A stretch of DNA of 64,000 bases, from contig JAJYVH010000001.1 in NCBI GenBank assembly GCA_021792095.1, forward strand, positions 445,324 to 509,323, read 5' to 3'. The notes under the pieces are model-generated. The model was given only the letters and a program-made list of their open reading frames with translations, was not told the origin of the DNA and did not search any database. Positions within the stretch are counted from its first letter, which is position 1; each line of letters starts with the position of its first letter. Below are positions 1-64,000 of the stretch, in pieces. The stretch is from Candidatus Micrarchaeota archaeon (lineage in GTDB: Archaea; Micrarchaeota; Micrarchaeia; Micrarchaeales; CABMGC01). The translations under genes and the position numbers were made by a program.

Positions 1-1092
1 AATAAGCGCAACGGCGAAAGCGGCGGCGATGTCCCCTTCGTCCACCGCGAGCTCACGCATCGCCGCAAGCACCGCATCCCCGCTGCTGTGCTTTAGCAGC
101 AGCGAGACTAGCGCTGCGAGCTCTATGCGGCCTGCGCCGCTGTTCAGCGCCAGCGCATCCCTGAGCGCCTCAGCTCCGCAGTTCTCCCTTATGCAGTTCT
201 CGAATTTCCGCCTCCCTATCTCTAGCATCATCGAGCCACCTGAAACAACACGAACAACGTCCTCCACCTCTATCCCGTGCACCTTCTCTATCATGCATAC
301 GCTCCTCCTGCCGGTGGCAAGCACCTGCACTGCCATGCAGCTGCCTACCGCAAGGTCCTGTATGGCTGCTACGTGCCTTTCCGCGAGCCCGTAATTGACC
401 GCCAGCCTGTCCAGGCCCCGCCTGTTCTGGAGCCTGAACAGGAACACAGTGGCGGCGTTGGAGAGCATCGCAAGATCTATGTCCTCCAGGAGCTGCGAGG
501 AGAACACTAGCCCGTAGCCGTATTTCCTGCCCTCGCGTAGCAGCGTCTCCAGCGAAGCGCTGCCCCTAAGGAGCTTCCAGGCCTCGTCCAGGAGCAGGAA
601 GACGCGCCCGCCAGTGTTGGAGGCCCGCATGCGCTCCACCACAGTGCCCATTATGCTCTCCGCAGTCCTCACCTTGTCCTGTTCTGATGTGATGCCTTTC
701 ATGCCAAAATAGAGCATGCCGTCTTTCCTTTCATCCATGAGTTCGTCTATGTTTTCCGGGTCGCTGCTCTCTTCTCCGGCGAACGAGGCGAACGCCGCGT
801 ACTCGCCAGTGAAATCAAGCACGAGCAGGGTGGCATCGCCTGCGGCCCAGAGCTTCAGCATGAGGTTGCGCATCAGGTACGTCTTGCCGCTGCCTGTCAC
901 GCCGCATATGAATATGTGCGGGTTCATGAGCAGGCCGAAGTCAATGAAATAAGGCGAATTGTGCATAGCGCCAACAAAAATGCAGCTCCGCGAGCGCGCC
1001 TCAATCTCTTCGGCGTGCTGGGACAGGGTATCTGGAAACTGAATCATGTCGACCGCGTGCTCCACGCTGCCTATGCGCCCGTTTGGAATCAT
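1..1092 (-). CDS. VirB4/TrbE-like secretion ATPase (FtsK-HerA superfamily); 3' end runs off the window
   Basis: Absent from the ORF track because no stop falls in the window. I checked every minus-strand codon from the ATG at 1092-1090 down to base 1 and found no stop. Translation is MIPNGRIGSVEH... with Walker A HIFICGVTGSGKTY, DFTGEY, Walker B RVFLLLDEAWKLL and REGRKYGYGLVFSSQ. This is the same motif set as the ATPase at 26524-28029. The start abuts the stop of the upstream gene at 1093. Confidence 0.75.
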   Translation of the reverse strand, partial: MIPNGRIGSVEHAVDMIQFPDTLSQHAEEIEARSRSCIFVGAMHNSPYFIDFGLLMNPHIFICGVTGSGKTYLMRNLMLKLWAAGDATLLVLDFTGEYAAFASFAGEESSDPENIDELMDERKDGMLYFGMKGITSEQDKVRTAESIMGTVVERMRASNTGGRVFLLLDEAWKLLRGSASLETLLREGRKYGYGLVFSSQLLEDIDLAMLSNAATVFLFRLQNRRGLDRLAVNYGLAERHVAAIQDLAVGSCMAVQVLATGRRSVCMIEKVHGIEVEDVVRVVSGGSMMLEIGRRKFENCIRENCGAEALRDALALNSGAGRIELAALVSLLLKHSSGDAVLAAMRELAVDEGDIAAAFAVALI

Positions 1093-1818
1093 TCAGACAC
1101 CGTTGGTCATTACCTCGTCGAACAGCCGCTCCCCTTTCAGTGTCTCGCACTCGAACCCGAGGGCTGACGAGAAGGCGCTGGAGAGCTTCTCCGCGTTCGA
1201 TGCCGATGTACGTGCGGCCTCGAAGCTGCTGCCTGCGGTGCAGAACGTCTTGAGCTTCAGTCTCATGGCCAGCATCTTCTGGCCGCGTATTCCGCGTATC
1301 TCGCTTTCTATAACACCAAGCTCGCGCCTGAGCACGTTCATCCTGTCGTACCTCTTCGCATCGCACCTCGAGATCTCTATCTCCTTCAGCCTTCTCTTCT
1401 CCTCCAGCCTGTCGAGGACCTTTCCCTGGTTTATGGCCTCCATCCCCAGGCTAAACTCGAACGGGAAGTCCGTGTTGCGCACAAGCGAACTCAGCAGCTC
1501 TCCGTTGCGTTCCGCGCCATTGCTTCTCACCGCTATGCACGAGACGGCGATGTACGCATTGCCGCTGGCCTTCACCATCGAGCGCAGGTCTTCGGACAGG
1601 CCATAGCCCATGCACACCTCTATTGCCTTGCCCTTCCGCAGCACCAGATTGTTGATTATGTGCCCCGAGTTCAGGTATGCCACTGAGCAGAGGAGCAGCA
1701 GCGCCTCCGCGGCAAGCAGGTAGGCGTTGCGCAGCAGGATTCCTGACACTAGGGTCGCTATGGCAGCGGCGTATACGGCATACGCGTAGCCCCTGTTTTG
1801 AAGCTCGATGTCAAGCAT
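1093..1818 (-). CDS. TM-anchored protein with cytosolic domain; paralog of 24810-25640 and 25641-26465 (candidate VirB3/VirB4 N-terminal-domain-like)
   Basis: 241-aa ORF with N-terminal hydrophobic helices (YAYAVYAAAIATLVSGILL, LLAAEALLLLCSVAYL). These are followed by a soluble domain with DFPFEFSL, comparable to GFPFRFSV and PVRFSAQL in the two proteins preceding the second ATPase. It occupies the same position, immediately upstream of the VirB4-like ATPase. Functional assignment is inference. Confidence 0.6.
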   Translation of the reverse strand: MLDIELQNRGYAYAVYAAAIATLVSGILLRNAYLLAAEALLLLCSVAYLNSGHIINNLVLRKGKAIEVCMGYGLSEDLRSMVKASGNAYIAVSCIAVRSNGAERNGELLSSLVRNTDFPFEFSLGMEAINQGKVLDRLEEKRRLKEIEISRCDAKRYDRMNVLRRELGVIESEIRGIRGQKMLAMRLKLKTFCTAGSSFEAARTSASNAEKLSSAFSSALGFECETLKGERLFDEVMTNGV

Positions 1819-1826
1819 GCATTCGC

Positions 1827-2828
1827 CTATATGATGCTCGTCCTCCCCAGGAAGGTGTCCGAGCCAAGCACCGCTGACAGTTCCCTGACTGATATGCCCG
1901 TGAGCATAAGGCTGAACGCGGGCAGTATGAACGTAGCTAGTATGAAGTACGACATTATGCCGAAGAGGTAGTTGACTAGGTTCGACAGCTGCTTGGAGAC
2001 AGCGCTGCCCACGCTCGCGAGCGCAGAGACTATGCTGCTGTTCCCAGAGCCCGTGCTCGCGTATGCGAGCAACGAGCCCTCCACGTTGTTGAAATCGAAG
2101 ACAAACTGTGCGCTTCCGTTTCCAGCTTCGGCCGAGGCGTAGTAGCTAAGCAGCGTGGCGTTCATTACGTACGAGAGCGGCAGGATAAGGTACAGGCCGA
2201 TCGTCAGCGCTATCAGGAACCCGCCGAGCTTGCGCACTGGATAAAAGGTCCTCAATACCAGGCCCAGCGGCAGCAGCAACGTCATGGAGCCCGCCGCCGC
2301 CACTGCGAGCACGGAAGCCTGCACCGTGACGCTCACCGCGGCTGCGCCAAGAACCTGCACGGTGCTCTGTATCTGCGATAGCAAGGGGCTGAGGAAAGTC
2401 TTGAAGATGCCTAGCACAGCGTAGGCGGCTATCAGGCCAGTGACCGCGACGGTGACTCCGCTCAGCACGGACGAATGGGATGCGCCAAGGTATTCGTACT
2501 GGCCCTGGCCCACAAGGTAGTCGTAGGCGAAGCATATGGCTGTGTTGCCAGCCATGAATCCGCTGCACGTCATCGTGGTGCCGTTGGCGAGCACCACCGA
2601 GTTGATGAATACTCCTATTATCCCGCCGCTCGCGAACAAGGCCACAAATCCGCCCACCAAAGCACCGTTTATCAGGGACTGCATGAGCTCGCTCCTTCCT
2701 ATGTCTTTTAGCTTCCTGTCGTTCAGCGCGTATCCTGTCCCGAGAAGGATGCCGCCTACGGATATCATTATGCCGACAAGCAGCACAGCAACGCCGAAGC
2801 CATACGCTCCGAGCAGTCCCGTAGGCAT
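1827..2828 (-). CDS. polytopic membrane protein, 7th member of the paralog family found at 17088-24743 (candidate VirB6/CedA-like)
   Basis: 333-aa multi-TM ORF. It has the shared N-terminal TM-basic loop (ALNDRKLKDIGRSE), the shared motif RTFYPVRKLGGFLIALTIGLYLILPL and the shared C-terminal tail (SAVLGSDTFLGRTSII). Confidence 0.7.
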   Translation of the reverse strand: MPTGLLGAYGFGVAVLLVGIMISVGGILLGTGYALNDRKLKDIGRSELMQSLINGALVGGFVALFASGGIIGVFINSVVLANGTTMTCSGFMAGNTAICFAYDYLVGQGQYEYLGASHSSVLSGVTVAVTGLIAAYAVLGIFKTFLSPLLSQIQSTVQVLGAAAVSVTVQASVLAVAAAGSMTLLLPLGLVLRTFYPVRKLGGFLIALTIGLYLILPLSYVMNATLLSYYASAEAGNGSAQFVFDFNNVEGSLLAYASTGSGNSSIVSALASVGSAVSKQLSNLVNYLFGIMSYFILATFILPAFSLMLTGISVRELSAVLGSDTFLGRTSII

Positions 2829-2831
2829 GGC

Positions 2832-3191
2832 CTACACCGTGGCGTTGGTAAGGTTGCCCAGGAGGCCCGTGGATGCGAGCGCAAGCCCGTTGGAGGCGAC
2901 GGAGAGCACTGCCACGATCACCGCCCCTATCAGCACGTCTATCGCAGTGCTATGGAAGTTTGCCCTCTTCGTTGCAGGGAACAGCTGCCCTATCGCGTAG
3001 AATATGCCCGCGACTATGAAGAGCACGGCGCTCAGTACGGGGCCTATGTGGGCCAGCAGGCTCTGCACGCCGTTGAGCGTGGTTATTATGCTTAACGACA
3101 GCGGGACGGCCTGCGCCTTGCCACCGAACAGCAGAGGCAGCCACGCTATCTTTGCGTATTTTTTGATCAGGGCCACAGTTTGTGTAATCAT
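2832..3191 (-). CDS. small two-TM membrane protein, TrbC/VirB2-like (CedA1/TedC-like) candidate pilin
   Basis: 119 aa with helix-loop-helix architecture: LNGVQSLLAHIGPVLSAVLFIVAGIFYAIGQLFP-ATKRANFHS-TAIDVLIGAVIVAVLSV. It aligns with the proteins at 11481 and 12243 (shared YAI..(F/L)P and I.G..I motifs). It is the first gene of the compact minus-strand module. Confidence 0.55.
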   Translation of the reverse strand: MITQTVALIKKYAKIAWLPLLFGGKAQAVPLSLSIITTLNGVQSLLAHIGPVLSAVLFIVAGIFYAIGQLFPATKRANFHSTAIDVLIGAVIVAVLSVASNGLALASTGLLGNLTNATV

Positions 3192-3220
3192 AGTATCATT
3201 CTTTTACTTAGATATATGTT

Positions 3221-3236
3221 GTTTACTTAAGTAAAC
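3221..3236. promoter_or_regulatory. perfect 16-nt palindrome GTTTACTTAAGTAAAC in AT-rich divergent promoter region
   Basis: Read directly. It lies 30-45 nt upstream of the minus-strand start at 3191, flanked by ATATAT/CATATAAAAA. It may be a TATA/BRE region, an operator, or both. Confidence 0.35.
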
Positions 3237-3455
3237 ATATAAAAAGGTTTCTGCCCCGTGCTTTTTGCCTGAATACGCGCCGCAGCGCCTGTGACGCGCC
3301 CGGGCCGGGGACTGGTGGAGGCGGTGCGCCGGACAGTTCCAGCGCTGGAAATGCGTTGTGGCGCTACCTCTCAGTGCCCTGCCGCCCTTGGGTGCCCCTA
3401 AGAAAAGCAATATATAGCTGCTCTGTGCATGCCTAACTTCACGAAGTGAGCGAGC

Positions 3456-4004
3456 ATGAAGATTAGGCCCGGGCGTTGCGTAAGGAACCTGAATAGCCAA
3501 GCCTATGCCAGGTATTCGGTCAAGAAGCCCAAGAAGAACTACATACGGGCATTGCCTAGGACGAGCCTGCTCATATTCAACATGGGCGCCGACAAGCCCG
3601 AGTTCGACCTCACTATGAGGTTGGTCTCAAGGCAGGACGTGCAGCTCAGGAGCAACGCGCTCGAGGCTGCCAGGCAGTCCGCGAACAAGTTCCTGGAGCG
3701 CGAAGCACCGGAGTCGTACTACTTCCGTGTGGTCCCGTATCCGCACAACGTAATACGCGAGAAGAAGTTCGCCACTGGCGCAGGCGCCGACCGTATCTCC
3801 CAGGGGATGACGCTGGCGTTCGGCAAGCCCACAGCTGTTGCGGCCAGGGTGAGCGAGGGGCAGACTGTCATGGAGCTGCGGGTGGCATCGGGCAACAAAG
3901 TGATAGCCAGGGAGGCGATGAGGCGGGCTTCAACGAAGCTCTCCGGCACCTATTCTATATCCATGGAAATCAGGAAGGCCCAGGAAGCGGCAGTGCAGGC
4001 CTAG
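3456..4004 (+). CDS. rpl10e: 50S ribosomal protein uL16 (L10e)
   Basis: The 182-aa ORF matches the L10e pattern: RPGRCVR...YFRVVPYPHNVIREKKFATGAGADRISQGM. Confidence 0.9.
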   Translation: MKIRPGRCVRNLNSQAYARYSVKKPKKNYIRALPRTSLLIFNMGADKPEFDLTMRLVSRQDVQLRSNALEAARQSANKFLEREAPESYYFRVVPYPHNVIREKKFATGAGADRISQGMTLAFGKPTAVAARVSEGQTVMELRVASGNKVIAREAMRRASTKLSGTYSISMEIRKAQEAAVQA

Positions 4005-4037
4005 CCTGTTTTTGCTACTATTCGCTTCAGGGACCGT

Positions 4038-4970
4038 GTGGCCCTGTGTGGTCGTATGCGCATACTATTGCAATTTCCGGAGGGGCTCAAGCAGCATGCG
4101 CTAGAGCATGCGAAGAGGCTCGAGTCCGAGGGCAACGAGGTGTTCGTCTCTGCGTCGCCGAGCTTCGGCGCCTGCGACCTCGCGATAGACGAGGCCAGGA
4201 GGATAGGTGCAGACAAACTGGTGCACTTCGGCCACGCGGAGTTCCACCGCGTCGATTTCAACGTTGAGTATGTGCCCTACACGATGGACGTGAAGCTCGA
4301 CGTGCTTGGGGGCTCGCTTCCGTACCTTGAGGCGTTCAAGAGCGTATGCCTGATGACAACAGTACAGCACGTCCACCAGCTTCCTGACATAGTGCGTTTC
4401 TACGAGCGCAATGGCAAGAGCGTGGTGCTCAACAGGCCCAACGGCTTCGCCAAGCAGGCAGGGCAGCTGCTGGGCTGCGATTCAGGCAACGTTACCGTCC
4501 TTGACAGGAGCGTGGATGCTTTTGTCTACTTCGGAGGCGGTATATTTCATCCGCTGGGCGCCCTACTGCAGACCACGAAGCCTTTCCTGGTGGTGGATCC
4601 ATTCCTGAACAGCGTCAGGCGGATAGACGGGATGCGCGAGGAGTACAGGAAGAGTAGCAGGGGCAAGGTGCTTGCCTCGCTTGGGGCGAAGAGGTTCGGC
4701 ATCCTGGTAAGCACCAAGAACGGCCAGTACAACATGCAGCTCGCCAGGCTCCTGAAGGGCAAGATAGAGGCATCGGGCCTGTCTTCTGCGATCCTCGTGT
4801 CAAACACGCTGGATTTCGAATCATTGGCCAACATGCTCGAGTTCGACGCCTTCGTCAATACTGCCTGCCCGAGGATAGCAATAGACGATACCGACAGGCT
4901 CAGGAAGCCGCTGCTCAGCGCCAACGAGCTGATGGAGGTGCTGAAGCTTAAGGAAGAAAGCAAGGGCTGA
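4038..4970 (+). CDS. dph2: diphthamide synthesis protein Dph2 (2-(3-amino-3-carboxypropyl)histidine synthase)
   Basis: 310-aa ORF with LQFPEGLK, GACD, KLVHFGHA, TTVQHVHQL and the GCDS pattern typical of archaeal Dph2. An alternative start is the ATG at 4056 (MRILLQFPEG). Confidence 0.8.
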   Translation: MALCGRMRILLQFPEGLKQHALEHAKRLESEGNEVFVSASPSFGACDLAIDEARRIGADKLVHFGHAEFHRVDFNVEYVPYTMDVKLDVLGGSLPYLEAFKSVCLMTTVQHVHQLPDIVRFYERNGKSVVLNRPNGFAKQAGQLLGCDSGNVTVLDRSVDAFVYFGGGIFHPLGALLQTTKPFLVVDPFLNSVRRIDGMREEYRKSSRGKVLASLGAKRFGILVSTKNGQYNMQLARLLKGKIEASGLSSAILVSNTLDFESLANMLEFDAFVNTACPRIAIDDTDRLRKPLLSANELMEVLKLKEESKG

Positions 4971-5088
4971 TTCCACAGCTCATCGGCTGTCAAGCCGGCA
5001 AACTATGCGTCTCCGCTGCTTCTCGGTCCGTCCATTTTCCCACAACTAATGAGCTTCTTCTCCGCTCATAGCATCACATTCATAACAG

Positions 5089-5613
5089 TCATGACGCTTT
5101 GACAGTTACTGTGCCTATCTGCGTTATGAGGTTGCTTGCGCTGCTTGTGCTGTAGTAAGCCCAAATGGAGCCGGACACGGCTGTGCCTATAGTGGTTGGC
5201 AGCGCTGTCACCGCGCCAGTGCTGGATATGTAGTTGCCTGCAGTGAACGTTACGCTCTGGCCGCTTGATATGCCGCCGCTCACGCTCATGCCGTTTGTGC
5301 CGACGAAGTCAGCCGATGTGGGCGCCGAGCTTCCGTATCCCACGAAGAGCAGGTATGCCGAGGTCCAGCTGCTTCCTGTGGCTTGCCCTATCGTCGCAGT
5401 GAAGGAGCCTGAGTGCAGTACCGGGTTGGAGCACAGGTAGCCCGAAAGCGCTATGCAGCTGGTGCCGAGCAGGGCCCCGCTGCTGAACACGCCCAAGCTG
5501 AACAGCGCGCCGAGCACCACCGCTATTATGAGTATGGCCCAGCCGTAGGTCATGAGGTACTCCATTGCACTTTGAGCTTTTCTCGTCCTAACAGCATTCT
5601 TCATCCTTATCAC
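5089..5613 (-). CDS. archaeal type IV pilin-like protein (class III signal peptide)
   Basis: The N-terminus is MKNAVRTRKAQ/SAMEYLMTYGWAILIIAVVLGALF: a basic leader, then a QSAMEYL hydrophobic helix. The remainder is Ser/Thr/Gly-rich. Confidence 0.7.
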   Translation of the reverse strand: MIRMKNAVRTRKAQSAMEYLMTYGWAILIIAVVLGALFSLGVFSSGALLGTSCIALSGYLCSNPVLHSGSFTATIGQATGSSWTSAYLLFVGYGSSAPTSADFVGTNGMSVSGGISSGQSVTFTAGNYISSTGAVTALPTTIGTAVSGSIWAYYSTSSASNLITQIGTVTVKAS

Positions 5614-5633
5614 TGTAATACCTTCAATATCAG

Positions 5634-6236
5634 CTATTTTAATCTTTGCAATTCGGCCTTTCCTGCGCCCGCAGCCAGCAGCTCGCCAGCCGCGCTCTCG
5701 AGCTGTATGCGCGCCGTGTCCTGCTTCCTCCTGAAATCAGGCACCACAGAGTTAGCGAAGCGGAAGTGCCTCGTGGAGTCGTAGATGCCCTTCATTAGCG
5801 CGTAGTACTCGTCCGCGAGCGCGTACTCCCTTGCCCTTATCGCATCTATAATTTCGCGCTTCAGCTCGCCCACAAGGTCCATCACGCCCAGCAGGTACGG
5901 CACCTCGCCGCTGCCCGACTCCGCCGGGGAGACGAGCCTGCGCTCCTTAAGCACAGTGTAGAATGCGATCGCCTCCACGTACTCCTGGTGCGCCTGCTGC
6001 GAGAAGTACTCCATGCCCTTCTCCCCCGCCTTGAGCCTCCTCTCGAGCCTGCGCATGCGCGCCAGCAGCGCCGCCGCCTCCGCCAGCCGCCTGGCGTGCA
6101 TCAGCGTTATCGCCTTGCCCGCGAGCCTTATCAGCTCCCTGGAGAGCGAGAGCAACGCCTCCCTCCTGCGCTCCAGCTCCTCCAGCCTTCTCTCCACCTT
6201 TCCCATATCCGGAATGCCCTTCATGAAATCACTCAA
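5634..6236 (-). CDS. translin-family protein
   Basis: 200 aa, helical, with the translin/TRAX signature VPYLLGVMDLVGELKREI (YLxGxxDxxGELxR) and EYVEAIAFY. Confidence 0.7.
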   Translation of the reverse strand: MSDFMKGIPDMGKVERRLEELERRREALLSLSRELIRLAGKAITLMHARRLAEAAALLARMRRLERRLKAGEKGMEYFSQQAHQEYVEAIAFYTVLKERRLVSPAESGSGEVPYLLGVMDLVGELKREIIDAIRAREYALADEYYALMKGIYDSTRHFRFANSVVPDFRRKQDTARIQLESAAGELLAAGAGKAELQRLK

Positions 6237-7114
6237 ACACCAGCGCGTCCCTTGCCGCTGTTCCTGAACGCCCAGAACATGTACTGCTGCGCGTAGCCCG
6301 CGTAGGGCCCCCAGCGCTTCTCAGCGAACTCGTGCAGCCTGCCTATGCTCTGCCTCCTGCCGCCGAAGTACGTGCGCTCCATCGCCCGCTGCACCCACGT
6401 GTCTATTGGGAAGGCGTTCAGCCTGCCGTAGCCGAAGAGCAGTATGCAGTCCGCCACCTTGTCCCCTATGCCGTCGAGCTCCATCAGCGCTTCCTTCGCG
6501 CCCTCGTAGCCCTTGCCGCCGAGGCCCCCGAGGTCCACGGAACCGCTGCACTCCTCGGCGAGCGCCTTTATGTACCTGGCCCTGAAGCCGGCCCCGTGAG
6601 CCATAAGGTCGCGCACGCCCGCCTTCGCCAGGGCCTCCGGCTCAGGGAACGACCTGAAGCTCAGCCTGACGCCGCCGGAGTCCAGCGCGTGCTCTTCGCC
6701 ATACGCCGTGATAAGCCTCTTTACTATCCCCCTTATCCTCTTGACGTTGTTGAACTGCGAGATCACGAAGCAGAGCGCCGTTTCCCAGGGTCCGTTCTTG
6801 GTTATGCGCAGGCCCCTGTATCTTTTTGTAGCACGTCTCATGAACGCGTCTGTCTCTATAGCAGCGTATACGCTGCGCATGTCGTCTTCCAGCCTGAAGC
6901 GTGCGGCTATCTCCCTGTCCAGGCGCCTGCCGCCGATCGCGCCGTAGGCCGTGTACTCCAGCCTGCTGCCCGCCTGCCTCGCCTCCACCAGGCTGCCGCC
7001 GCAGGCGTACGTTACCCCATTGCCGTCGCCGCTCGGGTCGCCGAAGAATGCGAGCGGCTGCGCGCTCTGCACAGTGTGCGCAAGGTCGAAGTCCGAGACG
7101 ATCAGGCTACGCAT
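6233..7114 (-). CDS. ogg: HhH-GPD 8-oxoguanine DNA glycosylase/lyase (OGG1 family)
   Basis: LMELDGIGDKVADCILLFGYGRLNAFPIDTWVQR gives the HhH-GPD motif with the catalytic Lys (GDKVADC) and Asp (PIDTWV) arranged as in OGG1. It overlaps the downstream gene by 4 nt. Confidence 0.75.
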   Translation of the reverse strand: MRSLIVSDFDLAHTVQSAQPLAFFGDPSGDGNGVTYACGGSLVEARQAGSRLEYTAYGAIGGRRLDREIAARFRLEDDMRSVYAAIETDAFMRRATKRYRGLRITKNGPWETALCFVISQFNNVKRIRGIVKRLITAYGEEHALDSGGVRLSFRSFPEPEALAKAGVRDLMAHGAGFRARYIKALAEECSGSVDLGGLGGKGYEGAKEALMELDGIGDKVADCILLFGYGRLNAFPIDTWVQRAMERTYFGGRRQSIGRLHEFAEKRWGPYAGYAQQYMFWAFRNSGKGRAGV

Positions 7115-8597
7115 CTATACTCCCGGCCGGCTTCCGCTCCTGCTTCGTCGTGTTCCTGTCCCTGACTGTCACTGTATCGTCCTCCAGGGTCTGGTAGTCT
7201 ATCGTTATGCAGTAAGGCACGCCTATCTCGTCAGCGCGCGCGTAGCGCTTGCCTATGCTGGCAGTTTCAGAGTAGTAGCACTCCACGCCCCTGTCCTGCA
7301 GCGCGCCGTATGCGCTCCTCGCCCTAGCGATCAGCTTCTCGTCCTTCTGCAGCGGGAACACTGCGTACCTGTAAGGCGCGATCCTTTCGCTGAGCTTCAG
7401 CCACGCCCAGCCCCTGCCGTCGTCGTCGACGACGCTGTTGTCGAGTATGGCGAAGACTGGCCTGTCCGCGCCCATTGTAGCCTCCACGACGTGCGGCACT
7501 ATGCGCTTGCCGCTTGGGCTGAGCACGCTCAAATCCTTGCCCGATTCCTTCGCGTGCTGCGAAAGGTCCCAGTCGGTCCTGTACGCTGTGCCCGAGAGCT
7601 CTATGTAGCCGTAGGACGTGCTCATCTCCAGGTCGAGGTTGCCCTTTGAGTAGTGGGGCAGCTCCTCCTTCTCCAGCTCCCTGAACCTGTAGAGCTTTTC
7701 GTCCACGCCGAGGCGCCGCATGAGCGTTTCCTGGAGGTATATGAGCAGTGCGAAGTACCGGTTGGGTATCGTGCCTGCCTTGAGAAGGCTCGCCAGGCTT
7801 GCGTTCCGCTCCTCGCTGGCGTCCTTAGCCAGGAAGCTGATCTCCTCCCTGAGCACGCTCTCCATCCCGAACCCCAGCACCTCGTCCGGCTCGTCATCCG
7901 GGTCTATAAATATCTCCAGGTCCATCTGCGTGAGCTCGCGCAGCCTGACCAGCTGCTGCCTCGGGCTTATCTCGTTCCTGTAGGCCCTGCCTATCTGCGC
8001 GATGCCGGCCGGCAGTTTCAGCCCCTGGGTCTTGTACAGGTGTATGAAGTCCACGAATATGCTCTGCGCCGTCTCCGGCCTGAGGTACCCGGCGACGCCG
8101 CCCGCCGGGCCTATCTGCGTCCTGAACGTCATGTTGAACTTCTCCACCTTGCCGAGCTCCCCGCCGCACCTCTGGCACCTTATGCCCTCCTTCCTTATCG
8201 CCGCATCGAGCTGCACGGCGTCCATCCTCTTCACCTGCGCCGCCTCCTCGCCCATGTGCTTCTTCTCGTAGTGCTCCTCGAGGAGCTTGTCTGCCCTGAA
8301 GGGCGTCTTGCACGATTTGCACGAGACCATCGGGTCCGTGAACGCGTCCAGGTGTCCGCTGGCCCTGAGCACGGGCTCGGGCACTATGTTCGCAGTCTCT
8401 ATCTCCAACGCCCCCGTCCTTTCCACGAAGAGCGAGCGCCATGCGTTCTCGAACTTCCTCTTTATCCTTGCGCCTACCGGCCCGTAGTTGTAGAAGCCGG
8501 CCACGCCGTCGTATATGCCAAAGGCCGGATAGTAGAGCGCCCTCCTTGCAGCTATGTCTCCAGCCTTGCTCTCTGCCTTCGCTGCCATGGAAAACAA
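7107..8597 (-). CDS. glyS: glycine--tRNA ligase (archaeal/eukaryal type)
   Basis: 496 aa with class II aaRS motifs and GlyRS-specific YGPVGARIKRKFENAWRSLFV, RPETAQSIF and a C-terminal anticodon-binding domain. Confidence 0.9.
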   Translation of the reverse strand: MFSMAAKAESKAGDIAARRALYYPAFGIYDGVAGFYNYGPVGARIKRKFENAWRSLFVERTGALEIETANIVPEPVLRASGHLDAFTDPMVSCKSCKTPFRADKLLEEHYEKKHMGEEAAQVKRMDAVQLDAAIRKEGIRCQRCGGELGKVEKFNMTFRTQIGPAGGVAGYLRPETAQSIFVDFIHLYKTQGLKLPAGIAQIGRAYRNEISPRQQLVRLRELTQMDLEIFIDPDDEPDEVLGFGMESVLREEISFLAKDASEERNASLASLLKAGTIPNRYFALLIYLQETLMRRLGVDEKLYRFRELEKEELPHYSKGNLDLEMSTSYGYIELSGTAYRTDWDLSQHAKESGKDLSVLSPSGKRIVPHVVEATMGADRPVFAILDNSVVDDDGRGWAWLKLSERIAPYRYAVFPLQKDEKLIARARSAYGALQDRGVECYYSETASIGKRYARADEIGVPYCITIDYQTLEDDTVTVRDRNTTKQERKPAGSIDA

Positions 8598-8633
8598 TCA
8601 GAATATGCAATGCAGCCATTAATGAATGTGACG

Positions 8634-8804
8634 TTACGGCGTCGTGTAACCGCTGGTCCACGAGCTCGTGTACACGACGTTGGTGGGCACGCCGTTGTTC
8701 TCGTTGCCGCTGTAGTCGTTGGCGTTGCAGTTGAGACGACAGTCATTTCAATTGGTATGGCCGATCGTATGCGCCTGCCAATCACATTCTTTACTTGGGG
8801 CCAT
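8634..8804 (-). pseudogene. orphan relic of a LamG-pilin junction module with an in-frame TGA
   Basis: My minus-strand translation is MAPSKECDWQAHTIGHTN*NDCRLNCNANDYSGNENNGVPTNVVYTSSWTSGYTTP*. The second half matches the WWPLNGNANDYSGxGNNGVxTxVVY junction of the giant pilin genes about 43-52 kb away. The DNA core CGCTGTAGTCGTTGGCGTTGC is shared. Confidence 0.5.
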
Positions 8805-8862
8805 CGTTACGCTCCAGGCATTATGCTCTAGATTATCTAAGGTATCTGAGAAAAAGCAAGCT

Positions 8863-9162
8863 CTATTCCTTCTTCTCGGCGAGTATGTATTTCCTGACTA
8901 CCTTTATTACCTGCTCTATCGCCTTGCGTATGTCTGCCTCTGTCTTGGCGCCGGTGCAGATTATCTTGCCGTTCTTGAAGAGCAGCAGCGCCACCTTCGG
9001 CTCCTTTATCTTGTATATGGCGCCTGGGAACTGCTCCGGCTCGTAGTCCACTGAGTTGGAAGCCTTGGCTATCGCGTACAGGTCCAATTCCACCCCCAGG
9101 TCGGCGCTAGCCACTATGTTCTCTATCTTGAAATTAGGCTTAAGCTCTACCCTCTTGGCCAT
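8863..9162 (-). CDS. single-repeat TATA-box-binding-protein-like protein (half-size TBP)
   Basis: The 99-aa protein from ATG 9162 is MAKRVELKPNFKIENIVASADLGVELDLYAIAKASNSVDYEPEQFPGAIYKIKEPKVALLLFKNGKIICTGAKTEADIRKAIEQVIKVV. That is one complete TBP repeat only. The ORF track extends it to 9282, but the extra 40 aa are not TBP-like. A TTTATAAA box at 9194-9201 fits the 9162 start. Confidence 0.7.
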   Translation of the reverse strand: MAKRVELKPNFKIENIVASADLGVELDLYAIAKASNSVDYEPEQFPGAIYKIKEPKVALLLFKNGKIICTGAKTEADIRKAIEQVIKVVRKYILAEKKE

Positions 9163-9193
9163 GCTGTTACCAGCTTCTATTCCTATGCTGGCA

Positions 9194-9201
9194 TTTATAA
9201 A
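9194..9201. promoter_or_regulatory. TATA-like box TTTATAAA between divergent TBP-like and rpl21e genes
   Basis: This palindromic AT-rich octamer lies 32 nt upstream of the minus-strand ATG at 9162. A second TTAAATA at 9212-9218 faces rpl21e. Confidence 0.4.
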
Positions 9202-9264
9202 CCTTAGTGGCTTAAATACTCTGTCCCGGCCTGTCGGCCGGCGCATTTTCGCATTGGCGATATC

Positions 9265-9552
9265 ATGACTGAACGTTCGCACGGCCTATTCCAGGGCAGG
9301 ACAAGGCACCTTGCAAGGCACCACAAGCCCAGCAGGCTCGGCATAGGCACAATGCTGAAGCGCTTCGGGGTGGGCGACAGGGTTGCTATAGTGCCGAAGG
9401 GCAACTTCAAGGACATACCCCATCCTAGGTACAGGGGAAGGGTGGGCACCGTCACGGAGAAGCGGGGCGGAGCCTACGTGGTGGAATTCATGGTCTCCTT
9501 AAAGACGAAGCGCACGCTTGTGGTAAACCAGCGCCACCTGGAAAAAGTCTAG
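9265..9552 (+). CDS. rpl21e: 50S ribosomal protein eL21
   Basis: 95 aa: HGLFQGRTRHL...GDRVAIVPKGNFKDIPHPRYRGRVGTV, typical of L21e. Confidence 0.9.
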   Translation: MTERSHGLFQGRTRHLARHHKPSRLGIGTMLKRFGVGDRVAIVPKGNFKDIPHPRYRGRVGTVTEKRGGAYVVEFMVSLKTKRTLVVNQRHLEKV

Positions 9553-10124
9553 TATCTCGGCTCCCTGGCGTAAGGCCTGGTGAGCATGTAGAACCTGCTC
9601 TCTCCCTTCAACTCCTCTACTACCCTGTCGGTGAGCAGCTTGACCGGGTCCTGCAGCAGGGGCACGCGTTCCGCTATGTCCCTGAAGCTCTCGAACCTCT
9701 TCGTCTCCCTCGCGTCCAGTATCGCCTTAAGGTGCTTCTTGCCCACGCCGGGAAGCAGCTCGAGGGAGTGCATGCGTATGTTCAGCGGCGAGGCGTTGTT
9801 GAACACGTCGACGAACCTCTGCTCGTCGCCCTTTATTATCTCGCCTATCGCTATGGGCAGCTCGTTCCTGGCCACCTGTGTGAGGTCGTTGTACGTTATC
9901 CTTGACTTTATGAGCGCGACCTTGTCCCTGTCGCCCTTGCCTATGTAGACGCGCTCCTTGATCCTTATGTCGGTCGTCTTGGGCACGACCTCGAGCAGCG
10001 TGAACTTGCCCTCGCCCAGCAGCTGCGCCACGGGCTCCGGCTTGGGCGAGAATGATTTGCCCGTGGGCATGTAGTCGAGCACAAGCGCGTACTCCTCCAA
10101 GCCCTCGTGCGTTTCCTGCATCAT
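9549..10124 (-). CDS. DUF655-family protein (OB fold plus HhH, predicted nucleic-acid binding)
   Basis: 191 aa: EEYALVLDYMPTGK...MHSLELLPGVGKKHLKAILDAR. It sits in the conserved archaeal neighbourhood L21e - Rpo4/F - DUF655. Confidence 0.7.
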   Translation of the reverse strand: MMQETHEGLEEYALVLDYMPTGKSFSPKPEPVAQLLGEGKFTLLEVVPKTTDIRIKERVYIGKGDRDKVALIKSRITYNDLTQVARNELPIAIGEIIKGDEQRFVDVFNNASPLNIRMHSLELLPGVGKKHLKAILDARETKRFESFRDIAERVPLLQDPVKLLTDRVVEELKGESRFYMLTRPYAREPRY

Positions 10125-10148
10125 ACCATCCCCCTGCCTGTTGTAGGC

Positions 10149-10499
10149 TCACTTGCCGGAGTGCGCCTGCACCACTCCCATTATCTTGCCTATCTCGTCC
10201 TCTTCGAAGCTCTTCTTCGTCTTGACGAGTATCTGCTTCAGCTGCGCCACGTCTATAGGCATTATGTCGCATATCTTTATCGCAACGGCCTCTCCCACCC
10301 CGTACTCTTCGAGCTCCTTCATCATCTTCCTTGCCTCTCCCGCGCTTAGCTTGTTGAACTTGCCCATGTGCTCGTAGGCGAGCTTCTGCTCGTAGCCAAG
10401 CTCACCCTCCTTCTTCCTGTCTTCTAGCACCTCCAGAGCCTCGGCCGATGTAACCGGCCTCTTCTGCTCCTGTCCTTTGCCTATCATTTCACTCGGCAT
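10149..10499 (-). CDS. rpoF: DNA-directed RNA polymerase subunit Rpo4 (F)
   Basis: 116 aa: TSAEALEVLEDRKKEGELGYEQKLAYEHMGKFNKL...AIKICDIMPIDVAQLKQIL matches the Rpo4/RpoF pattern. Confidence 0.8.
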   Translation of the reverse strand: MPSEMIGKGQEQKRPVTSAEALEVLEDRKKEGELGYEQKLAYEHMGKFNKLSAGEARKMMKELEEYGVGEAVAIKICDIMPIDVAQLKQILVKTKKSFEEDEIGKIMGVVQAHSGK

Positions 10500-10516
10500 T
10501 ACTTCCCTTCAAAACC

Positions 10517-10524
10517 ATATAAAG
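10517..10524 (+). promoter_or_regulatory. TATA box ATATAAAG for moxR-like gene (leaderless spacing)
   Basis: It lies 23 nt upstream of the ATG at 10547. The same spacing is seen at the tRNA genes and at 45849. Confidence 0.45.
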
Positions 10525-10546
10525 CTTTTGCACACATAGCTAAAAC

Positions 10547-11467
10547 ATGCCAGGAACAGACCCGGGCGACGTTTACGGCAGGCTGGTGGCCGAGGTGGGG
10601 AAGCGCATCGCCGGCCAGAGGAGCACGCTCGAGCTGATGATAATAGCGATGGTGGCCAACGGACATGCGCTCCTGGAGGGCGTGCCCGGCGTCGCGAAGA
10701 CGACGATGACCAAATCTCTAGCGGAGGCGGTGCAGGCAGACTTCGGCAGGATACAGGGCACCCCGGACCTCGAGCCCAGGGACATCGTTGGCTACACCTA
10801 CCTAGACGAGGGCAACAACGTGAAGATAAAGGAGGGCCCCATATTCACCAACATACTTCTCGTGGACGAGCTGAACAGGATGCAGCCGAGGACTATGAGC
10901 GCCCTGCTCGAGTCGCTGGGCGAGCTCCAGGTGACCCTCGGGGAGAGCACGCACGCGCTGCCCAAGCCGTTCATAGCGTTCGCCACGCAGAACCCGCTAA
11001 AGATAGAGGGCACCGAGCCGATACCGAAGGTGCTCGCGGACAGGTTCCTGATGAAGATAGACGTCGAATACCCGAGCATGGAGGAGGAGCAGGAGATGCT
11101 GCGCATCAAGGAGGCGGAGGCGCAGACCACAGTCAACAAGGTGATAGGCACGCAGGAGCTGATGCAGCTCCAGCGGATGGCCAAGGAGCAGGTGAAGATG
11201 CCTGACGAGATAGCCGGCTATGTCACCAGGGTGGTGGACGCGACCAGGAAGGACATGCACGCGATAATGGGCGCCAGCCCGAGGGCCGACATAGCCTTCA
11301 TGCAGTGCGGCAAGGCCAGGGCGCTGCTTCAGGGCAGGAGCGAGGTGAGCAAGGACGACATAAGGTTCCTGGCAAGGCCTGTGCTGAGCCACCGAATAGC
11401 GGTGCGCTCCACCGGCGGCATAGGCGTTCACGGCATAATAGACGGCATACTCGCGACGCTGGGCTAG
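10547..11467 (+). CDS. MoxR-family AAA+ ATPase
   Basis: 306 aa with LLEGVPGVAKTTMTKSLA (Walker A), LLVDELNR (Walker B) and the C-terminal lid typical of AAA_3/MoxR. Confidence 0.85.
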   Translation: MPGTDPGDVYGRLVAEVGKRIAGQRSTLELMIIAMVANGHALLEGVPGVAKTTMTKSLAEAVQADFGRIQGTPDLEPRDIVGYTYLDEGNNVKIKEGPIFTNILLVDELNRMQPRTMSALLESLGELQVTLGESTHALPKPFIAFATQNPLKIEGTEPIPKVLADRFLMKIDVEYPSMEEEQEMLRIKEAEAQTTVNKVIGTQELMQLQRMAKEQVKMPDEIAGYVTRVVDATRKDMHAIMGASPRADIAFMQCGKARALLQGRSEVSKDDIRFLARPVLSHRIAVRSTGGIGVHGIIDGILATLG

Positions 11468-11480
11468 TTGCCACGATACG

Positions 11481-12035
11481 GTGCCAAACGGAAACGTTAT
11501 AAAGCAGCGATTGAAGGGATTCAGCGATGGCGGTGTGATGCGCGCGACTGGCGAGAAAGCGATTCTTTTCATGGTTGTCCTGTTCTCTACGCTGGTCAGC
11601 GTAGGTGCGGTGCCTACAAGCTGCCTGTCAGGCGAATGCTCGACTTCCGTATCAACCTCCGTATCGTCCTCTACGCTGTCGAGCTCCAGCTCAACAACCA
11701 CCATACTCTCGGGCAGCTCCAGTTCTGGAGGGGCGGCTGCGCCATTGACATCGCTCCTTAGCTCTGAGCTCTGCGGCATCGTTAGCTCCATACAGACCAT
11801 AGTGGGCGTCCTTGCGCTGGCCCTGTTCCTTATAGGCGGTCTTATGTACGCCATAGCCCACTTCCTGCCCCCGAGCGTCGAATACAGGAAGAGCCTCATG
11901 GGCTGGGCCACGGCCATGATAACTGGCGGGGTGATAGGGCTGATTGTAGTGATAATAGCGCCAATGCTGGTAGGCATGTTCGCCGGGGCTGCGAGCACCG
12001 TGGGAGGCGGCGCGATAGGCGTAAGCTGCACGTAG
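11481..12035 (+). CDS. TrbC/VirB2-like two-TM small membrane protein with Ser/Thr-rich linker (candidate pilin, copy 1)
   Basis: Contains a signal-like segment (likely start ATG 11538: MRATGEKAILFMVVLFSTLVSVGA) and a low-complexity STSVSTSVSSSTLSSSSSTTT stretch. The core is LSSELCGIVSSIQTIVGVLALALFLIGGLMYAIAHFLPPSVEYRKSLMGWATAMITGGVIGLIVVIIAP. Confidence 0.55.
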   Translation: MPNGNVIKQRLKGFSDGGVMRATGEKAILFMVVLFSTLVSVGAVPTSCLSGECSTSVSTSVSSSTLSSSSSTTTILSGSSSSGGAAAPLTSLLSSELCGIVSSIQTIVGVLALALFLIGGLMYAIAHFLPPSVEYRKSLMGWATAMITGGVIGLIVVIIAPMLVGMFAGAASTVGGGAIGVSCT

Positions 12036-12242
12036 CCCAGCTTCCGCGGCCAGAGCACCTGCCTATGCTGCCCTCCTACGGCTTTAGGCGCGTCTGCCTG
12101 CCAAGCACGCAGCATACGTGGCGGATTCGCAATTGCAGCCTGCGCCAAGGCCCGCCCTACTGCATCGGTAAGCAGCCTGTGTCTCCCGCCCGCAAAGCAG
12201 GCCGCCTAATGCGCAAAGTATTAAAATAGTGAGCATAATAGT

Positions 12243-12632
12243 ATGGATAAGGTGGACATGATGCGTGCGATAAGCCCACGGCTCGTTCTTGCGTTGCTTA
12301 CTGTGTCGTCACTGCTTGTGTTTGTTAGCGGGCAGAGCACACTTACTACGCTGCTCTCGTCTGAGCTCTGCGGCATAGTGGACTCGATAAGGGCGATAGT
12401 GGGCGTCCTTGCGCTCGCCCTGTTCCTGATCGGCGGAGTGATGTACGCCATAGCCCACTTCCTGCCCCCTAGCGTGGAGTTCAGGAAGAGCCTCACCGGC
12501 TGGTCCACGGCCATGATAACTGGCGGCATAATAGGCCTCATAGTGGTTATAATAGCCCCGTCCGTAGTGCAGATGTTCACGAACGCAGCTAACTCGTTGA
12601 GCACCACCAGCATAAACCTCTACACCTGCTGA
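12243..12632 (+). CDS. TrbC/VirB2-like two-TM small membrane protein (candidate pilin, copy 2)
   Basis: 129 aa with a signal peptide, then LSSELCGIVDSIRAIVGVLALALFLIGGVMYAIAHFLPPSVEFRKSLTGWSTAMITGGIIGLIVVIIAP. It is near-identical to copy 1 over the core at both protein and DNA level. Confidence 0.55.
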   Translation: MDKVDMMRAISPRLVLALLTVSSLLVFVSGQSTLTTLLSSELCGIVDSIRAIVGVLALALFLIGGVMYAIAHFLPPSVEFRKSLTGWSTAMITGGIIGLIVVIIAPSVVQMFTNAANSLSTTSINLYTC

Positions 12633-12684
12633 CACAGGAGCGCCGCTTTCGAAAGCATAGCCCTAGCCGCGTATAGCTTATTTA

Positions 12685-14640
12685 TTGCTGTGCTGCATTC
12701 TCTTTCACACACCTGATTGTATGCGGCAAAGCGGCCTGCGCATTGGTTATTTTGAGTTTGCTGTAATCGCCATAGTGCTCGTCCTGTCCGTGTATGTTGC
12801 CGAGTTCCAAACCTTCTTTTCTAACGCCGTTTCGGCGCTGCTCCTGGCTGTTTTTGCATTCTTCTCTGTCTTTGTGTTCGTTCACGTGGTCTACTTCAGG
12901 GGAGCTGGCGCAAAGGCAGCCGCGCGCGCAAGGCTGGCGCAGCACCTGCTGCTGCTTTCATCGCTTGCATCCTTTCTGCTCATGTTTGTGTTTGCGGGTA
13001 CGCATTTTTGGGGCACGGTCAACACCACGCTTTCGTTTGCTACTGTAATCGGGAGTCTCTTTGTGCTCTTCCTGCCCCTGTTCATGTTTGTCTTCCTGGG
13101 CGCCAGCATCCTGAGGACAGGGAAAGGCAGCGCTGGCGATGCATCTGTCCTCTTCCTTGTGGCGTTCCTGATACTCGTCCTTTACTTCTCTTCCGGCTTG
13201 CTGCTTAAGTACTACACTGTGAACGACGAGGAGTTCCTCCAGCTCCATGCCGTGACCCTGACGCTCGAGGGCGGCAACCCGTATGCTGTTTCTTTTTCAA
13301 ACCTCCTTTTCACCAACGCAAGCACCATTGGCGTCTCGCTTACCAGCAATAACACGATAGTGGGGCGGATGGATTATCCTGCCCTCTATTTCCTCTCCTT
13401 CGTACCCTTCTACCTGATATCCAGCCCGACCCTGTACGACATGGGCCACGTGGACACCACCGTGGAGTCGACAGTGTTCCTGTTCATACTGCTGGCTGCG
13501 CTTGCATTTTCACTGAAGAGGGAAGAGCTGCTCAAGCCGAGACTGGTGCTCCTCGTGTTTGTGCTGCTCGCCGTGTTCATTACTGTGTCAATCACTACGT
13601 ATCTGATGCTCGCGCTTCTCGTGCTTGCCTACACGAGGATTGGCAACAAGTACGTGTGGGTGCTGCTCGGCCTGTGCGCCTCCATACAGGAGGAGCTCTG
13701 GATGCCCGTGATCCTGTTGCTCATCTATTCTTTGAACAACTACGGCATTAGGAAGGGGCTCTACGACATTGCTGGCACGCTTGCAGTGTTCCTGATGATA
13801 AATGCATACTTCATAGCTGCGGGCCCCGCTGCCTATTTCGGCGCTGTCCTCACCCCACTCAACGGTTTCTACCTGCCGAGCGGCATAGGGGCGGTGGGCT
13901 CGGCGCTGATGAGCTACTACCCCGTACTGATGCAGACCTACACGCAGCTATTCGACATAGCGACTGTAGCGCTCTTGCTTCTCTTCGCATACGTGAACAG
14001 GAAGGAGCTCGTGGGCCTTTTCAGTCTCATACCGCTTGTTTTCATGGTGCACGTCCTGCCTTCATATTATGTGATGTTCATTTTCCTCATCTTCTTCTCC
14101 TTATTCGCGGAGGGTGCCGCAGGCAAGCGGAAAGGCACGCTCAGCGGCGCGCTTAAAAGGCACAGACTGGCCTTTGCGCTCGCGATGCTGGTCATAGTGC
14201 TTGCTGCAGCATACGCCGTGTATGCGTCCAATGCATCTTACTCTTCCAACTTCGACGTGCGCCTGGTCAACCAGACGCTTGTTGTGAATCAGACTAGTGA
14301 AACTTCTTACTACTCGGCTACGCTTCTCTGCCATAACATTGCAAACACAACAGTGTATGCGTATGCCTTGGTCTATTACGGCAAGGGCACGTATCTGCTC
14401 GGATTCATCAACAAGAGCATAGTGACAAGCCCCACCGAAGCGCCTTCGTGCGGTTCGTACGAATGCAAGGTTAACGTGAACAAGATAGCACTGCATGGCG
14501 ACAGCGGCAGCTACAACCTGACCGCGACGCTGCCGTGGGCCAACGGGACCATGCCCGCAGATGGCGTCGTGATGGGCGTATACAACAACGAGTACGTGTA
14601 CCTCGGCCCGCCGGTGTACGGTCGCGCAGGCACAGGATAG
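12685..14640 (+). CDS. large polytopic membrane protein with C-terminal extracellular domain (GT-C-like glycosyltransferase candidate)
   Basis: 651 aa with more than 10 hydrophobic segments, then a soluble tail rich in N-x-S/T sequons. The likely start is ATG 12721. No specific catalytic motif was recognised. Confidence 0.4.
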   Translation: MLCCILFHTPDCMRQSGLRIGYFEFAVIAIVLVLSVYVAEFQTFFSNAVSALLLAVFAFFSVFVFVHVVYFRGAGAKAAARARLAQHLLLLSSLASFLLMFVFAGTHFWGTVNTTLSFATVIGSLFVLFLPLFMFVFLGASILRTGKGSAGDASVLFLVAFLILVLYFSSGLLLKYYTVNDEEFLQLHAVTLTLEGGNPYAVSFSNLLFTNASTIGVSLTSNNTIVGRMDYPALYFLSFVPFYLISSPTLYDMGHVDTTVESTVFLFILLAALAFSLKREELLKPRLVLLVFVLLAVFITVSITTYLMLALLVLAYTRIGNKYVWVLLGLCASIQEELWMPVILLLIYSLNNYGIRKGLYDIAGTLAVFLMINAYFIAAGPAAYFGAVLTPLNGFYLPSGIGAVGSALMSYYPVLMQTYTQLFDIATVALLLLFAYVNRKELVGLFSLIPLVFMVHVLPSYYVMFIFLIFFSLFAEGAAGKRKGTLSGALKRHRLAFALAMLVIVLAAAYAVYASNASYSSNFDVRLVNQTLVVNQTSETSYYSATLLCHNIANTTVYAYALVYYGKGTYLLGFINKSIVTSPTEAPSCGSYECKVNVNKIALHGDSGSYNLTATLPWANGTMPADGVVMGVYNNEYVYLGPPVYGRAGTG

Positions 14641-14677
14641 CCGCTGCCGCATCCGGAGCGCAGTCCGGGTGCAACGG

Positions 14678-16255
14678 TCATCTGCCTGTTTTCTTGTATA
14701 TGTAGATGCCGCCTCCCTTGGCATACAGCGAGTAGTCGTGGCTGACGTAGCCGCTTACGTTGAACTGCGCGCCAGTCAGATCGCCGTAGTCCGAGCAGTC
14801 TTTGCAGAAAACAACGAACTCGGGGGTGGTGTTGAGCCAGTAGAAGGAGTAGAGCGTCTTGTTGAGTGGCAGGTACCACGAGTATCCCTCGTCAGGGGGC
14901 AGTTCCAAATAGTACATCCTGTAAAGGCGCAGGGCTGTGTCTGCGCCAGCCAGTACGGTGGCGTTTTGGGGCAGGACGGAAAGCACATCCGAAGCGTTCT
15001 GCCAGCTCGTATAGTTTGCGACAGCCTGGTGCTCAAGAGAGGCATATGTGTAGATCGCAGGCGAAAAGTAGAGCACAAACCCGACGAACATGGCAGTTAT
15101 AACCAGTACGAGCGGTATGGATGCCTTTGCAAGGAAGCCCATGGCTCCGCGCGCTATGCCGCTTCCGGATCCGCGGCGCTTGTTGTTTAGCAGGAGCTCG
15201 AGCCCCATTATGGCCGCTACCACGGATCCCTCCGTAGCGTAAGTGAGGTTTTGGGTGTCCTGGAAGAGGAAGTTGGTGTTGTGCACTACAAACACTTCAG
15301 CCAGCCATGGCGATATGAGTATCAGCAGCGGTATGATTGCGATGAGCGGGTAGGGGCCGAACCACAGCAGCACAACGACGAGCAGCAGGATAGCGAACTG
15401 CACATACGTCGTGCCGAAGCTGCTGGTGGCGTTGGGTATGCTCCCTGCCTGCTGCTGCAGCTCGCCGAATATGTGGAGTATGCTCGGCGTATTTATGTAC
15501 GAGCCCGACGCGTACGCAGCCAGCAGCGACTGCGACGCATATAGGTAAAACACAAGGAATGCAACGGTGATTGCGAAGGCGGCGGGGAGCATTTTCGCAG
15601 TGTTACGGGCCCATATCCTGCTGTCCCGCCCCGGTCTTTTCGAGTACAGCAGCCCGTATGCCGCTATGCCTATAAGCAGCGTCAGGCCCACTATGGCGTC
15701 AACATCGAAGACGCTGAGGAAAACGAAGTACGATAGCAGGAAATATCTGCTGCCCCTTATGAACAGGTAGAAGGAAAGCACGTAGAGGAACAGCATCGCC
15801 GCTTCCAGGTGGAACGCAAAGTAAGTGAGCCCTATTATGCCCGGGTTCAGAAGGAACGCGAACACGAGCGCTGCTGAGACCGATTCCTTGCCAGTGACAA
15901 ACTTTGCGGCAAAGAAGACGAGCACAGCGGTGGCCGCTATGAACAGGTCCTGGACCACCACCAAGGTAAGCGGAGAGTTGAAAGCGAAGAAGATAGGAAT
16001 CAGGAGCAGGTGGAACGGCGATATGTGCGTCATGAAGCTTAGGTACTCGAGCCCTGACACAGCGCCTGCGTGGTATATGTCTATGTTCAGCGCGCTTGCA
16101 GCGGTCCCAAGGTCTATGTACGACGTGCCGAATGTGCTGTACTGGTACACTGCGAAAGAAATCCAGAAAGCAAGATACGCCAATATGGATGCGGCAAGAA
16201 GCACGCGGTACCTGTTCAGACCCTGCTGCTCTTTCACCCTAACCCCTCGATGCAA
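14678..16255 (-). CDS. DUF2079-like polytopic membrane protein (GT-C-like candidate)
   Basis: 525 aa. The N-terminal pattern STFGTSYIDLGTAASALNI...THISPFHLLLIPIF resembles the DUF2079 opening (FDLG...HFSP). It has many TM segments and a C-terminal soluble domain. Confidence 0.45.
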   Translation of the reverse strand: MHRGVRVKEQQGLNRYRVLLAASILAYLAFWISFAVYQYSTFGTSYIDLGTAASALNIDIYHAGAVSGLEYLSFMTHISPFHLLLIPIFFAFNSPLTLVVVQDLFIAATAVLVFFAAKFVTGKESVSAALVFAFLLNPGIIGLTYFAFHLEAAMLFLYVLSFYLFIRGSRYFLLSYFVFLSVFDVDAIVGLTLLIGIAAYGLLYSKRPGRDSRIWARNTAKMLPAAFAITVAFLVFYLYASQSLLAAYASGSYINTPSILHIFGELQQQAGSIPNATSSFGTTYVQFAILLLVVVLLWFGPYPLIAIIPLLILISPWLAEVFVVHNTNFLFQDTQNLTYATEGSVVAAIMGLELLLNNKRRGSGSGIARGAMGFLAKASIPLVLVITAMFVGFVLYFSPAIYTYASLEHQAVANYTSWQNASDVLSVLPQNATVLAGADTALRLYRMYYLELPPDEGYSWYLPLNKTLYSFYWLNTTPEFVVFCKDCSDYGDLTGAQFNVSGYVSHDYSLYAKGGGIYIYKKTGR

Positions 16256-16312
16256 CTTAGGATATATGCGCTGGTAATTTAATCCTAGCGTGCGTTGTGC
16301 ATACGTGCCGGC

Positions 16313-17044
16313 ATGTCAACAATAGTCGAGGATGCGCTGGAGACATACAGGAGCAACATAAGGCTGGTCCTCCTGTTCTCCATACCTTTCGTGATAGCCT
16401 TCCTGATACCTCTGATAGCGCCGCTGCCAACCTACATATCAGGGGGCGGCATATTCCTTAGGAGCGCCAGCATATTCCTGAACCTCAACGTGCTCAGCCT
16501 CGCGGTGATAGTGGTATCCGTTTTCATCTCGCTGCTGTTCCTGAGCTTCGCCTACGTGGCCATATCGCTCATAGTGAAGGCGAAGCGCACGCTCTCCAGG
16601 ACGGCTGCAGGAGTGGCGCGCGAGCTCGAGAAATATACTGGCAGGGTGTTTGTGGTGCTGCTCCTCTACGCTTTCGTGCTCACACTGGTCGACGTGCTGA
16701 GCTACTTCGTCGGCCTGCAGGGGATAGCCACCCCGGTTGTGGGCTTCTTCCTCTTCGCGCTTGTATTCTACGCCCCGGCCTCCATAGTGATAAACAACAG
16801 CGGCGTTCTCGCGTCCATGAAGCAGAGCGCGCTGCTCGTCGCTAAGAGGCCGCAGTACTTCCTGCTGTGGATAGCGCTGCTTGTCCTCGTCGTGTCCATC
16901 CTGGACTTCCTGCTGATACACATAACAGGCACGCCTGTGTCCAGCTACCTGATGCTGGTCCTGAACTCGCTCTTCGTGGTGCCCTACTTCGTGATACTGC
17001 AGGCGGAGGCGTACATGAGGCGTTTCTCCATACTCGGGCGCTAG
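16313..17044 (+). CDS. multi-TM membrane protein, first gene of the secretion-like operon
   Basis: The ORF track starts at TTG 16295. However, a TAATTTAAT box at 16275-16283 fits ATG 16313 (MSTIVEDALETYRSN). About 6 hydrophobic segments; function unknown. Confidence 0.6.
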   Translation: MSTIVEDALETYRSNIRLVLLFSIPFVIAFLIPLIAPLPTYISGGGIFLRSASIFLNLNVLSLAVIVVSVFISLLFLSFAYVAISLIVKAKRTLSRTAAGVARELEKYTGRVFVVLLLYAFVLTLVDVLSYFVGLQGIATPVVGFFLFALVFYAPASIVINNSGVLASMKQSALLVAKRPQYFLLWIALLVLVVSILDFLLIHITGTPVSSYLMLVLNSLFVVPYFVILQAEAYMRRFSILGR

Positions 17045-17087
17045 AACAACTCTTTAATAACTAGGCAGCGGAATAAGCTCGGGCGCC

Positions 17088-18341
17088 ATGGAACTTAGGC
17101 AAGCTGTGTTGTCTGCACTTTCGCTGCTCTTTCTGGTAGCCGTTTCCACCGCGGCGGGCCCTACAGGCCCAGCTTCGCAGCTGATAACCGGCTGCGACAC
17201 ACTTACCCCATCGGCCGCGCTCGCCATACCCGGCGACATGATAAGCGTCGCGTTGCTGGCGCTGCTCGTGTCTTTCGACGTAGTGGCCCTTGGCTACATA
17301 CTGTCCAAAGTCTTCGCCAGCCAGCGCATCGCGGGCTGGGTCAACGGCGAGTTCTGGGAGATGGCGAAGACGGCGATACTGATAGTGGGCATCTTCTCCG
17401 CGCTTGCGATCCTGGGCAACATAGCGCTGCTGATTGCGCCTTCGTCGCTAAACCTGCAGCAGTCCCAGTCTGGCAGCTACTCGTCCAGCCTCGTGGCTCT
17501 TGCCGTAGGGGCGTGCAGCTACCTCGGCACCGCTTCTGTCACCACGACCGAAAGCCCCTCGAGCGCGAGGTTCGGGTACCCTACCATAACAACGTCAACC
17601 TCGGTGTCCAACGCCTACGTCTACGATTCGTTCTCCTACCTTATATCGTTCAGCAACGGACTGGGCGCCCTGAAGAATTCGAGCATCGGGCTGTGGATAC
17701 CCATACCGCCCCCGCCATTCTCTGCAGAGTCGCCCGTTGTGTTCACTTTCGGCTTCCACCTCAACCCCTACGAGAACAGGATGCTGGAGACCAACTTCAA
17801 GCTGGTGGGCCAGTATGCGTCCATGATAAACGACATGATGAACTACATAGCCGTGCCCACGCTCATGGCCATGGCCGTGCAGTACTACCTGCTGCCTCTA
17901 GTTTTCGTGCTGGGCCTGCTCGTCACTATACCGATAGGGCTCATACTGCGCGCGTTTCCCTTCGTGCGCGGCATAGGCGGCATGCTCGTGGCCCTGGGCA
18001 TAGGCATGTCGCTCATATACCCGGCGCTGCTCGTGCTGCTCAACTATCCTGTGACGCAGGCGCTGCAGTCGAGCTCCCTGCCCACCCTCTCCGGCTCTGC
18101 GTGCACCGGCATATTCTGCAGCTTCCTCGGGGGCATCACCGGTTCTGCTAACGTGCTTTCCAGCATAGACACTGTCTTCCCTGCGCTCAACGGACTGCTG
18201 AGCTTCAGCACCTACCTGCTGCTGCAGTTCATGCTCTTCATACTCGACCTTGCGATAGCGTTCCCGCTCGTGGACAACATAGCCAGGATGCTGGGAGGCT
18301 CCATAAGGCTCCAGCTCGGAGGCAAGCTGAAGATGAGGTGA
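17088..18341 (+). CDS. polytopic membrane protein, paralog family member (signal peptide; candidate VirB6/CedA-like)
   Basis: 417 aa with signal peptide MELRQAVLSALSLLFLVAVSTAAG. The N-block is SKVFASQRIAGWVNGEFWE and the core motif is RAFPFVRGIGGMLVALGIGMSLIYPALL. The tail is ARMLGGSIRLQLGGKLKMR. Confidence 0.7.
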   Translation: MELRQAVLSALSLLFLVAVSTAAGPTGPASQLITGCDTLTPSAALAIPGDMISVALLALLVSFDVVALGYILSKVFASQRIAGWVNGEFWEMAKTAILIVGIFSALAILGNIALLIAPSSLNLQQSQSGSYSSSLVALAVGACSYLGTASVTTTESPSSARFGYPTITTSTSVSNAYVYDSFSYLISFSNGLGALKNSSIGLWIPIPPPPFSAESPVVFTFGFHLNPYENRMLETNFKLVGQYASMINDMMNYIAVPTLMAMAVQYYLLPLVFVLGLLVTIPIGLILRAFPFVRGIGGMLVALGIGMSLIYPALLVLLNYPVTQALQSSSLPTLSGSACTGIFCSFLGGITGSANVLSSIDTVFPALNGLLSFSTYLLLQFMLFILDLAIAFPLVDNIARMLGGSIRLQLGGKLKMR

Positions 18342-18429
18342 TGCGACGCTAGACCCGGTACTGCTGCAGGCTGCCGCGCCGGCATGCGGCTTTGCGAGCA
18401 TAGACCAGTACGGCTGGATAAGCATCAAT

Positions 18430-19563
18430 GTGCTCGTCGTGCTGGCGAGCGTGATGATCGCGGCCGTAGTTTTCGTGTTCGCCAACTTCCTGCCCCCAGA
18501 GCGTATGCAGAGGCTCAGGGGCATATCCAGGTACGAGATGGTGGAGGCTATCGTGAGCATAGTGATAATAGGCGCGCTGCTCGGCTTCTCCTCCTTCGCG
18601 TGCAACGCAGGCGCGTCGCTGGTAGGCTCCAGCGGGTACACGTCGCTGTTCGGCGCCGACACGACGTACGTGAGCAACCTCCTGTTCCTGAACGGGGTGG
18701 GCATAGTTGAGAACGTTTACACGTCGTCGATAAGGCTCGTTATAGCGGCGAACATATTCAGCTATGTGGCCCCGCTGCTCGCCGACAAGTACCTGACTGC
18801 AAGCGCTGCTCTGACCAGCGCGTCGGGCAAGCAGTACGTAAGCATAAGCATGACGGTGAACCCTGCTTTCAACGACTACTTCTACAAGCTCTCAGGAGTG
18901 CTGACGGGCGCGATGTCGTCCCTCGTAATAATAGCGTACTCCATCCTGTTCCTGCTCTTCCTGCTTTTGCCGGTCATAAGCGCTGGCGCGCTCACACTGC
19001 TGGCTCCGCTGTCGCTCATAGTGCGTTCGCTCTCGTTCGCCGGCAAGAAGCTGCGCGAGGTGTCCAACCAGCTCCTGGCGATAGCCATAGGCTTCTACTT
19101 CGTGCTCCCCCTGATGCTGGCCCTCAACGCGTATGTGGGAGCCTGCCTGAACATAGGGCTGGGAGGCACTGCAGTCTCGTGCAGCTACCTGCCAAGCATC
19201 ACGCACTATCTAACCGCGTATACGCTGCCCGTGGCGCCGGCGTCCCTGTTCACGTCGAGCAATCCGCTCGACCTGAGCTCCAACGCGATGGTCAGCAACT
19301 TCGTTGCAGGCTTCGGGGGCACGGGCATACTCGGTAGCTTCTACGGCCCCGCTTTCTCCAACGTGGGCACGTTCTTCAGCACCATACTGTACTATCCCGG
19401 CGTGGCGCAGGGGTATGCGTTCCAGATATCCGGCTACGTGTTCCTTGGAGTAGTGATGATAGCCCTTGATTTCGCTGTGACGCTTGGTTTTGTAGTAGGG
19501 ATAGCCAAGGGGCTCAATGCGATGAGCGGCAACGAGCTCTTCGGGGCCGAGCCCATATTGTGA
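18430..19563 (+). CDS. polytopic membrane protein, paralog family member (divergent core motif; start uncertain)
   Basis: 377 aa from GTG 18430, with N-block PPERMQRLRGISRYEMVE and core RSLSFAGKKLREVSNQLLAIAIGFYFVLPL. The in-frame upstream sequence (18343-18429) encodes ATLDPVLLQAAAPACGFASIDQYGWISIN. This resembles the N-terminus of the 22522 paralog (GVLLQASVYNY..) but contains no in-frame ATG/GTG/TTG. Confidence 0.65.
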   Translation: MLVVLASVMIAAVVFVFANFLPPERMQRLRGISRYEMVEAIVSIVIIGALLGFSSFACNAGASLVGSSGYTSLFGADTTYVSNLLFLNGVGIVENVYTSSIRLVIAANIFSYVAPLLADKYLTASAALTSASGKQYVSISMTVNPAFNDYFYKLSGVLTGAMSSLVIIAYSILFLLFLLLPVISAGALTLLAPLSLIVRSLSFAGKKLREVSNQLLAIAIGFYFVLPLMLALNAYVGACLNIGLGGTAVSCSYLPSITHYLTAYTLPVAPASLFTSSNPLDLSSNAMVSNFVAGFGGTGILGSFYGPAFSNVGTFFSTILYYPGVAQGYAFQISGYVFLGVVMIALDFAVTLGFVVGIAKGLNAMSGNELFGAEPIL

Positions 19564-21416
19564 TCTCCATGAAGCCTATCGCGCTCGCAATCGCCGTCGT
19601 GCTCCTCTCCGGCATAGCGGGCACCGCCGGCGCGGCCTCAGGCGCCACTTTCATGACGCCGTATTCGGGCTTCGAGTCGTGGCTGCCCATAGTGTTCCTG
19701 GGCATACTGATAAGCTTCATGATAGTCGCGCTGCACTACATGCTCGGGGCTGTGCTGCAGAACAACAGGGTGAAGGCAAGCGCCGTTGGCGAGCTGGGCC
19801 AGGTGATAGGGGCGGTGGTGATAGCTGTCATAGTGATTGGCATACTGTACTTCGTGGGCACAAGCGAGTTCTCATTCGTCTCATTCGTGTCCCCTGGCAG
19901 CGTCTACTCGCTCTGCGGGCAGATCGGCAATTCCAAGTTGGATTTCCTCTCCGGCGCCCCATCGAACACGATATGCGGCTACATCGATTCGCTGGATGCG
20001 GGCAGCACAGACATAACGGAAAGGCTGGACTACGGCCTGTTCGCGAGCTACGCCATACTCGCCAACCTAACAAACCAGGACGCGAACAACCTCAACTCCA
20101 TATATATCTTCGAGGGCTGGATAGGTTTCCTCTACAAATTCACATCCGTTTTCGGGATCTGCTCCCCCGGGGAAACATGCTTCCCTCCATTCGTGCCCAG
20201 GACGATAAGCCTTACTGTATCGTACCAGCCGCTTGCCGGCTATCAGGCCCTGGAGAGCGTGGCCAGGCCGCTGGAGGCCGAGGCCAACCTGACCTTCTAC
20301 CTGCTGTTCATGCAGATGGTCGTGATACTCATACTGCTCTTCGCGTGGCCCTACCTGCTGGCCGCCGGAATGGTGCTGAAGTCTACGTTCTTCGCTCGGC
20401 GGCTAGGCGGCCTGCTCATGGCCATGGCGCTCGCTGCCGTGCTAATCTTTCCACTCATGTACCTGCTGGAGTACTCGGCGTTCTCGAACCTCAACCTCGG
20501 CCCGATAGGCGCGACGAACCTGCCCAATGTGCCGGTGTACGAGCAGCTCCCCGGGACCAGCGGCAACGTCATCATATACGGGTCGACCTCCACAGGCGGC
20601 TACGTGCCGTCGTACCTGGCGCCTTCTTCCAGCTGCCCCAGCGTCAGCGGGGGCATAAAGAATCCGCAGGAGCTGGGGCCAAGCTACGTCTATGAGTCGG
20701 AGTGCGGCAACGCAAACACAGCGAGCAAGGGCTGCACGTACAGCAGCATCTCGGGGGCTGCCTCGGTCTCGCCGCTCTGCCCGCAGGTCGTGTTCCAGGC
20801 TTCGCCGTCCTCGGCCCCACAGTCCTGCACGGTAGGCGAGGCGGGCTGCACATTCAGCGGATACGTGCCCTATACGCAGTCCCCAGGCGCAGGCTGTGCG
20901 CCAGGCGACTATGTATACGAGACATCGTGCGGCACCCCCACGATCCAGGGCTCTACGGTGCCAAGCGGCGTTGCGCTGTGTTCGGCTACACCGCCGACCG
21001 ACGAGCTCTGCGTATCGCCGCTGAGCTCGAACATCAACTTCTTCGTGCTGCCGAACCTGGACCAGGCGCTTACCTACTACTCGTGCGAGCCCACGCCCCT
21101 GATGGGATACGAGGCCGCCTTCGCGGTCTACTACCTGATCCCCGGATTCGGGATAGTAACTGGGCTGCTGAGCGGCGCGTTCGGCTTCGTGGGCCAGCTG
21201 CCCGTGACTCCGCTCAGTTTCGGCGGCGCCGGAGCGTGCAATCCGAGCAACGCCATACACTCTGTGCTCATGCTCACCAACGTATACGGCATAGTGTTCG
21301 TGGGCGGGGTGCTGCTGCCCCTGCTCAACATACTTATAGCCCTGTCAGCTGTTTCTGGGTTCGCTGTGCTCTTCGGAGGTGACACGGACATACTTGGCCT
21401 CTCTAGGTTGATATGA
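19560..21416 (+). CDS. polytopic membrane protein, paralog family member with large Cys-rich extracellular insert
   Basis: 618 aa. GTG 19560 overlaps the upstream stop (GTGA); the alternative ATG 19569 gives MKPIALAIAVVLLSGIAGTAGA. The N-block is LQNNRVKASAVGELGQ and the core is KSTFFARRLGGLLMAMALAAVLIFPL. The insert carries repeated YVYE(S/T)xCG and many Cys. The tail is FGGDTDILGLSRLI. Confidence 0.7.
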   Translation: MISMKPIALAIAVVLLSGIAGTAGAASGATFMTPYSGFESWLPIVFLGILISFMIVALHYMLGAVLQNNRVKASAVGELGQVIGAVVIAVIVIGILYFVGTSEFSFVSFVSPGSVYSLCGQIGNSKLDFLSGAPSNTICGYIDSLDAGSTDITERLDYGLFASYAILANLTNQDANNLNSIYIFEGWIGFLYKFTSVFGICSPGETCFPPFVPRTISLTVSYQPLAGYQALESVARPLEAEANLTFYLLFMQMVVILILLFAWPYLLAAGMVLKSTFFARRLGGLLMAMALAAVLIFPLMYLLEYSAFSNLNLGPIGATNLPNVPVYEQLPGTSGNVIIYGSTSTGGYVPSYLAPSSSCPSVSGGIKNPQELGPSYVYESECGNANTASKGCTYSSISGAASVSPLCPQVVFQASPSSAPQSCTVGEAGCTFSGYVPYTQSPGAGCAPGDYVYETSCGTPTIQGSTVPSGVALCSATPPTDELCVSPLSSNINFFVLPNLDQALTYYSCEPTPLMGYEAAFAVYYLIPGFGIVTGLLSGAFGFVGQLPVTPLSFGGAGACNPSNAIHSVLMLTNVYGIVFVGGVLLPLLNILIALSAVSGFAVLFGGDTDILGLSRLI

Positions 21417-22525
21417 TGCGCGCCGCTATCGTGTTGTTGCTCCTTGCCTTCCTGCTTACCTCCGGCATGGCGAGCGCGGGGCCTTCGGTGGAGGGCAACA
21501 TCTGCTCCTCACTCTTTAGCAGTTCCAGCCCCATGCCGCTGCACGGTGCAGCCGGCTACTTGGGCACAGTGGCCGGCATAGCCCTCCTGGTGGTGCTTGT
21601 GGTATTGATTGTGCTCGGCGTAGCCTACGCGGTAGGCTACGCCTTCGGAATAAACTCACTCCTCAATTTCGTAAAGACCGAATCGGTGGAGAGCTTTTTC
21701 AACATACTGCTGATTGCGCTTGTCGCGTTCGGCATAGGCTTCGCCGGGCCCGCCATGCAGTTCCTTGCCGGAATAGGCGGCATAGGCCTTGAGTCGGCAG
21801 GCGCCGCAGCGCCAAACATAGCCAGCGCCCAGGGACTCTACACGAGCCTTTGCACTCACTACGTTACCCACGGGATAGGGACGGTCATTGATAACGAGAT
21901 AACGCTGAGCATAACCTACATATTCACCGAAGTGCTGCAATCTACTACTGTGCTGCTCATGCCGAACGGCTTCGGGTTCTCGTGGTCGCCATTCGCAGGC
22001 GCGACGATACAGCTCAACGTAATAAACACGCAGATGCAGGTGTACACCTTCTTCGCCGCTATCTTCGTGGCTATAGCTATACTGCTGGCGCTGATATACT
22101 TCCTCTTCCCTATTTTCCTGTACGCTGGCGTGCTCCTCAGGGCGTTCCCGTGGACCAGGGCTGCTGGAGGCTCGCTCATAGCGCTCTTCATCGCTTTCTA
22201 CATAGTGTTCCCCGCGCTTCTCTACCCGTTCTCCACCTACCTCACCGTTGCAGTTAACGCCGCCTCCGGCTCGATACCGCCGCTGAGCTCCCTGTCGAGC
22301 CTCTCGCTGCCTGTCTCGGTGCTCGCGTCCTCGATCGACGGGGCCGCCGTCGCTGACGAGGTGATGGGCGTGGGCGGGTTCGCGCAGAACCTGGCTTACA
22401 TGACGCTGCAGATAATAGGCATATTCATCGCATTCCTGGTATCCTTCGACCTGCTCGAGGGATTGGGAGACCTCCTCGGCTCGCCGTCGCTCAGCGCTGG
22501 CAAGCTATTCAGCAAGGTGATATGA
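21413..22525 (+). CDS. polytopic membrane protein, paralog family member
   Basis: 370 aa with an ATGA overlap on the upstream gene and signal peptide MMRAAIVLLLLAFLLTSGMASA. The core is RAFPWTRAAGGSLIALFIAFYIVFPALL and the tail is LGDLLGSPSLSAGKLFSKVI. Confidence 0.7.
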   Translation: MMRAAIVLLLLAFLLTSGMASAGPSVEGNICSSLFSSSSPMPLHGAAGYLGTVAGIALLVVLVVLIVLGVAYAVGYAFGINSLLNFVKTESVESFFNILLIALVAFGIGFAGPAMQFLAGIGGIGLESAGAAAPNIASAQGLYTSLCTHYVTHGIGTVIDNEITLSITYIFTEVLQSTTVLLMPNGFGFSWSPFAGATIQLNVINTQMQVYTFFAAIFVAIAILLALIYFLFPIFLYAGVLLRAFPWTRAAGGSLIALFIAFYIVFPALLYPFSTYLTVAVNAASGSIPPLSSLSSLSLPVSVLASSIDGAAVADEVMGVGGFAQNLAYMTLQIIGIFIAFLVSFDLLEGLGDLLGSPSLSAGKLFSKVI

Positions 22526-23577
22526 TGATGGGCGTACTACTCCAGGCAAGCGTATACAACTACATAATGTCGCCCTACCTGGTGTGGCTCCCGGTGGCGT
22601 CGGCAGCGGCGATCGCCATAATAGGCATACTTGCCGTTGCCTATATGCTGACCTCCTTCATGGGCGACAGGCGCATGGCCACGTGGGTGCGCGTAAAGAT
22701 ATACGAGGTGGTCTTCAGCTTCATACTCATAGGCGCCTTCGCCTTCGTTGTAGTGCTGCTAACCTCGGTCAACTTTGTCCAGCTCTTCGGACCTGTCTAC
22801 GGGCCGGGGCAGGACGGGCTCGTGCCTATGGCGTGCTCCGCCCAGGGCAGCCCGCCAATACCGTCCAACGACCTCTTCACGCTGGCCGTATGCGATATGC
22901 ATCTGTTCGTGCAGCAGGTGACCAATATAGGCGCAGCCGTGTACTGGATCGGCGCCCAGTTCGCCTTCGTGCCCAGCGTGAGCGTAGTGGTCACTCCGGT
23001 GCCCGGAGTGAGCAGCCTTGGCGTGTCTACGAGCTTCACGCTCATACCCCGCGCCGACGAGGTCTTCCTGGCCTATGTCATAGACCTCATATACATCACG
23101 CTCACGGTGGCTCAGCTGCAGGTGCTGCTGCTCGCTGCATCGCTGTTCATATTCTCGCTCTTCATGGCGATAGGCCTTATAGCAAGGCTTTTCGTCATAA
23201 CCAGGAGTTTCGGCGGGGCGCTCATAGCGTTCGCGGTGGGGCTGGGCATAGTATACCCGCTGCTCGTGGCCATAACCTATGGGTATGTTAACGTGGGCAT
23301 GCAGAACACGGCTGGCGTTCTTATCTGGCTCGAGGGATCCGGGGCGCTTGGCGGTATACTTGGGCTCCTTGTGCTGGTCGGCGTGCCGACGTTGGTGGGG
23401 AGCGCTTTCGCAGGCGTCACCGGCGCAATGCTCCTGACCTATCTAGGACTTGCGATAATGGGCCTTGTGTTCGTGCCCATACTAACGTTTGTATTGGTTG
23501 ACGTGTTCATAATAGACTTCTCAAGCGCAGTGGGCGAGAAGATGGACTTCCTGTCCCTGCTCACCAATGTTATATGA
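22522..23577 (+). CDS. polytopic membrane protein, paralog family member
   Basis: 351 aa with an ATGA overlap. The N-block is FMGDRRMATWVRVKIYE, the core is RLFVITRSFGGALIAFAVGLGIVYPLL and the tail is AVGEKMDFLSLLTNVI. Confidence 0.7.
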   Translation: MMMGVLLQASVYNYIMSPYLVWLPVASAAAIAIIGILAVAYMLTSFMGDRRMATWVRVKIYEVVFSFILIGAFAFVVVLLTSVNFVQLFGPVYGPGQDGLVPMACSAQGSPPIPSNDLFTLAVCDMHLFVQQVTNIGAAVYWIGAQFAFVPSVSVVVTPVPGVSSLGVSTSFTLIPRADEVFLAYVIDLIYITLTVAQLQVLLLAASLFIFSLFMAIGLIARLFVITRSFGGALIAFAVGLGIVYPLLVAITYGYVNVGMQNTAGVLIWLEGSGALGGILGLLVLVGVPTLVGSAFAGVTGAMLLTYLGLAIMGLVFVPILTFVLVDVFIIDFSSAVGEKMDFLSLLTNVI

Positions 23578-24743
23578 GTGTGTTGCGTATGCGAGTAGGC
23601 ATTGTGTTCTTGGCTGTCGTGCTTGTCGCGTTAGCAGCGCAGGCTGTCGGCGCTTCGTTCACTTCCCCATCTTCTGGCGTCGGCCCTATCTCAGGAACGC
23701 AGTACAGCACTTCATACTGCCTGCAGGGCGGCGTTGCGTCTATTGCGGCCCCGTGGTACTGCAGCCAGATCAACCAGGCGGTGGCCAGCATATGGCAGCA
23801 GTGGGAGCCCATAGCAGTCATAACCATAATGGTGGCCTTCATGATAGCCGCTGTGATATTCGCAATAGGCATAGCCATAAGGAACCAGAGGGTTAAGGAC
23901 TTCGGCATGGGCGAGATCTACGAGGCCGTGGCTACCGCTTTCATAGCAGTGTTCTTCCTGACGCTCGCCGCAATACTCTTTGGCGTGATACCGGCATACA
24001 CGGCGGGCAGCATAGACCCGTACAACACATCGCTTAGCTACATAAGCAGCACAATAAACTCCTCAGGTGGCCTGCTGTCCAGCATACTGAACGTGGTCAT
24101 AATAGACTACTTCTACAGCAGCATAAGCATAGAAGTCAACGTGTCGAACGTGCCGCAGACGGTCGCAGGCCTGCCGGCCCGGGCCATAGCCAGCACAGCC
24201 GATACGCTCTCGCCCTACGCGCCATTCATACTCGCATTCTTCATAGAGCCGGCCAAGGTTGTAGGAGACTTGCTTATCGATGCGCTGGTAGCGCTCGAGG
24301 CCGAGTTCTACATGATACTCTTCTTCATGTACATAGCGATACCTGTGTTCCTCATACCCGGCATAATATTCCGCGCCATATTCCCATTGAGGAGCGTGGG
24401 TGGCATGCTCATAGGCGCTGCCTTCGCGTTCTACGTAGTGATGCCGCTGCTGTTTTCGGTCGCGTACTACTTCACGAACACGAGCCAGCTGGAGATGCTC
24501 AACTCTGCTTCGGCAGCAGTTTCGGTCAACGGGGCCGGCACCCTGGCGCAGACGAATGCGGCATCGCCCATGGCGCCCCTGGTCACGGAGATGACCGGCT
24601 TGGAGAGCAGCATGGGGGGCTTCTTCCTCTCTATACTCTTCTATCCCGCGCTGATACTCGCCATAACATACACGGCGATGACGACAGTGGCCGATTTCAT
24701 AGGCGGTGCGGCGAAGAGGACAGGCAGGATGGCGCTCGTATGA
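23574..24743 (+). CDS. polytopic membrane protein, paralog family member
   Basis: 389 aa with an ATGA overlap and signal peptide MSVLRMRVGIVFLAVVLVALAAQAVGA. The N-block is IRNQRVKDFGMGEIYE, the core is RAIFPLRSVGGMLIGAAFAFYVVMPLL and the tail is FIGGAAKRTGRMALV. Confidence 0.7.
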   Translation: MSVLRMRVGIVFLAVVLVALAAQAVGASFTSPSSGVGPISGTQYSTSYCLQGGVASIAAPWYCSQINQAVASIWQQWEPIAVITIMVAFMIAAVIFAIGIAIRNQRVKDFGMGEIYEAVATAFIAVFFLTLAAILFGVIPAYTAGSIDPYNTSLSYISSTINSSGGLLSSILNVVIIDYFYSSISIEVNVSNVPQTVAGLPARAIASTADTLSPYAPFILAFFIEPAKVVGDLLIDALVALEAEFYMILFFMYIAIPVFLIPGIIFRAIFPLRSVGGMLIGAAFAFYVVMPLLFSVAYYFTNTSQLEMLNSASAAVSVNGAGTLAQTNAASPMAPLVTEMTGLESSMGGFFLSILFYPALILAITYTAMTTVADFIGGAAKRTGRMALV

Positions 24744-24809
24744 GCGCATCCATTTCCTAACCTTTAAATTACATTAGATGTAAGTGTAAAGGAGGCGGAA
24801 AGTGGTTGA

Positions 24810-25640
24810 TTGGCGATCTCGCAGAAATTCCTGTTCACGCTGCTGCTGCTCGGCACGTTCCTGCTAGTCTTCGTTACGTACGCCCTGCCTATCGGCATAA
24901 TAGCAAAGTTCGTCGTCGCGGTGGCGGCCCTTTTCCTTGACATACTGGCATTCTCCACGAAGCTCTACATGAGCTTCTTCATGCCGTTCCTCCACATGAA
25001 GAATGGGACGCTCACCATAGACGACAGCGAGGCGTTCACTATAGCGCCCTCGAGCAACGCCATAGTGACCAGGCGCGGGGGCGACGTGTATGCCAGCGCC
25101 TTCGTGCACATACCCACGTACCGCTCATCGAGCGAGATGAACCAGGAGGAGAAGGTGGACTTCGCCAGGCTGTTCAGCCGCGCGCTCACGATCTCCAAGA
25201 CGCCTGTGCGCTTCAGCGCGCAGCTCTGCGTGATAGACAAGGACGTTTACATAAACAACATAAAGGACAGGATGAACGAGGCCGAGGAGAGATACCAGGC
25301 GACCTCGCTGAACAAGAACGCGAAGCGCGAAGAGGTGGAGAGGATCAACGGCGAGGCGACGATGTGGCACAACCTCTTCGACAACGTGAACAGGGTTAGG
25401 TCGCTGGCTCTAGACGTCTTCGCGATGGTCACGGCGCAGGGCAACACGGAAGAGGAGGCGAGCACGCTCGCGCTGCAGCAGGCCGACGAGATTGCGTCTG
25501 GCGTGAGCTCCGTGTTCGGGGTGCAGGCGAGCTTAGTCGAGGGAGAGGACATACTCAAGTATCTGGAGCCGGACCACATGATACCTATAAGCACTGTGAG
25601 TGAGGAGATGCGCGCCCGCGCCGCATCCGAGGGGACGTAG
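24810..25640 (+). CDS. TM-anchored protein, candidate VirB3/VirB4 N-terminal-domain-like (copy A)
   Basis: 276 aa with a TTG start 15 nt downstream of GGAGG. It has two N-terminal TM helices, then NGTLTIDDSEAFTIAPSSNAIVTRRGGDVYASAFVHIPTYRSSSEMNQEEKVDFARLFSRAL..PVRFSAQLCVIDKD. This logic resembles the N-terminal (CagE_TrbE_VirB-type) region of VirB4. Similarity was judged by eye only. Confidence 0.55.
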   Translation: MAISQKFLFTLLLLGTFLLVFVTYALPIGIIAKFVVAVAALFLDILAFSTKLYMSFFMPFLHMKNGTLTIDDSEAFTIAPSSNAIVTRRGGDVYASAFVHIPTYRSSSEMNQEEKVDFARLFSRALTISKTPVRFSAQLCVIDKDVYINNIKDRMNEAEERYQATSLNKNAKREEVERINGEATMWHNLFDNVNRVRSLALDVFAMVTAQGNTEEEASTLALQQADEIASGVSSVFGVQASLVEGEDILKYLEPDHMIPISTVSEEMRARAASEGT

Positions 25641-26465
25641 ATGGACGGGCTGACAATAGTATACCTGGGGCTGACATGCGGCCTGGCTTTCATGCTGCTG
25701 GTGAACGCAGCCGCGTTCGGGCCGCTGGGGCTTGTTGTGGCCCTGCTTTCGCTTCTAGCAATAATGCTCATACTGGTGCTCAACTACGCCGACTTCATAC
25801 TGTTCCCTGCGATAACTAGGCTGCTGAGTATAAAGATGGTCCCCGCAAAGGGCTACTACATGCCGAAGGGCAGCGACGCGGTGATAAAGTATGTCAGCGG
25901 CCTCTACTACGCCACGGGCTACCTGACCGCTAACATATACAACTATGTCTTCGCTGCGGAGAGCGTGGATGAGGAGGAGGAGCAGAAGCTGGGCTCCGCG
26001 CCCGACAAGTGGGAGCGGATAGTGATGAACGCTGGCTTCCCCTTCAGGTTCAGCGTCATATCAATGCCCAAGGACCTGCAGAAGTACAGGGACGAGCTCG
26101 AGGGGTCGAGGGGCACGCTGGAGTACAGGCTGTCCAAGGAGCAGGAAGGCAGCCAGCCCAGCCAGCTCGTGATAGACGACCTCAACAGGAAGATAAGCGT
26201 CATAAACGCCAGGATAGACCGCATAGCGGCCGGGGAGAGGCCCGTGGACGCCACTATGTACATAGAGAGCACGGCCGTGGGGGTGAGCGAGAAGGAGGCG
26301 ATGGATGCGCTCAGCAACCAGCTCGCGCACCTGCAGACGCTCTTCAGCTCATTCGACCTCAGCATCGGCAGGGTCATGGGCAGGGAGGTGTACCACCTCT
26401 TCTCGTTCGGCTACGCGCTGCCGGAGTACAGCGCGCTGGAGCAGACGTTCAGCACACAGAAATAG
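25641..26465 (+). CDS. TM-anchored protein, candidate VirB3/VirB4 N-terminal-domain-like (copy B)
   Basis: 274 aa that starts directly after the upstream stop. It has two TM helices, then KGYYMPKGSDAVIKYVSGLYYATGYLTANIY...GFPFRFSVISMPKD. It is a paralog of 24810-25640 and 1093-1818. Confidence 0.55.
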   Translation: MDGLTIVYLGLTCGLAFMLLVNAAAFGPLGLVVALLSLLAIMLILVLNYADFILFPAITRLLSIKMVPAKGYYMPKGSDAVIKYVSGLYYATGYLTANIYNYVFAAESVDEEEEQKLGSAPDKWERIVMNAGFPFRFSVISMPKDLQKYRDELEGSRGTLEYRLSKEQEGSQPSQLVIDDLNRKISVINARIDRIAAGERPVDATMYIESTAVGVSEKEAMDALSNQLAHLQTLFSSFDLSIGRVMGREVYHLFSFGYALPEYSALEQTFSTQK

Positions 26466-26523
26466 GCATATATGCTTGGCGTGATTATTTGATGCTTGGA
26501 AGCGTTTCAAGGGGCGGGTCCGC

Positions 26524-28029
26524 ATGAGCATGGTACGCGTGCAGAGCATAATGAGCAACGAGCTCGCGAAGAGGAGCATCTTCTCGAGGCCGCCCGAGCC
26601 GCCGCACGAGTACCTGCTCAACGACCCCTCGACGTCAATATTCATAGGCATAACGAAGCTGTTCAGCGTGCCCTTCACGTGGACTTTCGCCAACCTCACC
26701 AACCCGCACATAGCTGTGGTGGGAATAACTGGCGCAGGGAAGAGCTACTTCGTCAAGACCTTCCTTACCAGGGCCAGCTACGTCTGGAACACGAACGCCA
26801 TAATAGTCGACTGGGCCGGCGAGTACAAGGCGTGGGTAAAGCAGAGCGGCGGCACTGTGGTCTCGCTGGGGAAGGGCGACTTCATCAACATAATGGACCT
26901 CTCTGGCATGAAGCCAGTGGACAGGGCCAAGCAGATAATGAACTCGCTCGAGATACTAACAGACATAGCGGAATTTCCAGAGCAGAAGAGGCTCACAGCG
27001 GAGGCGCTGGAGCAGGCGTACGTGAACTTCGGGTTCGCGTCGTCGCAGCTCCCCGAGCCGGGCAAGGAGGTGCCGACGCTCAAGGAGGTGATAGCGCTGC
27101 TGGAGGAGAAGCTGCAGGAGGGCAGCTACGAGTACCCGGCGGAGCTGGAGAACGCTGTGTACAGGCTCAGGCAGTTCGCAAGGGAGGGCGAGGACTACTT
27201 CGCGAGGAAGAGCACCATAGACCTGGGCAGGCTGGCGAGCTCGGGCCTCGTGTCCATAGACCTGTCCAACCTTCCCGACGAGAAGTTCAGGGCCATGGCC
27301 GCGCTGTTCATACTCCAGACGCTGAAGGAGAAGATGCGCACCGAGGGCTGGAGCGCCTCCAAGGGGCTGAAGGCGCTGGTCGTGCTGGACGAGGCGTGGA
27401 AGGTGGCGAGCGACGAGAGGAGCGACGCTGTCATGATAGTCCGCGAGGGCAGGAAGTACCAGTTCGGCCTCATAGTAGCCTCGCAGAACCCCACGGACAT
27501 AAACGAGGCTATATTCTCGAACGTGGGCACTACTATAATGCTGCGCGTCAAGTTCGAGAAGTTCCTGGACTATTTGCAGGGTTCGCTGAACTTCTCGGGC
27601 TTCATGAGGGGCGAGATAAGCAAGTTCGGAGTGGGCCAGGCGGCGATAGACATGTCGTTCCAGACATCGGTGCAGTTCCCCGAGGTCTTCCTGATAAACA
27701 GGGTGGTCGGCGAGGTGCCGCTCGATGTCTACACTATAACGATGGCCGACATACTCAACGAGCAGGAGCTCTCCAACCCCGACGTGCAGAAGGAGCTGAG
27801 CATGGAGAAGATAGACATAAACTCCAGGCTGATACAGGCCAACTTCAACAGCGACACAATAAACGACATATTCAAGGAGCTGGACGCGAGGAACAGGATG
27901 ATAGACATAAGGGGGCTAGTGCAGATACTCTCGGGCGAGAAGGTGAGCAAGGAGGCGATAGTGGAGCTGCTGAGGAGCTTCGGGCTGCAGGACAGCATCA
28001 TAACCAGGGTGTTCGTATACGTGACGTAA
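26524..28029 (+). CDS. VirB4/TrbE-like secretion ATPase (FtsK-HerA superfamily) lacking the usual N-terminal domain
   Basis: 501 aa with Walker A HIAVVGITGAGKSYF, DWAGEY, Walker B ALVVLDEAWKV, and REGRKYQFGLIVASQNPTD. A DEAW Walker B (rather than the EEAH of HerA) favours the VirB4 type. The C-terminal about 90 aa are helical repeats. Confidence 0.8.
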   Translation: MSMVRVQSIMSNELAKRSIFSRPPEPPHEYLLNDPSTSIFIGITKLFSVPFTWTFANLTNPHIAVVGITGAGKSYFVKTFLTRASYVWNTNAIIVDWAGEYKAWVKQSGGTVVSLGKGDFINIMDLSGMKPVDRAKQIMNSLEILTDIAEFPEQKRLTAEALEQAYVNFGFASSQLPEPGKEVPTLKEVIALLEEKLQEGSYEYPAELENAVYRLRQFAREGEDYFARKSTIDLGRLASSGLVSIDLSNLPDEKFRAMAALFILQTLKEKMRTEGWSASKGLKALVVLDEAWKVASDERSDAVMIVREGRKYQFGLIVASQNPTDINEAIFSNVGTTIMLRVKFEKFLDYLQGSLNFSGFMRGEISKFGVGQAAIDMSFQTSVQFPEVFLINRVVGEVPLDVYTITMADILNEQELSNPDVQKELSMEKIDINSRLIQANFNSDTINDIFKELDARNRMIDIRGLVQILSGEKVSKEAIVELLRSFGLQDSIITRVFVYVT

Positions 28030-28048
28030 CGCGCGGGGCGCATGGAGC

Positions 28049-28345
28049 ATGGGAGTGACTTTCACAGTAGGCAGGATGGAGCTGAAGCGCGTGCTCACGG
28101 CTCTCGGCGTCAGCGAGAGGAGCATAGACGACATGCTGGCAGAGATGAACAGGCAGCACAGGCACGTCAACGTGGTTGCGTTCGCGGGCATGCTGCAGAA
28201 GGTGGGGCTGGACCCCGACGAGGCCGCGAACGTGCTCAGGCGCATAGGCGTTGACGACGTTTCGATAGCGAGCGCCTTCGACACTCTCGACGAGGAGCGC
28301 ATAAAGGGTGCGTACGGCAAGGTGGTGGACCTAGTGGTGGAGTGA
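28049..28345 (+). CDS. small helical protein related to the ATPase C-terminal repeat module
   Basis: 98 aa with repeated L..(L/I)G(V/L)....I units: RVLTALGVSERSIDDML, MLQKVGLDPDEAANVL, RRIGVDDVSIASAF. The tail of the 501-aa ATPase (LLRSFGLQDSIITRVF) and the ATPase at 1-1092 (MRELAVDEGDIAAAF) carry the same units. Confidence 0.5.
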   Translation: MGVTFTVGRMELKRVLTALGVSERSIDDMLAEMNRQHRHVNVVAFAGMLQKVGLDPDEAANVLRRIGVDDVSIASAFDTLDEERIKGAYGKVVDLVVE

Positions 28346-28346
28346 A

Positions 28347-28706
28347 GTGCAGAGGAAGAGTTACTGCATAATCTGCGGTGCCGAGAAGAAGGGGCTGGAG
28401 GTACAGGACGATTGGGAACTGGGCGCGATACGCTGGTTCAAGAGGAACGTCACCAAGAACGAGAAGGGGAACAGGCTCGTCGTCTGCAGGGAGTGCTATC
28501 CCAAGTACGAGGCAAGCAGGGGCAAGTTCGAGTCCAGGCAGAAGCTCTACATCGCGCTCGGGGCCATCTTCGCTGTGCTGAGCCTCGTGCTGTCCCCGAG
28601 CCTGACTTCCGTGCTGCTCGCCGTGTCCATCATGCTGATAATGCTTGCGCTCTCGCTGCTGAGCTACACGCCGAAGATAAGCATAAAAACTAGGCACGAG
28701 AAGTGA
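28347..28706 (+). CDS. zinc-ribbon protein with two C-terminal TM helices
   Basis: 119 aa with a GTG start 1 nt after the upstream stop. CIICGAEKKG...VCRECYP gives CxxC...CxxC, followed by LYIALGAIFAVLSLVL and VLLAVSIMLIMLALSLL. Confidence 0.6.
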   Translation: MQRKSYCIICGAEKKGLEVQDDWELGAIRWFKRNVTKNEKGNRLVVCRECYPKYEASRGKFESRQKLYIALGAIFAVLSLVLSPSLTSVLLAVSIMLIMLALSLLSYTPKISIKTRHEK

Positions 28707-28731
28707 TATCGCTCACAGCGGGTGTTGATGC

Positions 28732-29457
28732 GTGGAGGAGAGTGTAGAGGGAGAGCCAAAGGTGGAGAGCGTCGAATTTCCGGGGAAGCTCAACGCGAGT
28801 ATCGACGAATTAGCCCAGAAGATAGCCGCCATACCCTTCTACTCGGTGCAGAAGAGCGAGGGCTCTCTGGAAGTGGCGAGGATAGAGAGCAGGAACGTGC
28901 ACAAGATGCCCTTCCTGTTCTACATAATAAACATAGGCCCGGCCTCGATGCAGGTGACCTATTCCATCGCGCCGGGCAGCAGCGACAGGCTGCGCCGCGC
29001 AGACGTGATAAGGAACGTGGCCTCGTTCCTGGCGATACTCGGCGACAGCTTCGAGGTGGACACGGGCAAGTTCCTGCAGTACGTAGATTCGTCGCTCGCC
29101 AACCTGATAAGCGGCCTGTCGCAGAGCTACAGCACCCTGTTCAACAAGTACGACGCGCTGCTCAACGAGTACGTGGAGGACAAGAAGCTGCTCCATGAGC
29201 TGGAAGCCTCGAACAGGAACCTGACAATACAGACGAGCCAGCTCAACGATGACAACAAGGCGCTCACGCAGCAGCTGAAGTCGCTGCAAACCTATTCCGA
29301 CGAGTCGCTCATGGCCATGATCCAGGACTGGCTCGACGTGCACAACAGCTCGATAGACGTAGGCGAGTTCGCCAAAGCCTACAAGGTGACGGAGCCCAGG
29401 GTTGAGCAGATACTGGACAGGATGGTGTCCATGGGCTACATAGAGCTGAAGAGCTGA
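28732..29457 (+). CDS. coiled-coil protein with C-terminal winged-helix-like domain
   Basis: 241 aa with a central heptad-like region (LLNEYVEDKKLLHELEASNRNLTIQTSQLNDDNKALTQQLKSLQ). The C-terminus is IDVGEFAKAYKVTEPRVEQILDRMVSMGYIELKS. Confidence 0.55.
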   Translation: MEESVEGEPKVESVEFPGKLNASIDELAQKIAAIPFYSVQKSEGSLEVARIESRNVHKMPFLFYIINIGPASMQVTYSIAPGSSDRLRRADVIRNVASFLAILGDSFEVDTGKFLQYVDSSLANLISGLSQSYSTLFNKYDALLNEYVEDKKLLHELEASNRNLTIQTSQLNDDNKALTQQLKSLQTYSDESLMAMIQDWLDVHNSSIDVGEFAKAYKVTEPRVEQILDRMVSMGYIELKS

Positions 29458-29461
29458 TACG

Positions 29462-29617
29462 GTGCGATACGCGGTAACTGTAAACAGGAAGTACAAGTAC
29501 GTGAAGGTGTACAGGGTCGTGAAGAGGGTGAGCGGCGGCACGAACAAGCTCTCGGAGTTTACCGCAAGGTTCATAGACAGGCTGGTGCAGGGAAAGAAGG
29601 CCAAAGGGCAGGCGTAG
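29462..29617 (+). CDS. small basic protein (51 aa), below ORF-track cutoff
   Basis: My translation from GTG 29462 is MRYAVTVNRKYKYVKVYRVVKRVSGGTNKLSEFTARFIDRLVQGKKAKGQA*. It fills the gap between neighbouring genes almost exactly (4 nt and 7 nt spacers), which argues for a real gene. Confidence 0.4.
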   Translation: MRYAVTVNRKYKYVKVYRVVKRVSGGTNKLSEFTARFIDRLVQGKKAKGQA

Positions 29618-29624
29618 TGGTGCT

Positions 29625-31955
29625 ATGAGGCTCGTGTTCAAGGCAGTCGCCGCCGCCGTGGTGCTGGCCGCCGTCCTTCTGCTAGTATCGCTCTACGTGA
29701 CAAGCGCGCTGGGCGCGATACGCGCCCCGGCAGGCCCGAGCGTCCAGAAGCTGGGCGTTGTTTCGGTGAACGCCAACGCGGGCAGCGTTTACCTGTTGAG
29801 CTACGCCAACGGCACCGAGCCCCTGCTGTATTCGCTTGTCAGCTATTCGGAGCTCAACGCCACGCTTACCTCGGTCGGCTTCACTATATACGCGAAGAAC
29901 CCTGTCGAGCGCATATTCCTGCTGAACGTAAGCAACTACTGCGTATCGTGCTACAACGAGCAGGACCTGCAGTCCGGCCTCCAGACCTATTTGGCCGCCT
30001 ACGACCTGATAAGGAACTCGACGAGCTTCGCTACGGTCAACGCCTCCGGTTTGGGCTCCCTGCCTCCCGGCTCCATAGTGATAATACCGTCCGGCCTCAT
30101 GCCTGAGTATCTAGTAAACGGGACGAGCCCCGGGCTCGCGAGCCTGCTTGCGAAAGGGGACACTGTGGTGTACGTGGGCAGGAACTTCAACAGCTCCATA
30201 GGCAGCGACGGGCTGATCTTCCTTACGCCTGCCACCACGCTCGCCGAGCTTGCTTCGCTGCGCCTCTCGACAAGCAATATCAACGCCTCCGCTCCCGCTC
30301 CGGCCGGCTCGGCCAACCTGACTTTCGCGAACCCCGAATTCAAGTTCCAGTACGGGGCAAGCAACGGGAACCTCACCTACGTGTCTTCCCTGAACGGCAC
30401 TCTGGTCGCTTTCCCTAACTACCCCAAGGACGGCTGGGGCTCGGCCATAGCCGAAGCCAGGGACATAGCCAGCGCTATCAACGATTCCTTCTGGGTGCGC
30501 GAGCTCGGCCATTCGACAACATACCTGTTCACAAACGGTGCCGCTAGCGGAACCATAGGCGCATTCACGAACGCCACCGGCGTCAGCGCACCTGGCATAA
30601 ACGGCACCTACTCTGTGGTAAGCGTGGTCGCGAGCAACCAGAACAGCCTTGCCATGCGGAAGCTGGTGCTCCAGAACGTGTACGCGCAGAACGGCACTGT
30701 CTCGCTACCACCGCAGGTCGGGGTGACGCAGCAGGTGCCTGTATCGATGCGCGTGACCAACACAACGGCGCAGCTCCTGCTGCACGTCGATATCTATAAC
30801 AGGAACATGAGCTACGTAGGGTCAATACCTGTCGGCTTCGTGAGCAACGAAGCGGCGGTGGTCAAGTACCACACGTTCGGCCTGCCAGGCGGCTATTACG
30901 TGCTCCAGCTGAGGGACTTCAACGACAGGTACTACGGCGGCGCGATGCTGTACGTCGCCCCTGTGAACATAACGCCAGTTTCGCTCGACTTCAACAACGG
31001 CACCTTCGTCTTCTCCGCATACAGCAACGGCATAGCGCTTAACAACGTCAGCTACAACGCAAGCCTCAACGGCCTCTACGCCTCGTCGGGCACGGTAAGC
31101 GGCGGCGTCATCTCGTATTCGATACCGAGCGGCGCGCCTATAAGCTACGGCAGCGAGAGGTTCAGCTTCGGCGTGCTAGGCACAGCTTACTCGTACGGCA
31201 CCAGCTACACCAAGCAGGTGCTCAACATACCTGTAATATACATCGAGTTCGTGATAGCTGCCGTTGTAGTGGTGCTGATCAACCTGCTACTCAAGCCCCC
31301 TAACCGCGACGAGTACTACATAGACGTGCCAGACTTCCCGCCCGGCACGCGCGAGAAGGTGCACGTCCAGAGGAGCGCGCTGCTGGGCGTGTTCGACAAG
31401 GTGAACTACTACCATGGCTGGAAGTACATGCCGCTCACGATAGACGAGGTCAAGCTCGGCATAGCAAACAACATACGCTCGGGCAACATGCCTGTCTCTG
31501 TCACCACGAGGAACCTCGAGGGCACGCTGGCCTCTCTGGAGCAGGCCAACGCCATAATGAGCACTGCCGGCTACTACGCCCCGGCGGCATGGTCCGCGGC
31601 GTCGGGGCACAGCATAGAGTACCTGGCCGTGTTCAGGCGGCTGCGCGACTACTGCGTGTCTCACGCTATACTGTTCACTGACATCGATGCCGACGAGCAC
31701 TCCGACATGCTCATGACGAAATCAGGCGTGCAGGTAAGCGCTTACATATACGCGCGAGGGGAACGCATGAAGAAAGTGGGCATCTCCAGGGAAGTGAGGA
31801 GCGTGGTAGTGTTCGCGAGCGACGACGCCGTGCGCGAATTCGAGCGGAAACTCTACGCATCCACATCAAGGCAGGCCGAGCTGCTCAAGCTTGGCATCGA
31901 GTACAGCTACCTCAGGCTACTGGACGTAGACAGCCTGGATCAGCTGGCGTTCTGA
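29625..31955 (+). CDS. large bitopic surface protein (N-glycosylation-sequon-rich ectodomain, one TM, cytoplasmic C-terminal domain)
   Basis: 776 aa with signal/anchor MRLVFKAVAAAVVLAAVLLLVSLYV. The ectodomain of about 520 aa has well over a dozen N-x-S/T sequons. A TM helix (IPVIYIEFVIAAVVVVLINLLL) follows, then a cytoplasmic domain of about 230 aa. It is the last gene of the operon. Confidence 0.65.
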   Translation: MRLVFKAVAAAVVLAAVLLLVSLYVTSALGAIRAPAGPSVQKLGVVSVNANAGSVYLLSYANGTEPLLYSLVSYSELNATLTSVGFTIYAKNPVERIFLLNVSNYCVSCYNEQDLQSGLQTYLAAYDLIRNSTSFATVNASGLGSLPPGSIVIIPSGLMPEYLVNGTSPGLASLLAKGDTVVYVGRNFNSSIGSDGLIFLTPATTLAELASLRLSTSNINASAPAPAGSANLTFANPEFKFQYGASNGNLTYVSSLNGTLVAFPNYPKDGWGSAIAEARDIASAINDSFWVRELGHSTTYLFTNGAASGTIGAFTNATGVSAPGINGTYSVVSVVASNQNSLAMRKLVLQNVYAQNGTVSLPPQVGVTQQVPVSMRVTNTTAQLLLHVDIYNRNMSYVGSIPVGFVSNEAAVVKYHTFGLPGGYYVLQLRDFNDRYYGGAMLYVAPVNITPVSLDFNNGTFVFSAYSNGIALNNVSYNASLNGLYASSGTVSGGVISYSIPSGAPISYGSERFSFGVLGTAYSYGTSYTKQVLNIPVIYIEFVIAAVVVVLINLLLKPPNRDEYYIDVPDFPPGTREKVHVQRSALLGVFDKVNYYHGWKYMPLTIDEVKLGIANNIRSGNMPVSVTTRNLEGTLASLEQANAIMSTAGYYAPAAWSAASGHSIEYLAVFRRLRDYCVSHAILFTDIDADEHSDMLMTKSGVQVSAYIYARGERMKKVGISREVRSVVVFASDDAVREFERKLYASTSRQAELLKLGIEYSYLRLLDVDSLDQLAF

Positions 31956-33460
31956 ACCTCAGCTGCCCCGCCGCCCTCCTTGTCTTCACGGCTCAGGAGC
32001 GCGCTGTACTTCTTCCCCACCAGCGCCCTGAGCTCCTTCTCTATCGCCTTGCTGTCCTTGCCCGTTATCTCGTGGAGGTCCGACGAGAGCTGGCTCACGT
32101 ACCTGGCTATTGTGCTGTAGGCGCTCTCCTGCGCGTCCCTGTGCCTCTCCCCGCTCAGGAACTTCTGCAGCTTCCTCGCGGCGTCCATGACAGCCAGCTT
32201 TATCTCCTCCACTATCTCGTCCTCCTGCGCTATCGCCTGCTTGCCCACTCCCGAATAGGGTATGTATACCGAGGACACGTTGACGAGCACGCTCACCGGC
32301 TCCTCGTCGAACTTCCTTATCGAGTATCTCTTCCAGTCTATCCCGTTGACCGCCTCGGATATGGCGCAGCTGCCCGAGTCGAAGAGCAGCGGCACCTTGT
32401 TGGCGAACCTCAGTATGCTTCCGCTCGCGCCCCCGCCGTTCTGCCTGCCGGCGCTGCCGCCGTAGGCTATGCCCACCTCCACGACGAAAGGTATGCCGCC
32501 CTTGAACACTCTGGGCTTCCTCTCCACCACGCTGACGAAACTGGGCGCCAGTATGTTCTTCATTGCTATCTCCACCTGCTGCTCCCCTATGCTCGACAGC
32601 GAGTCAAGGTCCGGCCCTATCCACTTGACCTGCCCGAAAGCGTTGACTATCTTGGTGGCGTCCTCCCAGGTGAGCTGCCTCGGCTCCTTCTCGAAGTCCA
32701 CATCCTTAGCCATCCCGGCCAGCTCCCTGACCTTGTCGTGCGTGACGCGCGAGAAAGAGTCCACTAGGAACGAGGTGACCTTCCTGCTCTCGCTCGCGTG
32801 CGCGAAGTCCAGCAGGTCGCTCGCGGATATGCCGAGCGGGTGCGGGAGTATCTGCTTGGGTCTGCGCGGCATCGTGTCCACGGACCTCGGAAACACCGCC
32901 TCGTTGCCGTCGGGCTCCGTGAGCCTTATGCTGGCGTGCGGGTTGGAGAGCGCGGTGCGCCACACATACTCGTAGACGCCGTGCTCGCTCTTCTCGTACT
33001 TGACATCGCCGAACTCGCCCTCGATCGCAAGGCCCCTGAAGTCGGGCGCTATCCTCTGCAGGTTGTTGACCAGCGGCCTGTTGCCCTTTATGTCTATGCT
33101 CAGGTCGCATTCGTACGCCTCCTTACCGGTGCTGGACCTGACGTGTACTGGTTTGCCCGTTGTTATCAGCGCGAATATGGTGCAGCCGCCTGCGCCGATG
33201 CCCTGCTGCCCCCTCTGCTGCATGTACCTGTGGAACTTGGTACCTGTGAGCACCGATGCGAGCGCCTTGCCGACGTGCTTTGAGGGTATGCCAGGCCCGT
33301 TGTCCCTCACATACACGCCATACCTGTTCTCAGCCAGCTCCTTCACCCTGATCTCTATGTCGGGCAGCACGCTGGCCTCCTCCGCGGCGTCGAGGCTGTT
33401 GCTCAGGTATTCGTGCACCACCGTGGTGAGCGAGCGTACCTTGCCCGCATAGCCGAGCAT
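31940..33460 (-). CDS. top6B: DNA topoisomerase VI subunit B (N-terminus probably longer than the ORF call)
   Basis: 506 aa with a GHKL/Bergerat fold (HEYLSNSLDA, VRDNGPGIP, GQQGIGAGG) and a transducer domain. The in-frame upstream codons encode ...NADDIFKEFKEHSITEFFRKNSQ-MLGYAG, matching the conserved Top6B N-terminus (SPAEFFKRNPELAGF type), but contain no ATG/GTG/TTG. Confidence 0.9.
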   Translation of the reverse strand: MLGYAGKVRSLTTVVHEYLSNSLDAAEEASVLPDIEIRVKELAENRYGVYVRDNGPGIPSKHVGKALASVLTGTKFHRYMQQRGQQGIGAGGCTIFALITTGKPVHVRSSTGKEAYECDLSIDIKGNRPLVNNLQRIAPDFRGLAIEGEFGDVKYEKSEHGVYEYVWRTALSNPHASIRLTEPDGNEAVFPRSVDTMPRRPKQILPHPLGISASDLLDFAHASESRKVTSFLVDSFSRVTHDKVRELAGMAKDVDFEKEPRQLTWEDATKIVNAFGQVKWIGPDLDSLSSIGEQQVEIAMKNILAPSFVSVVERKPRVFKGGIPFVVEVGIAYGGSAGRQNGGGASGSILRFANKVPLLFDSGSCAISEAVNGIDWKRYSIRKFDEEPVSVLVNVSSVYIPYSGVGKQAIAQEDEIVEEIKLAVMDAARKLQKFLSGERHRDAQESAYSTIARYVSQLSSDLHEITGKDSKAIEKELRALVGKKYSALLSREDKEGGGAAEVQNAS

Positions 33461-33551
33461 CTGGCTGTTCTTCCTGAAGAATTCGGTTATTGAGTGCTCC
33501 TTGAACTCCTTGAATATGTCGTCGGCATTCCTTGTCTCGTCGCCCGTGCGC

Positions 33552-34052
33552 TCACCGTGCGTCCTGCCTCTTCCTCTCCTTCTGCATCATTATGTACGCC
33601 TTGTTGTGCGTGCCGCCCTCGAGCAGCGTGTCCATCGCTGCCCTCGCAGTCCTTATCTGCCCGAGCGTGCCTATGAAGCTCACCGTATCGCCGTAGACAG
33701 AGACGTGGGCTCCGCTTACCTGCTGCACATATTCCTTGGTCTTGCCCTCCCTGCCTATCACCCTGGCCTTGATCCTCTTCACCCTCTCGCTCCTCTTCAA
33801 CAGCCCTTTCATGTCTACGGACTCGAAGAAGCAGTCGTCGCCCAGCAGGAGGCATGATGTGTTGAGGTCGAAGCCCCTCGCAAACGCCTGCATGACCATC
33901 CTTGCGTTATATTCCCCGAGCGCGTCTCCCTGTATCGTAAGCTCGTTGCCCTCGAGCCTCAGCTCGCAGCCCAGCCTCCCCGCCGCCTCCCTAAGCATGT
34001 CCTTGCTGGCGAGCAGCTTGGCTCTGTTCTCAGGTATCAGGATTCGGTGCAT
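33552..34052 (-). CDS. KH-domain RNA-binding protein (archaeal Pno1/Dim2-like)
   Basis: 166 aa with two KH-like units (LRLEGNELTIQG...; RVIGREGKTKEYVQQVSGAHVSVYGDTVSFIG). Confidence 0.7.
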   Translation of the reverse strand: MHRILIPENRAKLLASKDMLREAAGRLGCELRLEGNELTIQGDALGEYNARMVMQAFARGFDLNTSCLLLGDDCFFESVDMKGLLKRSERVKRIKARVIGREGKTKEYVQQVSGAHVSVYGDTVSFIGTLGQIRTARAAMDTLLEGGTHNKAYIMMQKERKRQDAR

Positions 34053-34270
34053 CTGCAGGCCCGCTGTTTTAGCTATTTTTCGCCGAGAAGTATAATAATG
34101 CTTGTTCTCCCTCCTTTGAACGGGCCTGCCCGTGCTCGGGGATAAGCGCTGGCTGGGCTCGCGGCAATGCGCTCCGCCAGGCCAATGTTGCCCGGCGCTC
34201 TTTTGTGGAACTTAGCGTATAGCCTTGTTCCGCAAAAGCGCAATCTTTAAATATGTTAATGTGCGCATCT

Positions 34271-34303
34271 ATGATTGTTTCGTGATTGTTTCATGATCTG
34301 TTC
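34271..34303 (+). promoter_or_regulatory. three 11-nt-phased direct repeats (aTGATTGTTTC gTGATTGTTTC aTGATCTGTTC) between TATA box and start codon
   Basis: Read directly. TTTAAATA at 34246-34253 lies upstream and the start codon at 34315/34330 lies downstream. The one-helical-turn phasing is typical of an operator. The downstream gene encodes a wHTH protein, so autoregulation is possible. Confidence 0.45.
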
Positions 34304-34329
34304 ATAGGACAATCGTGGGGCATGGGGAT

Positions 34330-34830
34330 ATGAACAAGAAGGAGATGGAGGAAAAGCTTGACGCGCTGGAGAGGGAGCTGGAGGCTTACAGGCGCGCCAC
34401 TGCTATGCCCGTTCCGCAGAAGAGCGAATACAACGAGGTGCTCCGTGTGCTGATGACTGACAAGGAGAACACCAACCAGGTGCTCAGGAGCCTGACAGAG
34501 CAGGTCAAGGTGCTCCGCGAGGCGGTAAGTACGACGATGCTCACGGCGGGCCCTGCCGATGAATATGCGCAGGAGCCGGGCAGGGAGGTGGCGATATCGG
34601 CTGTTGACGCTAGCATAGTGGAATTCCTGCAGACCAGGCCGAAGAGCATGGCCTCCGCGGACGATGTCAGGGACTTCATGCACTACCGGGGCAAGAACGC
34701 AGCATGCGCGAGGCTGAACAACCTATACAAGCGCGGCGTTCTGGAGAGGCTGCAGCTCGGTCACAAGGTTTATTACAAGTTTGATGCTGGCAAGGCGACC
34801 ATACAGCTTATTGTATCACCTCCACAGTAG
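34330..34830 (+). CDS. coiled-coil plus C-terminal winged-helix (MarR/TrmB-like) protein, putative regulator
   Basis: The ORF track starts at GTG 34315; the ATG at 34330 gives MNKKEMEEKLDALERELEAYRR. The C-terminus is SIVEFLQTRPKSMASADDVRDFMHYRGKNAACARLNNLYKRGVLERLQLGHKVYYKF, which is wHTH-like. Confidence 0.55.
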   Translation: MNKKEMEEKLDALERELEAYRRATAMPVPQKSEYNEVLRVLMTDKENTNQVLRSLTEQVKVLREAVSTTMLTAGPADEYAQEPGREVAISAVDASIVEFLQTRPKSMASADDVRDFMHYRGKNAACARLNNLYKRGVLERLQLGHKVYYKFDAGKATIQLIVSPPQ

Positions 34831-34836
34831 CAGCAA

Positions 34837-34878
34837 AAAGGGGACCCGTGTTCCTTACCCCCAAGGACGGGCCCCTTT
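34837..34878. terminator. strong hairpin between convergent genes
   Basis: AAAGGGGACCCGT pairs with ACGGGCCCCTTT (12 bp with one bulged A) around a 17-nt loop. It lies between the stops at 34830 (+) and 34921 (-). Confidence 0.35.
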
Positions 34879-34920
34879 ACTCGTGATGGCCCAGCCCCGC
34901 CCATGCGCCGGCGCGACGTC

Positions 34921-36144
34921 CTAGTGCGCGAGCACCCCGTAACCCGAGAGGCGCCATCTCTGGCTGAAGTTCCTAAGCATGGATATCTTCGCATTGCTGT
35001 CGATGCAGGCCGGATACTTGAGCTCTATCTCGAGCCTGTTCCTCTTCACGTTCTTGATGTAGCCAACGTTTGTGCCCGTCCCTATGCCCAGGAGCAGCGG
35101 CTCCTCGTTCCTGAATCCCTGCTTTGGCAGGTCGTCGCGGTTCAGCGCCTCGTAGTCTATGACAAGCGTGCGTATGGCCTCGGGCAGCCTGCCTGCGCGG
35201 CCTATCACCTGGCCCACCAGCGCGTCGGCCTTGGTCAGGGAGGGGTCGAGGTCCGTGCCTATCGCTATCAGGCCTCCGGCTATCGCCTCGTCCAGCTGGT
35301 TCCTGTCAGCCGACAGGCTCTCCACGCGCGTGATTATCGGCTCCGGGGCCGCGGCCGCCTTCGCCTTGGCCTTGGAGCTCACTCCAGGCCTTATCTCTAT
35401 CTCGTCGCCCACCTTTAGCTTGCCCCTTATTATCGAGCCGCCTACCACGCCGCCCTTCAGCCCGCTTATCTCGGTGCCGGGCCTGTTGACGTCAAAAGAG
35501 CGCGCCACGTACATTATAGGGTCCGCTTCTGTGTCGCGCTTGGGCAGCGGCAGTTCAGCTATCTCCTGCAGCACTGCGTCCACGTTCGCGTTCTTGTTAG
35601 CGATCACTGGCACTATGTCGGCCCCCTCTATGGTGCTGCCCCTGATGAAGTTCCTTATCTGCTCGTAGTTCTTCTTGGCGGCCTCCTTGCCGACTATGTC
35701 TATCTTGGTCTGCGCTATGACGGCGTTCCTTATGCCCAGCGCGTTGATCAGCATGAGGTGCTCCCTGGTCTGAGGCATGGGCACAGGCTCGGTGGCGGCT
35801 ATCACGAAAAGGACAGCGTCGATTATGCTCGAGCCGGCTATGGCCGTGGCCATGAGCGTCTCGTGGCCCGGTGCGTCGAGTATCGATATGCGCCTCACTG
35901 GCTCCGCGCTCCCCGAGCCGCCGCAGTCCTGGCCCGTGGTGTACGCGCCGTAGCCGTCCTTGCCAGCGCACTTCCTTATGACTGCGTCGGAGTAGCCCAG
36001 CTTTATAGTCATGCTCCTCTTGACGCTCTCGCTGTGCACGTCGGTCCAGTTGTGCGTTATGGCGTACGTGAGCGTAGTCTTTCCGTGGTCCACGTGGCCC
36101 AGCGTGCCTATGTTCATCTGGCTCTGCTTGAATTCGGCTGGCAT
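34921..36144 (-). CDS. eif2g: translation initiation factor aIF2 gamma subunit
   Basis: 407 aa with NIGTLGHVDHGKTTL (G1), DAPGHE (G3), the zinc-knuckle region and domains II/III typical of aIF2-gamma. Confidence 0.95.
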   Translation of the reverse strand: MPAEFKQSQMNIGTLGHVDHGKTTLTYAITHNWTDVHSESVKRSMTIKLGYSDAVIRKCAGKDGYGAYTTGQDCGGSGSAEPVRRISILDAPGHETLMATAIAGSSIIDAVLFVIAATEPVPMPQTREHLMLINALGIRNAVIAQTKIDIVGKEAAKKNYEQIRNFIRGSTIEGADIVPVIANKNANVDAVLQEIAELPLPKRDTEADPIMYVARSFDVNRPGTEISGLKGGVVGGSIIRGKLKVGDEIEIRPGVSSKAKAKAAAAPEPIITRVESLSADRNQLDEAIAGGLIAIGTDLDPSLTKADALVGQVIGRAGRLPEAIRTLVIDYEALNRDDLPKQGFRNEEPLLLGIGTGTNVGYIKNVKRNRLEIELKYPACIDSNAKISMLRNFSQRWRLSGYGVLAH

Positions 36145-36160
36145 AAAACATTACCGAAGA

Positions 36161-36565
36161 TCACTGCTTGGCCTCCTCGGCCTGCGCCTTCTCCTTCTTA
36201 GGGAAGAGCTCCTCCGCGCTTTTTGCGCCGTAGGCTGTTATGACTGTGTTGACCTGCTCCGTGTCGGCGCTTATCGTGTTGCCCCTGACAAGCTTCCTCC
36301 TCCTCTCTCCCCTGGAGGTCCTGCCTATGCCGGCGCCGCTGTGTATGAGCACGTGCACCTTCCTTGTGCCATCGACCTCGCGCCTGGATGGCGCACCTGA
36401 CTTGTCGCTGAGCCCCGTTACCCTTAGCTTGTAGCCCTCGAGGCCGACCAGCGTCCCGTCTATCTCCTCGCCCATCCTCCTGCCTATGAGCTGCGCCTCG
36501 GCGTCCTTTACGACTTCCCTCTGGGCCGTCCTTCCTATCTTCGCGTCAGAATATACTATTTTCAT
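36161..36565 (-). CDS. rps6e: 30S ribosomal protein eS6
   Basis: 134 aa: MKIVYSDAKIGRTAQREV...GYKLRVTGLSDKSGAPSR...RRRKLVRGNTIS. Confidence 0.9.
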   Translation of the reverse strand: MKIVYSDAKIGRTAQREVVKDAEAQLIGRRMGEEIDGTLVGLEGYKLRVTGLSDKSGAPSRREVDGTRKVHVLIHSGAGIGRTSRGERRRKLVRGNTISADTEQVNTVITAYGAKSAEELFPKKEKAQAEEAKQ

Positions 36566-36589
36566 GGTGTTTCACCTAAACTCGACAAG

Positions 36590-37890
36590 TAAGCCCACGC
36601 CCTTCAGGGGCGGGATGAATTGCCGAGCGATAGAAGGGTTATACGCCTTCTCCTGTAAATACTTTTGGTCAAGAGAATGAAACGCGCCATCCTGTTGCAG
36701 ATTGAACCGACTGGCAGAAAGGCGGCTATGCTCGCAGAGTTCGGCGAATCCGCGATCTCCGAGTTCAATCTGATGCTTTCCGAACGTGAAGGGTGCAAAC
36801 GAATAGGAGAGTTCCATCATAAGGTTTGCCATCCTTCCAAAGACAGGACGCATTTCAATATCCAGATTGTGACCTCCCTGATACGAGATGCCTGGAAGAA
36901 GAAATGCGACAAAGTCGAAAGGCTGACCATAAAGTTCAACGTTCCCCGTAACTGCAAGACGTTCTCGACCAAGTCCCTCGACTTCGTGGAACTCGGAATA
37001 CGACCACGAGACAGGATTGCAGTGCCGATCGTGGAGAACAGGAACTGGCAGAGATACAACGCCCTCCTTGCGGACGGCTGGGAATGCAAGACCTACGGCC
37101 TGACTTCCGAACTCCAGATTGTCGCCTACCTGTCCAAAGAGGAAACGCCGATCCCGCAGAGGAAGAGCGTTCTTGGCATAGATTTCAACGCAAAGAACAT
37201 CGCTGTGACCGTCCTGTCTCCGCAGAACAAGGTCTTGCGGCAGCTCTACTTCGGCAAGAGGATATGGGTCAGGCGCAAACAGGTTATGGAACGCCGTGCC
37301 CTTCTTCAATCCTACGGAAACGACAAGGCACTGCGAAGGCAGAAGACCTATGAGAGGAACTTCGTGGACACGAACCTCGGGCAGACAGTCGCTGAGATAA
37401 TGCGGCTTGCACTCGAATACGATGCAGACATCGCAATAGAGAATCTCAAGAGGTTCAAACCGAGGGGCAGGCGGTTCAACAAGACTGTAATGAGGATGCC
37501 CTTCAGGAAGTTCAGGGAAATCCTGGCCTCCCGCTGTTTCGACAGGAATGTTACGCTCAACATCGTGGACAGTTGGCATACAAGCAAATACTGCTCGCAC
37601 TGCGGTGCTGTTGCGGGCAACGGACACAGTTCTGGGAACTATGCCCTGTTCGGGTGCAAGGGATGCGGAGTTCAGATGAACTCCGACAGGAACGCAAGTC
37701 GAAACATTGCGTTGAAATGCCTGTTGGAGCGGAAGGATTCTCTTGACCGAAAACCCTTCCAGATTTCCAATAGGGGAGGTCTTGTAAACGACCTCGGTTT
37801 GTCCGATGAAAGTGGTTTGTTGGTTGCCGTGCAACATTCAAATCATCTTGATGGAAAGCCCACAGGCTTTAGCCGTGGGTAGTTTACCTG
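36590..37890 (+). mobile_element. IS200/IS605-family (IS1341-like) tnpB-only element; ends not defined
   Basis: It contains only TnpB and looks visibly more AT-rich than its flanks. A small subterminal hairpin CGCCC-TTCAG-GGGCG sits at 36598-36612. It is wedged between the rps6e start (36565) and the cdc48 stop (37884). Confidence 0.5.
36665..37882 (+). CDS. tnpB: TnpB (OrfB) RuvC-like RNA-guided endonuclease
   Basis: 405 aa with RuvC-I VLGIDFNAKNIAV, RuvC-II DIAIENLKRF, Zn finger CSHCGAV...FGCKGCGVQ and RuvC-III MNSDRNASRNIA. All catalytic residues appear intact. Confidence 0.85.
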   Translation: MVKRMKRAILLQIEPTGRKAAMLAEFGESAISEFNLMLSEREGCKRIGEFHHKVCHPSKDRTHFNIQIVTSLIRDAWKKKCDKVERLTIKFNVPRNCKTFSTKSLDFVELGIRPRDRIAVPIVENRNWQRYNALLADGWECKTYGLTSELQIVAYLSKEETPIPQRKSVLGIDFNAKNIAVTVLSPQNKVLRQLYFGKRIWVRRKQVMERRALLQSYGNDKALRRQKTYERNFVDTNLGQTVAEIMRLALEYDADIAIENLKRFKPRGRRFNKTVMRMPFRKFREILASRCFDRNVTLNIVDSWHTSKYCSHCGAVAGNGHSSGNYALFGCKGCGVQMNSDRNASRNIALKCLLERKDSLDRKPFQISNRGGLVNDLGLSDESGLLVAVQHSNHLDGKPTGFSRG

Positions 37891-40046
37891 TACATGGTCT
37901 CCGGTTCCTCCTTGAACCTCTTTATTCGTTCAGCGACCTCCTTGGGTATCGCCGGCCTTATCTCCTGTATCGCCTTCGCGAAGTCCTCCTTCCTCACGAC
38001 CTGCCTCTTGTCCCTTATCGCGTTCATGCCGGCCTCCCTGACTATGTTCTCTATCTCCGCGCCCGTGTACTCCTCTGTGTCGTTGGCTATGGCTACAAGG
38101 TCCACGTCCTTGTCGAGCGGCATGCGCTTCGTGTGCACCTCCAGTATCGCCAGCCTCGCGTTGGCATCTGGCATAGGTATCTCTATCACCTTGTCGAAGC
38201 GGCCAGGCCTCAGAAGCGCAGGGTCCACGTCCTCGGGCCTGTTCGTGGCAGCTAACACCACCACGTTCTTGAGATCTATAAGGCCGTCCATCTCAGTGAG
38301 CAACGTGTCCACCACGCGCTCGGAAACTCCAGAATCGGAGTAGCCGCTCCCCCTGGACTTGGCTATCGCGTCTATCTCGTCTATGAATATTATGCACGGG
38401 CTCGCCATCCTGGCCTTCCTGAAGAGCTCGCGGACCATCTTCTCGCTCTCCCCCACGTACTTGCTCAGCACCTCGGGACCCTTTATCGAGATGAAGTTGG
38501 ATTCCCGTTCTGTGGCCACAGCCCTCGCTAGCATCGTCTTGCCCGTGCCGGGCGGGCCGACGAGCAGTATGCCGCGCACAGGCCTTATGCCTATCTTCTC
38601 GAACTGCTCCGGCTCCTTGAGCGGCAGCTCGACTGCCTCCTTTATCTCGCTCTTGACGCGCTCGAGCCCGCCGACGTCGTTCCAGTGCACGTTCGGCCTC
38701 TCGACGAACACCTCGCGCAGCGCGCTGGGCCTTATGCTCTTGAGCGCCTCCATGAAATCGCTCCTGGTCACGTTAAGACCGGAGAGCACTTCCTCGGGTA
38801 TGTGCCTCTTGTCCGTTATCTTCGGCCATATGCCCCTAAGCGATGCCATCGCCGCCTCTTTCGCCAGTGCGTTAAGGTCCGCTCCAGTGTAGCCGTGCGT
38901 TATTGCGGCGAGCTCGTCGATGCTTACGTCCTTTGCCAATGGCATGTTCCTTGTGTGTATCAGCAGTATGTCCTTCCTCGCGTTCCTGTCGGGTATGCCT
39001 ATCTCTATCTCCCTGTCGAAACGCCCCGGCCTGCGCAGCGCAGGGTCTATGGAGTCCTGCCTGTTCGTGGCCGCCACTACTATTACCTGACCCCTGGACG
39101 GCATGCCGTCGAGCAGAGTTAGCAGCTGCGATACCATGCGCCGCTCCACCTCGTTCGTCGCCTCCTCGCGCTTTGGCGCGATCGCGTCTATCTCGTCCAT
39201 GAATATTATGGTAGGCGCCTTGTCCTTGGCCTCCTTGAATATCTCGCGCAGCTTCTCCTCGCTCTCCCCCACGAACTTGCTCACGAGCTCGGGGCCTGAT
39301 ATAGTGATGAAATGCGCATCGCTCTCGTTGGCGACCGCCTTCGCGAGCAGCGTCTTGCCGGTGCCAGGCGCGCCGTAAAGGAGCACGCCCCTTGGCGGCT
39401 CGATGCCGAGCCTCTCGAACACCTCAGGGTACCTTATAGGGTACTCCACCATCTCCCTTATCTTCTGTATCTCGTTCTTCAGGCCGCCTATGTCCTCATA
39501 GTGCACGTCAGCCACGTGCACCTCCGATTCCGAGACAGGCTCGTCCTTTACCACGAGCTGCGTGTCCCTGGACACCTTCACTATGCCGTGCGGCATCACC
39601 TGCACGACTATGAAGCTGAACACGAGGCCGAACATAGGTATCTGCACCGAGTCGCCCTTGATCAGCGGCCTGCCCTGCGATTCGAGCCTCCGCTTCGCAT
39701 ACTCAGCGAAATCCGGCGAGAGCGGCGGCCTCTGGTTCGAGGGCGGCGCTATCGTTACCTTCTCTGCGTCGTGCACCTCGGCCTTTGAGACGAAGACCTT
39801 GTCCCCGATTCCCACGCCTATGTTCTGCCTCAAATAGCCGTCTATCCTGATGAAACCCAGCCCTTCGTCGCTAGGGTGCGCCTGCCACACCACCGCGGCC
39901 GTAGACTTGGACTTGCCCTTTATCTCGACCACGTCGCCGGAGCCGAGGCCGAGCTGCTTCTGCGATTTCGTGTCCAGCCTGGCAATGCCACGGCCGGAGT
40001 CGGTTATAAGCGCATCGCTCACTGTCAGTTCTACGCCGTTGGGCAC
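37884..40046 (-). CDS. cdc48: Cdc48/VCP-like AAA+ ATPase (two AAA domains)
   Basis: 720 aa with an N-domain, D1 ([27 protein letters not shown]) and D2 ([27 protein letters not shown]). Confidence 0.95.
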
Positions 40047-40111
40047 TTCTTCAACCCCCTATGGTATTAGTCTGGGCGCTACAATAATAAATGCTTTGTG
40101 CTGTCGTAGCC

Positions 40112-40885
40112 CTAGAAGAGCACGGCCCTGTAGATGCGCGATATCACGAAGGCGATTATGAAGATTAGCACGAGCCACGGAAGCAGCGCGAGTATAGGCG
40201 TTATCACGCCCAGAAGCGCGAATATGGCTATTATGGTTGCGAAGAAGACGGGCCTGTTCCACCTGTATACCTTGCTGCCGTCGAGCGGGAAGACGGGCAG
40301 CATGTTGAAGAAGGCAAGGTAGATGCTTATGAAGGCGACGAAGCTGAGCGCCAGCTCCAGGTATGGCACCGGCGCCGCGCCGCCCCCTCCGAAGAGCACG
40401 CTCGATGTGGTGTGCGCGAAGCCCGGGAAGAGCGCGCTGCCGAGCGCGAAGGCGAAGGCGAACACGACGAAGTTGGTGAGCGGCCCGGCGATGGAGACGT
40501 ATCCCTCCTCCTTGCGCGTGAAGTGCGGCGCATATATCATAGTGGCCCCGGGAAGGCCTATTATGAATCCGAAGAGGCTCGTGATCAGCGATATCACTAT
40601 GCCGTTGTCCGATTTCCTGAAGCCGGCAATGGCGCCGAACCGCTGGGCCACGAACTTGTGCATGAGCTCGTGCAGCACGAACGAGAGCGACACAGCGACG
40701 AACGCTATCGGGAGGAAGTACAGGAAGCCGCCGCTCGACACGTAGAAGATTCCGCCAGTGAGCGCCAGCGAGAAGCCGATGCTCAGCGCAATGTCTGCTA
40801 TGAGTATGTCCTTCACTTCCCTGCTGAACACGCCAGTTTCGCTCGCGATCATGCTATGCCTTGTGAAAACATTATTAACACGCAC
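40112..40885 (-). CDS. site-2 protease family (peptidase M50) membrane metalloprotease
   Basis: 257 aa, multi-TM, with HELMHKFVAQRFG (HExxH) and FNMLPVFPLDGSKV (NxxPxxxLDG). Confidence 0.85.
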   Translation of the reverse strand: MRVNNVFTRHSMIASETGVFSREVKDILIADIALSIGFSLALTGGIFYVSSGGFLYFLPIAFVAVSLSFVLHELMHKFVAQRFGAIAGFRKSDNGIVISLITSLFGFIIGLPGATMIYAPHFTRKEEGYVSIAGPLTNFVVFAFAFALGSALFPGFAHTTSSVLFGGGGAAPVPYLELALSFVAFISIYLAFFNMLPVFPLDGSKVYRWNRPVFFATIIAIFALLGVITPILALLPWLVLIFIIAFVISRIYRAVLF

Positions 40886-40902
40886 AGGGTATTAAATGCG
40901 AT

Positions 40903-40975
40903 AGCTCCATCGTCTAGTGGTCAAGGACAGCAGGCTCTGGACCTGCAGACCCCAGTCCGAATCTGGGTGGAGCTA
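40903..40975 (+). tRNA. tRNA-Gln (anticodon CUG)
   Basis: A manual cloverleaf gives acceptor AGCTCCA/TGGAGCT plus A73 and D arm GTCT-AGTGGTCAA-GGAC. The anticodon arm is GCAGG-CTCTGGA-CCTGC and the T arm is CCCAG-TCCGAAT-CTGGG. No CCA is encoded. ATTATTAA lies 25 nt upstream. The T-loop has C at position 55, which is unusual. Confidence 0.8.
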
Positions 40976-41109
40976 ACCTGCCCTTGCGGCTGCCCGACCC
41001 CTTTGCCGAGCGCCAACGACGCGTTCCTGTTCGCCCAGCGATCCGCCATCAGGAGTCATCGCGTCACCCTGCAAGGCTTTTACTGGCAGGTGCATGCTCT
41101 TTGTTAATC

Positions 41110-41640
41110 CTAATCTATATCTGGCGACGTGTATGATACGTGCCAGCTGCTCCCGCTGCTCCTGCTTATCCTAGTGTCGAAATAGTGCCTGCCCCTCAGC
41201 ACGAACTGCTTCTCTATCCTCTTCGGGGCGAAGTACTTCTTGGTGAACTGCACCACTTTCTTGGGGTCGAACTCCTTGCAGCTGTACACGTCTATGCTTA
41301 CGAAGTTGTGCTTCGTTATGGTATGTATGACTATGGATGAGTCGGCCAGCGGCACCCAGCCGCTGAGCCCCGCCTTGTCCGGGAACTCCCTCCTCGGCGT
41401 CCTGAAAATAGAGGGCGGCTCCTGTTCGTGCATCCCGATGAACGGCACCATCTTGTCTAGGTAGCTGTAGCAGTGCTCGAGGTCGTCGCTTGTGCCCGAC
41501 TTGCAGTTGTAGCAGTCGAGCAGGAGCTCGTACCCGAATACCCTAGCGTCCTGTTTTTGGGTGGCCGCATAACCGCCTGGTATCAGTAACACTATTGCAG
41601 CTATAAACATCTTTCGCTTGCGCAACGCACCGCGCCCCAT
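41110..41640 (-). CDS. S-adenosylmethionine decarboxylase-like proenzyme (SpeH/SpeD pyruvoyl type) with N-terminal hydrophobic segment
   Basis: VFGYELLLDCYNCK...LSGWVPLADSSIVIHTITKHNFVSIDVYSCKEF matches the AdoMetDC fold, with a DSS processing site in place of ESS. Every candidate start (41706, 41640, 41610) retains the segment FIAAIVLLIPGGYAA. Confidence 0.6.
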   Translation of the reverse strand: MGRGALRKRKMFIAAIVLLIPGGYAATQKQDARVFGYELLLDCYNCKSGTSDDLEHCYSYLDKMVPFIGMHEQEPPSIFRTPRREFPDKAGLSGWVPLADSSIVIHTITKHNFVSIDVYSCKEFDPKKVVQFTKKYFAPKRIEKQFVLRGRHYFDTRISRSSGSSWHVSYTSPDID

Positions 41641-41861
41641 CGTCACCTTTTTAAAGCAGCAAGTAATAGCAATTCTTGGCGATTGTGTTGGGCGAAGGAG
41701 CCGCATTCGACAGGATCGACAGCGATACGTATGCCGACGCGTCGATATCCGCTTTCAAGGCAATACTCGGGGCGCTCTCGAGTTCTACCGAAAGGTTCCT
41801 CGAGGCCGAGGTCATCAGGGTGCTGGAGAAACCCAAAATCAGGGCGCATATAAGGGAGATA

Positions 41862-42185
41862 ATGCCCTGCCTGTACGCCGCCGCTTTCCTCAGCCTTTCG
41901 GGCAGGGAGATAAGCGAGGACAGCATAACGAAAACGCTCAGCATCATAAAAGTAGAGCCGAACCCTGAGATAGTCAGACTGCTGTTTAAGGCAAACGTCA
42001 GGAGCCACCTCGTGTACCTGTACGCTTACTACCTGCTGCTCGCCTTCGGTAAGCTCGGCTCCAAGAAAGAGATAATGGCACTGGTGAAAGGTATTGGCAT
42101 ACAGGCCGATCCCTCGAGGCTCAACGATGTGCTGGCGTTCCTCGAGGCTCCGGAGAAGAAGGCAGGTCAAAACGCCGATGCCTAG
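41862..42185 (+). CDS. ribosomal stalk P1 (L12e)-like protein with duplicated N-terminal domain and no acidic tail
   Basis: From ATG 41862 (GGAG upstream) the protein is MPCLYAAAFLSLSGREISEDSITKTLSIIKVEPNPEIVRLL, followed by LVYLYAYYLLLAFGKLGSKKEIMALVKGIGIQADPSRLNDVLAFL. Both halves resemble the P1 N-domain ([39 protein letters not shown]). The C-terminus EAPEKKAGQNADA lacks the conserved acidic/GLFG tail. The ORF track's TTG start at 41676 is unlikely. Confidence 0.4.
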   Translation: MPCLYAAAFLSLSGREISEDSITKTLSIIKVEPNPEIVRLLFKANVRSHLVYLYAYYLLLAFGKLGSKKEIMALVKGIGIQADPSRLNDVLAFLEAPEKKAGQNADA

Positions 42186-42258
42186 CACCGCGCCCGGCAT
42201 GAGCCTGCGAAGGTTAAATAATTTGCAGCGATGAGCTAAAGAGGAGCTGTTCTGCCAG

Positions 42259-43812
42259 GTGCAAGCGATGAAAGGCCATAAGAAAGCTGGTGTTTTGGGA
42301 AGTGTGCCCCCAATCGCCCTGCTCGCCCTTATCCTTGTGCTTGCCATAACGTTCGTTGTGTTCAATTTCGACGGCCCTACATTCAAGGGCGACGACTTCT
42401 CGTACTCCACCCTGGCGTTCTGCGCCGTGAACCAGTGCGGCAACAACCTAGCCACATACTTCTTCGAGAACATAAGGTACGTGACATACCTGCCTATAGT
42501 CGCGTTTTACGAGCTCTTCGGCGCCGGGCCTATCTCCAGCTCCCTTTGGTTCGCGCTGGCGTATCTGCTTACCATAGCGGTAGTTTTCTACACATGCCTC
42601 GAGTATTTCGGCGACGTGCGCATCGCCGCGTCGTCAGCGCTCCTGCTCGCCTTCTTCCCGTTGGTGCTGAAGTATGCCACCACTGTCGACGATGACGTAT
42701 CTATGATGCTGATGCTTGCGCTGGCCGCTTTCGCCTTCGTAAAGGGCGAGAAGCGGTCTTCCGAAAACTGGTTCATGGCAGCAGGCATCTTCTCGGTGCT
42801 CGCGTTCGTGGCCTCGCCATCTGCGCTCGGTTTCATACTGCTTATGGTTGTTTACTGGCTCATCCTTGTCTTCAGGAAGAATCAGGGGTGGGGCGGCTTC
42901 GGCGCTTTCGCTAAAGGGCTGCTCGCAGGAATCGCCCTTATGGTCCTGCTCGACATACTCGTGCTCCATGCCCCGTTCGCGAGCTTCGTAGAAAGCTGGA
43001 ATTGGTTCGAGTCGCCGATTGCAGACATAAACACGAACCTGACTTTCTACTATCCTATAATGTTCGCCAATCCGCTGAGCGTCAACTCTGCGGGCCTCTA
43101 CTTCTTCCTGCTTGTGCCCTTCGCGATCTACCTGGTGGCTGTGCGCGAGAAGCGGTCGTACTTCTTCGTGTTCTGGGCCGCCGTTGGTTTCCTGCTCATG
43201 CAATACGGCAGCGACAAGATAAGCCTGCACCCGCTGGCATACCTGCCTGTGTTCGTTGAGGAGAGATATTTGCTTTTCCTGGCTGTGCCCATAGCGATCA
43301 TCCTGGGGCTCGCGTTCGTAAGGATATATGATACGCTGCGGAGCAGCAAATATGCAAGACTCGGGGTTGCGGTTCTCGCGGCGGTGGTGCTTGCCGACGG
43401 CGCCCTGATGGGCGTGCTCCTGCACCAGCAGACGCTGTATTCCCTGCACGACCAGGTGCAGATAGCGGGGCACCTGGAAAACGTGAGCAGCACAGCGCCG
43501 GTTTACTACCTTGGCGGCGGGTATGCAATCGCGCTCATCTACATGCACTACAGCGACCCTTCGCGCTTCCACAGCTATGCTGCGCTCAACTGCGCAGGCA
43601 TACCCGGCGGCTCCTACGTGCTGGTCCCGGACCAGTCCGGCTACTACGACATCGGCTACCTGGCCAATCCGCAGAGCTACTGCCCTTCGTGGGAACCGGT
43701 GCTCGAGCCCAACGCAACGGCCCACTTCCCCGGCTGGGCCACCAACTTCAGCTACAACGGCGACGCGAACGCAAGCAAATACCTCGGCGAGCGCCTGTAC
43801 TACGTGCCGTAG
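42259..43812 (+). CDS. GT-C-fold membrane glycosyltransferase candidate (ArnT/PMT-like)
   Basis: 517 aa. The first loop, FDGPTFKGDDFSY, is DD-containing as in the GT39/83 families. About 11 TM segments are followed by a C-terminal soluble domain. Confidence 0.45.
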   Translation: MQAMKGHKKAGVLGSVPPIALLALILVLAITFVVFNFDGPTFKGDDFSYSTLAFCAVNQCGNNLATYFFENIRYVTYLPIVAFYELFGAGPISSSLWFALAYLLTIAVVFYTCLEYFGDVRIAASSALLLAFFPLVLKYATTVDDDVSMMLMLALAAFAFVKGEKRSSENWFMAAGIFSVLAFVASPSALGFILLMVVYWLILVFRKNQGWGGFGAFAKGLLAGIALMVLLDILVLHAPFASFVESWNWFESPIADINTNLTFYYPIMFANPLSVNSAGLYFFLLVPFAIYLVAVREKRSYFFVFWAAVGFLLMQYGSDKISLHPLAYLPVFVEERYLLFLAVPIAIILGLAFVRIYDTLRSSKYARLGVAVLAAVVLADGALMGVLLHQQTLYSLHDQVQIAGHLENVSSTAPVYYLGGGYAIALIYMHYSDPSRFHSYAALNCAGIPGGSYVLVPDQSGYYDIGYLANPQSYCPSWEPVLEPNATAHFPGWATNFSYNGDANASKYLGERLYYVP

Positions 43813-43862
43813 CGGGCCACGCATACTTTTTTATGTTTGAAACTTGTGACATTAGCGGTTCC

Positions 43863-44285
43863 ATGACAGCCGAAACGGCAAACCATGTTATAATATGCGG
43901 CTTCGGCCTGGTAGGGGAGAAGATATTCGACATACTGCAGCAGCACAGCGTCGACGTAGTCGTCATAGAGGTAGACAAGGACAAGGTGGAGGCGCTGCAC
44001 GCGAGGGGCGTAAAGGCGATAGCCGGGGACGCTACCTCATCCAAGGTGCTCCGCGAGGCAGGGGTGGAGAAGGCTAAGGCGATGGCGGTGGCCATGGACG
44101 ATGACGCCAAGAACCTCTTCGCCATCATAACTGCGCGCAGCATAAACCCGAACATAGTGGTCGCCACTCGCGCTAACGACGAGCTCATGAAGGAGAAGCT
44201 GAAGGAGGCCGGGGCGAAGTTTGTCGCCACCCCGAACAGGTCGGCCAGCGAGGAGCTCTTCAAGCAGCTCGTTGAGACGGCATAG
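43863..44285 (+). CDS. soluble RCK/TrkA-N domain protein
   Basis: From ATG 43863 (TTTTTTAT box about 30 nt upstream) the protein is MTAETANHVIICGFGLVGEKIFDIL...VVVIEVDKDKV, a Rossmann GxGxxG. Confidence 0.8.
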   Translation: MTAETANHVIICGFGLVGEKIFDILQQHSVDVVVIEVDKDKVEALHARGVKAIAGDATSSKVLREAGVEKAKAMAVAMDDDAKNLFAIITARSINPNIVVATRANDELMKEKLKEAGAKFVATPNRSASEELFKQLVETA

Positions 44286-44296
44286 CGGGTGCAATC

Positions 44297-45070
44297 GTGG
44301 AGTCGAGCAGGGAGGACGCTTTCAACGTGATGCTGCTTACTATTGCCATAGTGGGCATAATAGTGATAGGCTCGATGCTCGTGCTGCAGAGCATCACGCA
44401 CAACTTCTACCTGAATTCCTACTTCTCCCTCGAAGTGTTCTTCGACGCCCAGAACACTGCGGCATCGACACAGCTTGCCGGTCTCGCGTTCGCGTCGCCG
44501 CCCGGCGTGCTCGTTTCCCTGCTCGTGGTAGTTTTCGTGGACAACCTGAGCAGGATACTGATAGTGAGCTTCATAATAGCTGCGGTCATGGACTTCATGA
44601 ACTACGCCAACCTCGAGGACACGCTGAACAGGGCTCGCGCGAGGTTCATGCGTGGCCACGTCATACTCTGCGGCTACGGCAGGATCTCGGCCATGCTGAT
44701 GCAGAAGCTCAGCGCCTCGCACATCAAGTCGTTTGTGGTGGAGCCCGACAAGGGCAGGGAGAAGCTCTTCAGCGATGAGAAGGTGGTGGGCGTACTCGGC
44801 GACTTCACCGACAGCGCCGTGCTGGAGAACGCCGGGGTGGCGCGCGCTTCGGCTGTGGCGTTCCTGTCGGACAACGATGCGCGCAACATAGTGGGCTCCA
44901 TAACTGCGAAGAGGCTCAACCCCAAGGTAAAGGTGCTCGTGAAGCTTTCGGACGAGGACGTGAGGAAGCAGGTGTACGGCATAGGCATAGACGTCACTGT
45001 GGTGCCGGAGCACCTTGCCGGCGTGGAGCTCGCGGACTACCTGCTCAGGAGCGGTGTTTCCAATGCTTAA
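44297..45070 (+). CDS. membrane protein with C-terminal RCK domain (channel-like, no canonical K+ filter)
   Basis: 257 aa with N-terminal TM helices, then GHVILCGYGRISAMLMQKL (RCK). No T-x-G-Y/F-G-D selectivity filter was found. Confidence 0.6.
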   Translation: MESSREDAFNVMLLTIAIVGIIVIGSMLVLQSITHNFYLNSYFSLEVFFDAQNTAASTQLAGLAFASPPGVLVSLLVVVFVDNLSRILIVSFIIAAVMDFMNYANLEDTLNRARARFMRGHVILCGYGRISAMLMQKLSASHIKSFVVEPDKGREKLFSDEKVVGVLGDFTDSAVLENAGVARASAVAFLSDNDARNIVGSITAKRLNPKVKVLVKLSDEDVRKQVYGIGIDVTVVPEHLAGVELADYLLRSGVSNA

Positions 45071-45788
45071 GCTAAGGGCCATGCACATATTCGCAGGCGT
45101 GGTGGTGCTATCGCTGCTTATAGTGTCCACGCTTCTGGTGGAGCTGGCGCACTACGGCCTTCTCGCTGCCTTCGTATTCACGCTGGGCAACGTAGTCGGT
45201 GCCACGTTCCCTCCAGTCGCAAGCATGATAGATGCCGACAACCCGCTTATACTGGCATCGCTGGCATTGGCCGGCATAGCGAACATAGCGTTCACCATAA
45301 TATTCGCCACCGTATTCTACCAGATACTTGTGAGCGTGGACATACGCTACGCGCTGATGCAGCGCAGGATAGGCGGCATGTCAAGGCACGTGATAATAAC
45401 TCCGGCGAGCGAGATGGGCCTCATGCTGGCGCGCAGGCTCGCCATGGCCAAGATAACCTCTGTATTCATAGACAAGGACAAGTATGCCGTTAGGCGCGCC
45501 GTCAGGCGCGGCTTCCTGGCGATGCAGGGCGACCCGGAGGAGCAGGAAGCGCTGGAGCATGCGCGCGTAGGCAGCGCGTTCGCTCTCTGCACGCTCTACG
45601 ACGACGACCTGAAGAACACGTTCGTGGCCATAGAGGCCAGGAGGAACGAGAGCAAGCCGCCAGTGCTGGCCAGGATAAGGAAACTCGACGACATACCCAA
45701 GATGGAGCGCGCCGGAGCGAAGCGCGTGATAATGCCCGAGGCCGCTGTAGGCATAGAGATGGGCGATTTCCTGGTATCTAGCCTGTAA
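45063..45788 (+). CDS. membrane protein with C-terminal RCK domain (channel-like, no canonical K+ filter)
   Basis: The start at ATG 45063 overlaps the upstream stop by 8 nt: MLKLRAMHIFAGVVVLSLLIV. Three hydrophobic segments are followed by RHVIITPASEMGLMLARRL (degenerate Rossmann) and an RCK-like body. The pore-like FTLGNVVGATFPP is non-canonical. Confidence 0.55.
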   Translation: MLKLRAMHIFAGVVVLSLLIVSTLLVELAHYGLLAAFVFTLGNVVGATFPPVASMIDADNPLILASLALAGIANIAFTIIFATVFYQILVSVDIRYALMQRRIGGMSRHVIITPASEMGLMLARRLAMAKITSVFIDKDKYAVRRAVRRGFLAMQGDPEEQEALEHARVGSAFALCTLYDDDLKNTFVAIEARRNESKPPVLARIRKLDDIPKMERAGAKRVIMPEAAVGIEMGDFLVSSL

Positions 45789-45848
45789 GAAACACGTTTC
45801 GCGCAGCCGTGCCTATAGCCGGGAACAGCAGCAGCCCGGAAGGGCAGG

Positions 45849-45856
45849 TTATAAAT
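45849..45856 (+). promoter_or_regulatory. TATA box TTATAAAT of the pilus-assembly operon (leaderless spacing)
   Basis: It lies 24 nt upstream of the ATG at 45880. Confidence 0.45.
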
Positions 45857-45879
45857 CTTTTGAGTATTGATATCCTAGC

Positions 45880-47082
45880 ATGGCCGATCAGCCGATCACC
45901 ACCAGTATCGACGATTTGGTCAAGTACGTGCACGAGCACGGCGAGACCGATTCCAGCGCGCTAGCGGTGGCGCTGAGCGTAGGGGAGGCCATAATAGAGA
46001 AATGGGCCGACGTGCTGGAGAAAGCGCAGATAGTGAAGGTGAGCTACAAGCTCGGCAAGATGTTTGTGGCCCCTATGCTCGTCAACCAGGAGGCAGTGGA
46101 ATCCGCCTCGAAGACGGCCGAGCTGAAGAGGGGCATAGTCGAGAGCGAGCTCGCGGCGCAGGTCGACCTGGTCAACCAGATAAACTCGAGGCTTGATGAG
46201 TTCAAGCGCTACGTGGGCGAAGCGGAGAGCGCCTTCAAGTCGAAGGCTGGCACAATAAAGAGCACGATAGACGAGATAGACAGGCTGGGCGCGGAGGCAG
46301 ACAACGCCTACAAGAAGGTATCATCGGAGAAGGAGTACATGGACAAGCTCGGCGCGAACATGGACGCGCAGCTGCGCTCCCTGCAGGAGAAGGCTGCGGC
46401 CGCTGCCGCAGTAGGCGCACCCCAGGATTCGTCGAAGCAGATGGCCGACGACCTTAAGCTCAAGCTGGCGGATTACGAGAACAGGCTGAAGGCACTGGAT
46501 GCGAGCTTCGGCGCAACGCTGAAGCAGAAGAAGCAGGAGTTCGCGGAGCTCTCCGACAGCATAAGGGGAGAGCAGAAGACCATGCACGACATGGTCGACC
46601 AGGAGGAGCGCGCTGTCAAGGAGTACGAGCGCGCCCTGGAGTCGTACAGGCACGATTCCGAGGGCATGAGGAAGCAGGCGGAGCGCGAGCGCAGCAGGAT
46701 AATGGACGACATGGCGAAGTCCGCGGAGGAGGCCAGGAAGGCCTACGACATATCGAGCAGGCAGTCGGCGGAAGTGAGGAAGCAGCTCGACGAGCTGAAG
46801 TCGCGCTTCGGAGGCTACGCTGAGCTGAGCGATAAGCTCAACGACATAAAGAGCAACATAGAGTCTATATCAAGGGAGAAGGAGGAGCTCCGGGCGGAGC
46901 TGACCCAGCTCTCGGAGCAGCTTCGCGCCATATCCGCGCTGGGCGGTTCACAGGCCGGAGACAAGAGCGCGAGGGTCGAGCAGGCGGAAGCGCACGCCGC
47001 GGCCACCTCGAAAAAGGCGCAGAAGCTAGCAGGTGACGTGAAGGACGTCAGGAAGAAGATAGATGGTGTTGCTGGTAAGTGA
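45880..47082 (+). CDS. long coiled-coil protein with N-terminal winged-helix-like domain (pilus locus accessory)
   Basis: 400 aa. The N-terminus is IDDLVKYVHEHGETDSSALAVALSVGEAIIEKWADVLEKAQIVKVSYKLGKMFV. The remainder is heptad-rich and charged. Confidence 0.6.
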   Translation: MADQPITTSIDDLVKYVHEHGETDSSALAVALSVGEAIIEKWADVLEKAQIVKVSYKLGKMFVAPMLVNQEAVESASKTAELKRGIVESELAAQVDLVNQINSRLDEFKRYVGEAESAFKSKAGTIKSTIDEIDRLGAEADNAYKKVSSEKEYMDKLGANMDAQLRSLQEKAAAAAAVGAPQDSSKQMADDLKLKLADYENRLKALDASFGATLKQKKQEFAELSDSIRGEQKTMHDMVDQEERAVKEYERALESYRHDSEGMRKQAERERSRIMDDMAKSAEEARKAYDISSRQSAEVRKQLDELKSRFGGYAELSDKLNDIKSNIESISREKEELRAELTQLSEQLRAISALGGSQAGDKSARVEQAEAHAAATSKKAQKLAGDVKDVRKKIDGVAGK

Positions 47083-47086
47083 GCGA

Positions 47087-48601
47087 ATGGCCGTGGGTGC
47101 TGCCGATCAGGGCAAGGAATACGCCTCTTATGAGCTAGACGCGCACGGGCTCAAGGTGAGCATAAACATACACGACGCCGGCGACTTCGTGCCGCTGTAC
47201 GACGTGACAGTGCCCGGCCTCGGGGACGCCACCAAACTGCTGCTGATTTCGCTCAGGCAGGAGCTGCTCTCCATGGTGCCCATAGACCCCACTAGGATAG
47301 AGGACAAGGAGTACACCGACGAGCTCACGCAGAAGTACGTGGACGCATCCAACCTGGTGATAGACCGCTATCTGCCTGGCTCCTCTCCGGACACAAAGAA
47401 GGTGCTCATAGCCTACATAATCAACTTCATGCTCGGCCTCGGGGAGCTCGAGGCCCCCCTCGCCGACGACAACCTCGAGGAAGTGGCAGTGAACACTTCG
47501 AAGGAGCCCATATGGATATACCACAAGACAGTAGGCTGGTGCAAGACCAACATAATGCTCCACGACGAGAACACTATCTACGACTTCTCGGAGCAGATAG
47601 GCAGGCGCATAGGCAGGCAGATAACGAACCTCAGCCCGCTCATGGACGCCGAGCTGCCTGACGGCTCCAGGGTCAACGCGACGCTCTATCCCATATCGCA
47701 GAAGGGCAACACTATAACGATAAGGAAGTTCGGGAAGAACCCGTGGGCCATGCCGGCCATGGTGGCGAACGGCACGCTGTCGAGCGAGATAGCTGCGCTC
47801 ACGTGGATGGCGGTGGAGAACGAGGTCAGCATTCTCATCTCCGGAGGCACGGCGAGCGGGAAGACGAGCTTCCTCAACGCGATGAGCATATTCCTGCCCC
47901 CGAACAGGAGGATCATATCTGTCGAGGAGACGAGGGAACTGACGCTGCCCGACTTCCTGCAATGGATACCGATGCTCACCAGGCAGCCCAACCCCGAGGG
48001 CAAGGGGGAGGTGTCGCTCTACGACCTCATGATCAACGCGCTCAGGCAGAGGCCTGACGTCATGCTCGTCGGCGAGGTGCGAACGGCCAAGGACGCCGAG
48101 ACGCTGTTCGAGGCGATACACACGGGCCACGCCGTCTACGGGACAGTGCACGCAGACAACGCGCGCGACACCATAGTGCGAATGACAAATCCGCCCATAG
48201 ACGTGCCTAAGATAATGCTCAACGCCTTCGGGGGCGTGATAGCCCTCTTCAGGCACAGGAGGCTCGGTATAAGGCGCGTGCTCGAGTTCGCGGAGGTGCT
48301 GAACAGCGGCGACGTCAACGTGGCGTACAGGTGGGACACCAGGAACGACGTCTTCGCCCAGATATCCGCCTTCGGCAGGCTGGGCGAGACGATAGCGCTC
48401 TACGGCGGCTACAGCAAGGAGGAGATGGAGGCCAACCTCCAGGAGAAGACCGACATAATGAACTGGCTGGTGAAGAACAACGTGCTCAGCGTAGAGGACT
48501 CTGGCTTCGTGGTCTCCAACTACCACAGGGAGCCGGAGAAGGTATTGAAGATAGTGCGAAGCAATCAGCCCTATTCCAGGGAGCTGATAGAGAAGGTGTA
48601 G
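47087..48601 (+). CDS. type IV pilus/archaellum-type assembly ATPase (FlaI/PilB/VirB11 superfamily)
   Basis: Walker A ILISGGTASGKTSFLNAM, Asp box RIISVEETRELTLP, Walker B PDVMLVGEVR and His box IHTGHAVYGTVHA are present. The ORF track starts at 47063; ATG 47087 follows the upstream stop. Confidence 0.85.
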   Translation: MAVGAADQGKEYASYELDAHGLKVSINIHDAGDFVPLYDVTVPGLGDATKLLLISLRQELLSMVPIDPTRIEDKEYTDELTQKYVDASNLVIDRYLPGSSPDTKKVLIAYIINFMLGLGELEAPLADDNLEEVAVNTSKEPIWIYHKTVGWCKTNIMLHDENTIYDFSEQIGRRIGRQITNLSPLMDAELPDGSRVNATLYPISQKGNTITIRKFGKNPWAMPAMVANGTLSSEIAALTWMAVENEVSILISGGTASGKTSFLNAMSIFLPPNRRIISVEETRELTLPDFLQWIPMLTRQPNPEGKGEVSLYDLMINALRQRPDVMLVGEVRTAKDAETLFEAIHTGHAVYGTVHADNARDTIVRMTNPPIDVPKIMLNAFGGVIALFRHRRLGIRRVLEFAEVLNSGDVNVAYRWDTRNDVFAQISAFGRLGETIALYGGYSKEEMEANLQEKTDIMNWLVKNNVLSVEDSGFVVSNYHREPEKVLKIVRSNQPYSRELIEKV

Positions 48602-48603
48602 GC

Positions 48604-49197
48604 ATGCCTGCCGACGGCGATTACGAGCGCGCCGCGGAGGTGGCGGATGCCATAGACAGGACGAGCCCGGGCGCCTCGGAGTCGGTGGACGTTGAGGCGG
48701 TGCTTGCCGAAGGGATGAGCACGAGGGAGCTGAGCTACCAGGAGGTGAGCAGGTCGCTGCAGAAGGAGGGCTTCTACACCGAGCCCGTGCAGGAGGCCAG
48801 GCAGCAGGTGCAGGTCGCGGTGCAGGCCGTAAGGAAGCCGGAGCTGGAAGCGGAGAAGAAGCGCGCCGCCTTCAGCCTCAGGAAGGCCACCGTCGGGCTG
48901 GGCGCGGAGTTCGGCAGGGTGATGGAGGAGAGGAAGGAGCAGGCGGAGGAGAAGAGGCTGATAATGCCCAGGCTCTCGCTGCAGGACCAGGTGTCGGACC
49001 TGGGCAAGATAGAGGAAGGGCTGCAGGAGCGCGTGTTCAGCAGCGACCAGATCGCGATAATAGCCGAGGAGCTGCGCTGGCTCAGCGGTGCCGAGGCGCG
49101 CGTGAGCTCGGAGGAGGCCAATCAGGACCAGAAGGTGCTGCTGGCGATAAGGAGCCAGAAGGTAAGGGAGATAAACGGCATGCTGGCAGGCATGTGA
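48604..49197 (+). CDS. acidic hypothetical protein of the pilus locus
   Basis: This internal ATG lies 3 nt after the ATPase stop: MPADGDYERAAEVADAIDRTSPG.... The ORF-track extension to 48331 overlaps the ATPase in another frame and is Arg/Gly-rich noise. Confidence 0.55.
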   Translation: MPADGDYERAAEVADAIDRTSPGASESVDVEAVLAEGMSTRELSYQEVSRSLQKEGFYTEPVQEARQQVQVAVQAVRKPELEAEKKRAAFSLRKATVGLGAEFGRVMEERKEQAEEKRLIMPRLSLQDQVSDLGKIEEGLQERVFSSDQIAIIAEELRWLSGAEARVSSEEANQDQKVLLAIRSQKVREINGMLAGM

Positions 49198-49213
49198 GCT
49201 TTGGGATGGTGAT

Positions 49214-50569
49214 ATGGCATTCAACTGGCCAAGCAAGAAACAGAAGACTGCGGCGTCAGACGCGACAAGCAAGGGCCAGATAACTGGCTTCACCAAGCCC
49301 AAAAGGTTCCTGTTCTTCAAGGTCAGGTCAAAGCCCATCTACGGCCCCGCTCCGGGCCAGCAGGTGCAGGGAGCGCAAGGTACAGCCCAGCCGAAGCCCG
49401 TGGTGCAACTGAAGCCAACCGTGCAGCCAAAGCCAGTGGCGCAGCCCGGTCCTTTTGTGCAGCAGAAGCAGCCGCAGGCGGCGCAGCCCGCCCAGGCTCC
49501 GCAGCCGGGGCCTGTCGCCCGAGCGGGGCAGGCCGTGCAGCGCAAGCCTTGGTTTGCGCCGCGACCCAAGCCCATGGCTCAGCCGAGGCCAATCGTGCAG
49601 CCGAGCCCAGCCGTGCAATCGAGCCCTGCTGTGCAACAGCAAAGGCGCGGAGTGATGCGTTTCTTCTCTCTGAAGCCCAAGGTCGCCAGGCCGGAGCAGG
49701 CGGGACCGCAGGTTCGCGGACCTGGCGCCAGGCCCACGCAGCTGCAGATATACCTGGTGAGCACTGCCGCAAGGCACAAGGATCTTGAGGCTGCGCTCAG
49801 GGCCCAGAACATAAAGGAGAGCCCGTACGAGTTCGTGAGGAAGATGTTCGTGTATGCGGTAGCCATCACCGTGGTTGTGACGATTGGGGTGGGGACCGTG
49901 ATGCTGGAGTTCGGCGTGCCCCCTGCGGCGTCGCTGCTGCTCGCGCTGGTGCTGGGCCTTGCCTGCTACATGGCGTTCTTCAACAAGTTCATACGCTACC
50001 CGCTGGACAGGAGCGTAGTGCTAGGCAACGAGATAGAGAAGGACATACTGTTCGCAGCCAGGGACATGGTGATAAGCATGCGCTCTGGCATGCCGCTGTT
50101 CAACGCCATAACCGCGGTGAGCACGGGCTACGGCGCTGCCAGCCTGGAGTTCGCGAAGGTGGTGGAGCTGGTGCAGCTCGGCACGCCCATAGAGCAGGCG
50201 ATAGACCAGGTGAGCGAGAGGAGCAAGTCGAAGACGTTCAAGAGGCTGGCGCTGCAGACTACAGTGAGCCTGAAGGCGGGCGCTGACATAGTGGGCTCGC
50301 TGCAGGGAGTGGTCGACGACGTGATGCAGGAGCGCATCATAGAGCTGAGGCGCTACGGCCAGAGGCTGAACGCCCTGGCCATGTTCTACATGCTCTTCGG
50401 TGTTATCTTCCCGAGCATGGGCATAGCTGTGCTGGCCATACTGACTACGTTCGTGAACATATTCACCGTTGACGAGAACACGCTTATATTCGCGCTAGTG
50501 GGAATATTCTTCCTGCAGGTCGTGTTCCTGAACGTGATGCGAAGCTCGAGGCCCACGTTTGCGATGTGA
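49214..50569 (+). CDS. TadB/FlaJ-like T2SS-F domain membrane protein with N-terminal Pro/Gln-rich repeat extension
   Basis: 451 aa. Roughly residues 40-190 are PKPVVQLKPTVQPKPVAQPGPFVQQKQPQAAQPAQAPQPGP...-type repeats. The rest is a T2SS-F-like domain (DILFAARDMVISMRSGMPLFNAITAV...GTPIEQAIDQV) with TM helices. Confidence 0.75.
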   Translation: MAFNWPSKKQKTAASDATSKGQITGFTKPKRFLFFKVRSKPIYGPAPGQQVQGAQGTAQPKPVVQLKPTVQPKPVAQPGPFVQQKQPQAAQPAQAPQPGPVARAGQAVQRKPWFAPRPKPMAQPRPIVQPSPAVQSSPAVQQQRRGVMRFFSLKPKVARPEQAGPQVRGPGARPTQLQIYLVSTAARHKDLEAALRAQNIKESPYEFVRKMFVYAVAITVVVTIGVGTVMLEFGVPPAASLLLALVLGLACYMAFFNKFIRYPLDRSVVLGNEIEKDILFAARDMVISMRSGMPLFNAITAVSTGYGAASLEFAKVVELVQLGTPIEQAIDQVSERSKSKTFKRLALQTTVSLKAGADIVGSLQGVVDDVMQERIIELRRYGQRLNALAMFYMLFGVIFPSMGIAVLAILTTFVNIFTVDENTLIFALVGIFFLQVVFLNVMRSSRPTFAM

Positions 50570-50573
50570 TGCT

Positions 50574-51566
50574 ATGAAGATAGAGTTTGAGAGGCTTGTC
50601 TCCAGGGGTTTGAGCGAGGCGCTCGCCAGGGAGCTCCAGCTGGCGGGCTGGAAGATGGACATAAGCAGGCTCCTCAGGCTTATGGTAATGGGCGGGCTTG
50701 TGCTGTTCGTGGTCATGTCGTTCGCCCTGACGCTGCTCACCAGCCTCGGCCCGCTTGTTTCAGCCGCAGCAGGAATAGTGGCGGCGATAGTGCTGGAGGT
50801 CTCGGTCTACGCCATGCTGGAGCTCAAGATAGAGCAGAGGAAGGGCTTCGTGGAGTCCATACTGCCCGACTACCTGCAGCTCACCGCGGCCAACGTGAGG
50901 AGCGGCATAGCCATAGACAAGTCGCTGATGCTCGCTGCCAGGCCGGAGTTCGGCTTCTTCAGCGAGGACGTCAAGGTGATAGGCAGGGAGCTCTACGGCG
51001 GCGTGACGCTGCAGCAGAGCATGCGCAACCTCGGCGCCAAGTACAGGAGCCTGCAGCTGCAGCACACGATACGCATGATGTTGGAGGGACTGCAGTACGG
51101 AGGCGGCATGACGGACCTGCTGAACCAGATAGCCAAGGACATAAGGAGCCAGCAGATGGTGCAGAAGGAGGTCAGCGGCCAGATGTTCATGTACACTATA
51201 TTCATAGCGTTCGCTGCGCTGATAGGCGCGCCCGTGCTCTACGCGCTGACATCGCAGATGATAACCGTTACTAACACGGTCTGGGCGGGCATACTGCAGC
51301 AGAATCCTGGCGGACTGCCGACAGCAGGCATATCGTTCCTCAGGCCCAGCCCGCCCAAGATAACCATAGCCGAGTACCACAACTTCGCGCTGGCGGCGGT
51401 GCTGCTTATAACCGCCTTCGCGGCCTTCATCGTGTCGGCCATATCGACAGGCTCTATATACAAGGGCATACGCTACCTGCCTATATTCGTGATCGTGGGG
51501 CTCGGCATATTCTTCCTAATCTCCACGCTGATAGGTGGAATCTTCTCCAGCATAAGCGGCGTGTGA
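50574..51566 (+). CDS. TadC/FlaJ-like T2SS-F domain membrane protein
   Basis: MKIEFERLV...ILPDYLQLTAANVRSGIAIDKSLMLAA...GVTLQQSMRNL plus TM helices. The TTG at 50559 in the ORF track overlaps the upstream gene. Confidence 0.75.
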   Translation: MKIEFERLVSRGLSEALARELQLAGWKMDISRLLRLMVMGGLVLFVVMSFALTLLTSLGPLVSAAAGIVAAIVLEVSVYAMLELKIEQRKGFVESILPDYLQLTAANVRSGIAIDKSLMLAARPEFGFFSEDVKVIGRELYGGVTLQQSMRNLGAKYRSLQLQHTIRMMLEGLQYGGGMTDLLNQIAKDIRSQQMVQKEVSGQMFMYTIFIAFAALIGAPVLYALTSQMITVTNTVWAGILQQNPGGLPTAGISFLRPSPPKITIAEYHNFALAAVLLITAFAAFIVSAISTGSIYKGIRYLPIFVIVGLGIFFLISTLIGGIFSSISGV

Positions 51567-51725
51567 ACACTCGACACGGTCGCTGCTGCTAGCATTGCGC
51601 GAGCTGAAGTGCAGCAACCTGCTGGTAATAACGTGGGACTATGAGGGTAAGGAGAGGCTTGGAAGCAGGAAAGTGGTTTTCGAGCCTTTGTGGAAATGGC
51701 TGCTGCAAGCATAGCCGTGGCGCCG

Positions 51726-54386
51726 CTACTGCGGGGTGAGCAGCCCGAGCGCCTGCCACTCGCTGGCCGTGGTCGAGATGGAAGACAAGCCTGGGGTGTT
51801 GTAGGTGCCGAAGAAGTAGGGATAAGTAACACCTCCTATAGCAACGCCGTTGTTGCCTTGGCCGCTGTAGTCGTTGGCGTTGCCGTTCAGCGGCCACCAA
51901 CCCACAAGATTGCCTGTCAATGGCATGCCTGCGATGCCCTCGTTGTAGAGTTGCTGAATTTGTAACGTTGAGAGCGCTGTGCTGTACATCTGCGCGTCAG
52001 CTACTGTTCCGTTGAAGTATGAAGCGGTGTTCGATCTACTGCCTATATACGCACTGGTACCGGAACCTTGTGGAGATAATACGCCACTGCCTGCTGCGCT
52101 GGCCACTTGTACTCCGTTAATCCATAAGCTTACTGCAGTTCCGTTATACCTGCTGGCTAAGAAGTACCATGTATTGAGTTGTATTGCACTGGCTGCGCTT
52201 TTTGCCTCAGACCAACAATTAGAAGTAGTACATACCCATGTTTCGGCTTCGTTTGTGCCACTGTCGTTAACTGCTATTATAGGATTTACCTCGTTGCCAA
52301 GAGCAGAATCCGCACCCAACACTTCCTGCCTTGAACCACAACAACTACCGATATAGTGCTTCCCTCCATTCCATTTTATCCATACGGTCATAGTGGCCAT
52401 GCTTCCTGTTAGGAGAGGAGAAGCGGTGGTTATAGATATATTGTCGAAGCCGTTGAGGTTGCCTATCTGCATGCTGCCGCTCTGCGCTTCCAGAGGCATG
52501 CTGCCAAGATACAGCTGCGGTATTGTGTTCGAGCCACAGCTGCTGCTCGACGTGCAGCCAAGGATTCCAGGGAGTGGTGCAAGCTTCGTGGGCACGGGCA
52601 CGTTCATTATGCTATCTCTACTGTAGTTCGGCAGCAGAGTGTATACTACGCTTGTGGCAACACCGTTGTTCCCCATTCCACTATAGTCATTGGCGTTGCC
52701 GTTCAGCGGCCACCAGCCCACCAATCCCGCGGTGCTTAGAGGTATGCCAGCGACGCCTTCCTGGTAGAGCCGCTGCACCTGTTGCGTTGAGAGCACGGTG
52801 CTGTACACTTGGGCATTTGCAAGGGAGCCTGTAAAGAAGCGGGTGCTATACGCGCCATCAGATCCTATATACATCGCAGGTGTGGGGGCGATTGCACCTG
52901 CTCCAGTGGATGTTGTGGTTAGACGGCCATCAAGGTAGCAGGATGGCACGCCACTGCTGCTTAGCACTAGGACTGCAAGGTGCCATCCGGTTCCTATGCT
53001 TGTTCCACAGTCTATCCACCGTACGTTTTCGAACAGCACCCACAGTTCATTACCTACATTGTCCCAATTGCTCCCTCCTACGCCTATGCCGTATCCAGAG
53101 CCAGGGGAACCTGTGGAACCCAATTTTACAAAAGCACCGTGATCCGATGTGGAAGGAATATACGCCCATACTGCTACGCTTACTGAGTTTACCGCAGTAG
53201 TAGGAAGTGCTGTAGATACGTTGCTGCTCACACCGTTGAAACTGCCTGCCTGTCTGTTGTAGTTCGAGAAGGTGAAGATGCCGTTTGTGGACTGCCTGTT
53301 GAAATAGGCTTGTGCCCTGTCGAGATAAGAAGGAGTGAACTGTGAAGCGAAGTAGTAGCCGTTAGCAACCGCGTTTCGCAGGTTCTCTATGTTCAGCGTG
53401 TCCAAGCCGGGGCCGTAGAGCAGCGCCTTAGTGCCACTGGGCAGGTCGGCGAGTATGCCGCTGGAACTCGGGTAGATCAGGTAGGGCACAGTAGGCAGCG
53501 TGGTCGGTGCTATGTATGCGATCAGGCCAGCGTAATTGTTCTCGCAGCCTTCCAGGCCAATCGCGTTGTACGTAACGATTATTGTGTTCGAGGCCAGCGG
53601 CGCTGTGGAGAATGCCGTTGGTATTGATGAGCATGAAGCACCACTCGTGCTGCTGCTCGGTAGCCAGTAGGTAGTGCCGTAAGCATATGTTAGAATGTTC
53701 CCGCTGCTGGCATAGGTGTTGCTTATGGTGCTAGTCAGGTTGTTGAGGCTGGAGAAAGTGACAGGCCTGAGGCGTCCTTGCTGCGCGTAGTAGAGGTCCG
53801 GGGTGCCGTTTAGCGGCAGCGATGCGCTTACAGGTATGCTATAATCGTACTTATTTCCCGAGGTGGTGTTGATGCGGAGCCGCATAGTGTATGAGATGCC
53901 TATGTGGTAGGCGTCTGGCTGGAACACACTTGGCACAGTTTCGCTGACGTTGACTGCCCCTGCGATGCCAAGCTGCGATATTATGGATTTGTTGTAGCTC
54001 CCTAGCGTAAGGTTGCCCATCGCGTTCTCAGGGTAGCCGGAGGTGTCGTTCGGCAGCGTGCCGTTCCTCACGAGGCTAGCGAGATAGAGGCTAGTGTTCG
54101 TTATGAAGTTGCCCTTCCTCAGACTCGGCGTTGATTCGTATGTGGCGAGCACTGATATGGCCTTGCCTAGGCTCGCAGCGGCAAAGGAGTCGGTGCTCGA
54201 GTTTATCATCGCACCGTAGTTGCTGGCTATCTCTGCTGTTGCGGTGGCTTGGGCGACGTTGCTAGCGCTTATGTTGAAGAGCACGAGGGCGAAGAGCTCG
54301 GCAAGCATAAGCATGAAGAGGAGCAGCATGAGTATCGTCATAAGCTGTCCTTTGCTGCTCTTATTAAGCGCCTTTGCTAGCTCCAT
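51726..54386 (-). CDS. giant pilin-like surface protein with class III signal peptide and two LamG-type modules
   Basis: 886 aa with N-terminus MELAKALNKSSKGQLMTILMLLLFMLMLAELF. Two junctions of the type ...LSTQQVQRLYQEGVAGIPLSTAGLVGWWPLNGNANDYSGMGNNG and ...LQIQQLYNEGIAGMPLTGNLVGWWPLNGNANDYSGQGNNG are present. The W..L(N/D)G...D.SG.GN.G signature is typical of Laminin_G_3/ConA-like domains. Confidence 0.75.
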   Translation of the reverse strand: MELAKALNKSSKGQLMTILMLLLFMLMLAELFALVLFNISASNVAQATATAEIASNYGAMINSSTDSFAAASLGKAISVLATYESTPSLRKGNFITNTSLYLASLVRNGTLPNDTSGYPENAMGNLTLGSYNKSIISQLGIAGAVNVSETVPSVFQPDAYHIGISYTMRLRINTTSGNKYDYSIPVSASLPLNGTPDLYYAQQGRLRPVTFSSLNNLTSTISNTYASSGNILTYAYGTTYWLPSSSTSGASCSSIPTAFSTAPLASNTIIVTYNAIGLEGCENNYAGLIAYIAPTTLPTVPYLIYPSSSGILADLPSGTKALLYGPGLDTLNIENLRNAVANGYYFASQFTPSYLDRAQAYFNRQSTNGIFTFSNYNRQAGSFNGVSSNVSTALPTTAVNSVSVAVWAYIPSTSDHGAFVKLGSTGSPGSGYGIGVGGSNWDNVGNELWVLFENVRWIDCGTSIGTGWHLAVLVLSSSGVPSCYLDGRLTTTSTGAGAIAPTPAMYIGSDGAYSTRFFTGSLANAQVYSTVLSTQQVQRLYQEGVAGIPLSTAGLVGWWPLNGNANDYSGMGNNGVATSVVYTLLPNYSRDSIMNVPVPTKLAPLPGILGCTSSSSCGSNTIPQLYLGSMPLEAQSGSMQIGNLNGFDNISITTASPLLTGSMATMTVWIKWNGGKHYIGSCCGSRQEVLGADSALGNEVNPIIAVNDSGTNEAETWVCTTSNCWSEAKSAASAIQLNTWYFLASRYNGTAVSLWINGVQVASAAGSGVLSPQGSGTSAYIGSRSNTASYFNGTVADAQMYSTALSTLQIQQLYNEGIAGMPLTGNLVGWWPLNGNANDYSGQGNNGVAIGGVTYPYFFGTYNTPGLSSISTTASEWQALGLLTPQ
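52663..52778 (-). repeat. 116-nt block, 114/116 identical to 59098-59213
   Basis: Aligned by eye, the only differences are ctatagtcat vs ctgtagtcgt. It encodes QRLYQEGVAGIPLSTAGLVGWWPLNGNANDYSGMGNNG in both genes. Confidence 0.85.
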
Positions 54387-56557
54387 GAGTATACGCCTAC
54401 GCTTATTATGTTGCTTACGCCTGTGGTGTAGTTAAGGACTGGCAGAGGAATGCTTGCTTTTGATACCACGTACGAGCCTGCAAAGGCAGGCAAAGTGTAA
54501 GTTGAAGTAGCATATTCAACTCCGCCTACCGCGAAACCAGGATTGGTGCCTGAGTAATCGTTGGCGCCGCCGTTGAGCGGCCACCATGAGATTATGCTGT
54601 CATTGGCCGGGGGCGTGCCCTGCGCTCCTTTTGCGTACAGTTGCTGCACTTGGCTCGGAGAAAGCGCCGTATTATAGACTTGCACGTCGGAAATCATTCC
54701 ATTGAAGTAAGAAACTGGGCTTGATGGGTCCTGAATTCCGATAGCAAACTTCCCAGTTCCGCTAAATATGCCAGAAGAATAAGGAATTGAATTGGAGAGG
54801 GACCCGTCAATATAGATTTTCATATTGTTTCCATTATACACGCCTACAACATTGTACCATGTACTTGGAGAAATTTGATTTGTGCTTATGAGTTCCACCT
54901 GGCTAGTGCTGGATCCGTCGGGACTCAAAAAGAAGTCTATTTTGTTGTCAGAATATACTTGCAGGTAATATTGACGTAAATTACCCAAGGACCACTCCCA
55001 TTTCCCAACTATTCCTTGCTGTACGTTTGCAGCATTTGTTTTTATCCATGCTGAAATAGTTAAAGCAGTTGATGGAGAATTCAACGATGTAGAAGATGCT
55101 GCTTCCACATAACTGCTCGCCCCGTTAAAGCTTGCCGCTTGGACCGTGTTGGTGGAAGGTCGACCAGCGAAGAAGCTGTAGTTGCCGTTCGGGTACAGGC
55201 TGTTGAGCAGCGTCATTCCGCAGCCGGCCTGCGAATTCGTGTACATGGTCGAAATGGCAGAGAGCAGAGTTGCCTGCTGCGGAGCAAAGCACGAACCATA
55301 GGCGAGCACCTCATTGCTTGCTACTACGTAAAGCCTGCCATAAGCCAGAGCCATATATGGGCTTATGGTGCCCTGCAATCCTGCAAACCATTCTAGGTTG
55401 CCTGTGCTCACGTTCTGTGCGGCAAGGCCGTTGGCCCACAGCGTGTATATCATCGAGCCCGTCACCACTGGTGTAGCGTTCGTGAGTGCACTGCCGAAGT
55501 AGCCCGGTGCGGTGTAGCTCCACTCTGTCGTGCTGCCTGTACTGCTCGGCACTATAGCGACATCCCCTCCGTTCGTCTGGTATACTGCATAGCCATTGTA
55601 GTATGCAGTATCAGTGACGCTTTGGCTTATTCCTACCGGGAAGCCCGCTGCCGTAGTGCCGTTGACGTATGTAGCGTTGGCTGAGCTGCCAGAGCCGAAG
55701 AAGAGCCTAAAGTTGGAGCCGACGGGCTTAGTTGGTGCATTGCCAACCGCGAACGCCTTGGAGTACACCTGCTTGGCCGTGTTGCCCGCATGCACTATTA
55801 TGTACAGGCTTCCAGAACTTGTCACTACGGCTATGTCGCCTCCAGCAATGGCGATCGCCACTGGGTTCGTGCCCGTGTAGTTGCTCCAGTATGAGGTGCC
55901 GTTGGAAGTGCGGTAGGAATGCACGTAGGCATCGCTCATCCCGAACACGAGTTGGTTGTCATAAGCTAGGATTGGCGAGGTAAGTGTGGCTCCAGCCGAC
56001 GAGATGGAGTTTGTGCTCCACGCTCTTGCACCAGTCAGCGCACTTACAGCGGTGAGGTTGGTGGTGTTGGCAAAGAAGAGCATGCCGGAGTAGAGCACCG
56101 GTGTTTTGGCCACGTTAGTAATTGTGTTTACGCTCCAGGTCAGCTTGTTTGTAGTGGCGTTGACCGAATAAATTATGTTATTTGCCGCGAAATATATGTT
56201 GCCATAAGCGGCCACGACGCTGGTGGTTATGGTGTTTTGCGGATTGAAGGCGAAATCAAGTATCGGCCTAGTAGGCCCGGAAACACCGCCGCTGTTGGCA
56301 TACGGCCCTCCAAGGAACCCCGGCGATGTCTCGTTGGCGCCCGCGTACTGCGCCATTATGCCCTGCGTTATCCAGCTGCTGTTAGCCACGGAGCTTATGC
56401 TTGTGCTTGCGAGGCTCTCCAGTATCGCCTCCGCATCGGAATAATGGATGGCGGCCGGCGCCTGGGCCGTGTATGTTACGTACAGCAGAACAGATATGCC
56501 TGCTGCCGCTATCACGAGCGCGAAGAGCGCGTCCATCGTGAACACTATGCCTTTCAT
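54377..56557 (-). CDS. pilin-like protein with PQQ/BamB-like beta-propeller and C-terminal LamG module
   Basis: 726 aa with N-terminus MKGIVFTMDALFALVIAAAGISVLLYV. Repeated propeller blades are seen: VVAAYGNIYFAANNIIYSVNATTNKLTWS, TPVLYSGMLFFANTTNLTAVSALTGARAWS, SPILAYDNQLVFGMSDAYVHSYRTSNGTSYWS. A LamG module and the junction IISWWPLNGGANDYSG follow. Confidence 0.7.
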   Translation of the reverse strand: MKGIVFTMDALFALVIAAAGISVLLYVTYTAQAPAAIHYSDAEAILESLASTSISSVANSSWITQGIMAQYAGANETSPGFLGGPYANSGGVSGPTRPILDFAFNPQNTITTSVVAAYGNIYFAANNIIYSVNATTNKLTWSVNTITNVAKTPVLYSGMLFFANTTNLTAVSALTGARAWSTNSISSAGATLTSPILAYDNQLVFGMSDAYVHSYRTSNGTSYWSNYTGTNPVAIAIAGGDIAVVTSSGSLYIIVHAGNTAKQVYSKAFAVGNAPTKPVGSNFRLFFGSGSSANATYVNGTTAAGFPVGISQSVTDTAYYNGYAVYQTNGGDVAIVPSSTGSTTEWSYTAPGYFGSALTNATPVVTGSMIYTLWANGLAAQNVSTGNLEWFAGLQGTISPYMALAYGRLYVVASNEVLAYGSCFAPQQATLLSAISTMYTNSQAGCGMTLLNSLYPNGNYSFFAGRPSTNTVQAASFNGASSYVEAASSTSLNSPSTALTISAWIKTNAANVQQGIVGKWEWSLGNLRQYYLQVYSDNKIDFFLSPDGSSTSQVELISTNQISPSTWYNVVGVYNGNNMKIYIDGSLSNSIPYSSGIFSGTGKFAIGIQDPSSPVSYFNGMISDVQVYNTALSPSQVQQLYAKGAQGTPPANDSIISWWPLNGGANDYSGTNPGFAVGGVEYATSTYTLPAFAGSYVVSKASIPLPVLNYTTGVSNIISVGVYSWS

Positions 56558-57096
56558 CAGCTAACACCGAAGCTCTTGTTCGTCCAGATCATTATCTGCA
56601 CCGTAGCCGGCCTGCCATCAAGCGTTGCCGATTTTGTTGCCGTCTGTATGGCGTACGGATTCTTGTTGAAAGGGTATGAGCCCATAGCAAGCGTTACGTT
56701 GCCAGTGCTTATCACTATGTAGTAATCGTATCCCACACCGATGAGCTGCTTCGTTGCCTGGTAGCTGGTGGAGTTGTGATTAGTCATCGCAGCCAGGGTA
56801 TATATCTTTGCCAGTGATAGCTGGCTCCCGGAGCCGGTGCCGAGGCCTATGCTCACGTTGCTCCATGAGCCTGTGTTGCTTATGTTCACCTGCGAGGCCC
56901 AATCCTGCGGGCTGCCAGGGGTCAGTATCCTGCTCTGCAGGCTCTGTGCCTGCGCCTGCATGTTCTGCAGTCCGAGGCCGTAAGTGCTGGAGAGCTGTCC
57001 GCTCATGCTGGACCACGCAAAGGTGAGCAGCACGAGCGCGGTGCCGAATATCACCATGGCGAATATCACGTCGAAGGACCAGAATTGCGCTTTCAA
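56557..57096 (-). CDS. small pilin-like protein (class III signal peptide)
   Basis: 179 aa with N-terminus MKAQFWSFDVIFAMVIFGTALVLLTFAW. Confidence 0.65.
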   Translation of the reverse strand: MKAQFWSFDVIFAMVIFGTALVLLTFAWSSMSGQLSSTYGLGLQNMQAQAQSLQSRILTPGSPQDWASQVNISNTGSWSNVSIGLGTGSGSQLSLAKIYTLAAMTNHNSTSYQATKQLIGVGYDYYIVISTGNVTLAMGSYPFNKNPYAIQTATKSATLDGRPATVQIMIWTNKSFGVS

Positions 57097-58367
57097 GATT
57101 TTTCACCTCTCGGTATAAAATTTGGCCCTAGCAGTGCACGCAGGACGTTTACTATTTCTATAGGCTCCTTGGGTTGCGCTTTCCTCATTCCACCGTTCCA
57201 GGAGAGTACGTAGCCTCTCTTCTGTCCGAATTTGTTCATGAAGAGAAGCAAGTTATCAGTATCTATGCGGCCGTATTTTACTTCCACAGGAACGCCTGCT
57301 TCGGAAACTATGTCGACTTCGTGTTTGTACGGGTCCCTCCAGAAGAACTCCGCTTCGAGTTCCTTTACTATGAGCCACTCGAACACCCTTGACTTGTAGA
57401 GAGGGTCATCTTTGAACACTAGCGTTGGTGCCAGTATTGCAGGATAGTACTTCTTCAGCTTCCTTTCTGTCTTCCTTCTGTTATTCGAATAGTTGTATAA
57501 TGATAACAGAAGAAATGAGTCGTGCAGGTATGAAATGTAGTTAGATGCGGATTGTCTAGAAATTCCAAAGTCTCTCGCAAGGCCCGTATAATCTAGCATC
57601 TGTCCTGGTTCGTACATAAGCATGTCGAGTATGCCCTTCAGGGCGTCTATATTTTCGATATCGAATACTTCAGGGATATCCCTGTATAGGACCTTTTCCA
57701 CAATGCCCTCGTATATGTATTTGCTTATTGTGAGTTCGTCTTTGGCGTCTATAAGCTCAGGGAAACCCTCTGTCCTGATGTATTCATTGAGCTCCCTTTT
57801 CAGTTCTTTCTCACGTATGAGAATGTTGTCGTATGCTTTGCCCCTGAAACCCAAGAATTCCTTGAAGGAGAGAGGATTCACTTTGAACTCAAACATTCTG
57901 CCGGCGAGGCTCTCCTTGGATTTCTTCCTGATGAAAAGCGATTCGGATCCCGAAACTAGTACCTTCGTGCTACCGGAATACGTGTCATAAATCGATTTTA
58001 CTTGGTTCTCCCACCCAGGCAGCTTCTGCACCTCATCAAGCACGAGCAGGTGCCTGCCTTCCCTCATGCTTTTTCCACTGATGCCCTCGTATTCCTTTAG
58101 TATGTCCCTTACCTCTGCGTCTTTTTTGTCATCAAAGGAGAAATACATCACGCTTTTCGGATCCATACCTGCTTTTATGCTGTCTTCGATAATCTTCATG
58201 AGCAGTGTTGTTTTGCCCACTCTGCGCAAGCCAGTAAGCCCTAGGATCTGCTTCGTGCCCATGAATCTGGTAAGCTGCGCGTATATCGCCCTGTCCTTGA
58301 AGTCCAGACTGAAGTCGCCTTCCCACCAGGGGTTCTTCTCGCGCAGTACGTCAATGATTTCTGCCAT
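57093..58367 (-). CDS. AAA+ ATPase of the AAA_14/DUF4143 (COG1373) family
   Basis: 424 aa with NPWW, ILGLTGLRRVGKTTLL (Walker A), LLVLDEVQKL (Walker B) and a C-terminal DUF4143-like region. It is visibly more AT-rich than its neighbours and overlaps the downstream pilin gene by 4 nt. Confidence 0.8.
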   Translation of the reverse strand: MAEIIDVLREKNPWWEGDFSLDFKDRAIYAQLTRFMGTKQILGLTGLRRVGKTTLLMKIIEDSIKAGMDPKSVMYFSFDDKKDAEVRDILKEYEGISGKSMREGRHLLVLDEVQKLPGWENQVKSIYDTYSGSTKVLVSGSESLFIRKKSKESLAGRMFEFKVNPLSFKEFLGFRGKAYDNILIREKELKRELNEYIRTEGFPELIDAKDELTISKYIYEGIVEKVLYRDIPEVFDIENIDALKGILDMLMYEPGQMLDYTGLARDFGISRQSASNYISYLHDSFLLLSLYNYSNNRRKTERKLKKYYPAILAPTLVFKDDPLYKSRVFEWLIVKELEAEFFWRDPYKHEVDIVSEAGVPVEVKYGRIDTDNLLLFMNKFGQKRGYVLSWNGGMRKAQPKEPIEIVNVLRALLGPNFIPRGEKS

Positions 58368-58460
58368 TCATAACCATCATAAAATCGATTTTACGTTATC
58401 TATGTATAACATTAAATATATAAATACGCGCATCCGAAGTTACGGTGCGTCCCAGCGCCC

Positions 58461-61400
58461 TCATGGCAACCAACTCAAGGGTATTGTGATCTCTGCAGAA
58501 GGTGGGGTCTGAGCGTTGTAGAGTTGCTGGACTTGGCTCGCAGTCAGCGTTGTGTTGTAAAGTTGCACATCTGCCACGGACCCAAGTATGCTTGGACCGC
58601 AATTCCTTCCTATTGTGTAGCCGAGGCTCGTGGGTACGGTGCCCCCTACTGTAGAAGTCGCAGTACCGGCCATCTTGCCGTTCACGTAAGCAATACTATT
58701 TCCGTTTGTTCTGTTGTATGTGATTACTACATACACCCATTGGTCAAGTGGCACAGCGTTATTCACGCTTGCCCAGCCGTCTGTACCTGCAATGTAGCCT
58801 GTTTCCCAATGCAGGCCTGCGTAGCTTGGGGTAGAAGGTTCGTTAGTTATAGAGAAACTGTATGCGCAGTTATTTGCAGGCGAAGTCAGCACGGAGCAGC
58901 AATTTCTTACTACATCCTCTTCTCCTGCGATAGAAGATACATAATACCATGCCGATATGGTAAGTTTTTGCCCTAGCTTGTTGGCCTGCTCTCCAATCAG
59001 CAAGGGGTGTCCAAAAGTTACTCCAGCGCCTCCAAATGTGCTCTGAGAAAGCGGAGGCGCAACTCTCTGTGACGCATACACAACATTCGTAGCCGTGCCG
59101 TTGTTCCCCATTCCACTGTAGTCGTTGGCGTTGCCGTTCAGCGGCCACCAGCCCACCAATCCCGCGGTGCTTAGAGGTATGCCAGCGACGCCTTCCTGGT
59201 AGAGCCGCTGCACTTGGCCGTCAGTTAATGCAGTGTGATATATTTGAACATTGGAAATTGAACCATTGAAATATTCGCCTGGCCCTCCGTAGCTGCCTAT
59301 GGTGGTTGCACCATTTATCGCGAGTGTACCTGCTATTTCGTAGCTGCAAGTCTGTTGCCCGTTAGTATAGCCCTTTAACGTAGAGCCGTCATAGGTCAAA
59401 CCTACCTGTACCCATGTGTTGCGGGGTATGGGCCCATTGTTGCAGTCGTACCAGCTGCCACCTACGTTTACGTAAGTGTCGTAATTATAAGTTCCGCCGC
59501 AGCCTGGCCCTTCTACTGTTCTTATTATCCATCCATTAGACCCACCACCATACTGTGCCATGGCGTCTTGGCATGTTGCGGTATTGCCTTTTTGGTAAAT
59601 CCATCCTATAACTGTGATTGTGTTAACGGCCAAGGTTGGAGGGTTTCCTATGTTGATGTCGCTGCTCACACCGTTGAAACTTCCGGCCAGCAGGCTAGTT
59701 GTGTTGCCATTCAGGTTGGTAGCGGTGGCAGATTTGGTAAAAGTGAGATTGCCGTATATCGTGCCGTTGTTGCCCATTCCGCTGTAGTCGTTGGCGTTTC
59801 CGTTCAGTGGCCACCAACCGATGATATTGCCCGGAAGGATAGGTGCGGCGCCCGTCCCATTTTGGTACAGTGTCCAGATCTGGGAAGGCGTAAGGGCCGC
59901 ATTATAGAACTGCACATTTGCCATTGAGCCATTGTACCAGCTTGTGGACGTGCCAGGTCCGCCTAGACCTTGTCCTACGTTAGTTTTTATACACCCAACG
60001 CTGTTCCCGCTGTATACCTGCACTCCGTCCACGTATGCAAAGGAGTTCGTGCTGTTCGAGCCTGTCACTATGAAAGTCCACTTGTTTTTTGGGCTCGAAG
60101 TAAGAGGTATTTTGACACTAGATTCGCCTCGTGAATTGTTGAAGAGCGCCAGCTGGAGGCCTGTGTCGTTGATGTTTACCTGATCCCACACCTGGGTACC
60201 CCCTGCGTTGTACTCTATGAATACAAAGACCCTTCCCTGCGCTGGGGGTGTATTTCTTTCTTTCACCCACGCCGAGCTTGTGAAACTGCACTGCGTGGTG
60301 CCAAATGGGTTGAGGGCTATTTGTGGTTGGCTAGGGCCCCAGAAGCTTGCGACATAGTTTGGCACATTCCAGTAGCCATAGAAGAGGCGATTGTCGCCTC
60401 CAGTGTAGGCATTGTTATTTCCGCTTAGATCTTGTGTGGTATTGCCCTGCCCGAAGTTGAGTGGATACCAACCTGTAAGGTTTGCAGCGAGCGATGAGTT
60501 GCCGTTGTAGGCTGTTGCCTTGACCAGCGCTTGACCGTTGTTTCCCTGTTGGTTCAGGAAAGCTATGGCTATGCCATTGGAATTCGTATAGTTGTTTGCG
60601 ACGGCATTGTTTCCGATGAAACTGCCCAGTGTTGTCGTGAAGCCCACGAGCGTATTGGCTACCGCAGCGCCTGCCTGGTTTGTCACCTTGGCGAAGAGCT
60701 CCGACACGCTCGGAAAGAGCAGGGGTCCTGTGACAACGCCGTTGTTCCCGTTGCCGCTGTAGTCGTTGGCGTTGCCGTTCAGCGGCCACCAGCCAGTCAG
60801 GTTCTGCTGGTTCACTGGAGCTCCACTTATGCCCTCATTGTATAAGGCGCTTATCTGGTTTGACGAGAGCGCTGTTTCGTATATCTGGACGTTCGCTATC
60901 TCTCCCTGTGTCCAATAGCCATAGCCAGGGCGCAGCGTGCCTATGCTCACATGTCTGGGCCAGATAGGTCCCGCGTTGCCTAGGGTTGAGGAGTTAACGA
61001 TTTGGCCGTTTATATACAGCACACTCGTCGCAGTATGGGCGCTCGGGTTGTATATCGAAGTGGCGGAGAGCATGTACCATGTGTTCGTGTACATCTTTTT
61101 GCTCTTGTCCGTTATCCAAGGGCCGAACGGACTGGCGCCAGCATAATAGCCGGTCCCTTGGTAGTAAGCTGCAAGCTGGAAGCGCCCTGTTCCATTATCG
61201 CACACAATCTCATTGCCCGGAAACGCAGGGAGGTTGATCCAGGCGGAGACTGTAACCTGATTGGTTACGTTGGGACCGGCCAGCGCTATTGTATTGAGCG
61301 CCTGTACTGCGCTCGTCTGGCCGTTGAATAGGGCAGCGTGGGCTGTTTCGCTAGACAGGCTGATGTTGCTCGGTATGCTGCTCGTGTTGGGGCACAGGTA

Positions 61401-61838
61401 GTCTACGCATACCGTGCCGAACGAGTTCTGTATGTACAAGGTGCCGTTCGCGACCGGCAGGCTGTAGTAGAAGCTGTTGGCCTGCAGGTATGACGGGTTG
61501 GAAGCCACCTGCTGCACGCCGCTGTAAGCTATTGCCTGTATGCTCTGCGTGCCCACGCTCGAATTGATGAGCACCGCCCCGTTCTTGCCTATGAGGAGCT
61601 GGTAGCTCAGTGCGCCCACCTGGCTGGATATCGGTATGCTCGCGGTATAGCCGTTGCCAGCCTGCATCGCCAGGCTTAGCTGGCTCGCTATGTTCTGCGC
61701 TGCAAGCTGCTCCTGGCCGAAGAGCTGGTTGCCAAGCGTCTGCGCCCTCTGGCTCGCTATCAGGGAGAAGAGGAAGAGGAAGACTACGAGTACGAAAGCG
61801 AATATTATCATGTACTCCAGTGCTATCTGGAGCCTCAT
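58461..61838 (-). CDS. giant pilin-like surface protein with class III signal peptide and at least four LamG-type modules
   Basis: 1125 aa with N-terminus MRLQIALEYMIIFAFVLVVFLFLF. Junctions are NLTGWWPLNGNANDYSGNGNNG, NLTGWYPLNFGQGNTTQDLSGNNN (degenerate), NIIGWWPLNGNANDYSGMGNNG and GLVGWWPLNGNANDYSGMGNNG. Each is preceded by a VQ(I/F/L)Y.(T/A)AL(S/T)..Q(I/V)..LY motif. Confidence 0.75.
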   Translation of the reverse strand: MRLQIALEYMIIFAFVLVVFLFLFSLIASQRAQTLGNQLFGQEQLAAQNIASQLSLAMQAGNGYTASIPISSQVGALSYQLLIGKNGAVLINSSVGTQSIQAIAYSGVQQVASNPSYLQANSFYYSLPVANGTLYIQNSFGTVCVDYLCPNTSSIPSNISLSSETAHAALFNGQTSAVQALNTIALAGPNVTNQVTVSAWINLPAFPGNEIVCDNGTGRFQLAAYYQGTGYYAGASPFGPWITDKSKKMYTNTWYMLSATSIYNPSAHTATSVLYINGQIVNSSTLGNAGPIWPRHVSIGTLRPGYGYWTQGEIANVQIYETALSSNQISALYNEGISGAPVNQQNLTGWWPLNGNANDYSGNGNNGVVTGPLLFPSVSELFAKVTNQAGAAVANTLVGFTTTLGSFIGNNAVANNYTNSNGIAIAFLNQQGNNGQALVKATAYNGNSSLAANLTGWYPLNFGQGNTTQDLSGNNNAYTGGDNRLFYGYWNVPNYVASFWGPSQPQIALNPFGTTQCSFTSSAWVKERNTPPAQGRVFVFIEYNAGGTQVWDQVNINDTGLQLALFNNSRGESSVKIPLTSSPKNKWTFIVTGSNSTNSFAYVDGVQVYSGNSVGCIKTNVGQGLGGPGTSTSWYNGSMANVQFYNAALTPSQIWTLYQNGTGAAPILPGNIIGWWPLNGNANDYSGMGNNGTIYGNLTFTKSATATNLNGNTTSLLAGSFNGVSSDINIGNPPTLAVNTITVIGWIYQKGNTATCQDAMAQYGGGSNGWIIRTVEGPGCGGTYNYDTYVNVGGSWYDCNNGPIPRNTWVQVGLTYDGSTLKGYTNGQQTCSYEIAGTLAINGATTIGSYGGPGEYFNGSISNVQIYHTALTDGQVQRLYQEGVAGIPLSTAGLVGWWPLNGNANDYSGMGNNGTATNVVYASQRVAPPLSQSTFGGAGVTFGHPLLIGEQANKLGQKLTISAWYYVSSIAGEEDVVRNCCSVLTSPANNCAYSFSITNEPSTPSYAGLHWETGYIAGTDGWASVNNAVPLDQWVYVVITYNRTNGNSIAYVNGKMAGTATSTVGGTVPTSLGYTIGRNCGPSILGSVADVQLYNTTLTASQVQQLYNAQTPPSAEITIPLSWLP
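59098..59213 (-). repeat. 116-nt block, 114/116 identical to 52663-52778
   Basis: See the partner repeat. Flanking sequence diverges immediately on both sides. Confidence 0.85.
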
Positions 61839-61953
61839 CCGTACACCGTGCAGTGCAAATGGCGCATGCTGCTATCCTCTCAAACAAATATTATATGTCT
61901 AATGGAAGCAGGCATATTTATAGCGCGCAGTCCGTCCCTGTGCCGTCTGTGAT

Positions 61954-62445
61954 CTAGACCCTTGAGGACATGTAGACGCATGCCACCGAAGGCTTGCTGG
62001 GGCACGAGGAAGTGGCCGTGACGTTTACCAGGTACGTGCCAGTCGCAGTTATCCCGCCAAGCTGGCCGCTCACGTTCGCTGGCGTGTAGGCGGTGACGTA
62101 GCTCAGCCCCGTCGGCGAGCTTATAACTATTATTATCTCGTGGCCCACGCTGTTGTTCATGTTGCCCACGTAGACGAACCTGACCCCGCTCGGCATCTGT
62201 ATCTGCGCCACCTGCCTGGACGGCGGCCCCTCGCTGCCTATCATAGTGGCAACGCTGGACAGCTTGTTGGCTGCCTGCTGCGCCTCCACAGAGGTGAGGC
62301 TCGTGCTCGCGCTAGCGAGCTGTATGAACGCAAGCACCACGAGCGGCAGCAGTATGGCCAGGCCGAAGGCTAGCGTGACCAGCAGCTCGAAGCTCGACTG
62401 CGCGGCTACGCGCCTACTGCTCTTCGCCATAGTACCTGTCCGCAC
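61954..62445 (-). CDS. small pilin-like protein (class III signal peptide), first gene of the pilin operon
   Basis: 163 aa. The likely start at ATG 62430 gives MAKSSRRVAAQ/SSFELLVTLAFGLAILLPLVVLAFI. It overlaps the 3' end of the CBS gene. Confidence 0.65.
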   Translation of the reverse strand: MRTGTMAKSSRRVAAQSSFELLVTLAFGLAILLPLVVLAFIQLASASTSLTSVEAQQAANKLSSVATMIGSEGPPSRQVAQIQMPSGVRFVYVGNMNNSVGHEIIIVISSPTGLSYVTAYTPANVSGQLGGITATGTYLVNVTATSSCPSKPSVACVYMSSRV

Positions 62446-63568
62446 CCCTCTTGTTGCTTATAAACTCCTCCTTTCGTTCCCTTACCCTGTCGTATATGCT
62501 CTCGATCAGCGACGACACCACGCTCTCCACGCTGTAGCCGTAGGCGTGCGCGAACACGGTGCCCCTCTGCTTCAGCGAGAGCCTCGCGTGCGCCTCGTAG
62601 TTCCGCTCCCTGTGCCTCCTTATGTTCAGCGATACGTAATCGGCCTGCAGGCCCTGGAACCTGTCTATCCTTGACACCAGCCTCTCGGCCTCGTTCCTTA
62701 TCTGCTGCTCATAATCCCTTGTGTACTCGTCCAGGCCAGATATGATCACGTTGCTGCGCGCCCTCGCGGTGAGCGCTGCTGCGTTCTCTATTATGTCGCT
62801 CACAGTGACCATGCCCACCGCCCTGTCCGCCTTTGTGACTATGAGGGACGAGATGTGCTTCTCGAGCAGCCTCTTTATCGCCTCCTCGGCCGGCCTGTCG
62901 TGGCTTATAGTGTATGCGGGCGAACGCATTACGCTGCTTACCTGTATGTTTGCCGGCGTGAAGCTGCGGATCTTCCTCTCCGGCATGCGCTCCTCGGGCT
63001 TCGTCAGGTTGTCAGTTATGTCCTGCGATGTCAGTATGCCCGGTGCGGGCCCGTTGTCTATGACGGCGAGCCTGGCTATGTTGCTCTTCGACATGATGCT
63101 TATCGCCTGCGCCAGGTTGGCGCCAGGGGCTATGGAGACGATTGGTGTGGACATAACGTCGGCCACCTTGAGCTTGGAGAGCATGTGCAGCGAGAGTATT
63201 GCGCTGAGCACCACGCCCCGCCTCACCACGCCCGTTATCCTGCCGCCCTGCATGTACGGCAGCACCTTTGCCGAATGCTGGTGGAAATAGGCTATCAGCT
63301 CGCTCAGCGAAGTTTCCGGGCCCAGCGGCGGCAGCTTCCTGGCGAGCTTGCCTACCGGGAAGCTCTTGGAGAACTTCAGGGGCTGGAGGCTCCTGCTCCT
63401 GGACACGCTCCTGTCGTCCACTATGCCATAGTACTGCCTGTCCTTAAGCACGACCACGGCCCCGAGCCTGCGTATCTTGTCGAGCGCCTCGGTGACTGGC
63501 GTCTTGTAATCCATGAAAAAGGTCTCTGACACGAACTCCTTTGGAAGAGATTCGAAGAGTGCTGGCAT
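62414..63568 (-). CDS. four-CBS-domain protein with C-terminal HPF/RaiA-like alpha-beta domain
   Basis: 384 aa with four CBS-like units (e.g. VADVMSTPIVSIAPGANLAQAISIMSKSNIARLAVID; VSSVMRSPAYTISHDRPAEEAIKRLLEKHISSLIVT). The tail is NVIISGLDEYTRDYEQQIRNEAERLVSRI..ADYVSLNIRR...YEAHARLSLKQRGTVFAHAYGYSVESVVSSLIESIYDRV, which resembles the HPF/YfiA fold pattern. The tail assignment is tentative. Confidence 0.65.
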   Translation of the reverse strand: MPALFESLPKEFVSETFFMDYKTPVTEALDKIRRLGAVVVLKDRQYYGIVDDRSVSRSRSLQPLKFSKSFPVGKLARKLPPLGPETSLSELIAYFHQHSAKVLPYMQGGRITGVVRRGVVLSAILSLHMLSKLKVADVMSTPIVSIAPGANLAQAISIMSKSNIARLAVIDNGPAPGILTSQDITDNLTKPEERMPERKIRSFTPANIQVSSVMRSPAYTISHDRPAEEAIKRLLEKHISSLIVTKADRAVGMVTVSDIIENAAALTARARSNVIISGLDEYTRDYEQQIRNEAERLVSRIDRFQGLQADYVSLNIRRHRERNYEAHARLSLKQRGTVFAHAYGYSVESVVSSLIESIYDRVRERKEEFISNKRGADRYYGEEQ

Positions 63569-63610
63569 ATAATCGCATTTTAAATTATGCGCACAGATTA
63601 ATAGATTAGT

Positions 63611-63681
63611 GCCAGGGTGGCAGATCGGCTATGCGGCCGCCTGCAGAGCGGCTTAGAGGGGCTCGACTCCCCTCCCTGGCT
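63611..63681 (+). tRNA. tRNA-Cys (anticodon GCA)
   Basis: A manual cloverleaf gives acceptor GCCAGGG/CCCTGGC with U73 discriminator (the Cys identity element). The D arm is GCAG-ATCGGCT-ATGC, the anticodon arm is GCCGC-CTGCAGA-GCGGC and the T arm is AGGGG-CTCGACT-CCCCT. TTTTAAATTA lies 24 nt upstream. Confidence 0.85.
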
Positions 63682-63704
63682 TGCGTTTGATTCCAGCCGG
63701 GCCG

Positions 63705-64000
63705 CTATCTTACCCTGGTGTAGTTTATCTCGCCGCTGAGCCAGTACTGCGCGTAGTCGGCGAGCGCCGCGTAGATGTCCCTGGACGCGACTGTCTGCGA
63801 GAACGACATGAATTCGCTGTGCGTCAGCCTTACCGCGAACTCCGGCGATATGCTTGTGTTGAAGGTGCCGTTGTAGAAATGCAGCGTGCCCGAGCTCGAG
63901 TTCCAAGTGAGGGTGAGCCTGCCTATGACGCTGCTGTTTGTGCTGTTCCGGTCCGTAACCAGCACGGCCCAGCTGACGTTGGTGGGTATCTTGTACTCGC
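63705..64000 (-). CDS. C-terminal part of a sequon-rich (likely secreted) protein; 5' end outside window
   Basis: The frame is open from the window end to the stop at 63705: ...EYKIPTNVSWAVLVTDRNSTNSSVIGRLTLTWNSSSGTLHFYNGTFNTSISPEF.... The ORF track shows only the Met-initiated 86 aa. Confidence 0.5.
   Translation of the reverse strand, partial: EYKIPTNVSWAVLVTDRNSTNSSVIGRLTLTWNSSSGTLHFYNGTFNTSISPEFAVRLTHSEFMSFSQTVASRDIYAALADYAQYWLSGEINYTRVR

Follow-up and report, generated by a model that had tools for sequence, protein, structure and literature searches.

The four genes at the left end of the 64-kb window analysed here (the whole stretch of DNA, part of a 203-kb contig of a Micrarchaeota (DPANN) MAG) belong to a small cluster that is real and intact and encodes a reduced relative of a bacterial conjugation (type IV secretion, T4SS) machine. 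The reading that we consider probable, known here from genes and predicted structures, is that of a chromosomal, vertically inherited, stripped-down T4SS derivative similar to the archaeal Ced and Ted systems, and one of two ancient paralogous loci in Micrarchaeota.

All four genes lie co-directionally on the minus strand, according to the ORF list and a translation of positions 1092-1: g1 (2832..3191, 119 aa) encodes a VirB2/TrbC-type pilin-like protein, g2 (1827..2828, 333 aa) a polytopic membrane protein, g3 (1093..1818, 241 aa) a protein with two N-terminal transmembrane helices and a VirB4-like fold, and g4 (1..1092, 364 codons in the window and no stop) a P-loop ATPase of the VirB4/CedB/HerA class. 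An earlier note on this DNA had reported four tightly packed minus-strand genes, and its coordinates and spacers are exact: 3 nt between g1 and g2, 8 nt between g2 and g3, and 0 nt between g3 and g4. Because of these spacers and of overlaps among the genes further downstream, we count the operon structure in favour of the T4SS-derived reading. The AT-rich leader 5' of g1 (3192..3245, minus strand), in a genome of ~58% GC, contains TATA-like elements as read from the sequence, TTTTTATAT at 3245-3237 and CATATATC at 3218-3211, and is probably the promoter of the operon.

Hydropathy and an alignment of 30 orthologs reveal in g1 the layout of a VirB2/TrbC-type pilin: a signal-peptide-like N-terminus that ends in KAQA (leader ...GKAQA), followed by two hydrophobic helices (residues 49-67 and 81-99) joined by the short basic loop TKRANFH, for which the aligned orthologs give the pattern P-x-x-K-R-A-x-F-H. 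N-x-T sequons are present at the C-terminus. The gene is the best conserved of the small cluster (42-71% identity among the 30 aligned orthologs). Its matches to the Pfam families T4SS_pilin (E 3.6e-4) and TrbC (E 6.6e-3) both lie under the curated cut-offs, the pilin test with PF04956 and PF18895 giving 21.0 bits (cut-off 26.6) and 17.1 bits (cut-off 27.9), and no component of the window's own small locus reaches a curated family cut-off in Pfam or NCBIfam. Half of the orthologs (15/30) match T4SS_pilin, with a best E of 4.1e-7, and 12/30 match TrbC/VirB2 (best E 4.2e-6); several of 556 g1 homologs carry a precomputed PF04956 or PF18895 assignment. Among PDB sequences, no solved pilin was matched by the g1 profile. 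Judged by its sequence, g1 is VirB2/TrbC-type pilin-like.

VirB4 appears to be split in two in this cluster, because g4 aligns to the C-terminal ATPase domain of VirB4 and the fold of g3 is VirB4-like. The predicted structure of g3 (AF2, pLDDT 77) consists of the two N-terminal transmembrane helices and a soluble alpha/beta domain, and TrwK/VirB4 of R388 takes every one of the 13 best Foldseek ranks in the PDB (E 4e-4 to 2e-2, probability 0.92-1.0, ~150 aligned columns), which bears out the label VirB4N-like given to the gene earlier. The Foldseek output does not state which part of VirB4 is aligned; we assign the N-terminal domain because g3 has no P-loop. On the strength of this model, we take g3 for the N-terminal half of a split VirB4, anchored in the membrane. 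It has no Pfam match and belongs to a small family, with 207 clusters among 1.84 billion representatives; the best 150 representatives listed are 70-317 aa long, too short for an ATPase domain, and none is fused to a motor.

The start codon of g4 directly abuts the g3 stop, and g4 begins only ~60 residues before its Walker A motif (GVTGSGKT; Walker B is FLLLDEAW). A VirB4-type N-terminal domain is missing from this polypeptide, for which ~800 aa would be expected in total, and the VirB4-like fold is found in the separate upstream g3. Pfam matches of g4 are DUF87, AAA_10 and TrwB_AAD_bind, and its best NCBIfam matches, CedB, antiphage HerA and VirB4, all remain far under the curated cut-offs (TIGR00929: E 5e-9, 34.9 bits, cut-off 643). 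The hhalign comparison aligns the g4 family to residues 429-693 of A. tumefaciens VirB4 over 216 columns (73% probability, E 3e-5); g4 thereby combines Walker A and Walker B motifs with homology to the C-terminal RecA-like ATPase domain of VirB4.

The remaining gene of the quartet, g2, has at least six hydrophobic segments by hydropathy and lies beside the pilin-like and VirB4-like genes in all loci, as do the polytopic proteins of the VirB6/TrbL/CedA/TedA type, which have at least five transmembrane helices. We regard it as a candidate analogue of VirB6, CedA and TedA. Its AF2 model is all-helical (pLDDT 72.5), and the top PDB match in Foldseek is TrwI/VirB6 (8rt9_F), which is not significant (E 0.26, TM-score 0.33/0.37). 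No Pfam or NCBIfam model matches g2.

The cluster had been described as a second, smaller copy of a module with the order pilin, membrane protein, VirB4N-like protein, ATPase, and paralogs are indeed found, in matching order, in a large plus-strand operon of the window. Two pilin-like proteins of 184 aa and 129 aa (11481..12035 and 12243..12632, plus strand), recognised by their similarity to the small-locus pilins (E 4e-6 to 5e-3), are 75% identical to each other, match T4SS_pilin weakly (E 0.0024 and 0.031), share with g1 the succession of signal, helix, loop and helix, and lie upstream of the large operon, ~4.5 kb before its first membrane-protein gene. The single membrane protein of the small locus, g2, corresponds to six tandem paralogs (17088..24743, plus strand; 417, 377, 618, 370, 351 and 389 aa), all of which are similar to it (BLASTP E 3e-6 to 3e-3) and share with it, when aligned, the motif GLILRxFxxxRxxGGxLIAxAIGxYxVxPLL; the same arrangement recurs in another Micrarchaeota genome (L011). 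Two paralogs of g3 follow on the plus strand (24810..25640, 276 aa; 25641..26465, 274 aa): g3 is 28% identical to the 274-aa protein over 114 aa (E 5e-5), and the 276-aa protein is joined at the profile level only (pairwise E 0.085; family profile E 1e-85). The g4 paralog is a 501-aa ATPase (26524..28029, plus strand), with 24% identity over 258 aa and 30% over 73 aa (E 1e-15; phmmer 8.7e-24), and the two have in common the motifs GxTGxGK[TS], hhhLDEAWK and REGRKY...SQ, so that the matching motif set noticed earlier is real. Also present in the window are a type IV pilus locus and three giant surface proteins with lectin domains.

One could argue that these proteins have no kinship with T4SS at all and form a lineage-specific membrane complex with a HerA/FtsK-class ATPase, serving envelope-protein export or anchoring or membrane remodelling, the likeness to pilins and VirB4 being convergent or due to chance. 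By sequence alone, both ATPases match HerA models (58-78 bits, PADLOC) about as strongly as they match CedB, CedD and VirB4; the similarity of g2 to VirB6 is insignificant, and searches of Pfam and NCBIfam yield no family assignment for g2 or for three further genes of the cluster, g5, g6 and g7. We nevertheless consider this explanation unlikely, because three independent lines of evidence come together in adjacent genes, namely the pilin Pfam families among g1 orthologs, the VirB4 fold of g3 (all 13 top matches) and the alignment of g4 to the C-terminal domain of VirB4, and because the gene order fits modules of the virB2, virB3/virB4 and virB6 type.

The small cluster does not end at the window edge. 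On the full contig, the ORF of g4 is 372 aa long, the window omitting eight codons and the stop, so that the gene is neither truncated nor pseudogenised, as had been a concern. It is followed, beyond the left edge, by g5 (229 aa), g6 (183 aa) and g7 (62 aa), co-oriented, tightly packed and overlapping, which brings the cluster in this MAG to about seven genes. The product of g5 is a soluble protein with a winged-helix-like C-terminus, and g6 and g7 encode small membrane proteins. A second P-loop ATPase of ~750 aa is also located downstream in 41 of the loci fetched. For this genome, the proposal that the locus is a minimal unit of four genes fails on these neighbours, and the idea of a four-gene core is partly supported: g5 and g6 are missing beside the ATPase in eight loci, in the one of which that was read through (L040) the cluster ends after g4, and g1-g4 can therefore be regarded as the invariant set, with g5 present in 68/76 and g6 in 63/76 related loci. 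A paralog of g5 follows the ATPase of the large operon (28732..29457, plus strand), so at least five families, not four, are common to both loci. The g5 family matches this protein and its L011 ortholog over 192 columns (hhalign, 96.5% probability, E 8.5e-10); the middle of the protein is a coiled coil and its C-terminus is winged-helix-like, with weak PCI, MarR_2 and FeoC matches at residues 198-239. Moreover, g4 lacks a helical insert of ~110 aa, which is kept between Walker A and Walker B in the 501-aa ATPase and is also retained in the long small-locus ATPases of other lineages. In part, the 'minimal' state of the small locus thus reflects secondary reduction.

Across 83 related loci, and wherever the sequence sufficed, g1 is present in 78/78, g3 in 82/82 and g4 in 80/80 cases. 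The VirB2-like gene is adjacent in all 78 loci with upstream sequence, which supports its proposed membership in the module, and the four genes are kept together in at least 80 loci, contrary to what would have refuted the earlier interpretation. For g2, 102 loci were confirmed in species-representative genomes, and of the 80 listed nearly all carry Micrarchaeota in their title; the small cluster is thus kept in about a hundred Micrarchaeota species. Its flanks consist of housekeeping genes (L10e, Dph2, translin, an aminoacyl-tRNA synthetase, TBP and L21e, or EF-1alpha and S10 in locus L009). The large operon is syntenic in another genome, and a single 853-kb chromosome carries both types of locus.

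This setting bears on the question whether the cluster was left behind by an integrated conjugative element or plasmid and lies in the contig by chance. ATPases of the VirB4 class are typical of conjugative elements, and of the 495 plasmid records that the paralogous ATPase matches, 233 are conjugative. However, these matches do not exceed 28% identity and are all bacterial. In place of the variable location, relaxase, coupling protein, integrase and replication genes of a conjugative plasmid or ICE, we found housekeeping neighbours and synteny in at least 80 species-level genomes; gene calling gave neither an integrase nor a relaxase in the flanks of the small cluster, no replication gene is adjacent, and the system lacks a relaxase and any clear coupling protein. 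The composition of the cluster is like that of the rest of the contig, and its proteins match no phage families besides those of the ATPase superfamily. We therefore regard a mobile remnant as highly improbable.

Chromosomal, relaxase-less systems of this kind are known from archaea. Ced and Ted are assembled from parts that resemble VirB2, VirB6 and VirB4 and have no relaxase (PMC9905601): the Ted system of Thermoproteales comprises the pilin TedC, TedA and TedB, and the Ced system of Sulfolobales the pilin CedA1, CedA/CedE and CedB/CedD (PMC9905601, PMC11868833). In CedB and CedD, an ATPase domain is joined to a VirB4-like N-terminal domain and a transmembrane segment, and CedE is a paralog of CedA (PMC11868833). 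Common to Ced, Ted and the Micrarchaeota locus are a two-helix VirB2-like pilin, a polytopic membrane protein likened to VirB6, and an ATPase of the VirB4 class whose VirB4-type N-terminal domain is anchored in the membrane; TedC is reported to have a cleavable signal peptide, g1 has an apparent one, and the channel and ATPase paralogs of Ced parallel the two Micrarchaeota loci. Orthology, in contrast, is not detectable at the NCBIfam equivalog cut-offs (CedB 700, CedD 600), as g4 reaches 42.6 bits for CedB and 31.5 for CedD and its 501-aa paralog 64 and 68.5. In Micrarchaeota, the anchor and VirB4-like N-terminal domain (g3) are separate from the motor (g4), the conserved g5, g6 and g7 and often the second ~750-aa ATPase are added, and a sister locus with six VirB6-like and two g3-like paralogs exists; the hosts of Ced and Ted belong to Thermoproteota, not to DPANN.

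The inner-membrane complex of bacterial VirB/Trw systems (VirB2, VirB3, VirB4 and VirB6; R388 structures 7O41, 8RT9 and 8RTB) shows likeness to the same genes through the TrwK/VirB4 matches of g3, the VirB4 alignment of g4, the TrbC/VirB2 and T4SS_pilin families of g1 and, short of significance, the TrwI/VirB6 match of g2. However, the Micrarchaeota locus has no VirB1, B5, B7, B8, B9, B10, B11, VirD4 or relaxase, its VirB4 is split, and the archaeal envelope has a single membrane. The profiles of g1, g2 and g3 do not match the single A. tumefaciens sequences of VirB2, VirB3, VirB4 or VirB6, and sequence similarity of the Micrarchaeota proteins to VirB2, B3 and B6 is undetectable.

A mechanism can be proposed from these comparisons. 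The g1 protein would be exported, its signal peptide cut at KAQA, and held in the membrane as a two-helix hairpin, from where it may polymerise into a thin, hollow VirB2-type pilus, pili of this type being helical and usually lipid-bound, with the glycosylatable C-terminus facing outward. As a membrane platform or channel, g2 would take the role of VirB6, CedA and TedA. The products of g3 and g4 would work as one VirB4, to which g3 could contribute the membrane anchor (the role of VirB3) and the VirB4-type N-terminal domain, and g4 a hexameric motor for pilin extraction and translocation; coupled translation of the two is suggested by their abutting or overlapping reading frames. Lineage-specific accessory subunits may be provided by g5, g6 and g7. 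By analogy with Ced and Ted, the most likely cargo would be DNA passed between contacting cells, the partner being another Micrarchaeon or a Thermoplasmatales host.

Alternatively, the same T4SS-like hardware might serve host interaction, as a conduit or attachment pilus for the uptake of macromolecules from, or their injection into, a Thermoplasmatales host. Both paralogous loci are retained in small chromosomes (0.85- and 1.05-Mb contigs), the VirB6-like gene exists in six copies, as in Rickettsiales (PMC7648143), and the type IV pilus locus and lectin-domain surface proteins lie in the same window. Patescibacteria (CPR), likewise an ultrasmall, genome-reduced and host-dependent lineage, widely keep a chromosomal, relaxase-less T4SS with VirB2-like pilins, which is essential for epibiosis (PMC12102498, PMC12857230). 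Their system, however, is of the bacterial MPF-FATA class, with full-length VirB4, VirB3/PrgI and VirB8-like parts and in many cases a coupling protein; we treat the likeness as an analogy of lifestyle rather than as evidence of homology. The giant SPEARE proteins of nanohaloarchaea (PMC10266531) also link VirB4/TraG-like ATPase domains of DPANN to a proposed host interaction, but these domains belong to Ig-repeat surface proteins that have a full VirB4 next to them, and clusters with a pilin, a VirB6-like protein or a split VirB4 have not been described in their case. Against a host-directed role stand the lack of any effector, adhesin or host-targeting domain inside the small cluster and the transfer of DNA between conspecifics by Ced and Ted, the closest characterised archaeal relatives, which in Ced is an import inducible by DNA damage; the present data do not separate the possible cargoes. 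We see this role as possible, with distinctly less confidence than the Ced/Ted-like reading.

In its widest form, and equally tentatively, the idea is that Micrarchaeota possess two anciently duplicated, vertically inherited and phylum-wide T4SS-derived machines, one small, with a single VirB6-like protein, the other large, with six VirB6-like and two g3-like proteins, and both with a permanently split VirB4. Together they might form the physical conduit of the DPANN-host symbiosis, through which DNA or other macromolecules would be acquired from Thermoplasmatales hosts. If true, archaea would have in this two-machine conduit their counterpart of the T4SS on which epibiosis depends in Patescibacteria.

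The cluster at the left end of the window consists of four co-directional minus-strand genes, g1 (3191-2832, 119 aa), g2 (2828-1827, 333 aa), g3 (1818-1093, 241 aa) and g4 (1092-1, 364 codons, still open at the window edge), and the ORF list and direct translation of 1092-1 bear out the spacers of 3, 8 and 0 nt between successive genes that had been reported in an earlier note. The sequence 5' of g1 is AT-rich and contains TATA-like elements (3245-3237 and 3218-3211); beyond it follows a divergently transcribed L10e gene. The GC-rich intergenic stretch between g1 and L10e (3250-3410, about 160 nt) was considered as an RNA gene and dismissed, as it had no Rfam or tRNA match; it likewise showed no excess folding energy (fold z-scores -0.56 and 0.09). 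A 203-kb contig of MAG GCA_027363655.1, the longest of 19 contigs that match g3 exactly, extends the locus downstream. There the ATPase, which the earlier note had left open to truncation or pseudogenisation, is an intact 372-aa ORF lacking only its last 8 codons and stop in the window, and the cluster continues on the same strand, in overlapping or abutting frames, with the soluble g5 (229 aa), with g6 (183 aa), which has a single hydrophobic segment at its N-terminus, and with the hydrophobic g7 (62 aa), all beyond the left edge of the window. An additional 92-aa membrane ORF is called on one contig carrying the cluster. Unrelated housekeeping genes follow, and on the other side Dph2, translin, a DNA glycosylase, an aminoacyl-tRNA synthetase, TBP, L21e, Rpb4 and MoxR separate the small locus from the pilin paralogs of the large operon. 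The flanks of the small locus show no signs of mobile elements, and the reading of the cluster as an integrated element was abandoned because of its synteny and housekeeping surroundings.

The genes of the small locus have paralogs in the plus-strand large operon. Two g1-like genes (11481-12035 and 12243-12632) lie upstream of that operon, g2 matches each of the six membrane proteins encoded at 17088-24743 (BLASTP E 3e-6 to 3e-3), and all seven align over their full length at 18-26% identity, with the motif GLILRxFxxxRxxGGxLIAxAIGxYxVxPLL in common as well as an LG...G..I tail at the C-terminus. In pairwise comparison g3 is 28% identical over 114 aa to the 274-aa protein (25641-26465; E 5e-5) but does not significantly match the neighbouring 276-aa protein (E 0.085), and the 276-aa and 274-aa proteins do not match each other significantly (E 12); the g3-family profile strongly recovers all three types, the 276-aa family with E 1e-85. 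The 501-aa ATPase at 26524-28029 has the same motif set as g4 (24-30% identity, E 1e-15). In both loci the pilin is thus followed by the membrane protein(s), then the g3-like protein and the ATPase, and 3' of the large-operon ATPase a g5 paralog follows at 28732-29457 (hhalign 96.5%, E 8.5e-10). Because the paralogs, at 18-26% identity, are less alike than the most distant sampled orthologs (at least 33% for g2, at least 29% for g4), we infer from these sequence distances that the duplication probably predates the sampled radiation.

Both locus types occur on one 853-kb Micrarchaeota chromosome, and in a Micrarchaeota genome other than that of the window (L011) the large operon is syntenic from a DUF2079 gene to Top6B. 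In the window, its pilin paralogs are separated from the six VirB6-like genes by three further membrane proteins (12685-17044): a polytopic one of 651 aa without family match (12685-14640, plus strand), a 525-aa protein (14678-16255, minus strand) corresponding in position and length to the L011 DUF2079 gene, and a 249-aa protein (16295-17044, plus strand). The latter two are conserved at matching positions in L011, the 249-aa protein also in L010, a further related locus. Directly 3' of the ATPase, a 98-aa ORF (28049-28345, plus strand) with an ortholog in L011 looks, by eye, like a free-standing ATPase C-terminal domain (LRRIGVDDVSIASAF vs LRSFGLQDSIITRVF). The operon ends with a 776-aa protein (29625-31955, plus strand; 781 aa in L011) without family match, in which a signal or anchor and a long ectodomain rich in N-x-S/T sequons are followed by a single transmembrane helix and some 230 aa of cytoplasmic tail.

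The VirB2-like label given earlier to g1 is supported by its orthologs. While g1 itself scores slightly under the Pfam cut-offs of T4SS_pilin and TrbC/VirB2, half of 30 orthologs match these families (best E 4e-7 and 4e-6, respectively), and some database homologs are annotated with them. The ortholog alignment displays a leader with an AxA-type site, a first helix, a P-x-x-K-R-A-x-F-H loop, a second helix and C-terminal sequons, which is the layout established for VirB2-type pilins, i.e. T- and F-pilins, CedA1 and TedC (PMC9905601). The N-x-T/S sequons (consensus LLxNxTxN; window 2832-2860) are kept in nearly all orthologs, a pattern suggesting that the C-terminus may be exposed and N-glycosylated on an assembled filament. 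Against PDB sequences the g1 profile gave chance membrane-protein matches and no solved pilin. A relation between pilin and channel as reported for CedA1 and CedA (PMC9905601) was not recovered between g1 and the N-terminus of g2, the best alignment falling on the first g2 hairpin with a probability of at most 1%. The g2 protein is polytopic and all-helical, and among PDB entries it comes closest to full-length TrwI/VirB6, though not significantly so (E 0.26); position and topology make VirB6-like a lead for g2. A broader VirB6 profile could not be built from a tblastn search of plasmids, which returned almost solely rhizobial sequences, too narrow a set. Family profiles of g1, g2 and g3 had no hhalign match to single Agrobacterium tumefaciens VirB2, VirB6, VirB3 or VirB4 sequences.

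In g3, two transmembrane helices at the N-terminus precede an alpha/beta domain (AF2 pLDDT 77), and Foldseek ranks 1-13 against the PDB are all TrwK/VirB4 of R388 (E 4e-4 to 2e-2, probability 0.92-1.0), followed by weak, unrelated matches; the VirB4N-like label of the earlier note is thereby upheld. The g3 family is small, comprising 207 clusters among 1.84 billion representatives, and the best 150 of its representatives are at most 317 aa long, too short for an ATPase domain; a cluster look-up of distant g3 relatives gave no informative taxon names. In the hhalign comparisons g4 alone matched VirB4, aligning to residues 429-693 of the A. tumefaciens protein, the C-terminal ATPase domain, and g4 itself lacks an N-terminal domain. 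Since g3 carries a VirB4-like fold and g4 the C-terminal match, the two look like a VirB4 divided between an N-terminal protein anchored in the membrane and a separate motor. Sequence scores alone do not separate HerA from VirB4/Ced for these ATPases. A reading as a defence system was dropped, given that PADLOC matches the ATPases only, at the level of the HerA superfamily, and so was a prophage or inovirus, PHROGs likewise matching the ATPases only. Profiles of g5-g7 found no match among all A. tumefaciens VirB proteins and VirD4 (hhalign).

The ATPases of the small loci fall into three length classes of about 283, 345-430 and 440-465 aa. An approximately 110-aa helical insert between Walker A and Walker B, found both in the large-operon ATPase and in the long class, is absent from the 372-aa g4, which is a reduced form whose insert has been lost while the large-operon paralog and other lineages kept it. 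The minimal state described earlier for the locus is thus in part a product of secondary reduction. In the 283-aa class the C-terminal helical domain is missing as well, and this class coincides with loci that lack g5 and g6.

Homologs of g1, g2 and g3 are annotated as hypothetical throughout and belong to records nearly all named Micrarchaeota, Micrarchaeia or Micrarchaeaceae; a few appear to be mis-binned. A scan with an ortholog-only g2 alignment, one genome per species, yielded 102 confirmed loci, 80 of which were fetched. Presence was scored by ORF calling and an iterated HMM search per family, on loci with enough sequence: g1 was found in 78 of 78, g3 in 82 of 82 and g4 in 80 of 80 assessable loci, g5 in 68 of 76 and g6 in 63 of 76. 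The two refuting conditions of the earlier note, a truncated or pseudogenised ATPase and a lack of co-conservation elsewhere, thus do not hold. The four-gene core proposed earlier is partly borne out: g1-g4 are invariant across genomes, but in this genome the operon runs three genes further, past the window edge, and it shares a fifth family, g5, with the large operon. Eight loci lack both g5 and g6, six of them with a short ATPase of 283-287 aa, and in one of the eight (L040) the cluster stops at g4. In 41 fetched loci the small cluster is followed by another P-loop ATPase, about 750 aa long (e.g. L007 12000-14264 and L008 11477-13735), soluble, with the Walker A motif GLPGSGKT and weak matches to CedD, DUF87 and Zot, which could be a coupling-protein or CedD analogue. 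It is absent from the small locus of the source genome and from the window; the 776-aa protein of the large operon was considered as its kin and proved unrelated.

The most economical reading of the locus is a chromosomally fixed, Ced/Ted-like derivative of a conjugation machine, in which g1 would form the pilus, g2 the membrane platform, g3 and g4 the split VirB4 motor, and g5-g7 would be lineage-specific accessories. Ced and Ted comprise the same three core parts, likewise without a relaxase (PMC9905601). In CedB and CedD a single chain unites the ATPase domain with a VirB4-like N-terminal domain and a transmembrane segment, and Ced has paralogs of both channel and motor (PMC11868833). In contrast, VirB4 is split here, extra genes are conserved, two loci with one and six channel paralogs are present, and the host lineage is DPANN; the ATPases did not emerge as orthologs of CedB or CedD. 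By analogy, DNA would be the default cargo. The main alternative is a conduit directed at the host, a role proposed for the T4SS of Patescibacteria (PMC12102498, PMC12857230).

The window also encodes an archaeal type IV pilus assembly pair (47063-50569, plus strand), in which a T2SSE-type ATPase at 47063-48601 (Pfam E 3e-34) is joined by a platform protein of the T2SSF type at 49214-50569 (Pfam E 1.5e-14). In Sulfolobales, the cell contact that the Ced system needs is provided by a type IV pilus (Ups), so that the occurrence of T4SS-like and type IV pilus genes within one 64-kb window may be meaningful. Further along, three very large proteins (886, 726 and 1125 aa; 51726-61838, minus strand) with Laminin_G_3/ConA-like lectin domains (E 4e-31 to 1e-59), one also with a beta-propeller, are probably surface adhesins; their DNA has a GC content of 50-52% against about 58%, and an AAA_14/DUF4143 ATPase gene lies among them.

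In the literature searched, archaeal T4SS-like systems are described only from Sulfolobales (Ced) and Thermoproteales (Ted), from a few conjugative plasmids and, as VirB4 domains, from giant proteins of nanohaloarchaea; a T4SS review of late 2025 is silent on DPANN. We found no description of these Micrarchaeota loci there, coverage being incomplete and an earlier description elsewhere possible. The conserved Micrarchaeota cluster would carry domesticated conjugation machinery of the Ced/Ted type over to DPANN and would provide a natural division of VirB4 into two functional halves, with a comparison of one versus six VirB6 paralogs available inside one genome. With candidate genes now named for transcriptomes, proteomes and tomograms of existing Micrarchaeota co-cultures, the physical route by which material passes between DPANN archaea and their hosts becomes open to testing. 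Structural work would best start from the small locus, which is simpler and better conserved than the large one.

What the first reader, a model, noticed from the sequence alone, without database searches (positions are those of the whole stretch)
8863..9282. Half-size TBP: a single TBP repeat instead of the canonical two-repeat saddle
Canonical archaeal and eukaryal TBP is a pseudo-dimer of two direct repeats (about 180 aa). This gene encodes one clean repeat: IENIVASADLGVELDLYAIAKASNSVDYEPEQFPGAIYKIKEPKVALLLFKNGKIICTGAKTEADIRKAIEQV.

It is 99 aa from the promoter-consistent ATG at 9162. The 40 extra residues of the longest ORF are not TBP-like. No second repeat is encoded on either side: rpl21e lies upstream and a non-coding region with a pilin relic lies downstream.

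It would have to homodimerise to make a DNA-binding saddle, as in the hypothesised ancestral state. Alternatively it pairs with another half encoded elsewhere (a split gene), or it acts as a TBP decoy.
Basis: partly seen in the sequence, partly recalled or inferred. Interest (0 to 1): 0.6.

Follow-up and report, generated by a model that had tools for sequence, protein, structure and literature searches.

The report
Single-repeat TBP of Micrarchaeota archaea
This archaeon, and at least 80 related Micrarchaeota species, encode only one half of the normally two-part TATA-binding protein at the TBP locus, so two copies probably pair up to bind DNA, which would be a natural test of the old idea that TBP began as a homodimer.

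Summary
Window 8863-9162 (-) encodes a 99-aa protein that is one complete TBP repeat (Pfam PF00352, 109 bits). No second repeat lies anywhere in the 64-kb window.

It is not an artefact. The 80 best-matching loci come from 80 different Micrarchaeota MAGs, on contigs up to 727 kb. Each carries the same single-repeat gene, and every ORF stops 2-27 aa after helix H2.

The family is under strong purifying selection (dN/dS about 0.075). It is more conserved than ribosomal protein L21e next door. The DNA-contact Asn, Phe, Phe and Thr and the YEPEQFPG stirrup are invariant or nearly so.

The gene sits divergently beside rpl21e. That is where all seven two-repeat TBPs I looked up sit (six from Anstonellales or other Micrarchaeota, one labelled 'ainarchaeum'), so it is the positional ortholog of the TBP gene.

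In those relatives the two repeats are 58-92% identical, against 42-54% in reference TBPs, and they share gene-conversion tracts. The most likely history is that recombination between near-identical repeats collapsed the gene to one repeat. The product would then work as a two-fold symmetric homodimer, with polarity set by TFB and BRE.

Two things are not shown: dimerisation itself, and the absence of another TBP elsewhere in these genomes. I found no paper describing this.

The parts
8863..9162 (-). Single-repeat TBP gene (99 aa plus stop): a short basic N-terminal tail (MAKRVELKP), one complete TBP repeat, and a 7-aa tail after helix H2
   Evidence: Pfam PF00352 at 109 bits, model positions 1-85 of 85. 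PDB TBPs at E about 5e-45. Orthologs in the 80 best-matching MAG loci. Start codon supported by the family alignment. dN/dS about 0.075.
9193..9201 (-). TATA-box-like element TTTATAAAT (core TTTATAAA is palindromic), 31 nt upstream of the ATG, implying a leaderless or nearly leaderless mRNA
   Evidence: Read directly from the sequence. The intergenic region is 91% identical in the closest relative, L001. That it acts as a promoter is inferred.
9163..9264 (.). Divergent intergenic region shared by the TBP gene and rpl21e (a second A/T-rich element, TTAAATA, lies at 9212-9218, 47 nt upstream of rpl21e)
   Evidence: The TBP|rpl21e divergent arrangement is conserved in most of the 80 single-repeat loci. 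It is also present in all seven two-repeat TBP proteins looked up.
9265..9552 (+). Ribosomal protein L21e gene, the conserved divergent neighbour that marks the TBP locus
   Evidence: Pfam PF01157, E 1.5e-13. Synteny.
9549..10124 (-). DUF655 gene. It belongs to the conserved rpl21e-rpoF-DUF655 cluster and is inverted here relative to two-repeat relatives.
   Evidence: Pfam PF04919, E 2.7e-62. Orientation compared.
10149..10499 (-). RNA polymerase subunit RpoF (Rpb4-like) gene, part of the same conserved cluster
   Evidence: Pfam PF03874, E 1.7e-09. Synteny.
8598..8862 (.). Non-coding stretch downstream of the TBP gene. It holds a degraded C-terminal fragment of a pilin-like LamG protein (about 8635-8735, - strand: ...NANDYSGNENNGVPTNVVYTSSWTSGYTTP*). 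No TBP-like sequence in any frame.
   Evidence: Six-frame translation and blastn to the ends of intact genes in L030. tblastn for TBP found nothing here.

Best explanation
The gene encodes the general TATA-binding protein of this Micrarchaeota lineage in a single-repeat form. Two identical 99-aa subunits are proposed to pair through their S1 strands and H2 helices into the usual ten-stranded saddle. Each subunit would supply one Asn, two Phe and one Thr to the DNA surface, and one YEPEQFPG stirrup. The dimer would be exactly two-fold symmetric, so it could not set promoter direction. Direction would come entirely from TFB reading the BRE beside the TATA box, as is already largely true in archaea.

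Origin: in Micrarchaeota and their relatives the two TBP repeats evolve in concert through gene conversion. Recombination between the near-identical direct repeats deleted exactly one unit in the ancestor of a large clade. The names carried by the MAGs put Micrarchaeales and Micrarchaeaceae in that clade.

Shown here:
- one repeat only;
- lineage-wide conservation under strong purifying selection;
- intact DNA-contact and stirrup residues;
- positional orthology with the two-repeat TBP gene;
- concerted evolution of repeats in relatives.

Inferred:
- homodimerisation;
- TATA binding and TFB recruitment;
- that this is the only TBP in the genome;
- the direction of change (loss rather than retention).
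For: **One repeat, not an artefact**
- One full PF00352 repeat is present, with E about 5e-45 to solved TBPs.
- There is no second repeat in the window.
- Among the 80 best-matching loci (80 different MAGs, contigs up to 727 kb), none except L059 has a second repeat within about 6 kb.
- All 80 ORFs stop 2-27 aa after helix H2.

**Functional constraint**
- Median dN/dS is 0.075 over 880 pairs.
- Mean identity to the window protein is 81%. In the same genome pairs it is 67% for L21e, 50% for RpoF, 70% for DUF655 and 66% for MoxR. The TBP is the more conserved in 49 of 49 pairs against L21e.
- The DNA-contact Asn, both Phe and Thr are invariant in the family. The YEPEQFPG stirrup is conserved in at least 99% of members.

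**It is the TBP locus**
- All seven two-repeat TBP proteins looked up lie divergently beside rpl21e-rpoF-DUF655, like the single-repeat gene. Six are from Anstonellaceae or other Micrarchaeota and one is labelled 'Candidatus ainarchaeum'.
- More distant single-repeat forms (62-63% identity) lie beside rpl21e too.

**One sequence can serve in both positions**
- In 121 related two-repeat TBPs the N and C repeats are mostly 58-92% identical to each other. The figure is 42-54% in P. woesei, M. jannaschii and S. acidocaldarius.
- These repeats share derived residues with the single-repeat family: A42, K45, FKNGK and C63.
- P0204 has repeats 91-92% identical, depending on the columns compared (sequence).
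- A head-to-tail fusion of two window proteins, modelled with the natural two-repeat TBPs as its alignment, gives pLDDT 91 and pTM 0.82. It superposes on whole TBP structures at TM 0.82-0.89 and rmsd about 2.2 A.

**Origin**
- The single-repeat clade is monophyletic (98% bootstrap).
- It groups with the Micrarchaeota N and C repeats to the exclusion of reference repeats (88.5%).
- Repeats in relatives carry tracts of 60-150 nt that are identical or nearly so, including at synonymous sites.
- Three-repeat TBPs, the reciprocal product expected from unequal exchange, also exist.
Against: - No tool here could scan a whole genome of the clade. A canonical TBP, or a second divergent half, elsewhere in the genome is therefore not excluded.
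- Dimerisation, DNA binding and TFB binding are untested.
- The fused-dimer model was steered by an alignment of real two-repeat TBPs, so it shows compatibility only. The same fusion folded without an alignment failed (pLDDT 43).
- The position of the single-repeat clade relative to the N and C repeats is unresolved (34% bootstrap). An ancestral single repeat followed by repeated re-duplication is therefore not ruled out.
- The 80 loci used for the conservation comparison were chosen by similarity to this protein, which slightly inflates its apparent conservation.
Confidence: 0.68

Rival explanations
1. Accessory single-lobe paralog acting as a decoy or regulator. A normal two-repeat TBP is encoded elsewhere in the genome. 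The 99-aa protein modulates transcription, for example by titrating TFB or capping a TBP, like Halobacterium TbpA or the Thermococcales single-TBP-domain proteins.
For: Single-TBP-domain proteins that coexist with full TBPs are known (PMC3597702). I could not scan whole genomes of this clade.
Against: - The gene occupies the exact locus where relatives keep their two-repeat TBP.
- It is more conserved than L21e.
- It keeps every DNA-contact residue.
- It stays about 45% identical to canonical repeats. The Thermococcales proteins are described as significantly diverged from the TBPs of the same genomes.
- None of the full-length TBPs listed has a longest contig matching the long contigs that carry the single-repeat gene. 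This is weak evidence, because only the top 120 hits are listed.
Confidence: 0.13
2. Split gene. The protein is one half of a heterodimeric TBP, and the other half is encoded elsewhere, as with other split genes in DPANN archaea.
For: Split genes occur in reduced DPANN genomes (general knowledge). Whole genomes were not scanned.
Against: - The protein is equidistant from the N and C repeats of relatives (60% against 58.5%; 64 closer to N, 50 closer to C) and carries no lobe-specific signature.
- The 80 best genome hits come from 80 different assemblies, so there is no second close copy.
- The more divergent short forms found in the exhaustive search are themselves beside rpl21e. They are orthologs, not partners.
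Confidence: 0.08
3. Surviving ancestral state. Micrarchaeota never had a fused TBP in this clade, and the two-repeat genes of sister orders arose by later, repeated tandem duplication of a single-repeat gene.
For: - By distance the single-repeat clade lies outside the N+C group, and several proteins have their own N and C repeats as sisters (P0204 100%, P0223 96%).
- In P0204 the N-terminal tail is repeated as the linker.
- L059 may show a fresh tandem duplication.
Against: - Gene-conversion tracts explain the N/C similarity without any re-duplication.
- The two-repeat TBP labelled 'ainarchaeum', likely outside the phylum, sits at the same locus, and the reference archaeal TBPs also have two repeats. 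Loss is therefore the more parsimonious reading.
- The single-repeat clade also carries a derived inversion of rpoF-DUF655.
Confidence: 0.1
4. Artefact or pseudogene: a truncated remnant of TBP produced by an assembly or sequencing error, or by decay.
For: None found.
Against: The ORF is intact in the 80 best-matching loci, from 80 independent assemblies made with several technologies, including long-read MAGs. dN/dS is 0.075. Start, stop and promoter region are conserved.
Confidence: 0.01

Closest known systems
Canonical archaeal TBP (two-repeat pseudo-dimer; e.g. P. woesei 1PCZ/1AIS, M. jannaschii 2Z8U, S. acidocaldarius 1MP9)
   Same: Same repeat family (PF00352). About 43-49% identity to each repeat. 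The DNA-contact Asn, Phe, Phe and Thr and the YEPEQFPG stirrup are all present. It occupies the same locus as the TBP of related Micrarchaeota.
   Different: One repeat per polypeptide (99 aa against about 180-190). The saddle would have to form between chains and be exactly symmetric. It scores 103 bits against NCBIfam TBP cut-offs of 181-347, which probably explains why NCBI records label these proteins 'hypothetical protein'.
Symmetrised two-repeat TBPs of Anstonellales, other Micrarchaeota and a MAG labelled 'Candidatus ainarchaeum' (e.g. P0122, P0199, P0204, P0227)
   Same: Closest relatives (about 55-60% identity). They share the derived residues A42, K45, FKNGK and C63, and the same position beside rpl21e-rpoF-DUF655.
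   Different: They keep two covalently linked repeats, which are homogenised by gene conversion (58-92% identity within a protein). The window protein is the collapsed one-repeat form.
Halobacterium TbpA and the Thermococcales monopartite TBP-domain proteins (Brindefalk et al. 2013, PMC3597702)
   Same: Stand-alone proteins of about 90-100 aa consisting of one TBP domain.
   Different: Both coexist with full-length TBPs. TbpA is reported as not essential for viability. The Thermococcales proteins are significantly diverged from the TBPs of the same genomes. The Micrarchaeota protein is a highly conserved, TBP-proper repeat at the TBP locus of a whole clade. That paper does not mention it.
Hypothetical ancestral homodimeric TBP (duplication-fusion model of TBP origin)
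   Same: A single-lobe protein expected to dimerise into the saddle.
   Different: Here it is most likely a secondary reversion from a two-repeat gene, not a relic.

Membership tests
TBP (TATA-binding protein, PF00352 repeat family) | Sequence matches the TBP repeat model above the curated threshold | tested here: met
   109 bits against a gathering score of 22.9, model positions 1-85 of 85. E about 5e-45 to solved TBPs.
TBP (TATA-binding protein, PF00352 repeat family) | Two tandem repeats in one polypeptide forming the pseudo-symmetric saddle | tested here: not met
   There is one repeat only. No second repeat in the window. The ORF stops 2-27 aa after helix H2 in 80 of 80 related loci.
TBP (TATA-binding protein, PF00352 repeat family) | DNA-contact residues: Asn in strand S1, two intercalating Phe, and Thr in the TGAK strand. 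The positions are assigned from my knowledge of TBP-DNA structures. | tested here: met
   N15, F45, F62 and T70 are present in the window protein and 100% conserved in the 111-member single-repeat family.
TBP (TATA-binding protein, PF00352 repeat family) | TFB/TFIIB-binding acidic stirrup (YEPEQFPG in the C-terminal lobe) | tested here: met
   Y-E-P-E-Q-F-P-G is conserved in at least 99% of the family. Binding itself was not tested.
TBP (TATA-binding protein, PF00352 repeat family) | Full-length match to NCBIfam TBP equivalog or subfamily models | tested here: not met
   Best score 103 bits against cut-offs of 181-347, because only half of each model is covered.
TBP (TATA-binding protein, PF00352 repeat family) | It is the organism's general initiation factor (orthology with the TBP gene) | tested here: inconclusive
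   Positional orthology with the two-repeat TBP genes of relatives is clear. Whole genomes could not be scanned for another TBP.
TBP (TATA-binding protein, PF00352 repeat family) | Binds and bends TATA DNA, and recruits TFB and RNAP | not testable with these tools
   This needs biochemistry. The fused-dimer model is compatible with a saddle.
Accessory single-TBP-domain proteins (Halobacterium TbpA; Thermococcales monopartite TBP-domain proteins) | Coexists with a full-length TBP in the same genome | not testable with these tools
   No tool scans a whole genome. There is no second TBP in the 64-kb window or in the roughly 12-kb loci.
Accessory single-TBP-domain proteins (Halobacterium TbpA; Thermococcales monopartite TBP-domain proteins) | Lies at a locus separate from the main TBP gene. 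For the Thermococcales type, it is also strongly diverged from TBP proper. | tested here: not met
   It sits at the TBP locus itself. It is 43-49% identical to canonical repeats and matches PDB TBPs at E about 5e-45.
Split gene (two separately encoded halves) | A second, complementary half-gene in the same genome, with N- and C-lobe identities divided between the two | tested here: inconclusive
   The protein has no N or C signature. There is one copy per assembly among the 80 best hits. Divergent short forms are orthologs at the same locus. A distant partner elsewhere in the genome is not excluded.

The most novel reading that the evidence does not exclude
A whole archaeal clade, at least 80 species-level Micrarchaeota genomes, runs all its transcription with a homodimeric single-lobe TBP and has no two-repeat TBP at all. 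This would be a natural reversion to the postulated pre-duplication state. It was made possible because the two lobes in this phylum had become functionally interchangeable through concerted evolution. The perfectly symmetric factor would leave promoter polarity entirely to TFB and BRE. Repeat number in TBP (one, two or three) would be evolutionarily labile through unequal recombination.
Probability: 0.6. Interest if true: 0.85.

Novelty: new variant of a known kind. Interest (0 to 1): 0.75.

Why it matters
TBP is the textbook internally duplicated pseudo-dimer. Reviews of its evolution treat archaeal and eukaryotic TBPs as always having equal numbers of N and C lobes (PMC7221094). The homodimeric ancestor has so far been only a hypothesis.

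A conserved single-lobe TBP sitting at the TBP locus of a whole clade would give that hypothesis a natural protein to test. The open questions it could address include:
- whether a single lobe dimerises;
- whether the dimer binds and bends TATA DNA;
- whether it accepts TFB on either stirrup;
- how direction is then set.

It also shows how lobe asymmetry can be lost. The steps would be concerted evolution of the repeats, then collapse to one repeat.

There is a practical point too. NCBI records label these proteins 'hypothetical', and the protein falls below the NCBIfam TBP cut-offs. Surveys that rely on full-length TBP models could therefore under-report TBP in these genomes.

Tried and rejected
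**Checks that came back negative**
- Second repeat in another frame or nearby: tblastn of the repeat, and of a full two-repeat TBP, against the window and 80 related loci found only the one repeat. L059 is the exception.
- The longest ORF (139 aa, GTG 9282) as the real product: rejected. The extension is not conserved and is often blocked by stops in relatives.
- Assembly artefact or pseudogene: rejected.
- Origin from the N or the C repeat specifically: no signal either way.
- P0302 and P0328 (62-63% identity) as candidate 'second halves': rejected, because both sit beside rpl21e.
- TFB gene in the window: none among the 36 ORFs scanned.
- Rfam and tRNA scans: only tRNA-Gln and tRNA-Cys, which are unrelated to the finding.

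**Modelling**
- AlphaFold of a fused dimer without an alignment was uninformative (pLDDT 43).

**Promoters**
- I looked for an unusual, more palindromic TATA consensus in the window's promoters. The sample was too small and the elements looked like ordinary archaeal TTTAWATA-type boxes, so I did not pursue it.

**Literature**
- Seven searches were run.
- Four papers were read.
- No description of a single-repeat TBP in Micrarchaeota or DPANN turned up.
- The library lacks most subscription-journal papers, so this absence is not proof.

- A whole-genome check for a second TBP.
Full report
**1. The observation**

ORF 8863..9282 (-) exists. Its product from ATG 9162 is 99 aa and matches Pfam TBP (PF00352) once, over the entire 85-position repeat model (E 9.7e-32, 109 bits against a cut-off of 22.9). 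Against solved structures it aligns about equally well to the first and the second repeat of archaeal TBPs. For 1pcz the scores are 66.7 and 86.6 bits, for 2z8u 73.0 and 79.7, and for 1mp9 79.5 and 70.9. The whole-protein E-value is about 5e-45.

The 40 residues that the longest ORF adds upstream contribute nothing to the match. In the closest relatives the Met aligns with position 9162. The upstream frame there is either blocked by stop codons or unrelated. A TATA-like TTTATAAAT lies at 9193-9201, 31 nt upstream of the ATG.

tblastn of the repeat against all six frames of the 64-kb window finds only the gene itself. The upstream neighbour is rpl21e, transcribed divergently. Beyond it lie DUF655 and rpoF.

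The 265 bp downstream are non-coding. They carry a decayed copy of the C-terminal end of a pilin-like LamG protein (window - strand ...NANDYSGNENNGVPTNVVYTSSWTSGYTTP*). It matches the intact ends of three genes in locus L030.

**2. It is a conserved lineage trait, not an accident**

A search of 5.8 billion proteins returned more than 100 clusters of 93-132-aa proteins that are 70-95% identical to the query. Each has a single PF00352 domain. Where named, they come from Candidatus Micrarchaeota or Micrarchaeia MAGs, a few of them mislabelled Marsarchaeota. Some lie on contigs up to 650 kb.

A scan of one genome per GTDB species found 365 relatives. The best 80 loci come from 80 different MAGs, including contigs of 587, 658 and 727 kb and Nanopore MAGs. 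The results for these loci are:
- In 79 of the 80, both halves of a two-repeat TBP query map onto the same single stretch of DNA.
- In all 80, the ORF ends 2-27 residues after helix H2.

Selection on the family is strong:
- Median dN/dS is 0.075 over 880 pairs with dS between 0.1 and 1.5.
- Between the window and 49 loci that hold all the neighbouring genes, the half-TBP is on average 81% identical.
- In the same pairs L21e is 67% identical, DUF655 70%, MoxR 66% and RpoF 50%.
- The half-TBP is the more conserved in 49 of 49 comparisons with L21e. The loci were ranked by similarity to this protein, which biases the figure a little.

By my knowledge of TBP-DNA structures, four positions contact DNA: the S1 Asn, the two intercalating Phe and the Thr of the TGAK strand. 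All four are invariant in the 111-member family. The YEPEQFPG stirrup that binds TFB/TFIIB is conserved in at least 99% of members.

**3. It sits at the TBP locus**

Related Micrarchaeota do have normal-length TBPs of 186-208 aa. They are named Anstonellaceae, Anstonellales, Micrarchaeia or Micrarchaeota.

I looked up seven of these two-repeat proteins:
- P0122, from Anstonellaceae, on an 881-kb contig;
- P0199, from a MAG NCBI names Candidatus Micrarchaeota archaeon CG11;
- P0164, P0168 and P0133, named Micrarchaeota;
- P0204;
- P0227, labelled 'Candidatus ainarchaeum'.

Every one lies divergently next to rpl21e. In six of them rpoF and DUF655 follow. P0204's 1.1-kb contig ends just past rpl21e.

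That is the position of the single-repeat gene in the window and in most of the 80 loci. The two most divergent single-repeat representatives from an exhaustive HMMER search (P0302 and P0328, 62-63% identity) also sit beside rpl21e.

The half-size gene is therefore the positional ortholog of the TBP gene, not an extra copy at some other site. In the single-repeat clade the rpoF-DUF655 pair is inverted relative to the two-repeat genomes. This is a derived character of that clade.

**4. How it arose**

*Repeat similarity in the two-repeat relatives.* I cut 379 repeats out of all retrieved proteins and aligned 85 core columns. In 121 two-repeat relatives the N and C repeats of the same protein are 46-92% identical, and mostly 58-92%. 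In the P. woesei, M. jannaschii and S. acidocaldarius TBPs the figures are 42%, 54% and 49%.

Both repeats of the relatives share derived residues with the single-repeat family:
- A42, where the reference TBPs have I, L or V;
- K45, where they have R or H;
- FKNGK, where they have F-S/R/K/G-S-G-K;
- C63.

*Where the window protein falls.* It is equidistant from the relatives' N repeats (60%) and C repeats (58.5%), with 64 proteins closer by N and 50 closer by C.

A neighbour-joining tree with 200 bootstraps gives these results:
- The single-repeat clade is monophyletic (98%).
- That clade plus all Micrarchaeota-type N and C repeats excludes the reference repeats (88.5%).
- Several proteins have their own N and C repeats as sisters: P0204 100%, P0223 96%, P0226 76%, P0163 62%.
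- The placement of the single-repeat clade relative to N and C is unresolved (34%).

*DNA-level evidence.* The two repeats of one gene contain tracts of 60-150 nt that are identical or nearly so, including at synonymous sites, flanked by diverged sequence. This holds in L081, L084, L087, L089 and L090. It is the signature of intragenic gene conversion.

Outside such tracts the repeats differ mainly at synonymous sites. In P0204 the repeats are 91% identical in protein but 78% in DNA, and 40 of 80 same-residue codons differ. This is what the family's low dN/dS predicts after an older homogenisation event.

*Most likely history.* Direct repeats this similar are substrates for recombination that removes or adds exactly one unit. 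The one-unit product is the gene studied here.

Three-repeat TBPs, the reciprocal product, also exist: P0125, P0157, P0158 and P0228, and P0245 with an N-N-C arrangement.

The reference archaeal TBPs and the two-repeat TBP labelled 'ainarchaeum', which sits at the same locus, all have two repeats. The single-repeat state is therefore most simply a secondary collapse. An ancestral single repeat with repeated re-duplication remains possible, at about 10%.

**5. How it most likely works**

A single TBP lobe is half a saddle. The sister lineages show that essentially one sequence can occupy both positions of the saddle. Repeats within one protein reach about 91-92% identity, with identical S1 strands (IENIVAS), as in P0204 and P0122.

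A head-to-tail fusion of two window proteins was modelled with 102 natural two-repeat TBPs as the alignment. It gave pLDDT 91 and pTM 0.82. The model superposes on complete TBP structures (1mp9, 1ais, 1pcz and others) over 184-193 alignment columns, at TM 0.82-0.89 and rmsd about 2.2 A.

That model is guided by its alignment, so it shows compatibility and not proof. The same fusion without an alignment failed (pLDDT 43).

I therefore propose a non-covalent homodimer with exact two-fold symmetry. It would carry two DNA-contact sets and two TFB-competent stirrups. Such a factor cannot contribute to promoter polarity. Polarity would rest on TFB reading the BRE, which is already the main determinant in archaea (established knowledge, Bell et al. 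1999, cited from memory).

These steps are inferred, not shown:
- dimerisation;
- DNA binding;
- TFB recruitment;
- the absence of any other TBP in the genome.

**6. Rivals**

- *Accessory or decoy paralog, with a normal TBP elsewhere (about 13%).* Such proteins are known: Halobacterium TbpA and the Thermococcales monopartite TBP-domain proteins (PMC3597702). Those coexist with full TBPs. TbpA is reported as not essential, and the Thermococcales proteins are significantly diverged from the TBPs of the same genomes. The protein here sits at the TBP locus, is highly conserved and is a TBP-proper repeat.
- *Split gene with a partner half elsewhere (about 8%).* Against it: there is no N or C lobe signature. 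Only one copy per assembly appears among the 80 best hits. The divergent short forms are orthologs.
- *Ancestral state (about 10%).* See section 4.
- *Artefact (about 1%).* Refuted.

No tool here could scan a complete genome of the clade, and this is the main gap.

**7. What is known, and novelty**

The window is ordinary Micrarchaeota chromosome. It encodes L10e, S6e, L21e, eIF2-gamma, Cdc48, the topoisomerase VI B subunit, diphthamide synthase, an OGG glycosylase, type IV pilus genes and many pilin-like proteins.

Seven full-text searches and four papers on TBP evolution or DPANN genomics mention no single-repeat TBP in Micrarchaeota or DPANN. One paper states that archaeal and eukaryotic lineages have identical numbers of N and C lobes (PMC7221094). 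Another simply counts TBP as conserved in about 89% of the DPANN genomes it tested (PMC8407392).

The protein scores 103 bits against NCBIfam TBP cut-offs of 181-347. NCBI records label these proteins 'hypothetical protein', probably for that reason, and this may be why the feature has gone unremarked.

I rate it a new variant of a known kind: TBP in a one-lobe, presumably homodimeric form. The searchable library lacks most subscription-journal papers, so an earlier mention cannot be excluded.

**8. Verdict**

- One correction applies: the single-lobe state is probably a reversion, not a relic.
- Interest is 0.75. A specialist would find a clade-wide single-lobe TBP surprising, and it makes the homodimeric-ancestor hypothesis directly testable.
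- The decisive missing piece is a whole-genome check for any other TBP gene.

Noticed in passing
L059:2-403 (REEA76, JAGWHJ010000032.1, at the contig end): The 3' end of another repeat lies in frame, directly upstream of the single repeat (...NGKIICTGGKTEADIRKAIDQVIKIVKNYILEP-QEEKRTKGARKPVLNPKFKIENIV...). Its first roughly 98 nt are DNA-identical to the end of the complete repeat. This is either a very recent tandem duplication that re-creates a two-repeat TBP, with the contig broken at the repeat, or an assembly artefact.
   Followed up: partly
L081:6001-6570, L084:6001-6582, L087:3001-3603, L089:3001-3561, L090:552-1115: The two repeats of two-repeat Micrarchaeota-type TBP genes share tracts of 60-150 nt that are identical or nearly so, including at synonymous sites, flanked by diverged sequence. 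These are intragenic gene-conversion tracts. Protein identity between the two repeats of one TBP is mostly 58-92%, against 42-54% in reference archaeal TBPs.
   Followed up: yes
Proteins P0125 (283 aa), P0157 (275 aa), P0158, P0228, P0245 (272 aa, N-N-C arrangement): These are archaeal-type TBPs with three tandem repeats, known here mostly from short metagenomic contigs. They may be the reciprocal products of unequal recombination between repeats. Their organisms and function are unknown.
   Followed up: partly
window 8635-8735 (- strand): Decayed C-terminal fragment of a pilin-like LamG-type protein (...NANDYSGNENNGVPTNVVYTSSWTSGYTTP*) in the non-coding stretch between the TBP gene and the class II aminoacyl-tRNA synthetase (GlyRS-like) gene. 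The same conserved C-terminal motif ends three intact genes in L030, one of which begins with a class III signal peptide (QSAMEYLMTYGWSILIIAVVLGA).
   Followed up: partly
window 9549-10499 compared with L081:4502-5535: In the single-repeat clade the rpoF-DUF655 pair is inverted relative to rpl21e. The two-repeat genomes keep the co-directional rpl21e-rpoF-DUF655(-ksgA) operon. This is a second derived character of the clade.
   Followed up: partly
window 6233-7114 (-): An 8-oxoguanine DNA glycosylase (HhH-GPD plus OGG_N) lies 1.7 kb from the TBP gene. OGG_N is itself a distant TBP-like fold (PMC3597702). It is part of a normal glycosylase and is not a missing TBP half.
   Followed up: no
Proteins; loci L008, L039, L043, L050, L054, L076: Annotation problems. 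NCBI records label these single-repeat TBPs 'hypothetical protein', and the protein scores below the NCBIfam TBP cut-offs. Several MAGs that carry the gene are labelled Marsarchaeota, 'Saccharimonadales bacterium' or 'bacterium', which are probably mis-binned or mis-classified Micrarchaeota contigs.
   Followed up: partly
window 45880-62445: A large type IV pilus-like region. It holds a T2SSE ATPase (47063-48601) and two T2SSF membrane proteins (49214-51566). A run of very large ORFs follows, up to 1125 aa (51726-61838, - strand). Their hydrophobic N-termini suggest pilin-like proteins; I did not scan them against Pfam.
   Followed up: no
Proteins P0244 (376 aa) and P0313 (329 aa): Eukaryote-type TBPs with four repeat matches, that is, the whole core domain duplicated in tandem. 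This is probably a gene-model or assembly artefact, or a tandem gene fusion. I did not examine them.
   Followed up: no
Protein P0372 (109 aa): A single-repeat protein of the two-repeat sequence type (VEYEPEQFPGAILKLK...). It could be an independent collapse to one repeat in another lineage, or just a fragment. Its context was not examined.
   Followed up: no

Follow-up and report, generated by a model that had tools for sequence, protein, structure and literature searches.

A probable expanded, split relative of the conjugation (type IV secretion) apparatus in the core chromosome of a Micrarchaeota archaeon

Known relatives of the conjugation apparatus

The closest characterized systems are two chromosomal machines of archaea. 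Ced of the Sulfolobales (CedA, CedA1/A2, CedB, CedD/CedE) lacks a relaxase, as does the cluster described here, and its parts resemble those of our cluster: the pilin is VirB2-like, the polytopic protein VirB6-like, and the ATPase VirB4/HerA-like. One part of the VirB4 N-terminal domain (NTD) is matched by the NTD of CedB and another by that of CedD (PMC11868833). Ted of the Thermoproteales (TedA/TedB/TedC) is a minimal pilin-channel-ATPase set; like our p2, its pilin carries a cleavable signal peptide of the Sec type (PMC9905601). Both Ced and Ted move DNA (PMC9905601, PMC11868833). Conjugative integrated elements are also known in Thaumarchaeota, according to PMC9905601 (citing Krupovic 2019).

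There are two bacterial parallels. The rvh type IV secretion system (T4SS) of the Rickettsiales, which are obligate symbionts, is chromosomal and has tandem divergent VirB6 paralogs (PMC2653234, PMC7648143), but it belongs to a diderm, includes VirB7-11 and VirD4, and its VirB6 expansion is independent and unrelated in sequence. Ultrasmall episymbiotic Patescibacteria (CPR) have a phylum-wide, relaxase-less chromosomal T4SS related to MPF-FATA, which in one cultured strain is required for epibiotic growth (PMC12102498); this system, unlike ours, has a full-length VirB4 and VirB6, VirB3, and VirB8 proteins that existing profiles recognize.

The window that we analyzed is a 64,000-nt stretch of a Micrarchaeota (DPANN) genome, and it puts into the core chromosome of a tiny host-dependent archaeon a probable, expanded relative of the conjugation apparatus of bacteria. 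As in Ced, more than one polypeptide shares the function of the VirB4 NTD; in our cluster, however, the NTD is a protein separate from the ATPase and exists in two copies. The channel-like paralogs number six, fixed, versus one or two in Ced, and s1 to s4, a 776-amino-acid (aa) surface protein, and a 651-aa polytopic protein are additional conserved partners. The lineage, unlike that of Ced, is an obligate symbiont with no known link to the UV response, and its ATPase scores far below the Ced equivalog cutoffs (68 versus 600 to 700 bits). The Ted layout is that of two minimal modules, module B in the window and locus L014, although in Ted the VirB4-like protein, TedB, is full length and in one piece. 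The first-pass annotation did not recognize the layout; the expanded, split form is indeed new, but the Rickettsiales and CedB/CedD offer partial precedents.

Layout of the cluster

The core of the cluster is a plus-strand array at 16295-31955 that encodes a seven-transmembrane (TM) protein (m0), six polytopic paralogs (m1 to m6), n1, n2, the ATPase, s1 to s4, and the 776-aa protein (Table 1). The previously listed open reading frames are all present at the positions given, and independent gene callers found them in three assemblies. The array had been delimited at 16313-31955, but the conserved cluster starts upstream of it, at the pilin genes (11481) or possibly further upstream at the MoxR gene (10547). 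Within the cluster, a minus-strand DUF2079 gene is an insertion in this lineage. Of four 4-nt overlaps reported earlier, the ATGA junctions at 21413, 22522, and 23574 are exact, whereas the GTGA at 19560 depends on the choice of start; gene callers start m3 at the ATG at 19569, 5 nt beyond the m2 stop, with no overlap. The remaining gaps measure 0 to 88 nt, not 0 to 7 nt. Because TATA-like boxes are present in the m0/m1 and m6/n1 gaps, a single transcript for the array is only putative. Some 5 kb further downstream is a TnpB gene.

Table 1. Features of the cluster and of module B (positions in the window)
Feature	Position	Strand	Description	Evidence
Module B ATPase	1..1092	-	372 aa in full, cut by window edge	DUF87; Walker A GVTGSGKT, Walker B LLLDEAW
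Module B n	1093..1818	-	n-like TM-anchored NTD, 241 aa	hhalign vs n2 family 87.7%, E 3e-6
Module B m	1827..2828	-	m-family paralog, 333 aa	shared motif; BLAST to m1-m6, E 1e-3 to 1e-6
Module B pilin	2832..3191	-	pilin-like protein, 119 aa	resembles 80-aa pilin of L014, E 3e-8
MoxR	10547..11467	+	MoxR-type AAA+ ATPase, directly upstream of pilin gene	Pfam AAA_3 1e-45, AAA_lid_2
p1	11481..12035	+	VirB2-like pilin candidate, Ser/Thr-rich N-terminal insert	two-helix hairpin; T4SS_pilin E 0.03
p2	12243..12632	+	VirB2-like pilin candidate, signal peptide and two hydrophobic helices	T4SS_pilin 0.0024, TrbC 0.086
651-aa protein	12685..14640	+	polytopic, ~13 TM, sequon-rich extracellular C-terminal domain	no family
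m0	16295..17044 (ATG at 16313)	+	7-TM protein	L012 ortholog 62% identical, with faint DUF4013 match
m1	17088..18341	+	polytopic paralog 1, VirB6-position protein	paralogy; orthologs 34-45% identical
m2	18430..19563 (alternative start 18454)	+	paralog 2	BLAST, orthologs, NJ tree
m3	19560..21416 (alternative start 19569)	+	paralog 3, large Cys/Ser-rich extracellular insert	BLAST, motif, NJ tree
m4	21413..22525	+	paralog 4	BLAST, orthologs, NJ tree
m5	22522..23577	+	paralog 5	BLAST, orthologs, NJ tree
m6	23574..24743	+	paralog 6	BLAST, orthologs, NJ tree
n1	24810..25640	+	TM-anchored, predicted detached VirB4-type NTD, n2 paralog	hhalign
n2	25641..26465	+	TM-anchored, predicted detached VirB4-type NTD	AF2, Foldseek
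ATPase	26524..28029	+	VirB4/CedB-type (HerA-FtsK superfamily), C-terminal motor part, 501 aa	profiles, motifs
s1	28049..28345	+	predicted stand-alone copy of ATPase C-terminal helical domain	hhalign 92.8%, E 4e-7
s2	28347..28706	+	CxxC...CxxC zinc-ribbon protein, C-terminal TM helix	TIGR04104 0.016, weak
s3	28732..29457	+	coiled coil and C-terminal wHTH-like protein, conserved ATPase partner	weak Pfam wHTH/coiled-coil
s4	29462..29617	+	51-aa basic protein	51-aa ortholog, same place in L007
776-aa protein	29625..31955	+	bitopic, sequon-rich surface protein, ~220-aa cytoplasmic C-terminal domain	

In Pfam and NCBIfam searches, no component passed a curated family threshold except for the generic DUF87, AAA_10, and P-loop_TraG matches of the ATPase. 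The T4SS_pilin match of p1 is below threshold, but the family is consistent: T4SS_pilin was matched by four of five members (best E value, 3.6e-4) and TrbC by three of five, and the top PDB profile match of p2 was TrwL/VirB2 (E 0.2). These sub-threshold matches bear out the VirB2 likeness proposed for the two proteins, which are 75% identical to each other across 93 aa; the p2 ortholog in L012 is 56% identical. Between the MoxR gene and p1 are 13 nt; in L012, the MoxR ortholog is 69% identical, and 48 nt separate it from the pilin gene. By adjacency, the MoxR gene possibly belongs with the cluster. The 651-aa protein, which has no Pfam family and no PDB or NCBIfam match, has a 39% identical ortholog in the same place in L012, between the pilin gene and m0. 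Two large polytopic proteins of GT-C-like or unknown type, this one and DUF2079, adjoin the pilin genes.

The six tandem paralogs are genuine. Pairwise BLAST gave E values of 1e-4 to 8e-11 (17-protein database), the motif R-x-[FP]-x-x-R-x-x-G-G-x-L-x-A...P-L is common to all six, and in a neighbor-joining (NJ) tree of four genomes they fell into six clean positional orthogroups. Each paralog is kept as its own orthogroup, and their order is fixed. By sequence comparison m0 is outside the family, and a seventh member is found in module B, where it groups with the single m protein of L014. The single polytopic protein that comes before n and the ATPase in the minimal modules has here been multiplied to six. 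The AlphaFold2 (AF2) model of m1 (pLDDT 68.8) shows five long TM helices and one large loop outside the cytoplasm. The predicted topology is N-out, 5-TM, C-in, the large loop connecting TM2 to TM3, and VirB6 has the same topology (PMC6120205). The outer loops of m1 to m6 are variable. A PDB fold search with this model gave no match, nor did the VirB6, TrbL, and CedA models of Pfam and NCBIfam match the m proteins. There were three weak collinear profile matches, the R..GG..L..P motif included, between the m family and a Thaumarchaeal polytopic protein. From position, topology, and these weak matches, the m paralogs are candidate rather than demonstrated homologs of VirB6.

Among the downstream genes, s1 orthologs are 43 to 51% identical. 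An s3 homolog directly follows the ATPase gene in L014 (E 2e-18), and proteins about the size of s3 follow it in L010, L015, and module B; s3 also has weak ESCRT-II-like/wHTH matches in Pfam. The 776-aa protein is 36% identical overall to its L007 ortholog, and its C-terminal part is better conserved. No partner protein of the ATPase matched a defense model in PADLOC.

The split motor

The ATPase has the motifs listed earlier (Walker A GITGAGKS, Walker B VLDEAW, and REGRKYQ) and matches DUF87 (8e-16), AAA_10 (4e-14), and P-loop_TraG (2e-10). Its best NCBIfam scores, each across the whole domain, were with CedD (68.5 bits), CedB (64.0), and VirB4-like CD1110 (63.2), versus 52 to 53 bits for HerA in the C-terminal half only; the CedB and CD1110 models matched 40 of 40 family members. 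The best PDB match of the family profile was VirB4 (4ag5, E 6e-31), collinear across residues 56 to 372. However, HerA-type proteins score nearly as well against the domain (PDB 8wiv, 6.5e-29; HerA 4d2i, 5e-26; PADLOC HerA, 78 bits), so the ATPase domain by itself cannot tell VirB4 from HerA, and its clade assignment is tentative. HerA proteins, both of HerA-NurA repair and of anti-phage systems, belong to the same superfamily but carry a HAS-barrel at the N terminus and are partnered by nucleases or Sir2-type proteins. Our ATPase has no HAS-barrel; its partner N-domain is VirB4-like, and its neighbors are membrane and pilin-like proteins.

Profile comparison identified n1 and n2 as paralogs (hhalign 92.8%, E 4e-7) and matched n1 to the NTD of Thaumarchaeal proteins in which TM, NTD, and ATPase are fused (95.8%, E 7e-9). 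The AF2 model of n2 (pLDDT 82.8; 186 homologs of 273 to 275 aa) had chains of R388 TrwK/VirB4 as its top Foldseek matches in the PDB (prob 0.93), with no other P-loop proteins among the top matches; the likeness is modest (E 0.03, TM-score normalized to n2 of 0.37). An n-like gene is upstream of the ATPase gene in five of five distant loci and in every relative examined. The VirB4-N-terminal likeness noted in the first-pass annotation is therefore upheld, and because n1 and n2 are homologous to the fused NTD and the best PDB match of n2 is R388 VirB4, we take the motor to be a split VirB4-type ATPase. It is split across three genes: on these comparisons and the n2 model, the NTD has become detached and doubled as the membrane-anchored n1 and n2, and a further duplication, of the C-terminal helical domain, gave s1.

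The nearest relatives that keep TM, NTD, and ATPase in one chain are VirB4-like ATPases of integrated (conjugative) elements of Thaumarchaeota/Nitrososphaeria, 33 to 35% identical in the ATPase part; among GTDB species representatives, the patterns of this fused family were found at only two loci. Unlike our ATPase, they carry a C-terminal wHTH and nuclease-like extension. Encoded upstream are a 99-aa protein with two to three TM helices and a roughly 290-aa polytopic protein, which shares the R..GG motif and is the only channel-like gene product; the loci adjoin a tyrosine integrase or a DNA methylase.

Module B, which had been described as a second minimal module at 1-3191, has the order pilin-m-n-ATPase, and in both it and L014 an s3-like gene and a surface protein gene follow. 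L015, which lies amid housekeeping genes, is a cluster of just three: n, the ATPase, and an s3-like gene of 233 aa; lacking adjacent m or pilin genes, this cluster suggests that the motor may also work without them.

Conservation and proposed function

Micrarchaeota share the gene order, the six m orthogroups, and the flanking housekeeping genes. Relatives with 68 to 72% identical ATPases show one-to-one synteny that includes the top6B and MoxR flanks; topoisomerase VI B (top6B) is 66% identical and so about equally conserved. More than 120 Micrarchaeota clusters contain homologs of the ATPase that are 70 to 97% identical to it, and one ortholog has an intein. The annotated part of the window (about 1 to 38 kb) contains no relaxase, VirD4/TraG coupling protein (T4CP), or integrase, and plasmid and viral contigs yielded no close relatives. 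The machine thus appears to be host encoded, as had been proposed, and domesticated, that is, fixed in the chromosome.

We consider it probable that the cluster is a domesticated, Ced/Ted-kind relative of the conjugation/T4SS machinery of monoderms and archaea, in an expanded, split form specific to Micrarchaeota; the NCBIfam scores, the 4ag5 match, the NTD fold match, and the neighbors of the fused Thaumarchaeal proteins support this reading. In such a machine, n1 and n2 would tether a hexameric ATPase to the membrane beneath a platform or channel of m1 to m6, in a VirB6-like role. The ATPase would pull p1 and p2 from the membrane and polymerize them into a conjugative-type pilus or a short conduit across the S-layer, and s3 may handle DNA at the cytoplasmic side. 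Glycosylated outer loops of m1 to m6 and the 776-aa protein would be exposed and would meet a Thermoplasmatales-type host. Since both relaxase and coupling protein are missing and Micrarchaeota like Mia14 cannot make nucleotides (Mia14 can synthesize neither purines nor pyrimidines [PMC5498576]), the cargo would most likely be imported, whether DNA, as in Ced, or another host macromolecule. The machine may be the cell's device for taking material from its host.

VirB4 drives pilus biogenesis in bacteria, and the motor and m platform could simply assemble p1 and p2 into a surface fibre, an adhesive pilus to host or biofilm through which no macromolecule passes. That bacterial role, the pilin-like genes at the head of the conserved cluster, the lack of relaxase and coupling protein, the variable loops and large surface protein, and the pili-like ARMAN-Thermoplasmatales links reported in PMC5498576 all fit. 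We still regard a fibre alone as unlikely: Ced and Ted have the same minimal parts and move DNA (PMC9905601, PMC11868833), Micrarchaeota can already adhere by means of two type IV pilus systems (PMC5498576), and the conserved wHTH partner s3 always adjoins the ATPase. Rather improbable, too, is a membrane-tethered HerA/FtsK-like housekeeping translocase, in which the n proteins, ATPase, and wHTH protein pump chromosomal DNA in segregation at division or in repair and the membrane paralogs and small hydrophobic proteins, unrelated parts of the envelope, are linked by chance. It would suit the housekeeping-like conservation of the ATPase, its intein-bearing ortholog, the nearly equal HerA scores, the L015 cluster, and the weak matches of s3, but not the missing HAS-barrel, an N-domain homologous to that of integrated-element ATPases with VirB4 as top fold match, the recurrence of pilin-m-n-ATPase linkage in three layouts independent of one another (the main cluster, or module A, as well as module B and L014), or the absence of NurA, Mre11, and Rad50 genes nearby (annotated window, about 1 to 38 kb).

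T4SSs secrete proteins in many bacteria, and a T4SS-derived motor might be dedicated to non-nucleic-acid cargo, taking up or exporting host lipids, proteins, or glycoconjugates or exporting envelope glycoproteins. DPANN archaea rely on hosts for lipids and metabolites, as stated in PMC5498576 and 10.1101/2023.12.06.570485, Patescibacteria keep a relaxase-less T4SS (PMC12102498), and the GT-C-like or unknown 651-aa and DUF2079 proteins are encoded beside the pilins. We give this little credence: Pfam and NCBIfam searches of the cluster proteins found no effector-like or lipid-binding domain, the closest characterized systems move DNA, and the wHTH partner is conserved. An intact or decaying integrated conjugative element, for which the integrase beside the nearest fused relatives and the TnpB gene downstream might speak, is already disfavored and highly improbable. 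Neither integrase, relaxase, T4CP, nor close plasmid or viral relatives were found in the searches above; the GC content is uniform, and at 68 to 72% ATPase identity the same housekeeping flanks enclose a full set of intact, one-to-one orthologous genes.

Gene order and inheritance of the cluster

The plus-strand open reading frames listed for module A in the first-pass annotation were all present, and gene callers agreed on them in three independent assemblies. A 203-kb contig of MAG GCA_027363655.1 encodes an ATPase of identical protein sequence, and the named closest homologs of the ATPase were nearly all from Micrarchaeota, Micrarchaeia, or Micrarchaeaceae, which assigns the window to a DPANN archaeon of this phylum. 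GC content was uniform over the region. Of four claimed 4-nt overlaps among the six polytopic paralogs (m1 to m6), those at m3/m4, m4/m5, and m5/m6 were exact ATGA overlaps, but the GTGA at m2/m3 exists only if m3 starts at GTG 19560, whereas the gene callers placed its start at ATG 19569. The remaining junctions, said to be 0 to 7 nt, ranged from 0 to 88 nt. Because TATA-like boxes are present in some of the intergenic gaps, the arrangement is evidence of tight packing but not of a single transcript.

Coordinates of features in the window and in related loci
Feature	Sequence	Position	Strand	Remark
Module B	window	1-3191	-	minimal module
174-aa protein	window	5089-5613	-	N-terminus as in archaeal type IV pilins that have a class III signal peptide (…RKAQSAMEYLMTYGWAILII…)
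MoxR-type AAA+ ATPase	window	10547-11467	+	directly upstream of pilin gene: 13 nt here, 48 nt in L012
p1 (pilin candidate)	window	11481-12035	+	
DUF2079 polytopic membrane protein	window	14678-16255	-	between 651-aa gene and m0
Module A core	window	16295-31955	+	
ATPase, 501 aa	window	26524-28029	+	
TnpB	window	36728-37882	+	~5 kb downstream of cluster
Seventh m-family paralog	L007	7140-8222		after m6
Laminin_G_3 protein	L007	12186-13073		between s2 and s3
Opposite-strand genes	L012	19149-21353		after n2
Fused relative with C-terminal extension	L008	9992-12577		
Fused relative with C-terminal extension	L009	9986-12727		

In L012, a syntenic relative, MoxR comes first, followed by a pilin (129 aa), a polytopic protein of 636 aa, the 7-TM protein m0, m1 to m6, and the TM-anchored proteins n1 and n2. 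From position 10547 the window has the same order, except for an extra pilin copy and the minus-strand DUF2079 gene; the latter is missing at this position in L012 and thus looks like a lineage-specific insertion into a conserved cluster. The MoxR-type ATPase is possibly a member of the system; no VWA partner for it was seen. The 651-aa polytopic protein that follows the pilins had no family or PDB match. Synteny with a second relative, L007, covers the small proteins s1, s2, s3, and s4, the surface protein (776/803 aa), and, after these, top6B and a KH protein; L007 has an extra Laminin_G_3 protein. In L012, genes on the opposite strand, spanning 2 kb or more, intervene between n2 and the place where the ATPase would be expected; its ATPase is elsewhere on the same 853-kb contig, outside the stretch compared. 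Downstream of the cluster in the window, a Cas12f1-like TnpB gene (Pfam Cas12f1-like_TNB) is flanked by the genes for ribosomal protein S6e and a CDC48 AAA ATPase.

That the cluster is encoded by the host and not by a plasmid, as proposed earlier, was borne out: it is syntenic in the core genome, and no relaxase, coupling protein (VirD4/TraG), or integrase was found among the called genes at ∼1 to 38 kb of the window. The ATPase is 68 to 72% identical to those of syntenic relatives, versus 66% for top6B, 69% for MoxR, and 48% for the KH protein. Plasmids yielded only distant ATPase relatives (24 to 28% identity; annotated DUF87, VirB4-like, or TraC), and viral contigs yielded relatives only at 23 to 32% identity over longer matches. 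We rejected a mobile element on two grounds, the synteny and the absence of closely related plasmid or viral sequences; the cluster is a vertically inherited core system. A defense system was also considered. The ATPase alone matched models for HerA, mad8, and DndH; none of eight partner proteins matched a PADLOC defense model, with no Sir2, DUF4297, or nuclease effector partner recognized, and this reading was rejected on partner content.

A probable split VirB4-type motor

The ATPase has the Pfam domains DUF87, AAA_10, and P-loop_TraG. Among NCBIfam models, it scored 68.5 bits with CedD, 64.0 with CedB, and 63.2 and 58.1 with two VirB4-like conjugation ATPases, all in alignments spanning the whole ATPase domain; CedD, CedB, and VirB4-like thus ranked 10 to 16 bits above the HerA models, which aligned to the C-terminal half (52 to 53 bits). 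These scores lie below the equivalog cutoffs of CedB (NF041017, 700 bits), CedD (NF053655, 600 bits), and the HerA repair proteins (NF040819/NF040937, 800 to 970 bits). The CedB and CD1110-VirB4 models matched 40 of 40 diverse ATPase relatives. The best PDB match of the ATPase family profile was the VirB4 C-terminal domain (4ag5, 6e-31, collinear), with HerA-like proteins and DptH close behind (6.5e-29 for the HerA-like 8wiv to 5e-26), and the PADLOC HerA models gave the ATPase 78 bits. With VirB4 and HerA scoring nearly equally, the catalytic core by itself assigns the ATPase to the VirB4/HerA branch but does not decide between the two. The ATPase has only ∼55 residues ahead of Walker A, leaving no apparent room for a HAS-barrel, and its neighbors are membrane proteins, not the NurA/Mre11/Rad50 neighborhood of a repair HerA.

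By hhalign, the proteins n1 and n2 are paralogous (92.8%, E 4e-7), and nB, the n-like protein of module B, belongs to the same family (87.7%, E 3e-6). The 186 homologs of n2 have a constant length of 273 to 275 aa. When 1.8 billion representatives were searched exhaustively, fused relatives of ∼690 to 910 aa came to light, whose ATPase is preceded by a TM segment and a ∼270-aa domain; n1 matched this domain with 95.8% probability (E 7e-9, 180 columns). The link required profile-profile comparison: phmmer with the single sequences of n1, n2, and nB found nothing among the fused ATPases. The n2 family compared with the fused N-terminal domain (NTD) alone gave a weak match (hhalign, E 0.0024, 12%); the convincing link is via n1.

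When the AlphaFold model of n2 (pLDDT 82.8) was compared with the PDB by Foldseek, R388 TrwK/VirB4 chains took ranks 1 to 3 and 5 to 7 (prob up to 0.93, E 0.03). That no other P-loop protein was among these matches argues that the match is to a VirB4-specific N-terminal domain. The Pfam model of the VirB4 NTD, CagE_TrbE_VirB (PF03135), was unmatched by n1, n2, and the fused relatives, and the n2-family profile found no VirB4 among PDB sequences. The predicted resemblance of n2 to the VirB4 NTD is structural only, and the match is modest. An n-like gene is directly ahead of the ATPase gene in five of five more distant loci, and s1 repeats the ATPase C-terminal helical domain as a separate protein (92.8%, E 4e-7). 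The motor is probably a split VirB4-type ATPase. Ced provides a precedent: its VirB4 NTD is spread over two polypeptides, and the NTD of CedB and that of CedD match different parts (PMC11868833).

Two ATPase homologs have additional sequence. P0147, an ortholog with 49% identity, aligns to query residues 4 to 294 and is then split, just past the Walker B region, by an intein bearing a LAGLIDADG homing endonuclease. P0148 (1,196 aa, 51% identity) has ∼720 extra N-terminal residues before the ATPase part.

Membrane paralogs, candidate pilins, and surface proteins

The reported paralogy of m1 to m6 was upheld by BLAST (E 1e-4 to 8e-11 in a 17-protein database); m0 is a different protein, outside this family. 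All six follow one plan. A signal-like helix comes first, then a helical hairpin and a large outer loop, which is variable; the second hairpin bears R-x-[FP]-x-x-R-x-x-GG-x-L-x-A...P-L and is followed by another variable loop and by the final helix, at whose end is an LGG-type motif. Identity is highest at the motif hairpin (56 to 78%), and the outer loops diverge (0 to 16% in the least conserved 25-residue blocks). Each of m1 to m6 has a positional ortholog in three other Micrarchaeota genomes (27 to 54% identity), and a neighbor-joining tree resolved six clean positional orthogroups. Thus, the expansion is old and all copies have been retained, a pattern in the sequences that points to six nonredundant subunits. 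The L007 locus has a seventh m-family paralog.

As candidates for a VirB6/TrbL-type channel, the m proteins had no Pfam or NCBIfam match, the m1 model had no PDB fold match, and the sole match of the family profile among PDB sequences, TTYH2, was spurious. The predicted topology of m1 is N-out, with five long TM helices, a big loop between TM2 and TM3, and C-in, as is that of VirB6 (PMC6120205); this is a resemblance of a predicted topology, not proof of homology. The position of the m genes corresponds to that of a VirB6-type protein. Profile comparison of the m family with the polytopic protein encoded beside the fused Thaumarchaeal relatives gave three weak matches in collinear order (P 0.0028, 0.01, and 0.26), which take in the R..GG motif.

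Four of five members of the pilin family matched T4SS_pilin (best, 3.6e-4; the GA of 26.6 bits was not reached), three of five matched TrbC below threshold, and the top PDB match was TrwL (E 0.2). p1 is a duplicate of p2 with an extra ∼60-aa segment, nearly all Ser/Thr, ahead of the conserved hairpin; this segment is likely an O-glycosylation or spacer region. The 174-aa pilin-like protein had no Pfam match on record. We considered but rejected an identification of the bitopic, sequon-rich 776-aa protein with the S-layer protein of Micrarchaeum; it had no NCBIfam match, unlike the latter, which is 101 kDa and carries TIGR01564/TIGR01567 S-layer domains (10.1101/2021.04.28.441871).

Related modules and proposed function

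The second minimal module noted earlier was confirmed and lies on the minus strand. Module B encodes a pilin-like protein (119 aa), an m paralog (333 aa), an n-like protein (241 aa), and an ATPase (372 aa), then proteins of 229, 183, and 62 aa, in a setting of ribosomal and tRNA-synthetase genes. A distant locus on a metagenomic contig of 43% GC (L014) has a pilin (80 aa), m (331 aa), n (259 aa), ATPase (485 aa), an s3 homolog (229 aa), and then a TM/sequon-rich protein; another (L015) keeps together only n, ATPase, and a 233-aa gene. From these layouts, module A is the same kit with m multiplied sixfold, n doubled, and small proteins added.

Fused relatives turned up in just two GTDB species representatives, both Thaumarchaeota/Nitrosopumilales. 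The fused gene is preceded by genes for a 99-aa protein with 2 to 3 TM segments and a ∼290-aa polytopic protein, and it adjoins a tyrosine integrase or DNA methylase. This setting agrees with the integrated conjugative elements already reported from Thaumarchaeota (PMC9905601). Fused relatives P0191, P0192, P0199, P0202, P0231, and P0243 have a C-terminal extension like a wHTH followed by a nuclease-like motif, which from its sequence looks like PD-(D/E)xK (…H.Y…D.V…E.E…); the same extension is present in the fused relatives at L008 and L009. Neither the tail of the 776-aa protein nor s3 showed any relation to this extension.

Beyond the generic ATPase domains, nothing in the cluster reached a curated membership threshold. 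In its proposed way of working, the cluster resembles Ced/Ted and also the chromosomal, relaxase-less T4SS of Patescibacteria (PMC12102498), and the m expansion has a counterpart in the tandem VirB6 expansion of Rickettsiales (PMC2653234). The cluster would extend domesticated conjugation machinery of the Ced/Ted kind beyond Thermoproteota, in parallel with the chromosomal T4SS of CPR bacteria. In the searched literature, there was no description of such a system in Micrarchaeota or DPANN; for Micrarchaeota it reported only type IV pili, Sec, and Tat, leaving the cluster unmentioned (PMC5498576). No searched paper described six fixed channel-like orthogroups combined, in a DPANN core genome, with an NTD that is physically split off and duplicated. 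This would be an unusual case in which the channel component of a secretion system is fixed as six different subunits and a VirB4 motor is divided among separate genes.

How DPANN archaea physically acquire host DNA, nucleotides, lipids, and proteins is a question on which the cluster may bear. It is a candidate in that it is kept across the sampled Micrarchaeota, evolves at a housekeeping rate, is probably T4SS derived, and has fast-evolving exposed loops. It combines the split motor, a multiplied polytopic partner, pilin-like genes, and fast-evolving outer loops, in gene sets that are fixed and look stoichiometric. We propose that n1 and n2 would anchor a hexameric ATPase under a platform of m1 to m6 in the VirB6 role; the motor would pull p1 and p2 from the membrane and polymerize a conjugative-type pilus or conduit through the S-layer, and the exposed m loops and the 776-aa protein would contact the host. 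DNA import would be the favored cargo route, because there is no relaxase or coupling protein, Ced is the closest functional model, and Mia14 cannot make purines or pyrimidines (PMC5498576). Less probably, the pilus would serve adhesion only or the cargo would be other than DNA.

A more specific form of the conduit proposal, which we offer as speculative and rather improbable, is that m1 to m6 assemble into a VirB6-derived hetero-hexamer whose ring shares its axis with the split, hexameric VirB4 motor and that, with the p1/p2 pilus and the 776-aa protein, they constitute an essential envelope-spanning conduit drawing DNA, nucleotides, or other macromolecules from Thermoplasmatales hosts. A parallel for such a ring is found in archaeal homo-oligomeric rings that became hetero-oligomeric in eukaryotes. 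If true, the hetero-ring conduit would be the long-sought molecular basis of the DPANN-host connection. Stable Micrarchaeum cocultures with transcriptomes and proteomes exist (PMC8975820), which makes the candidate machine directly testable.
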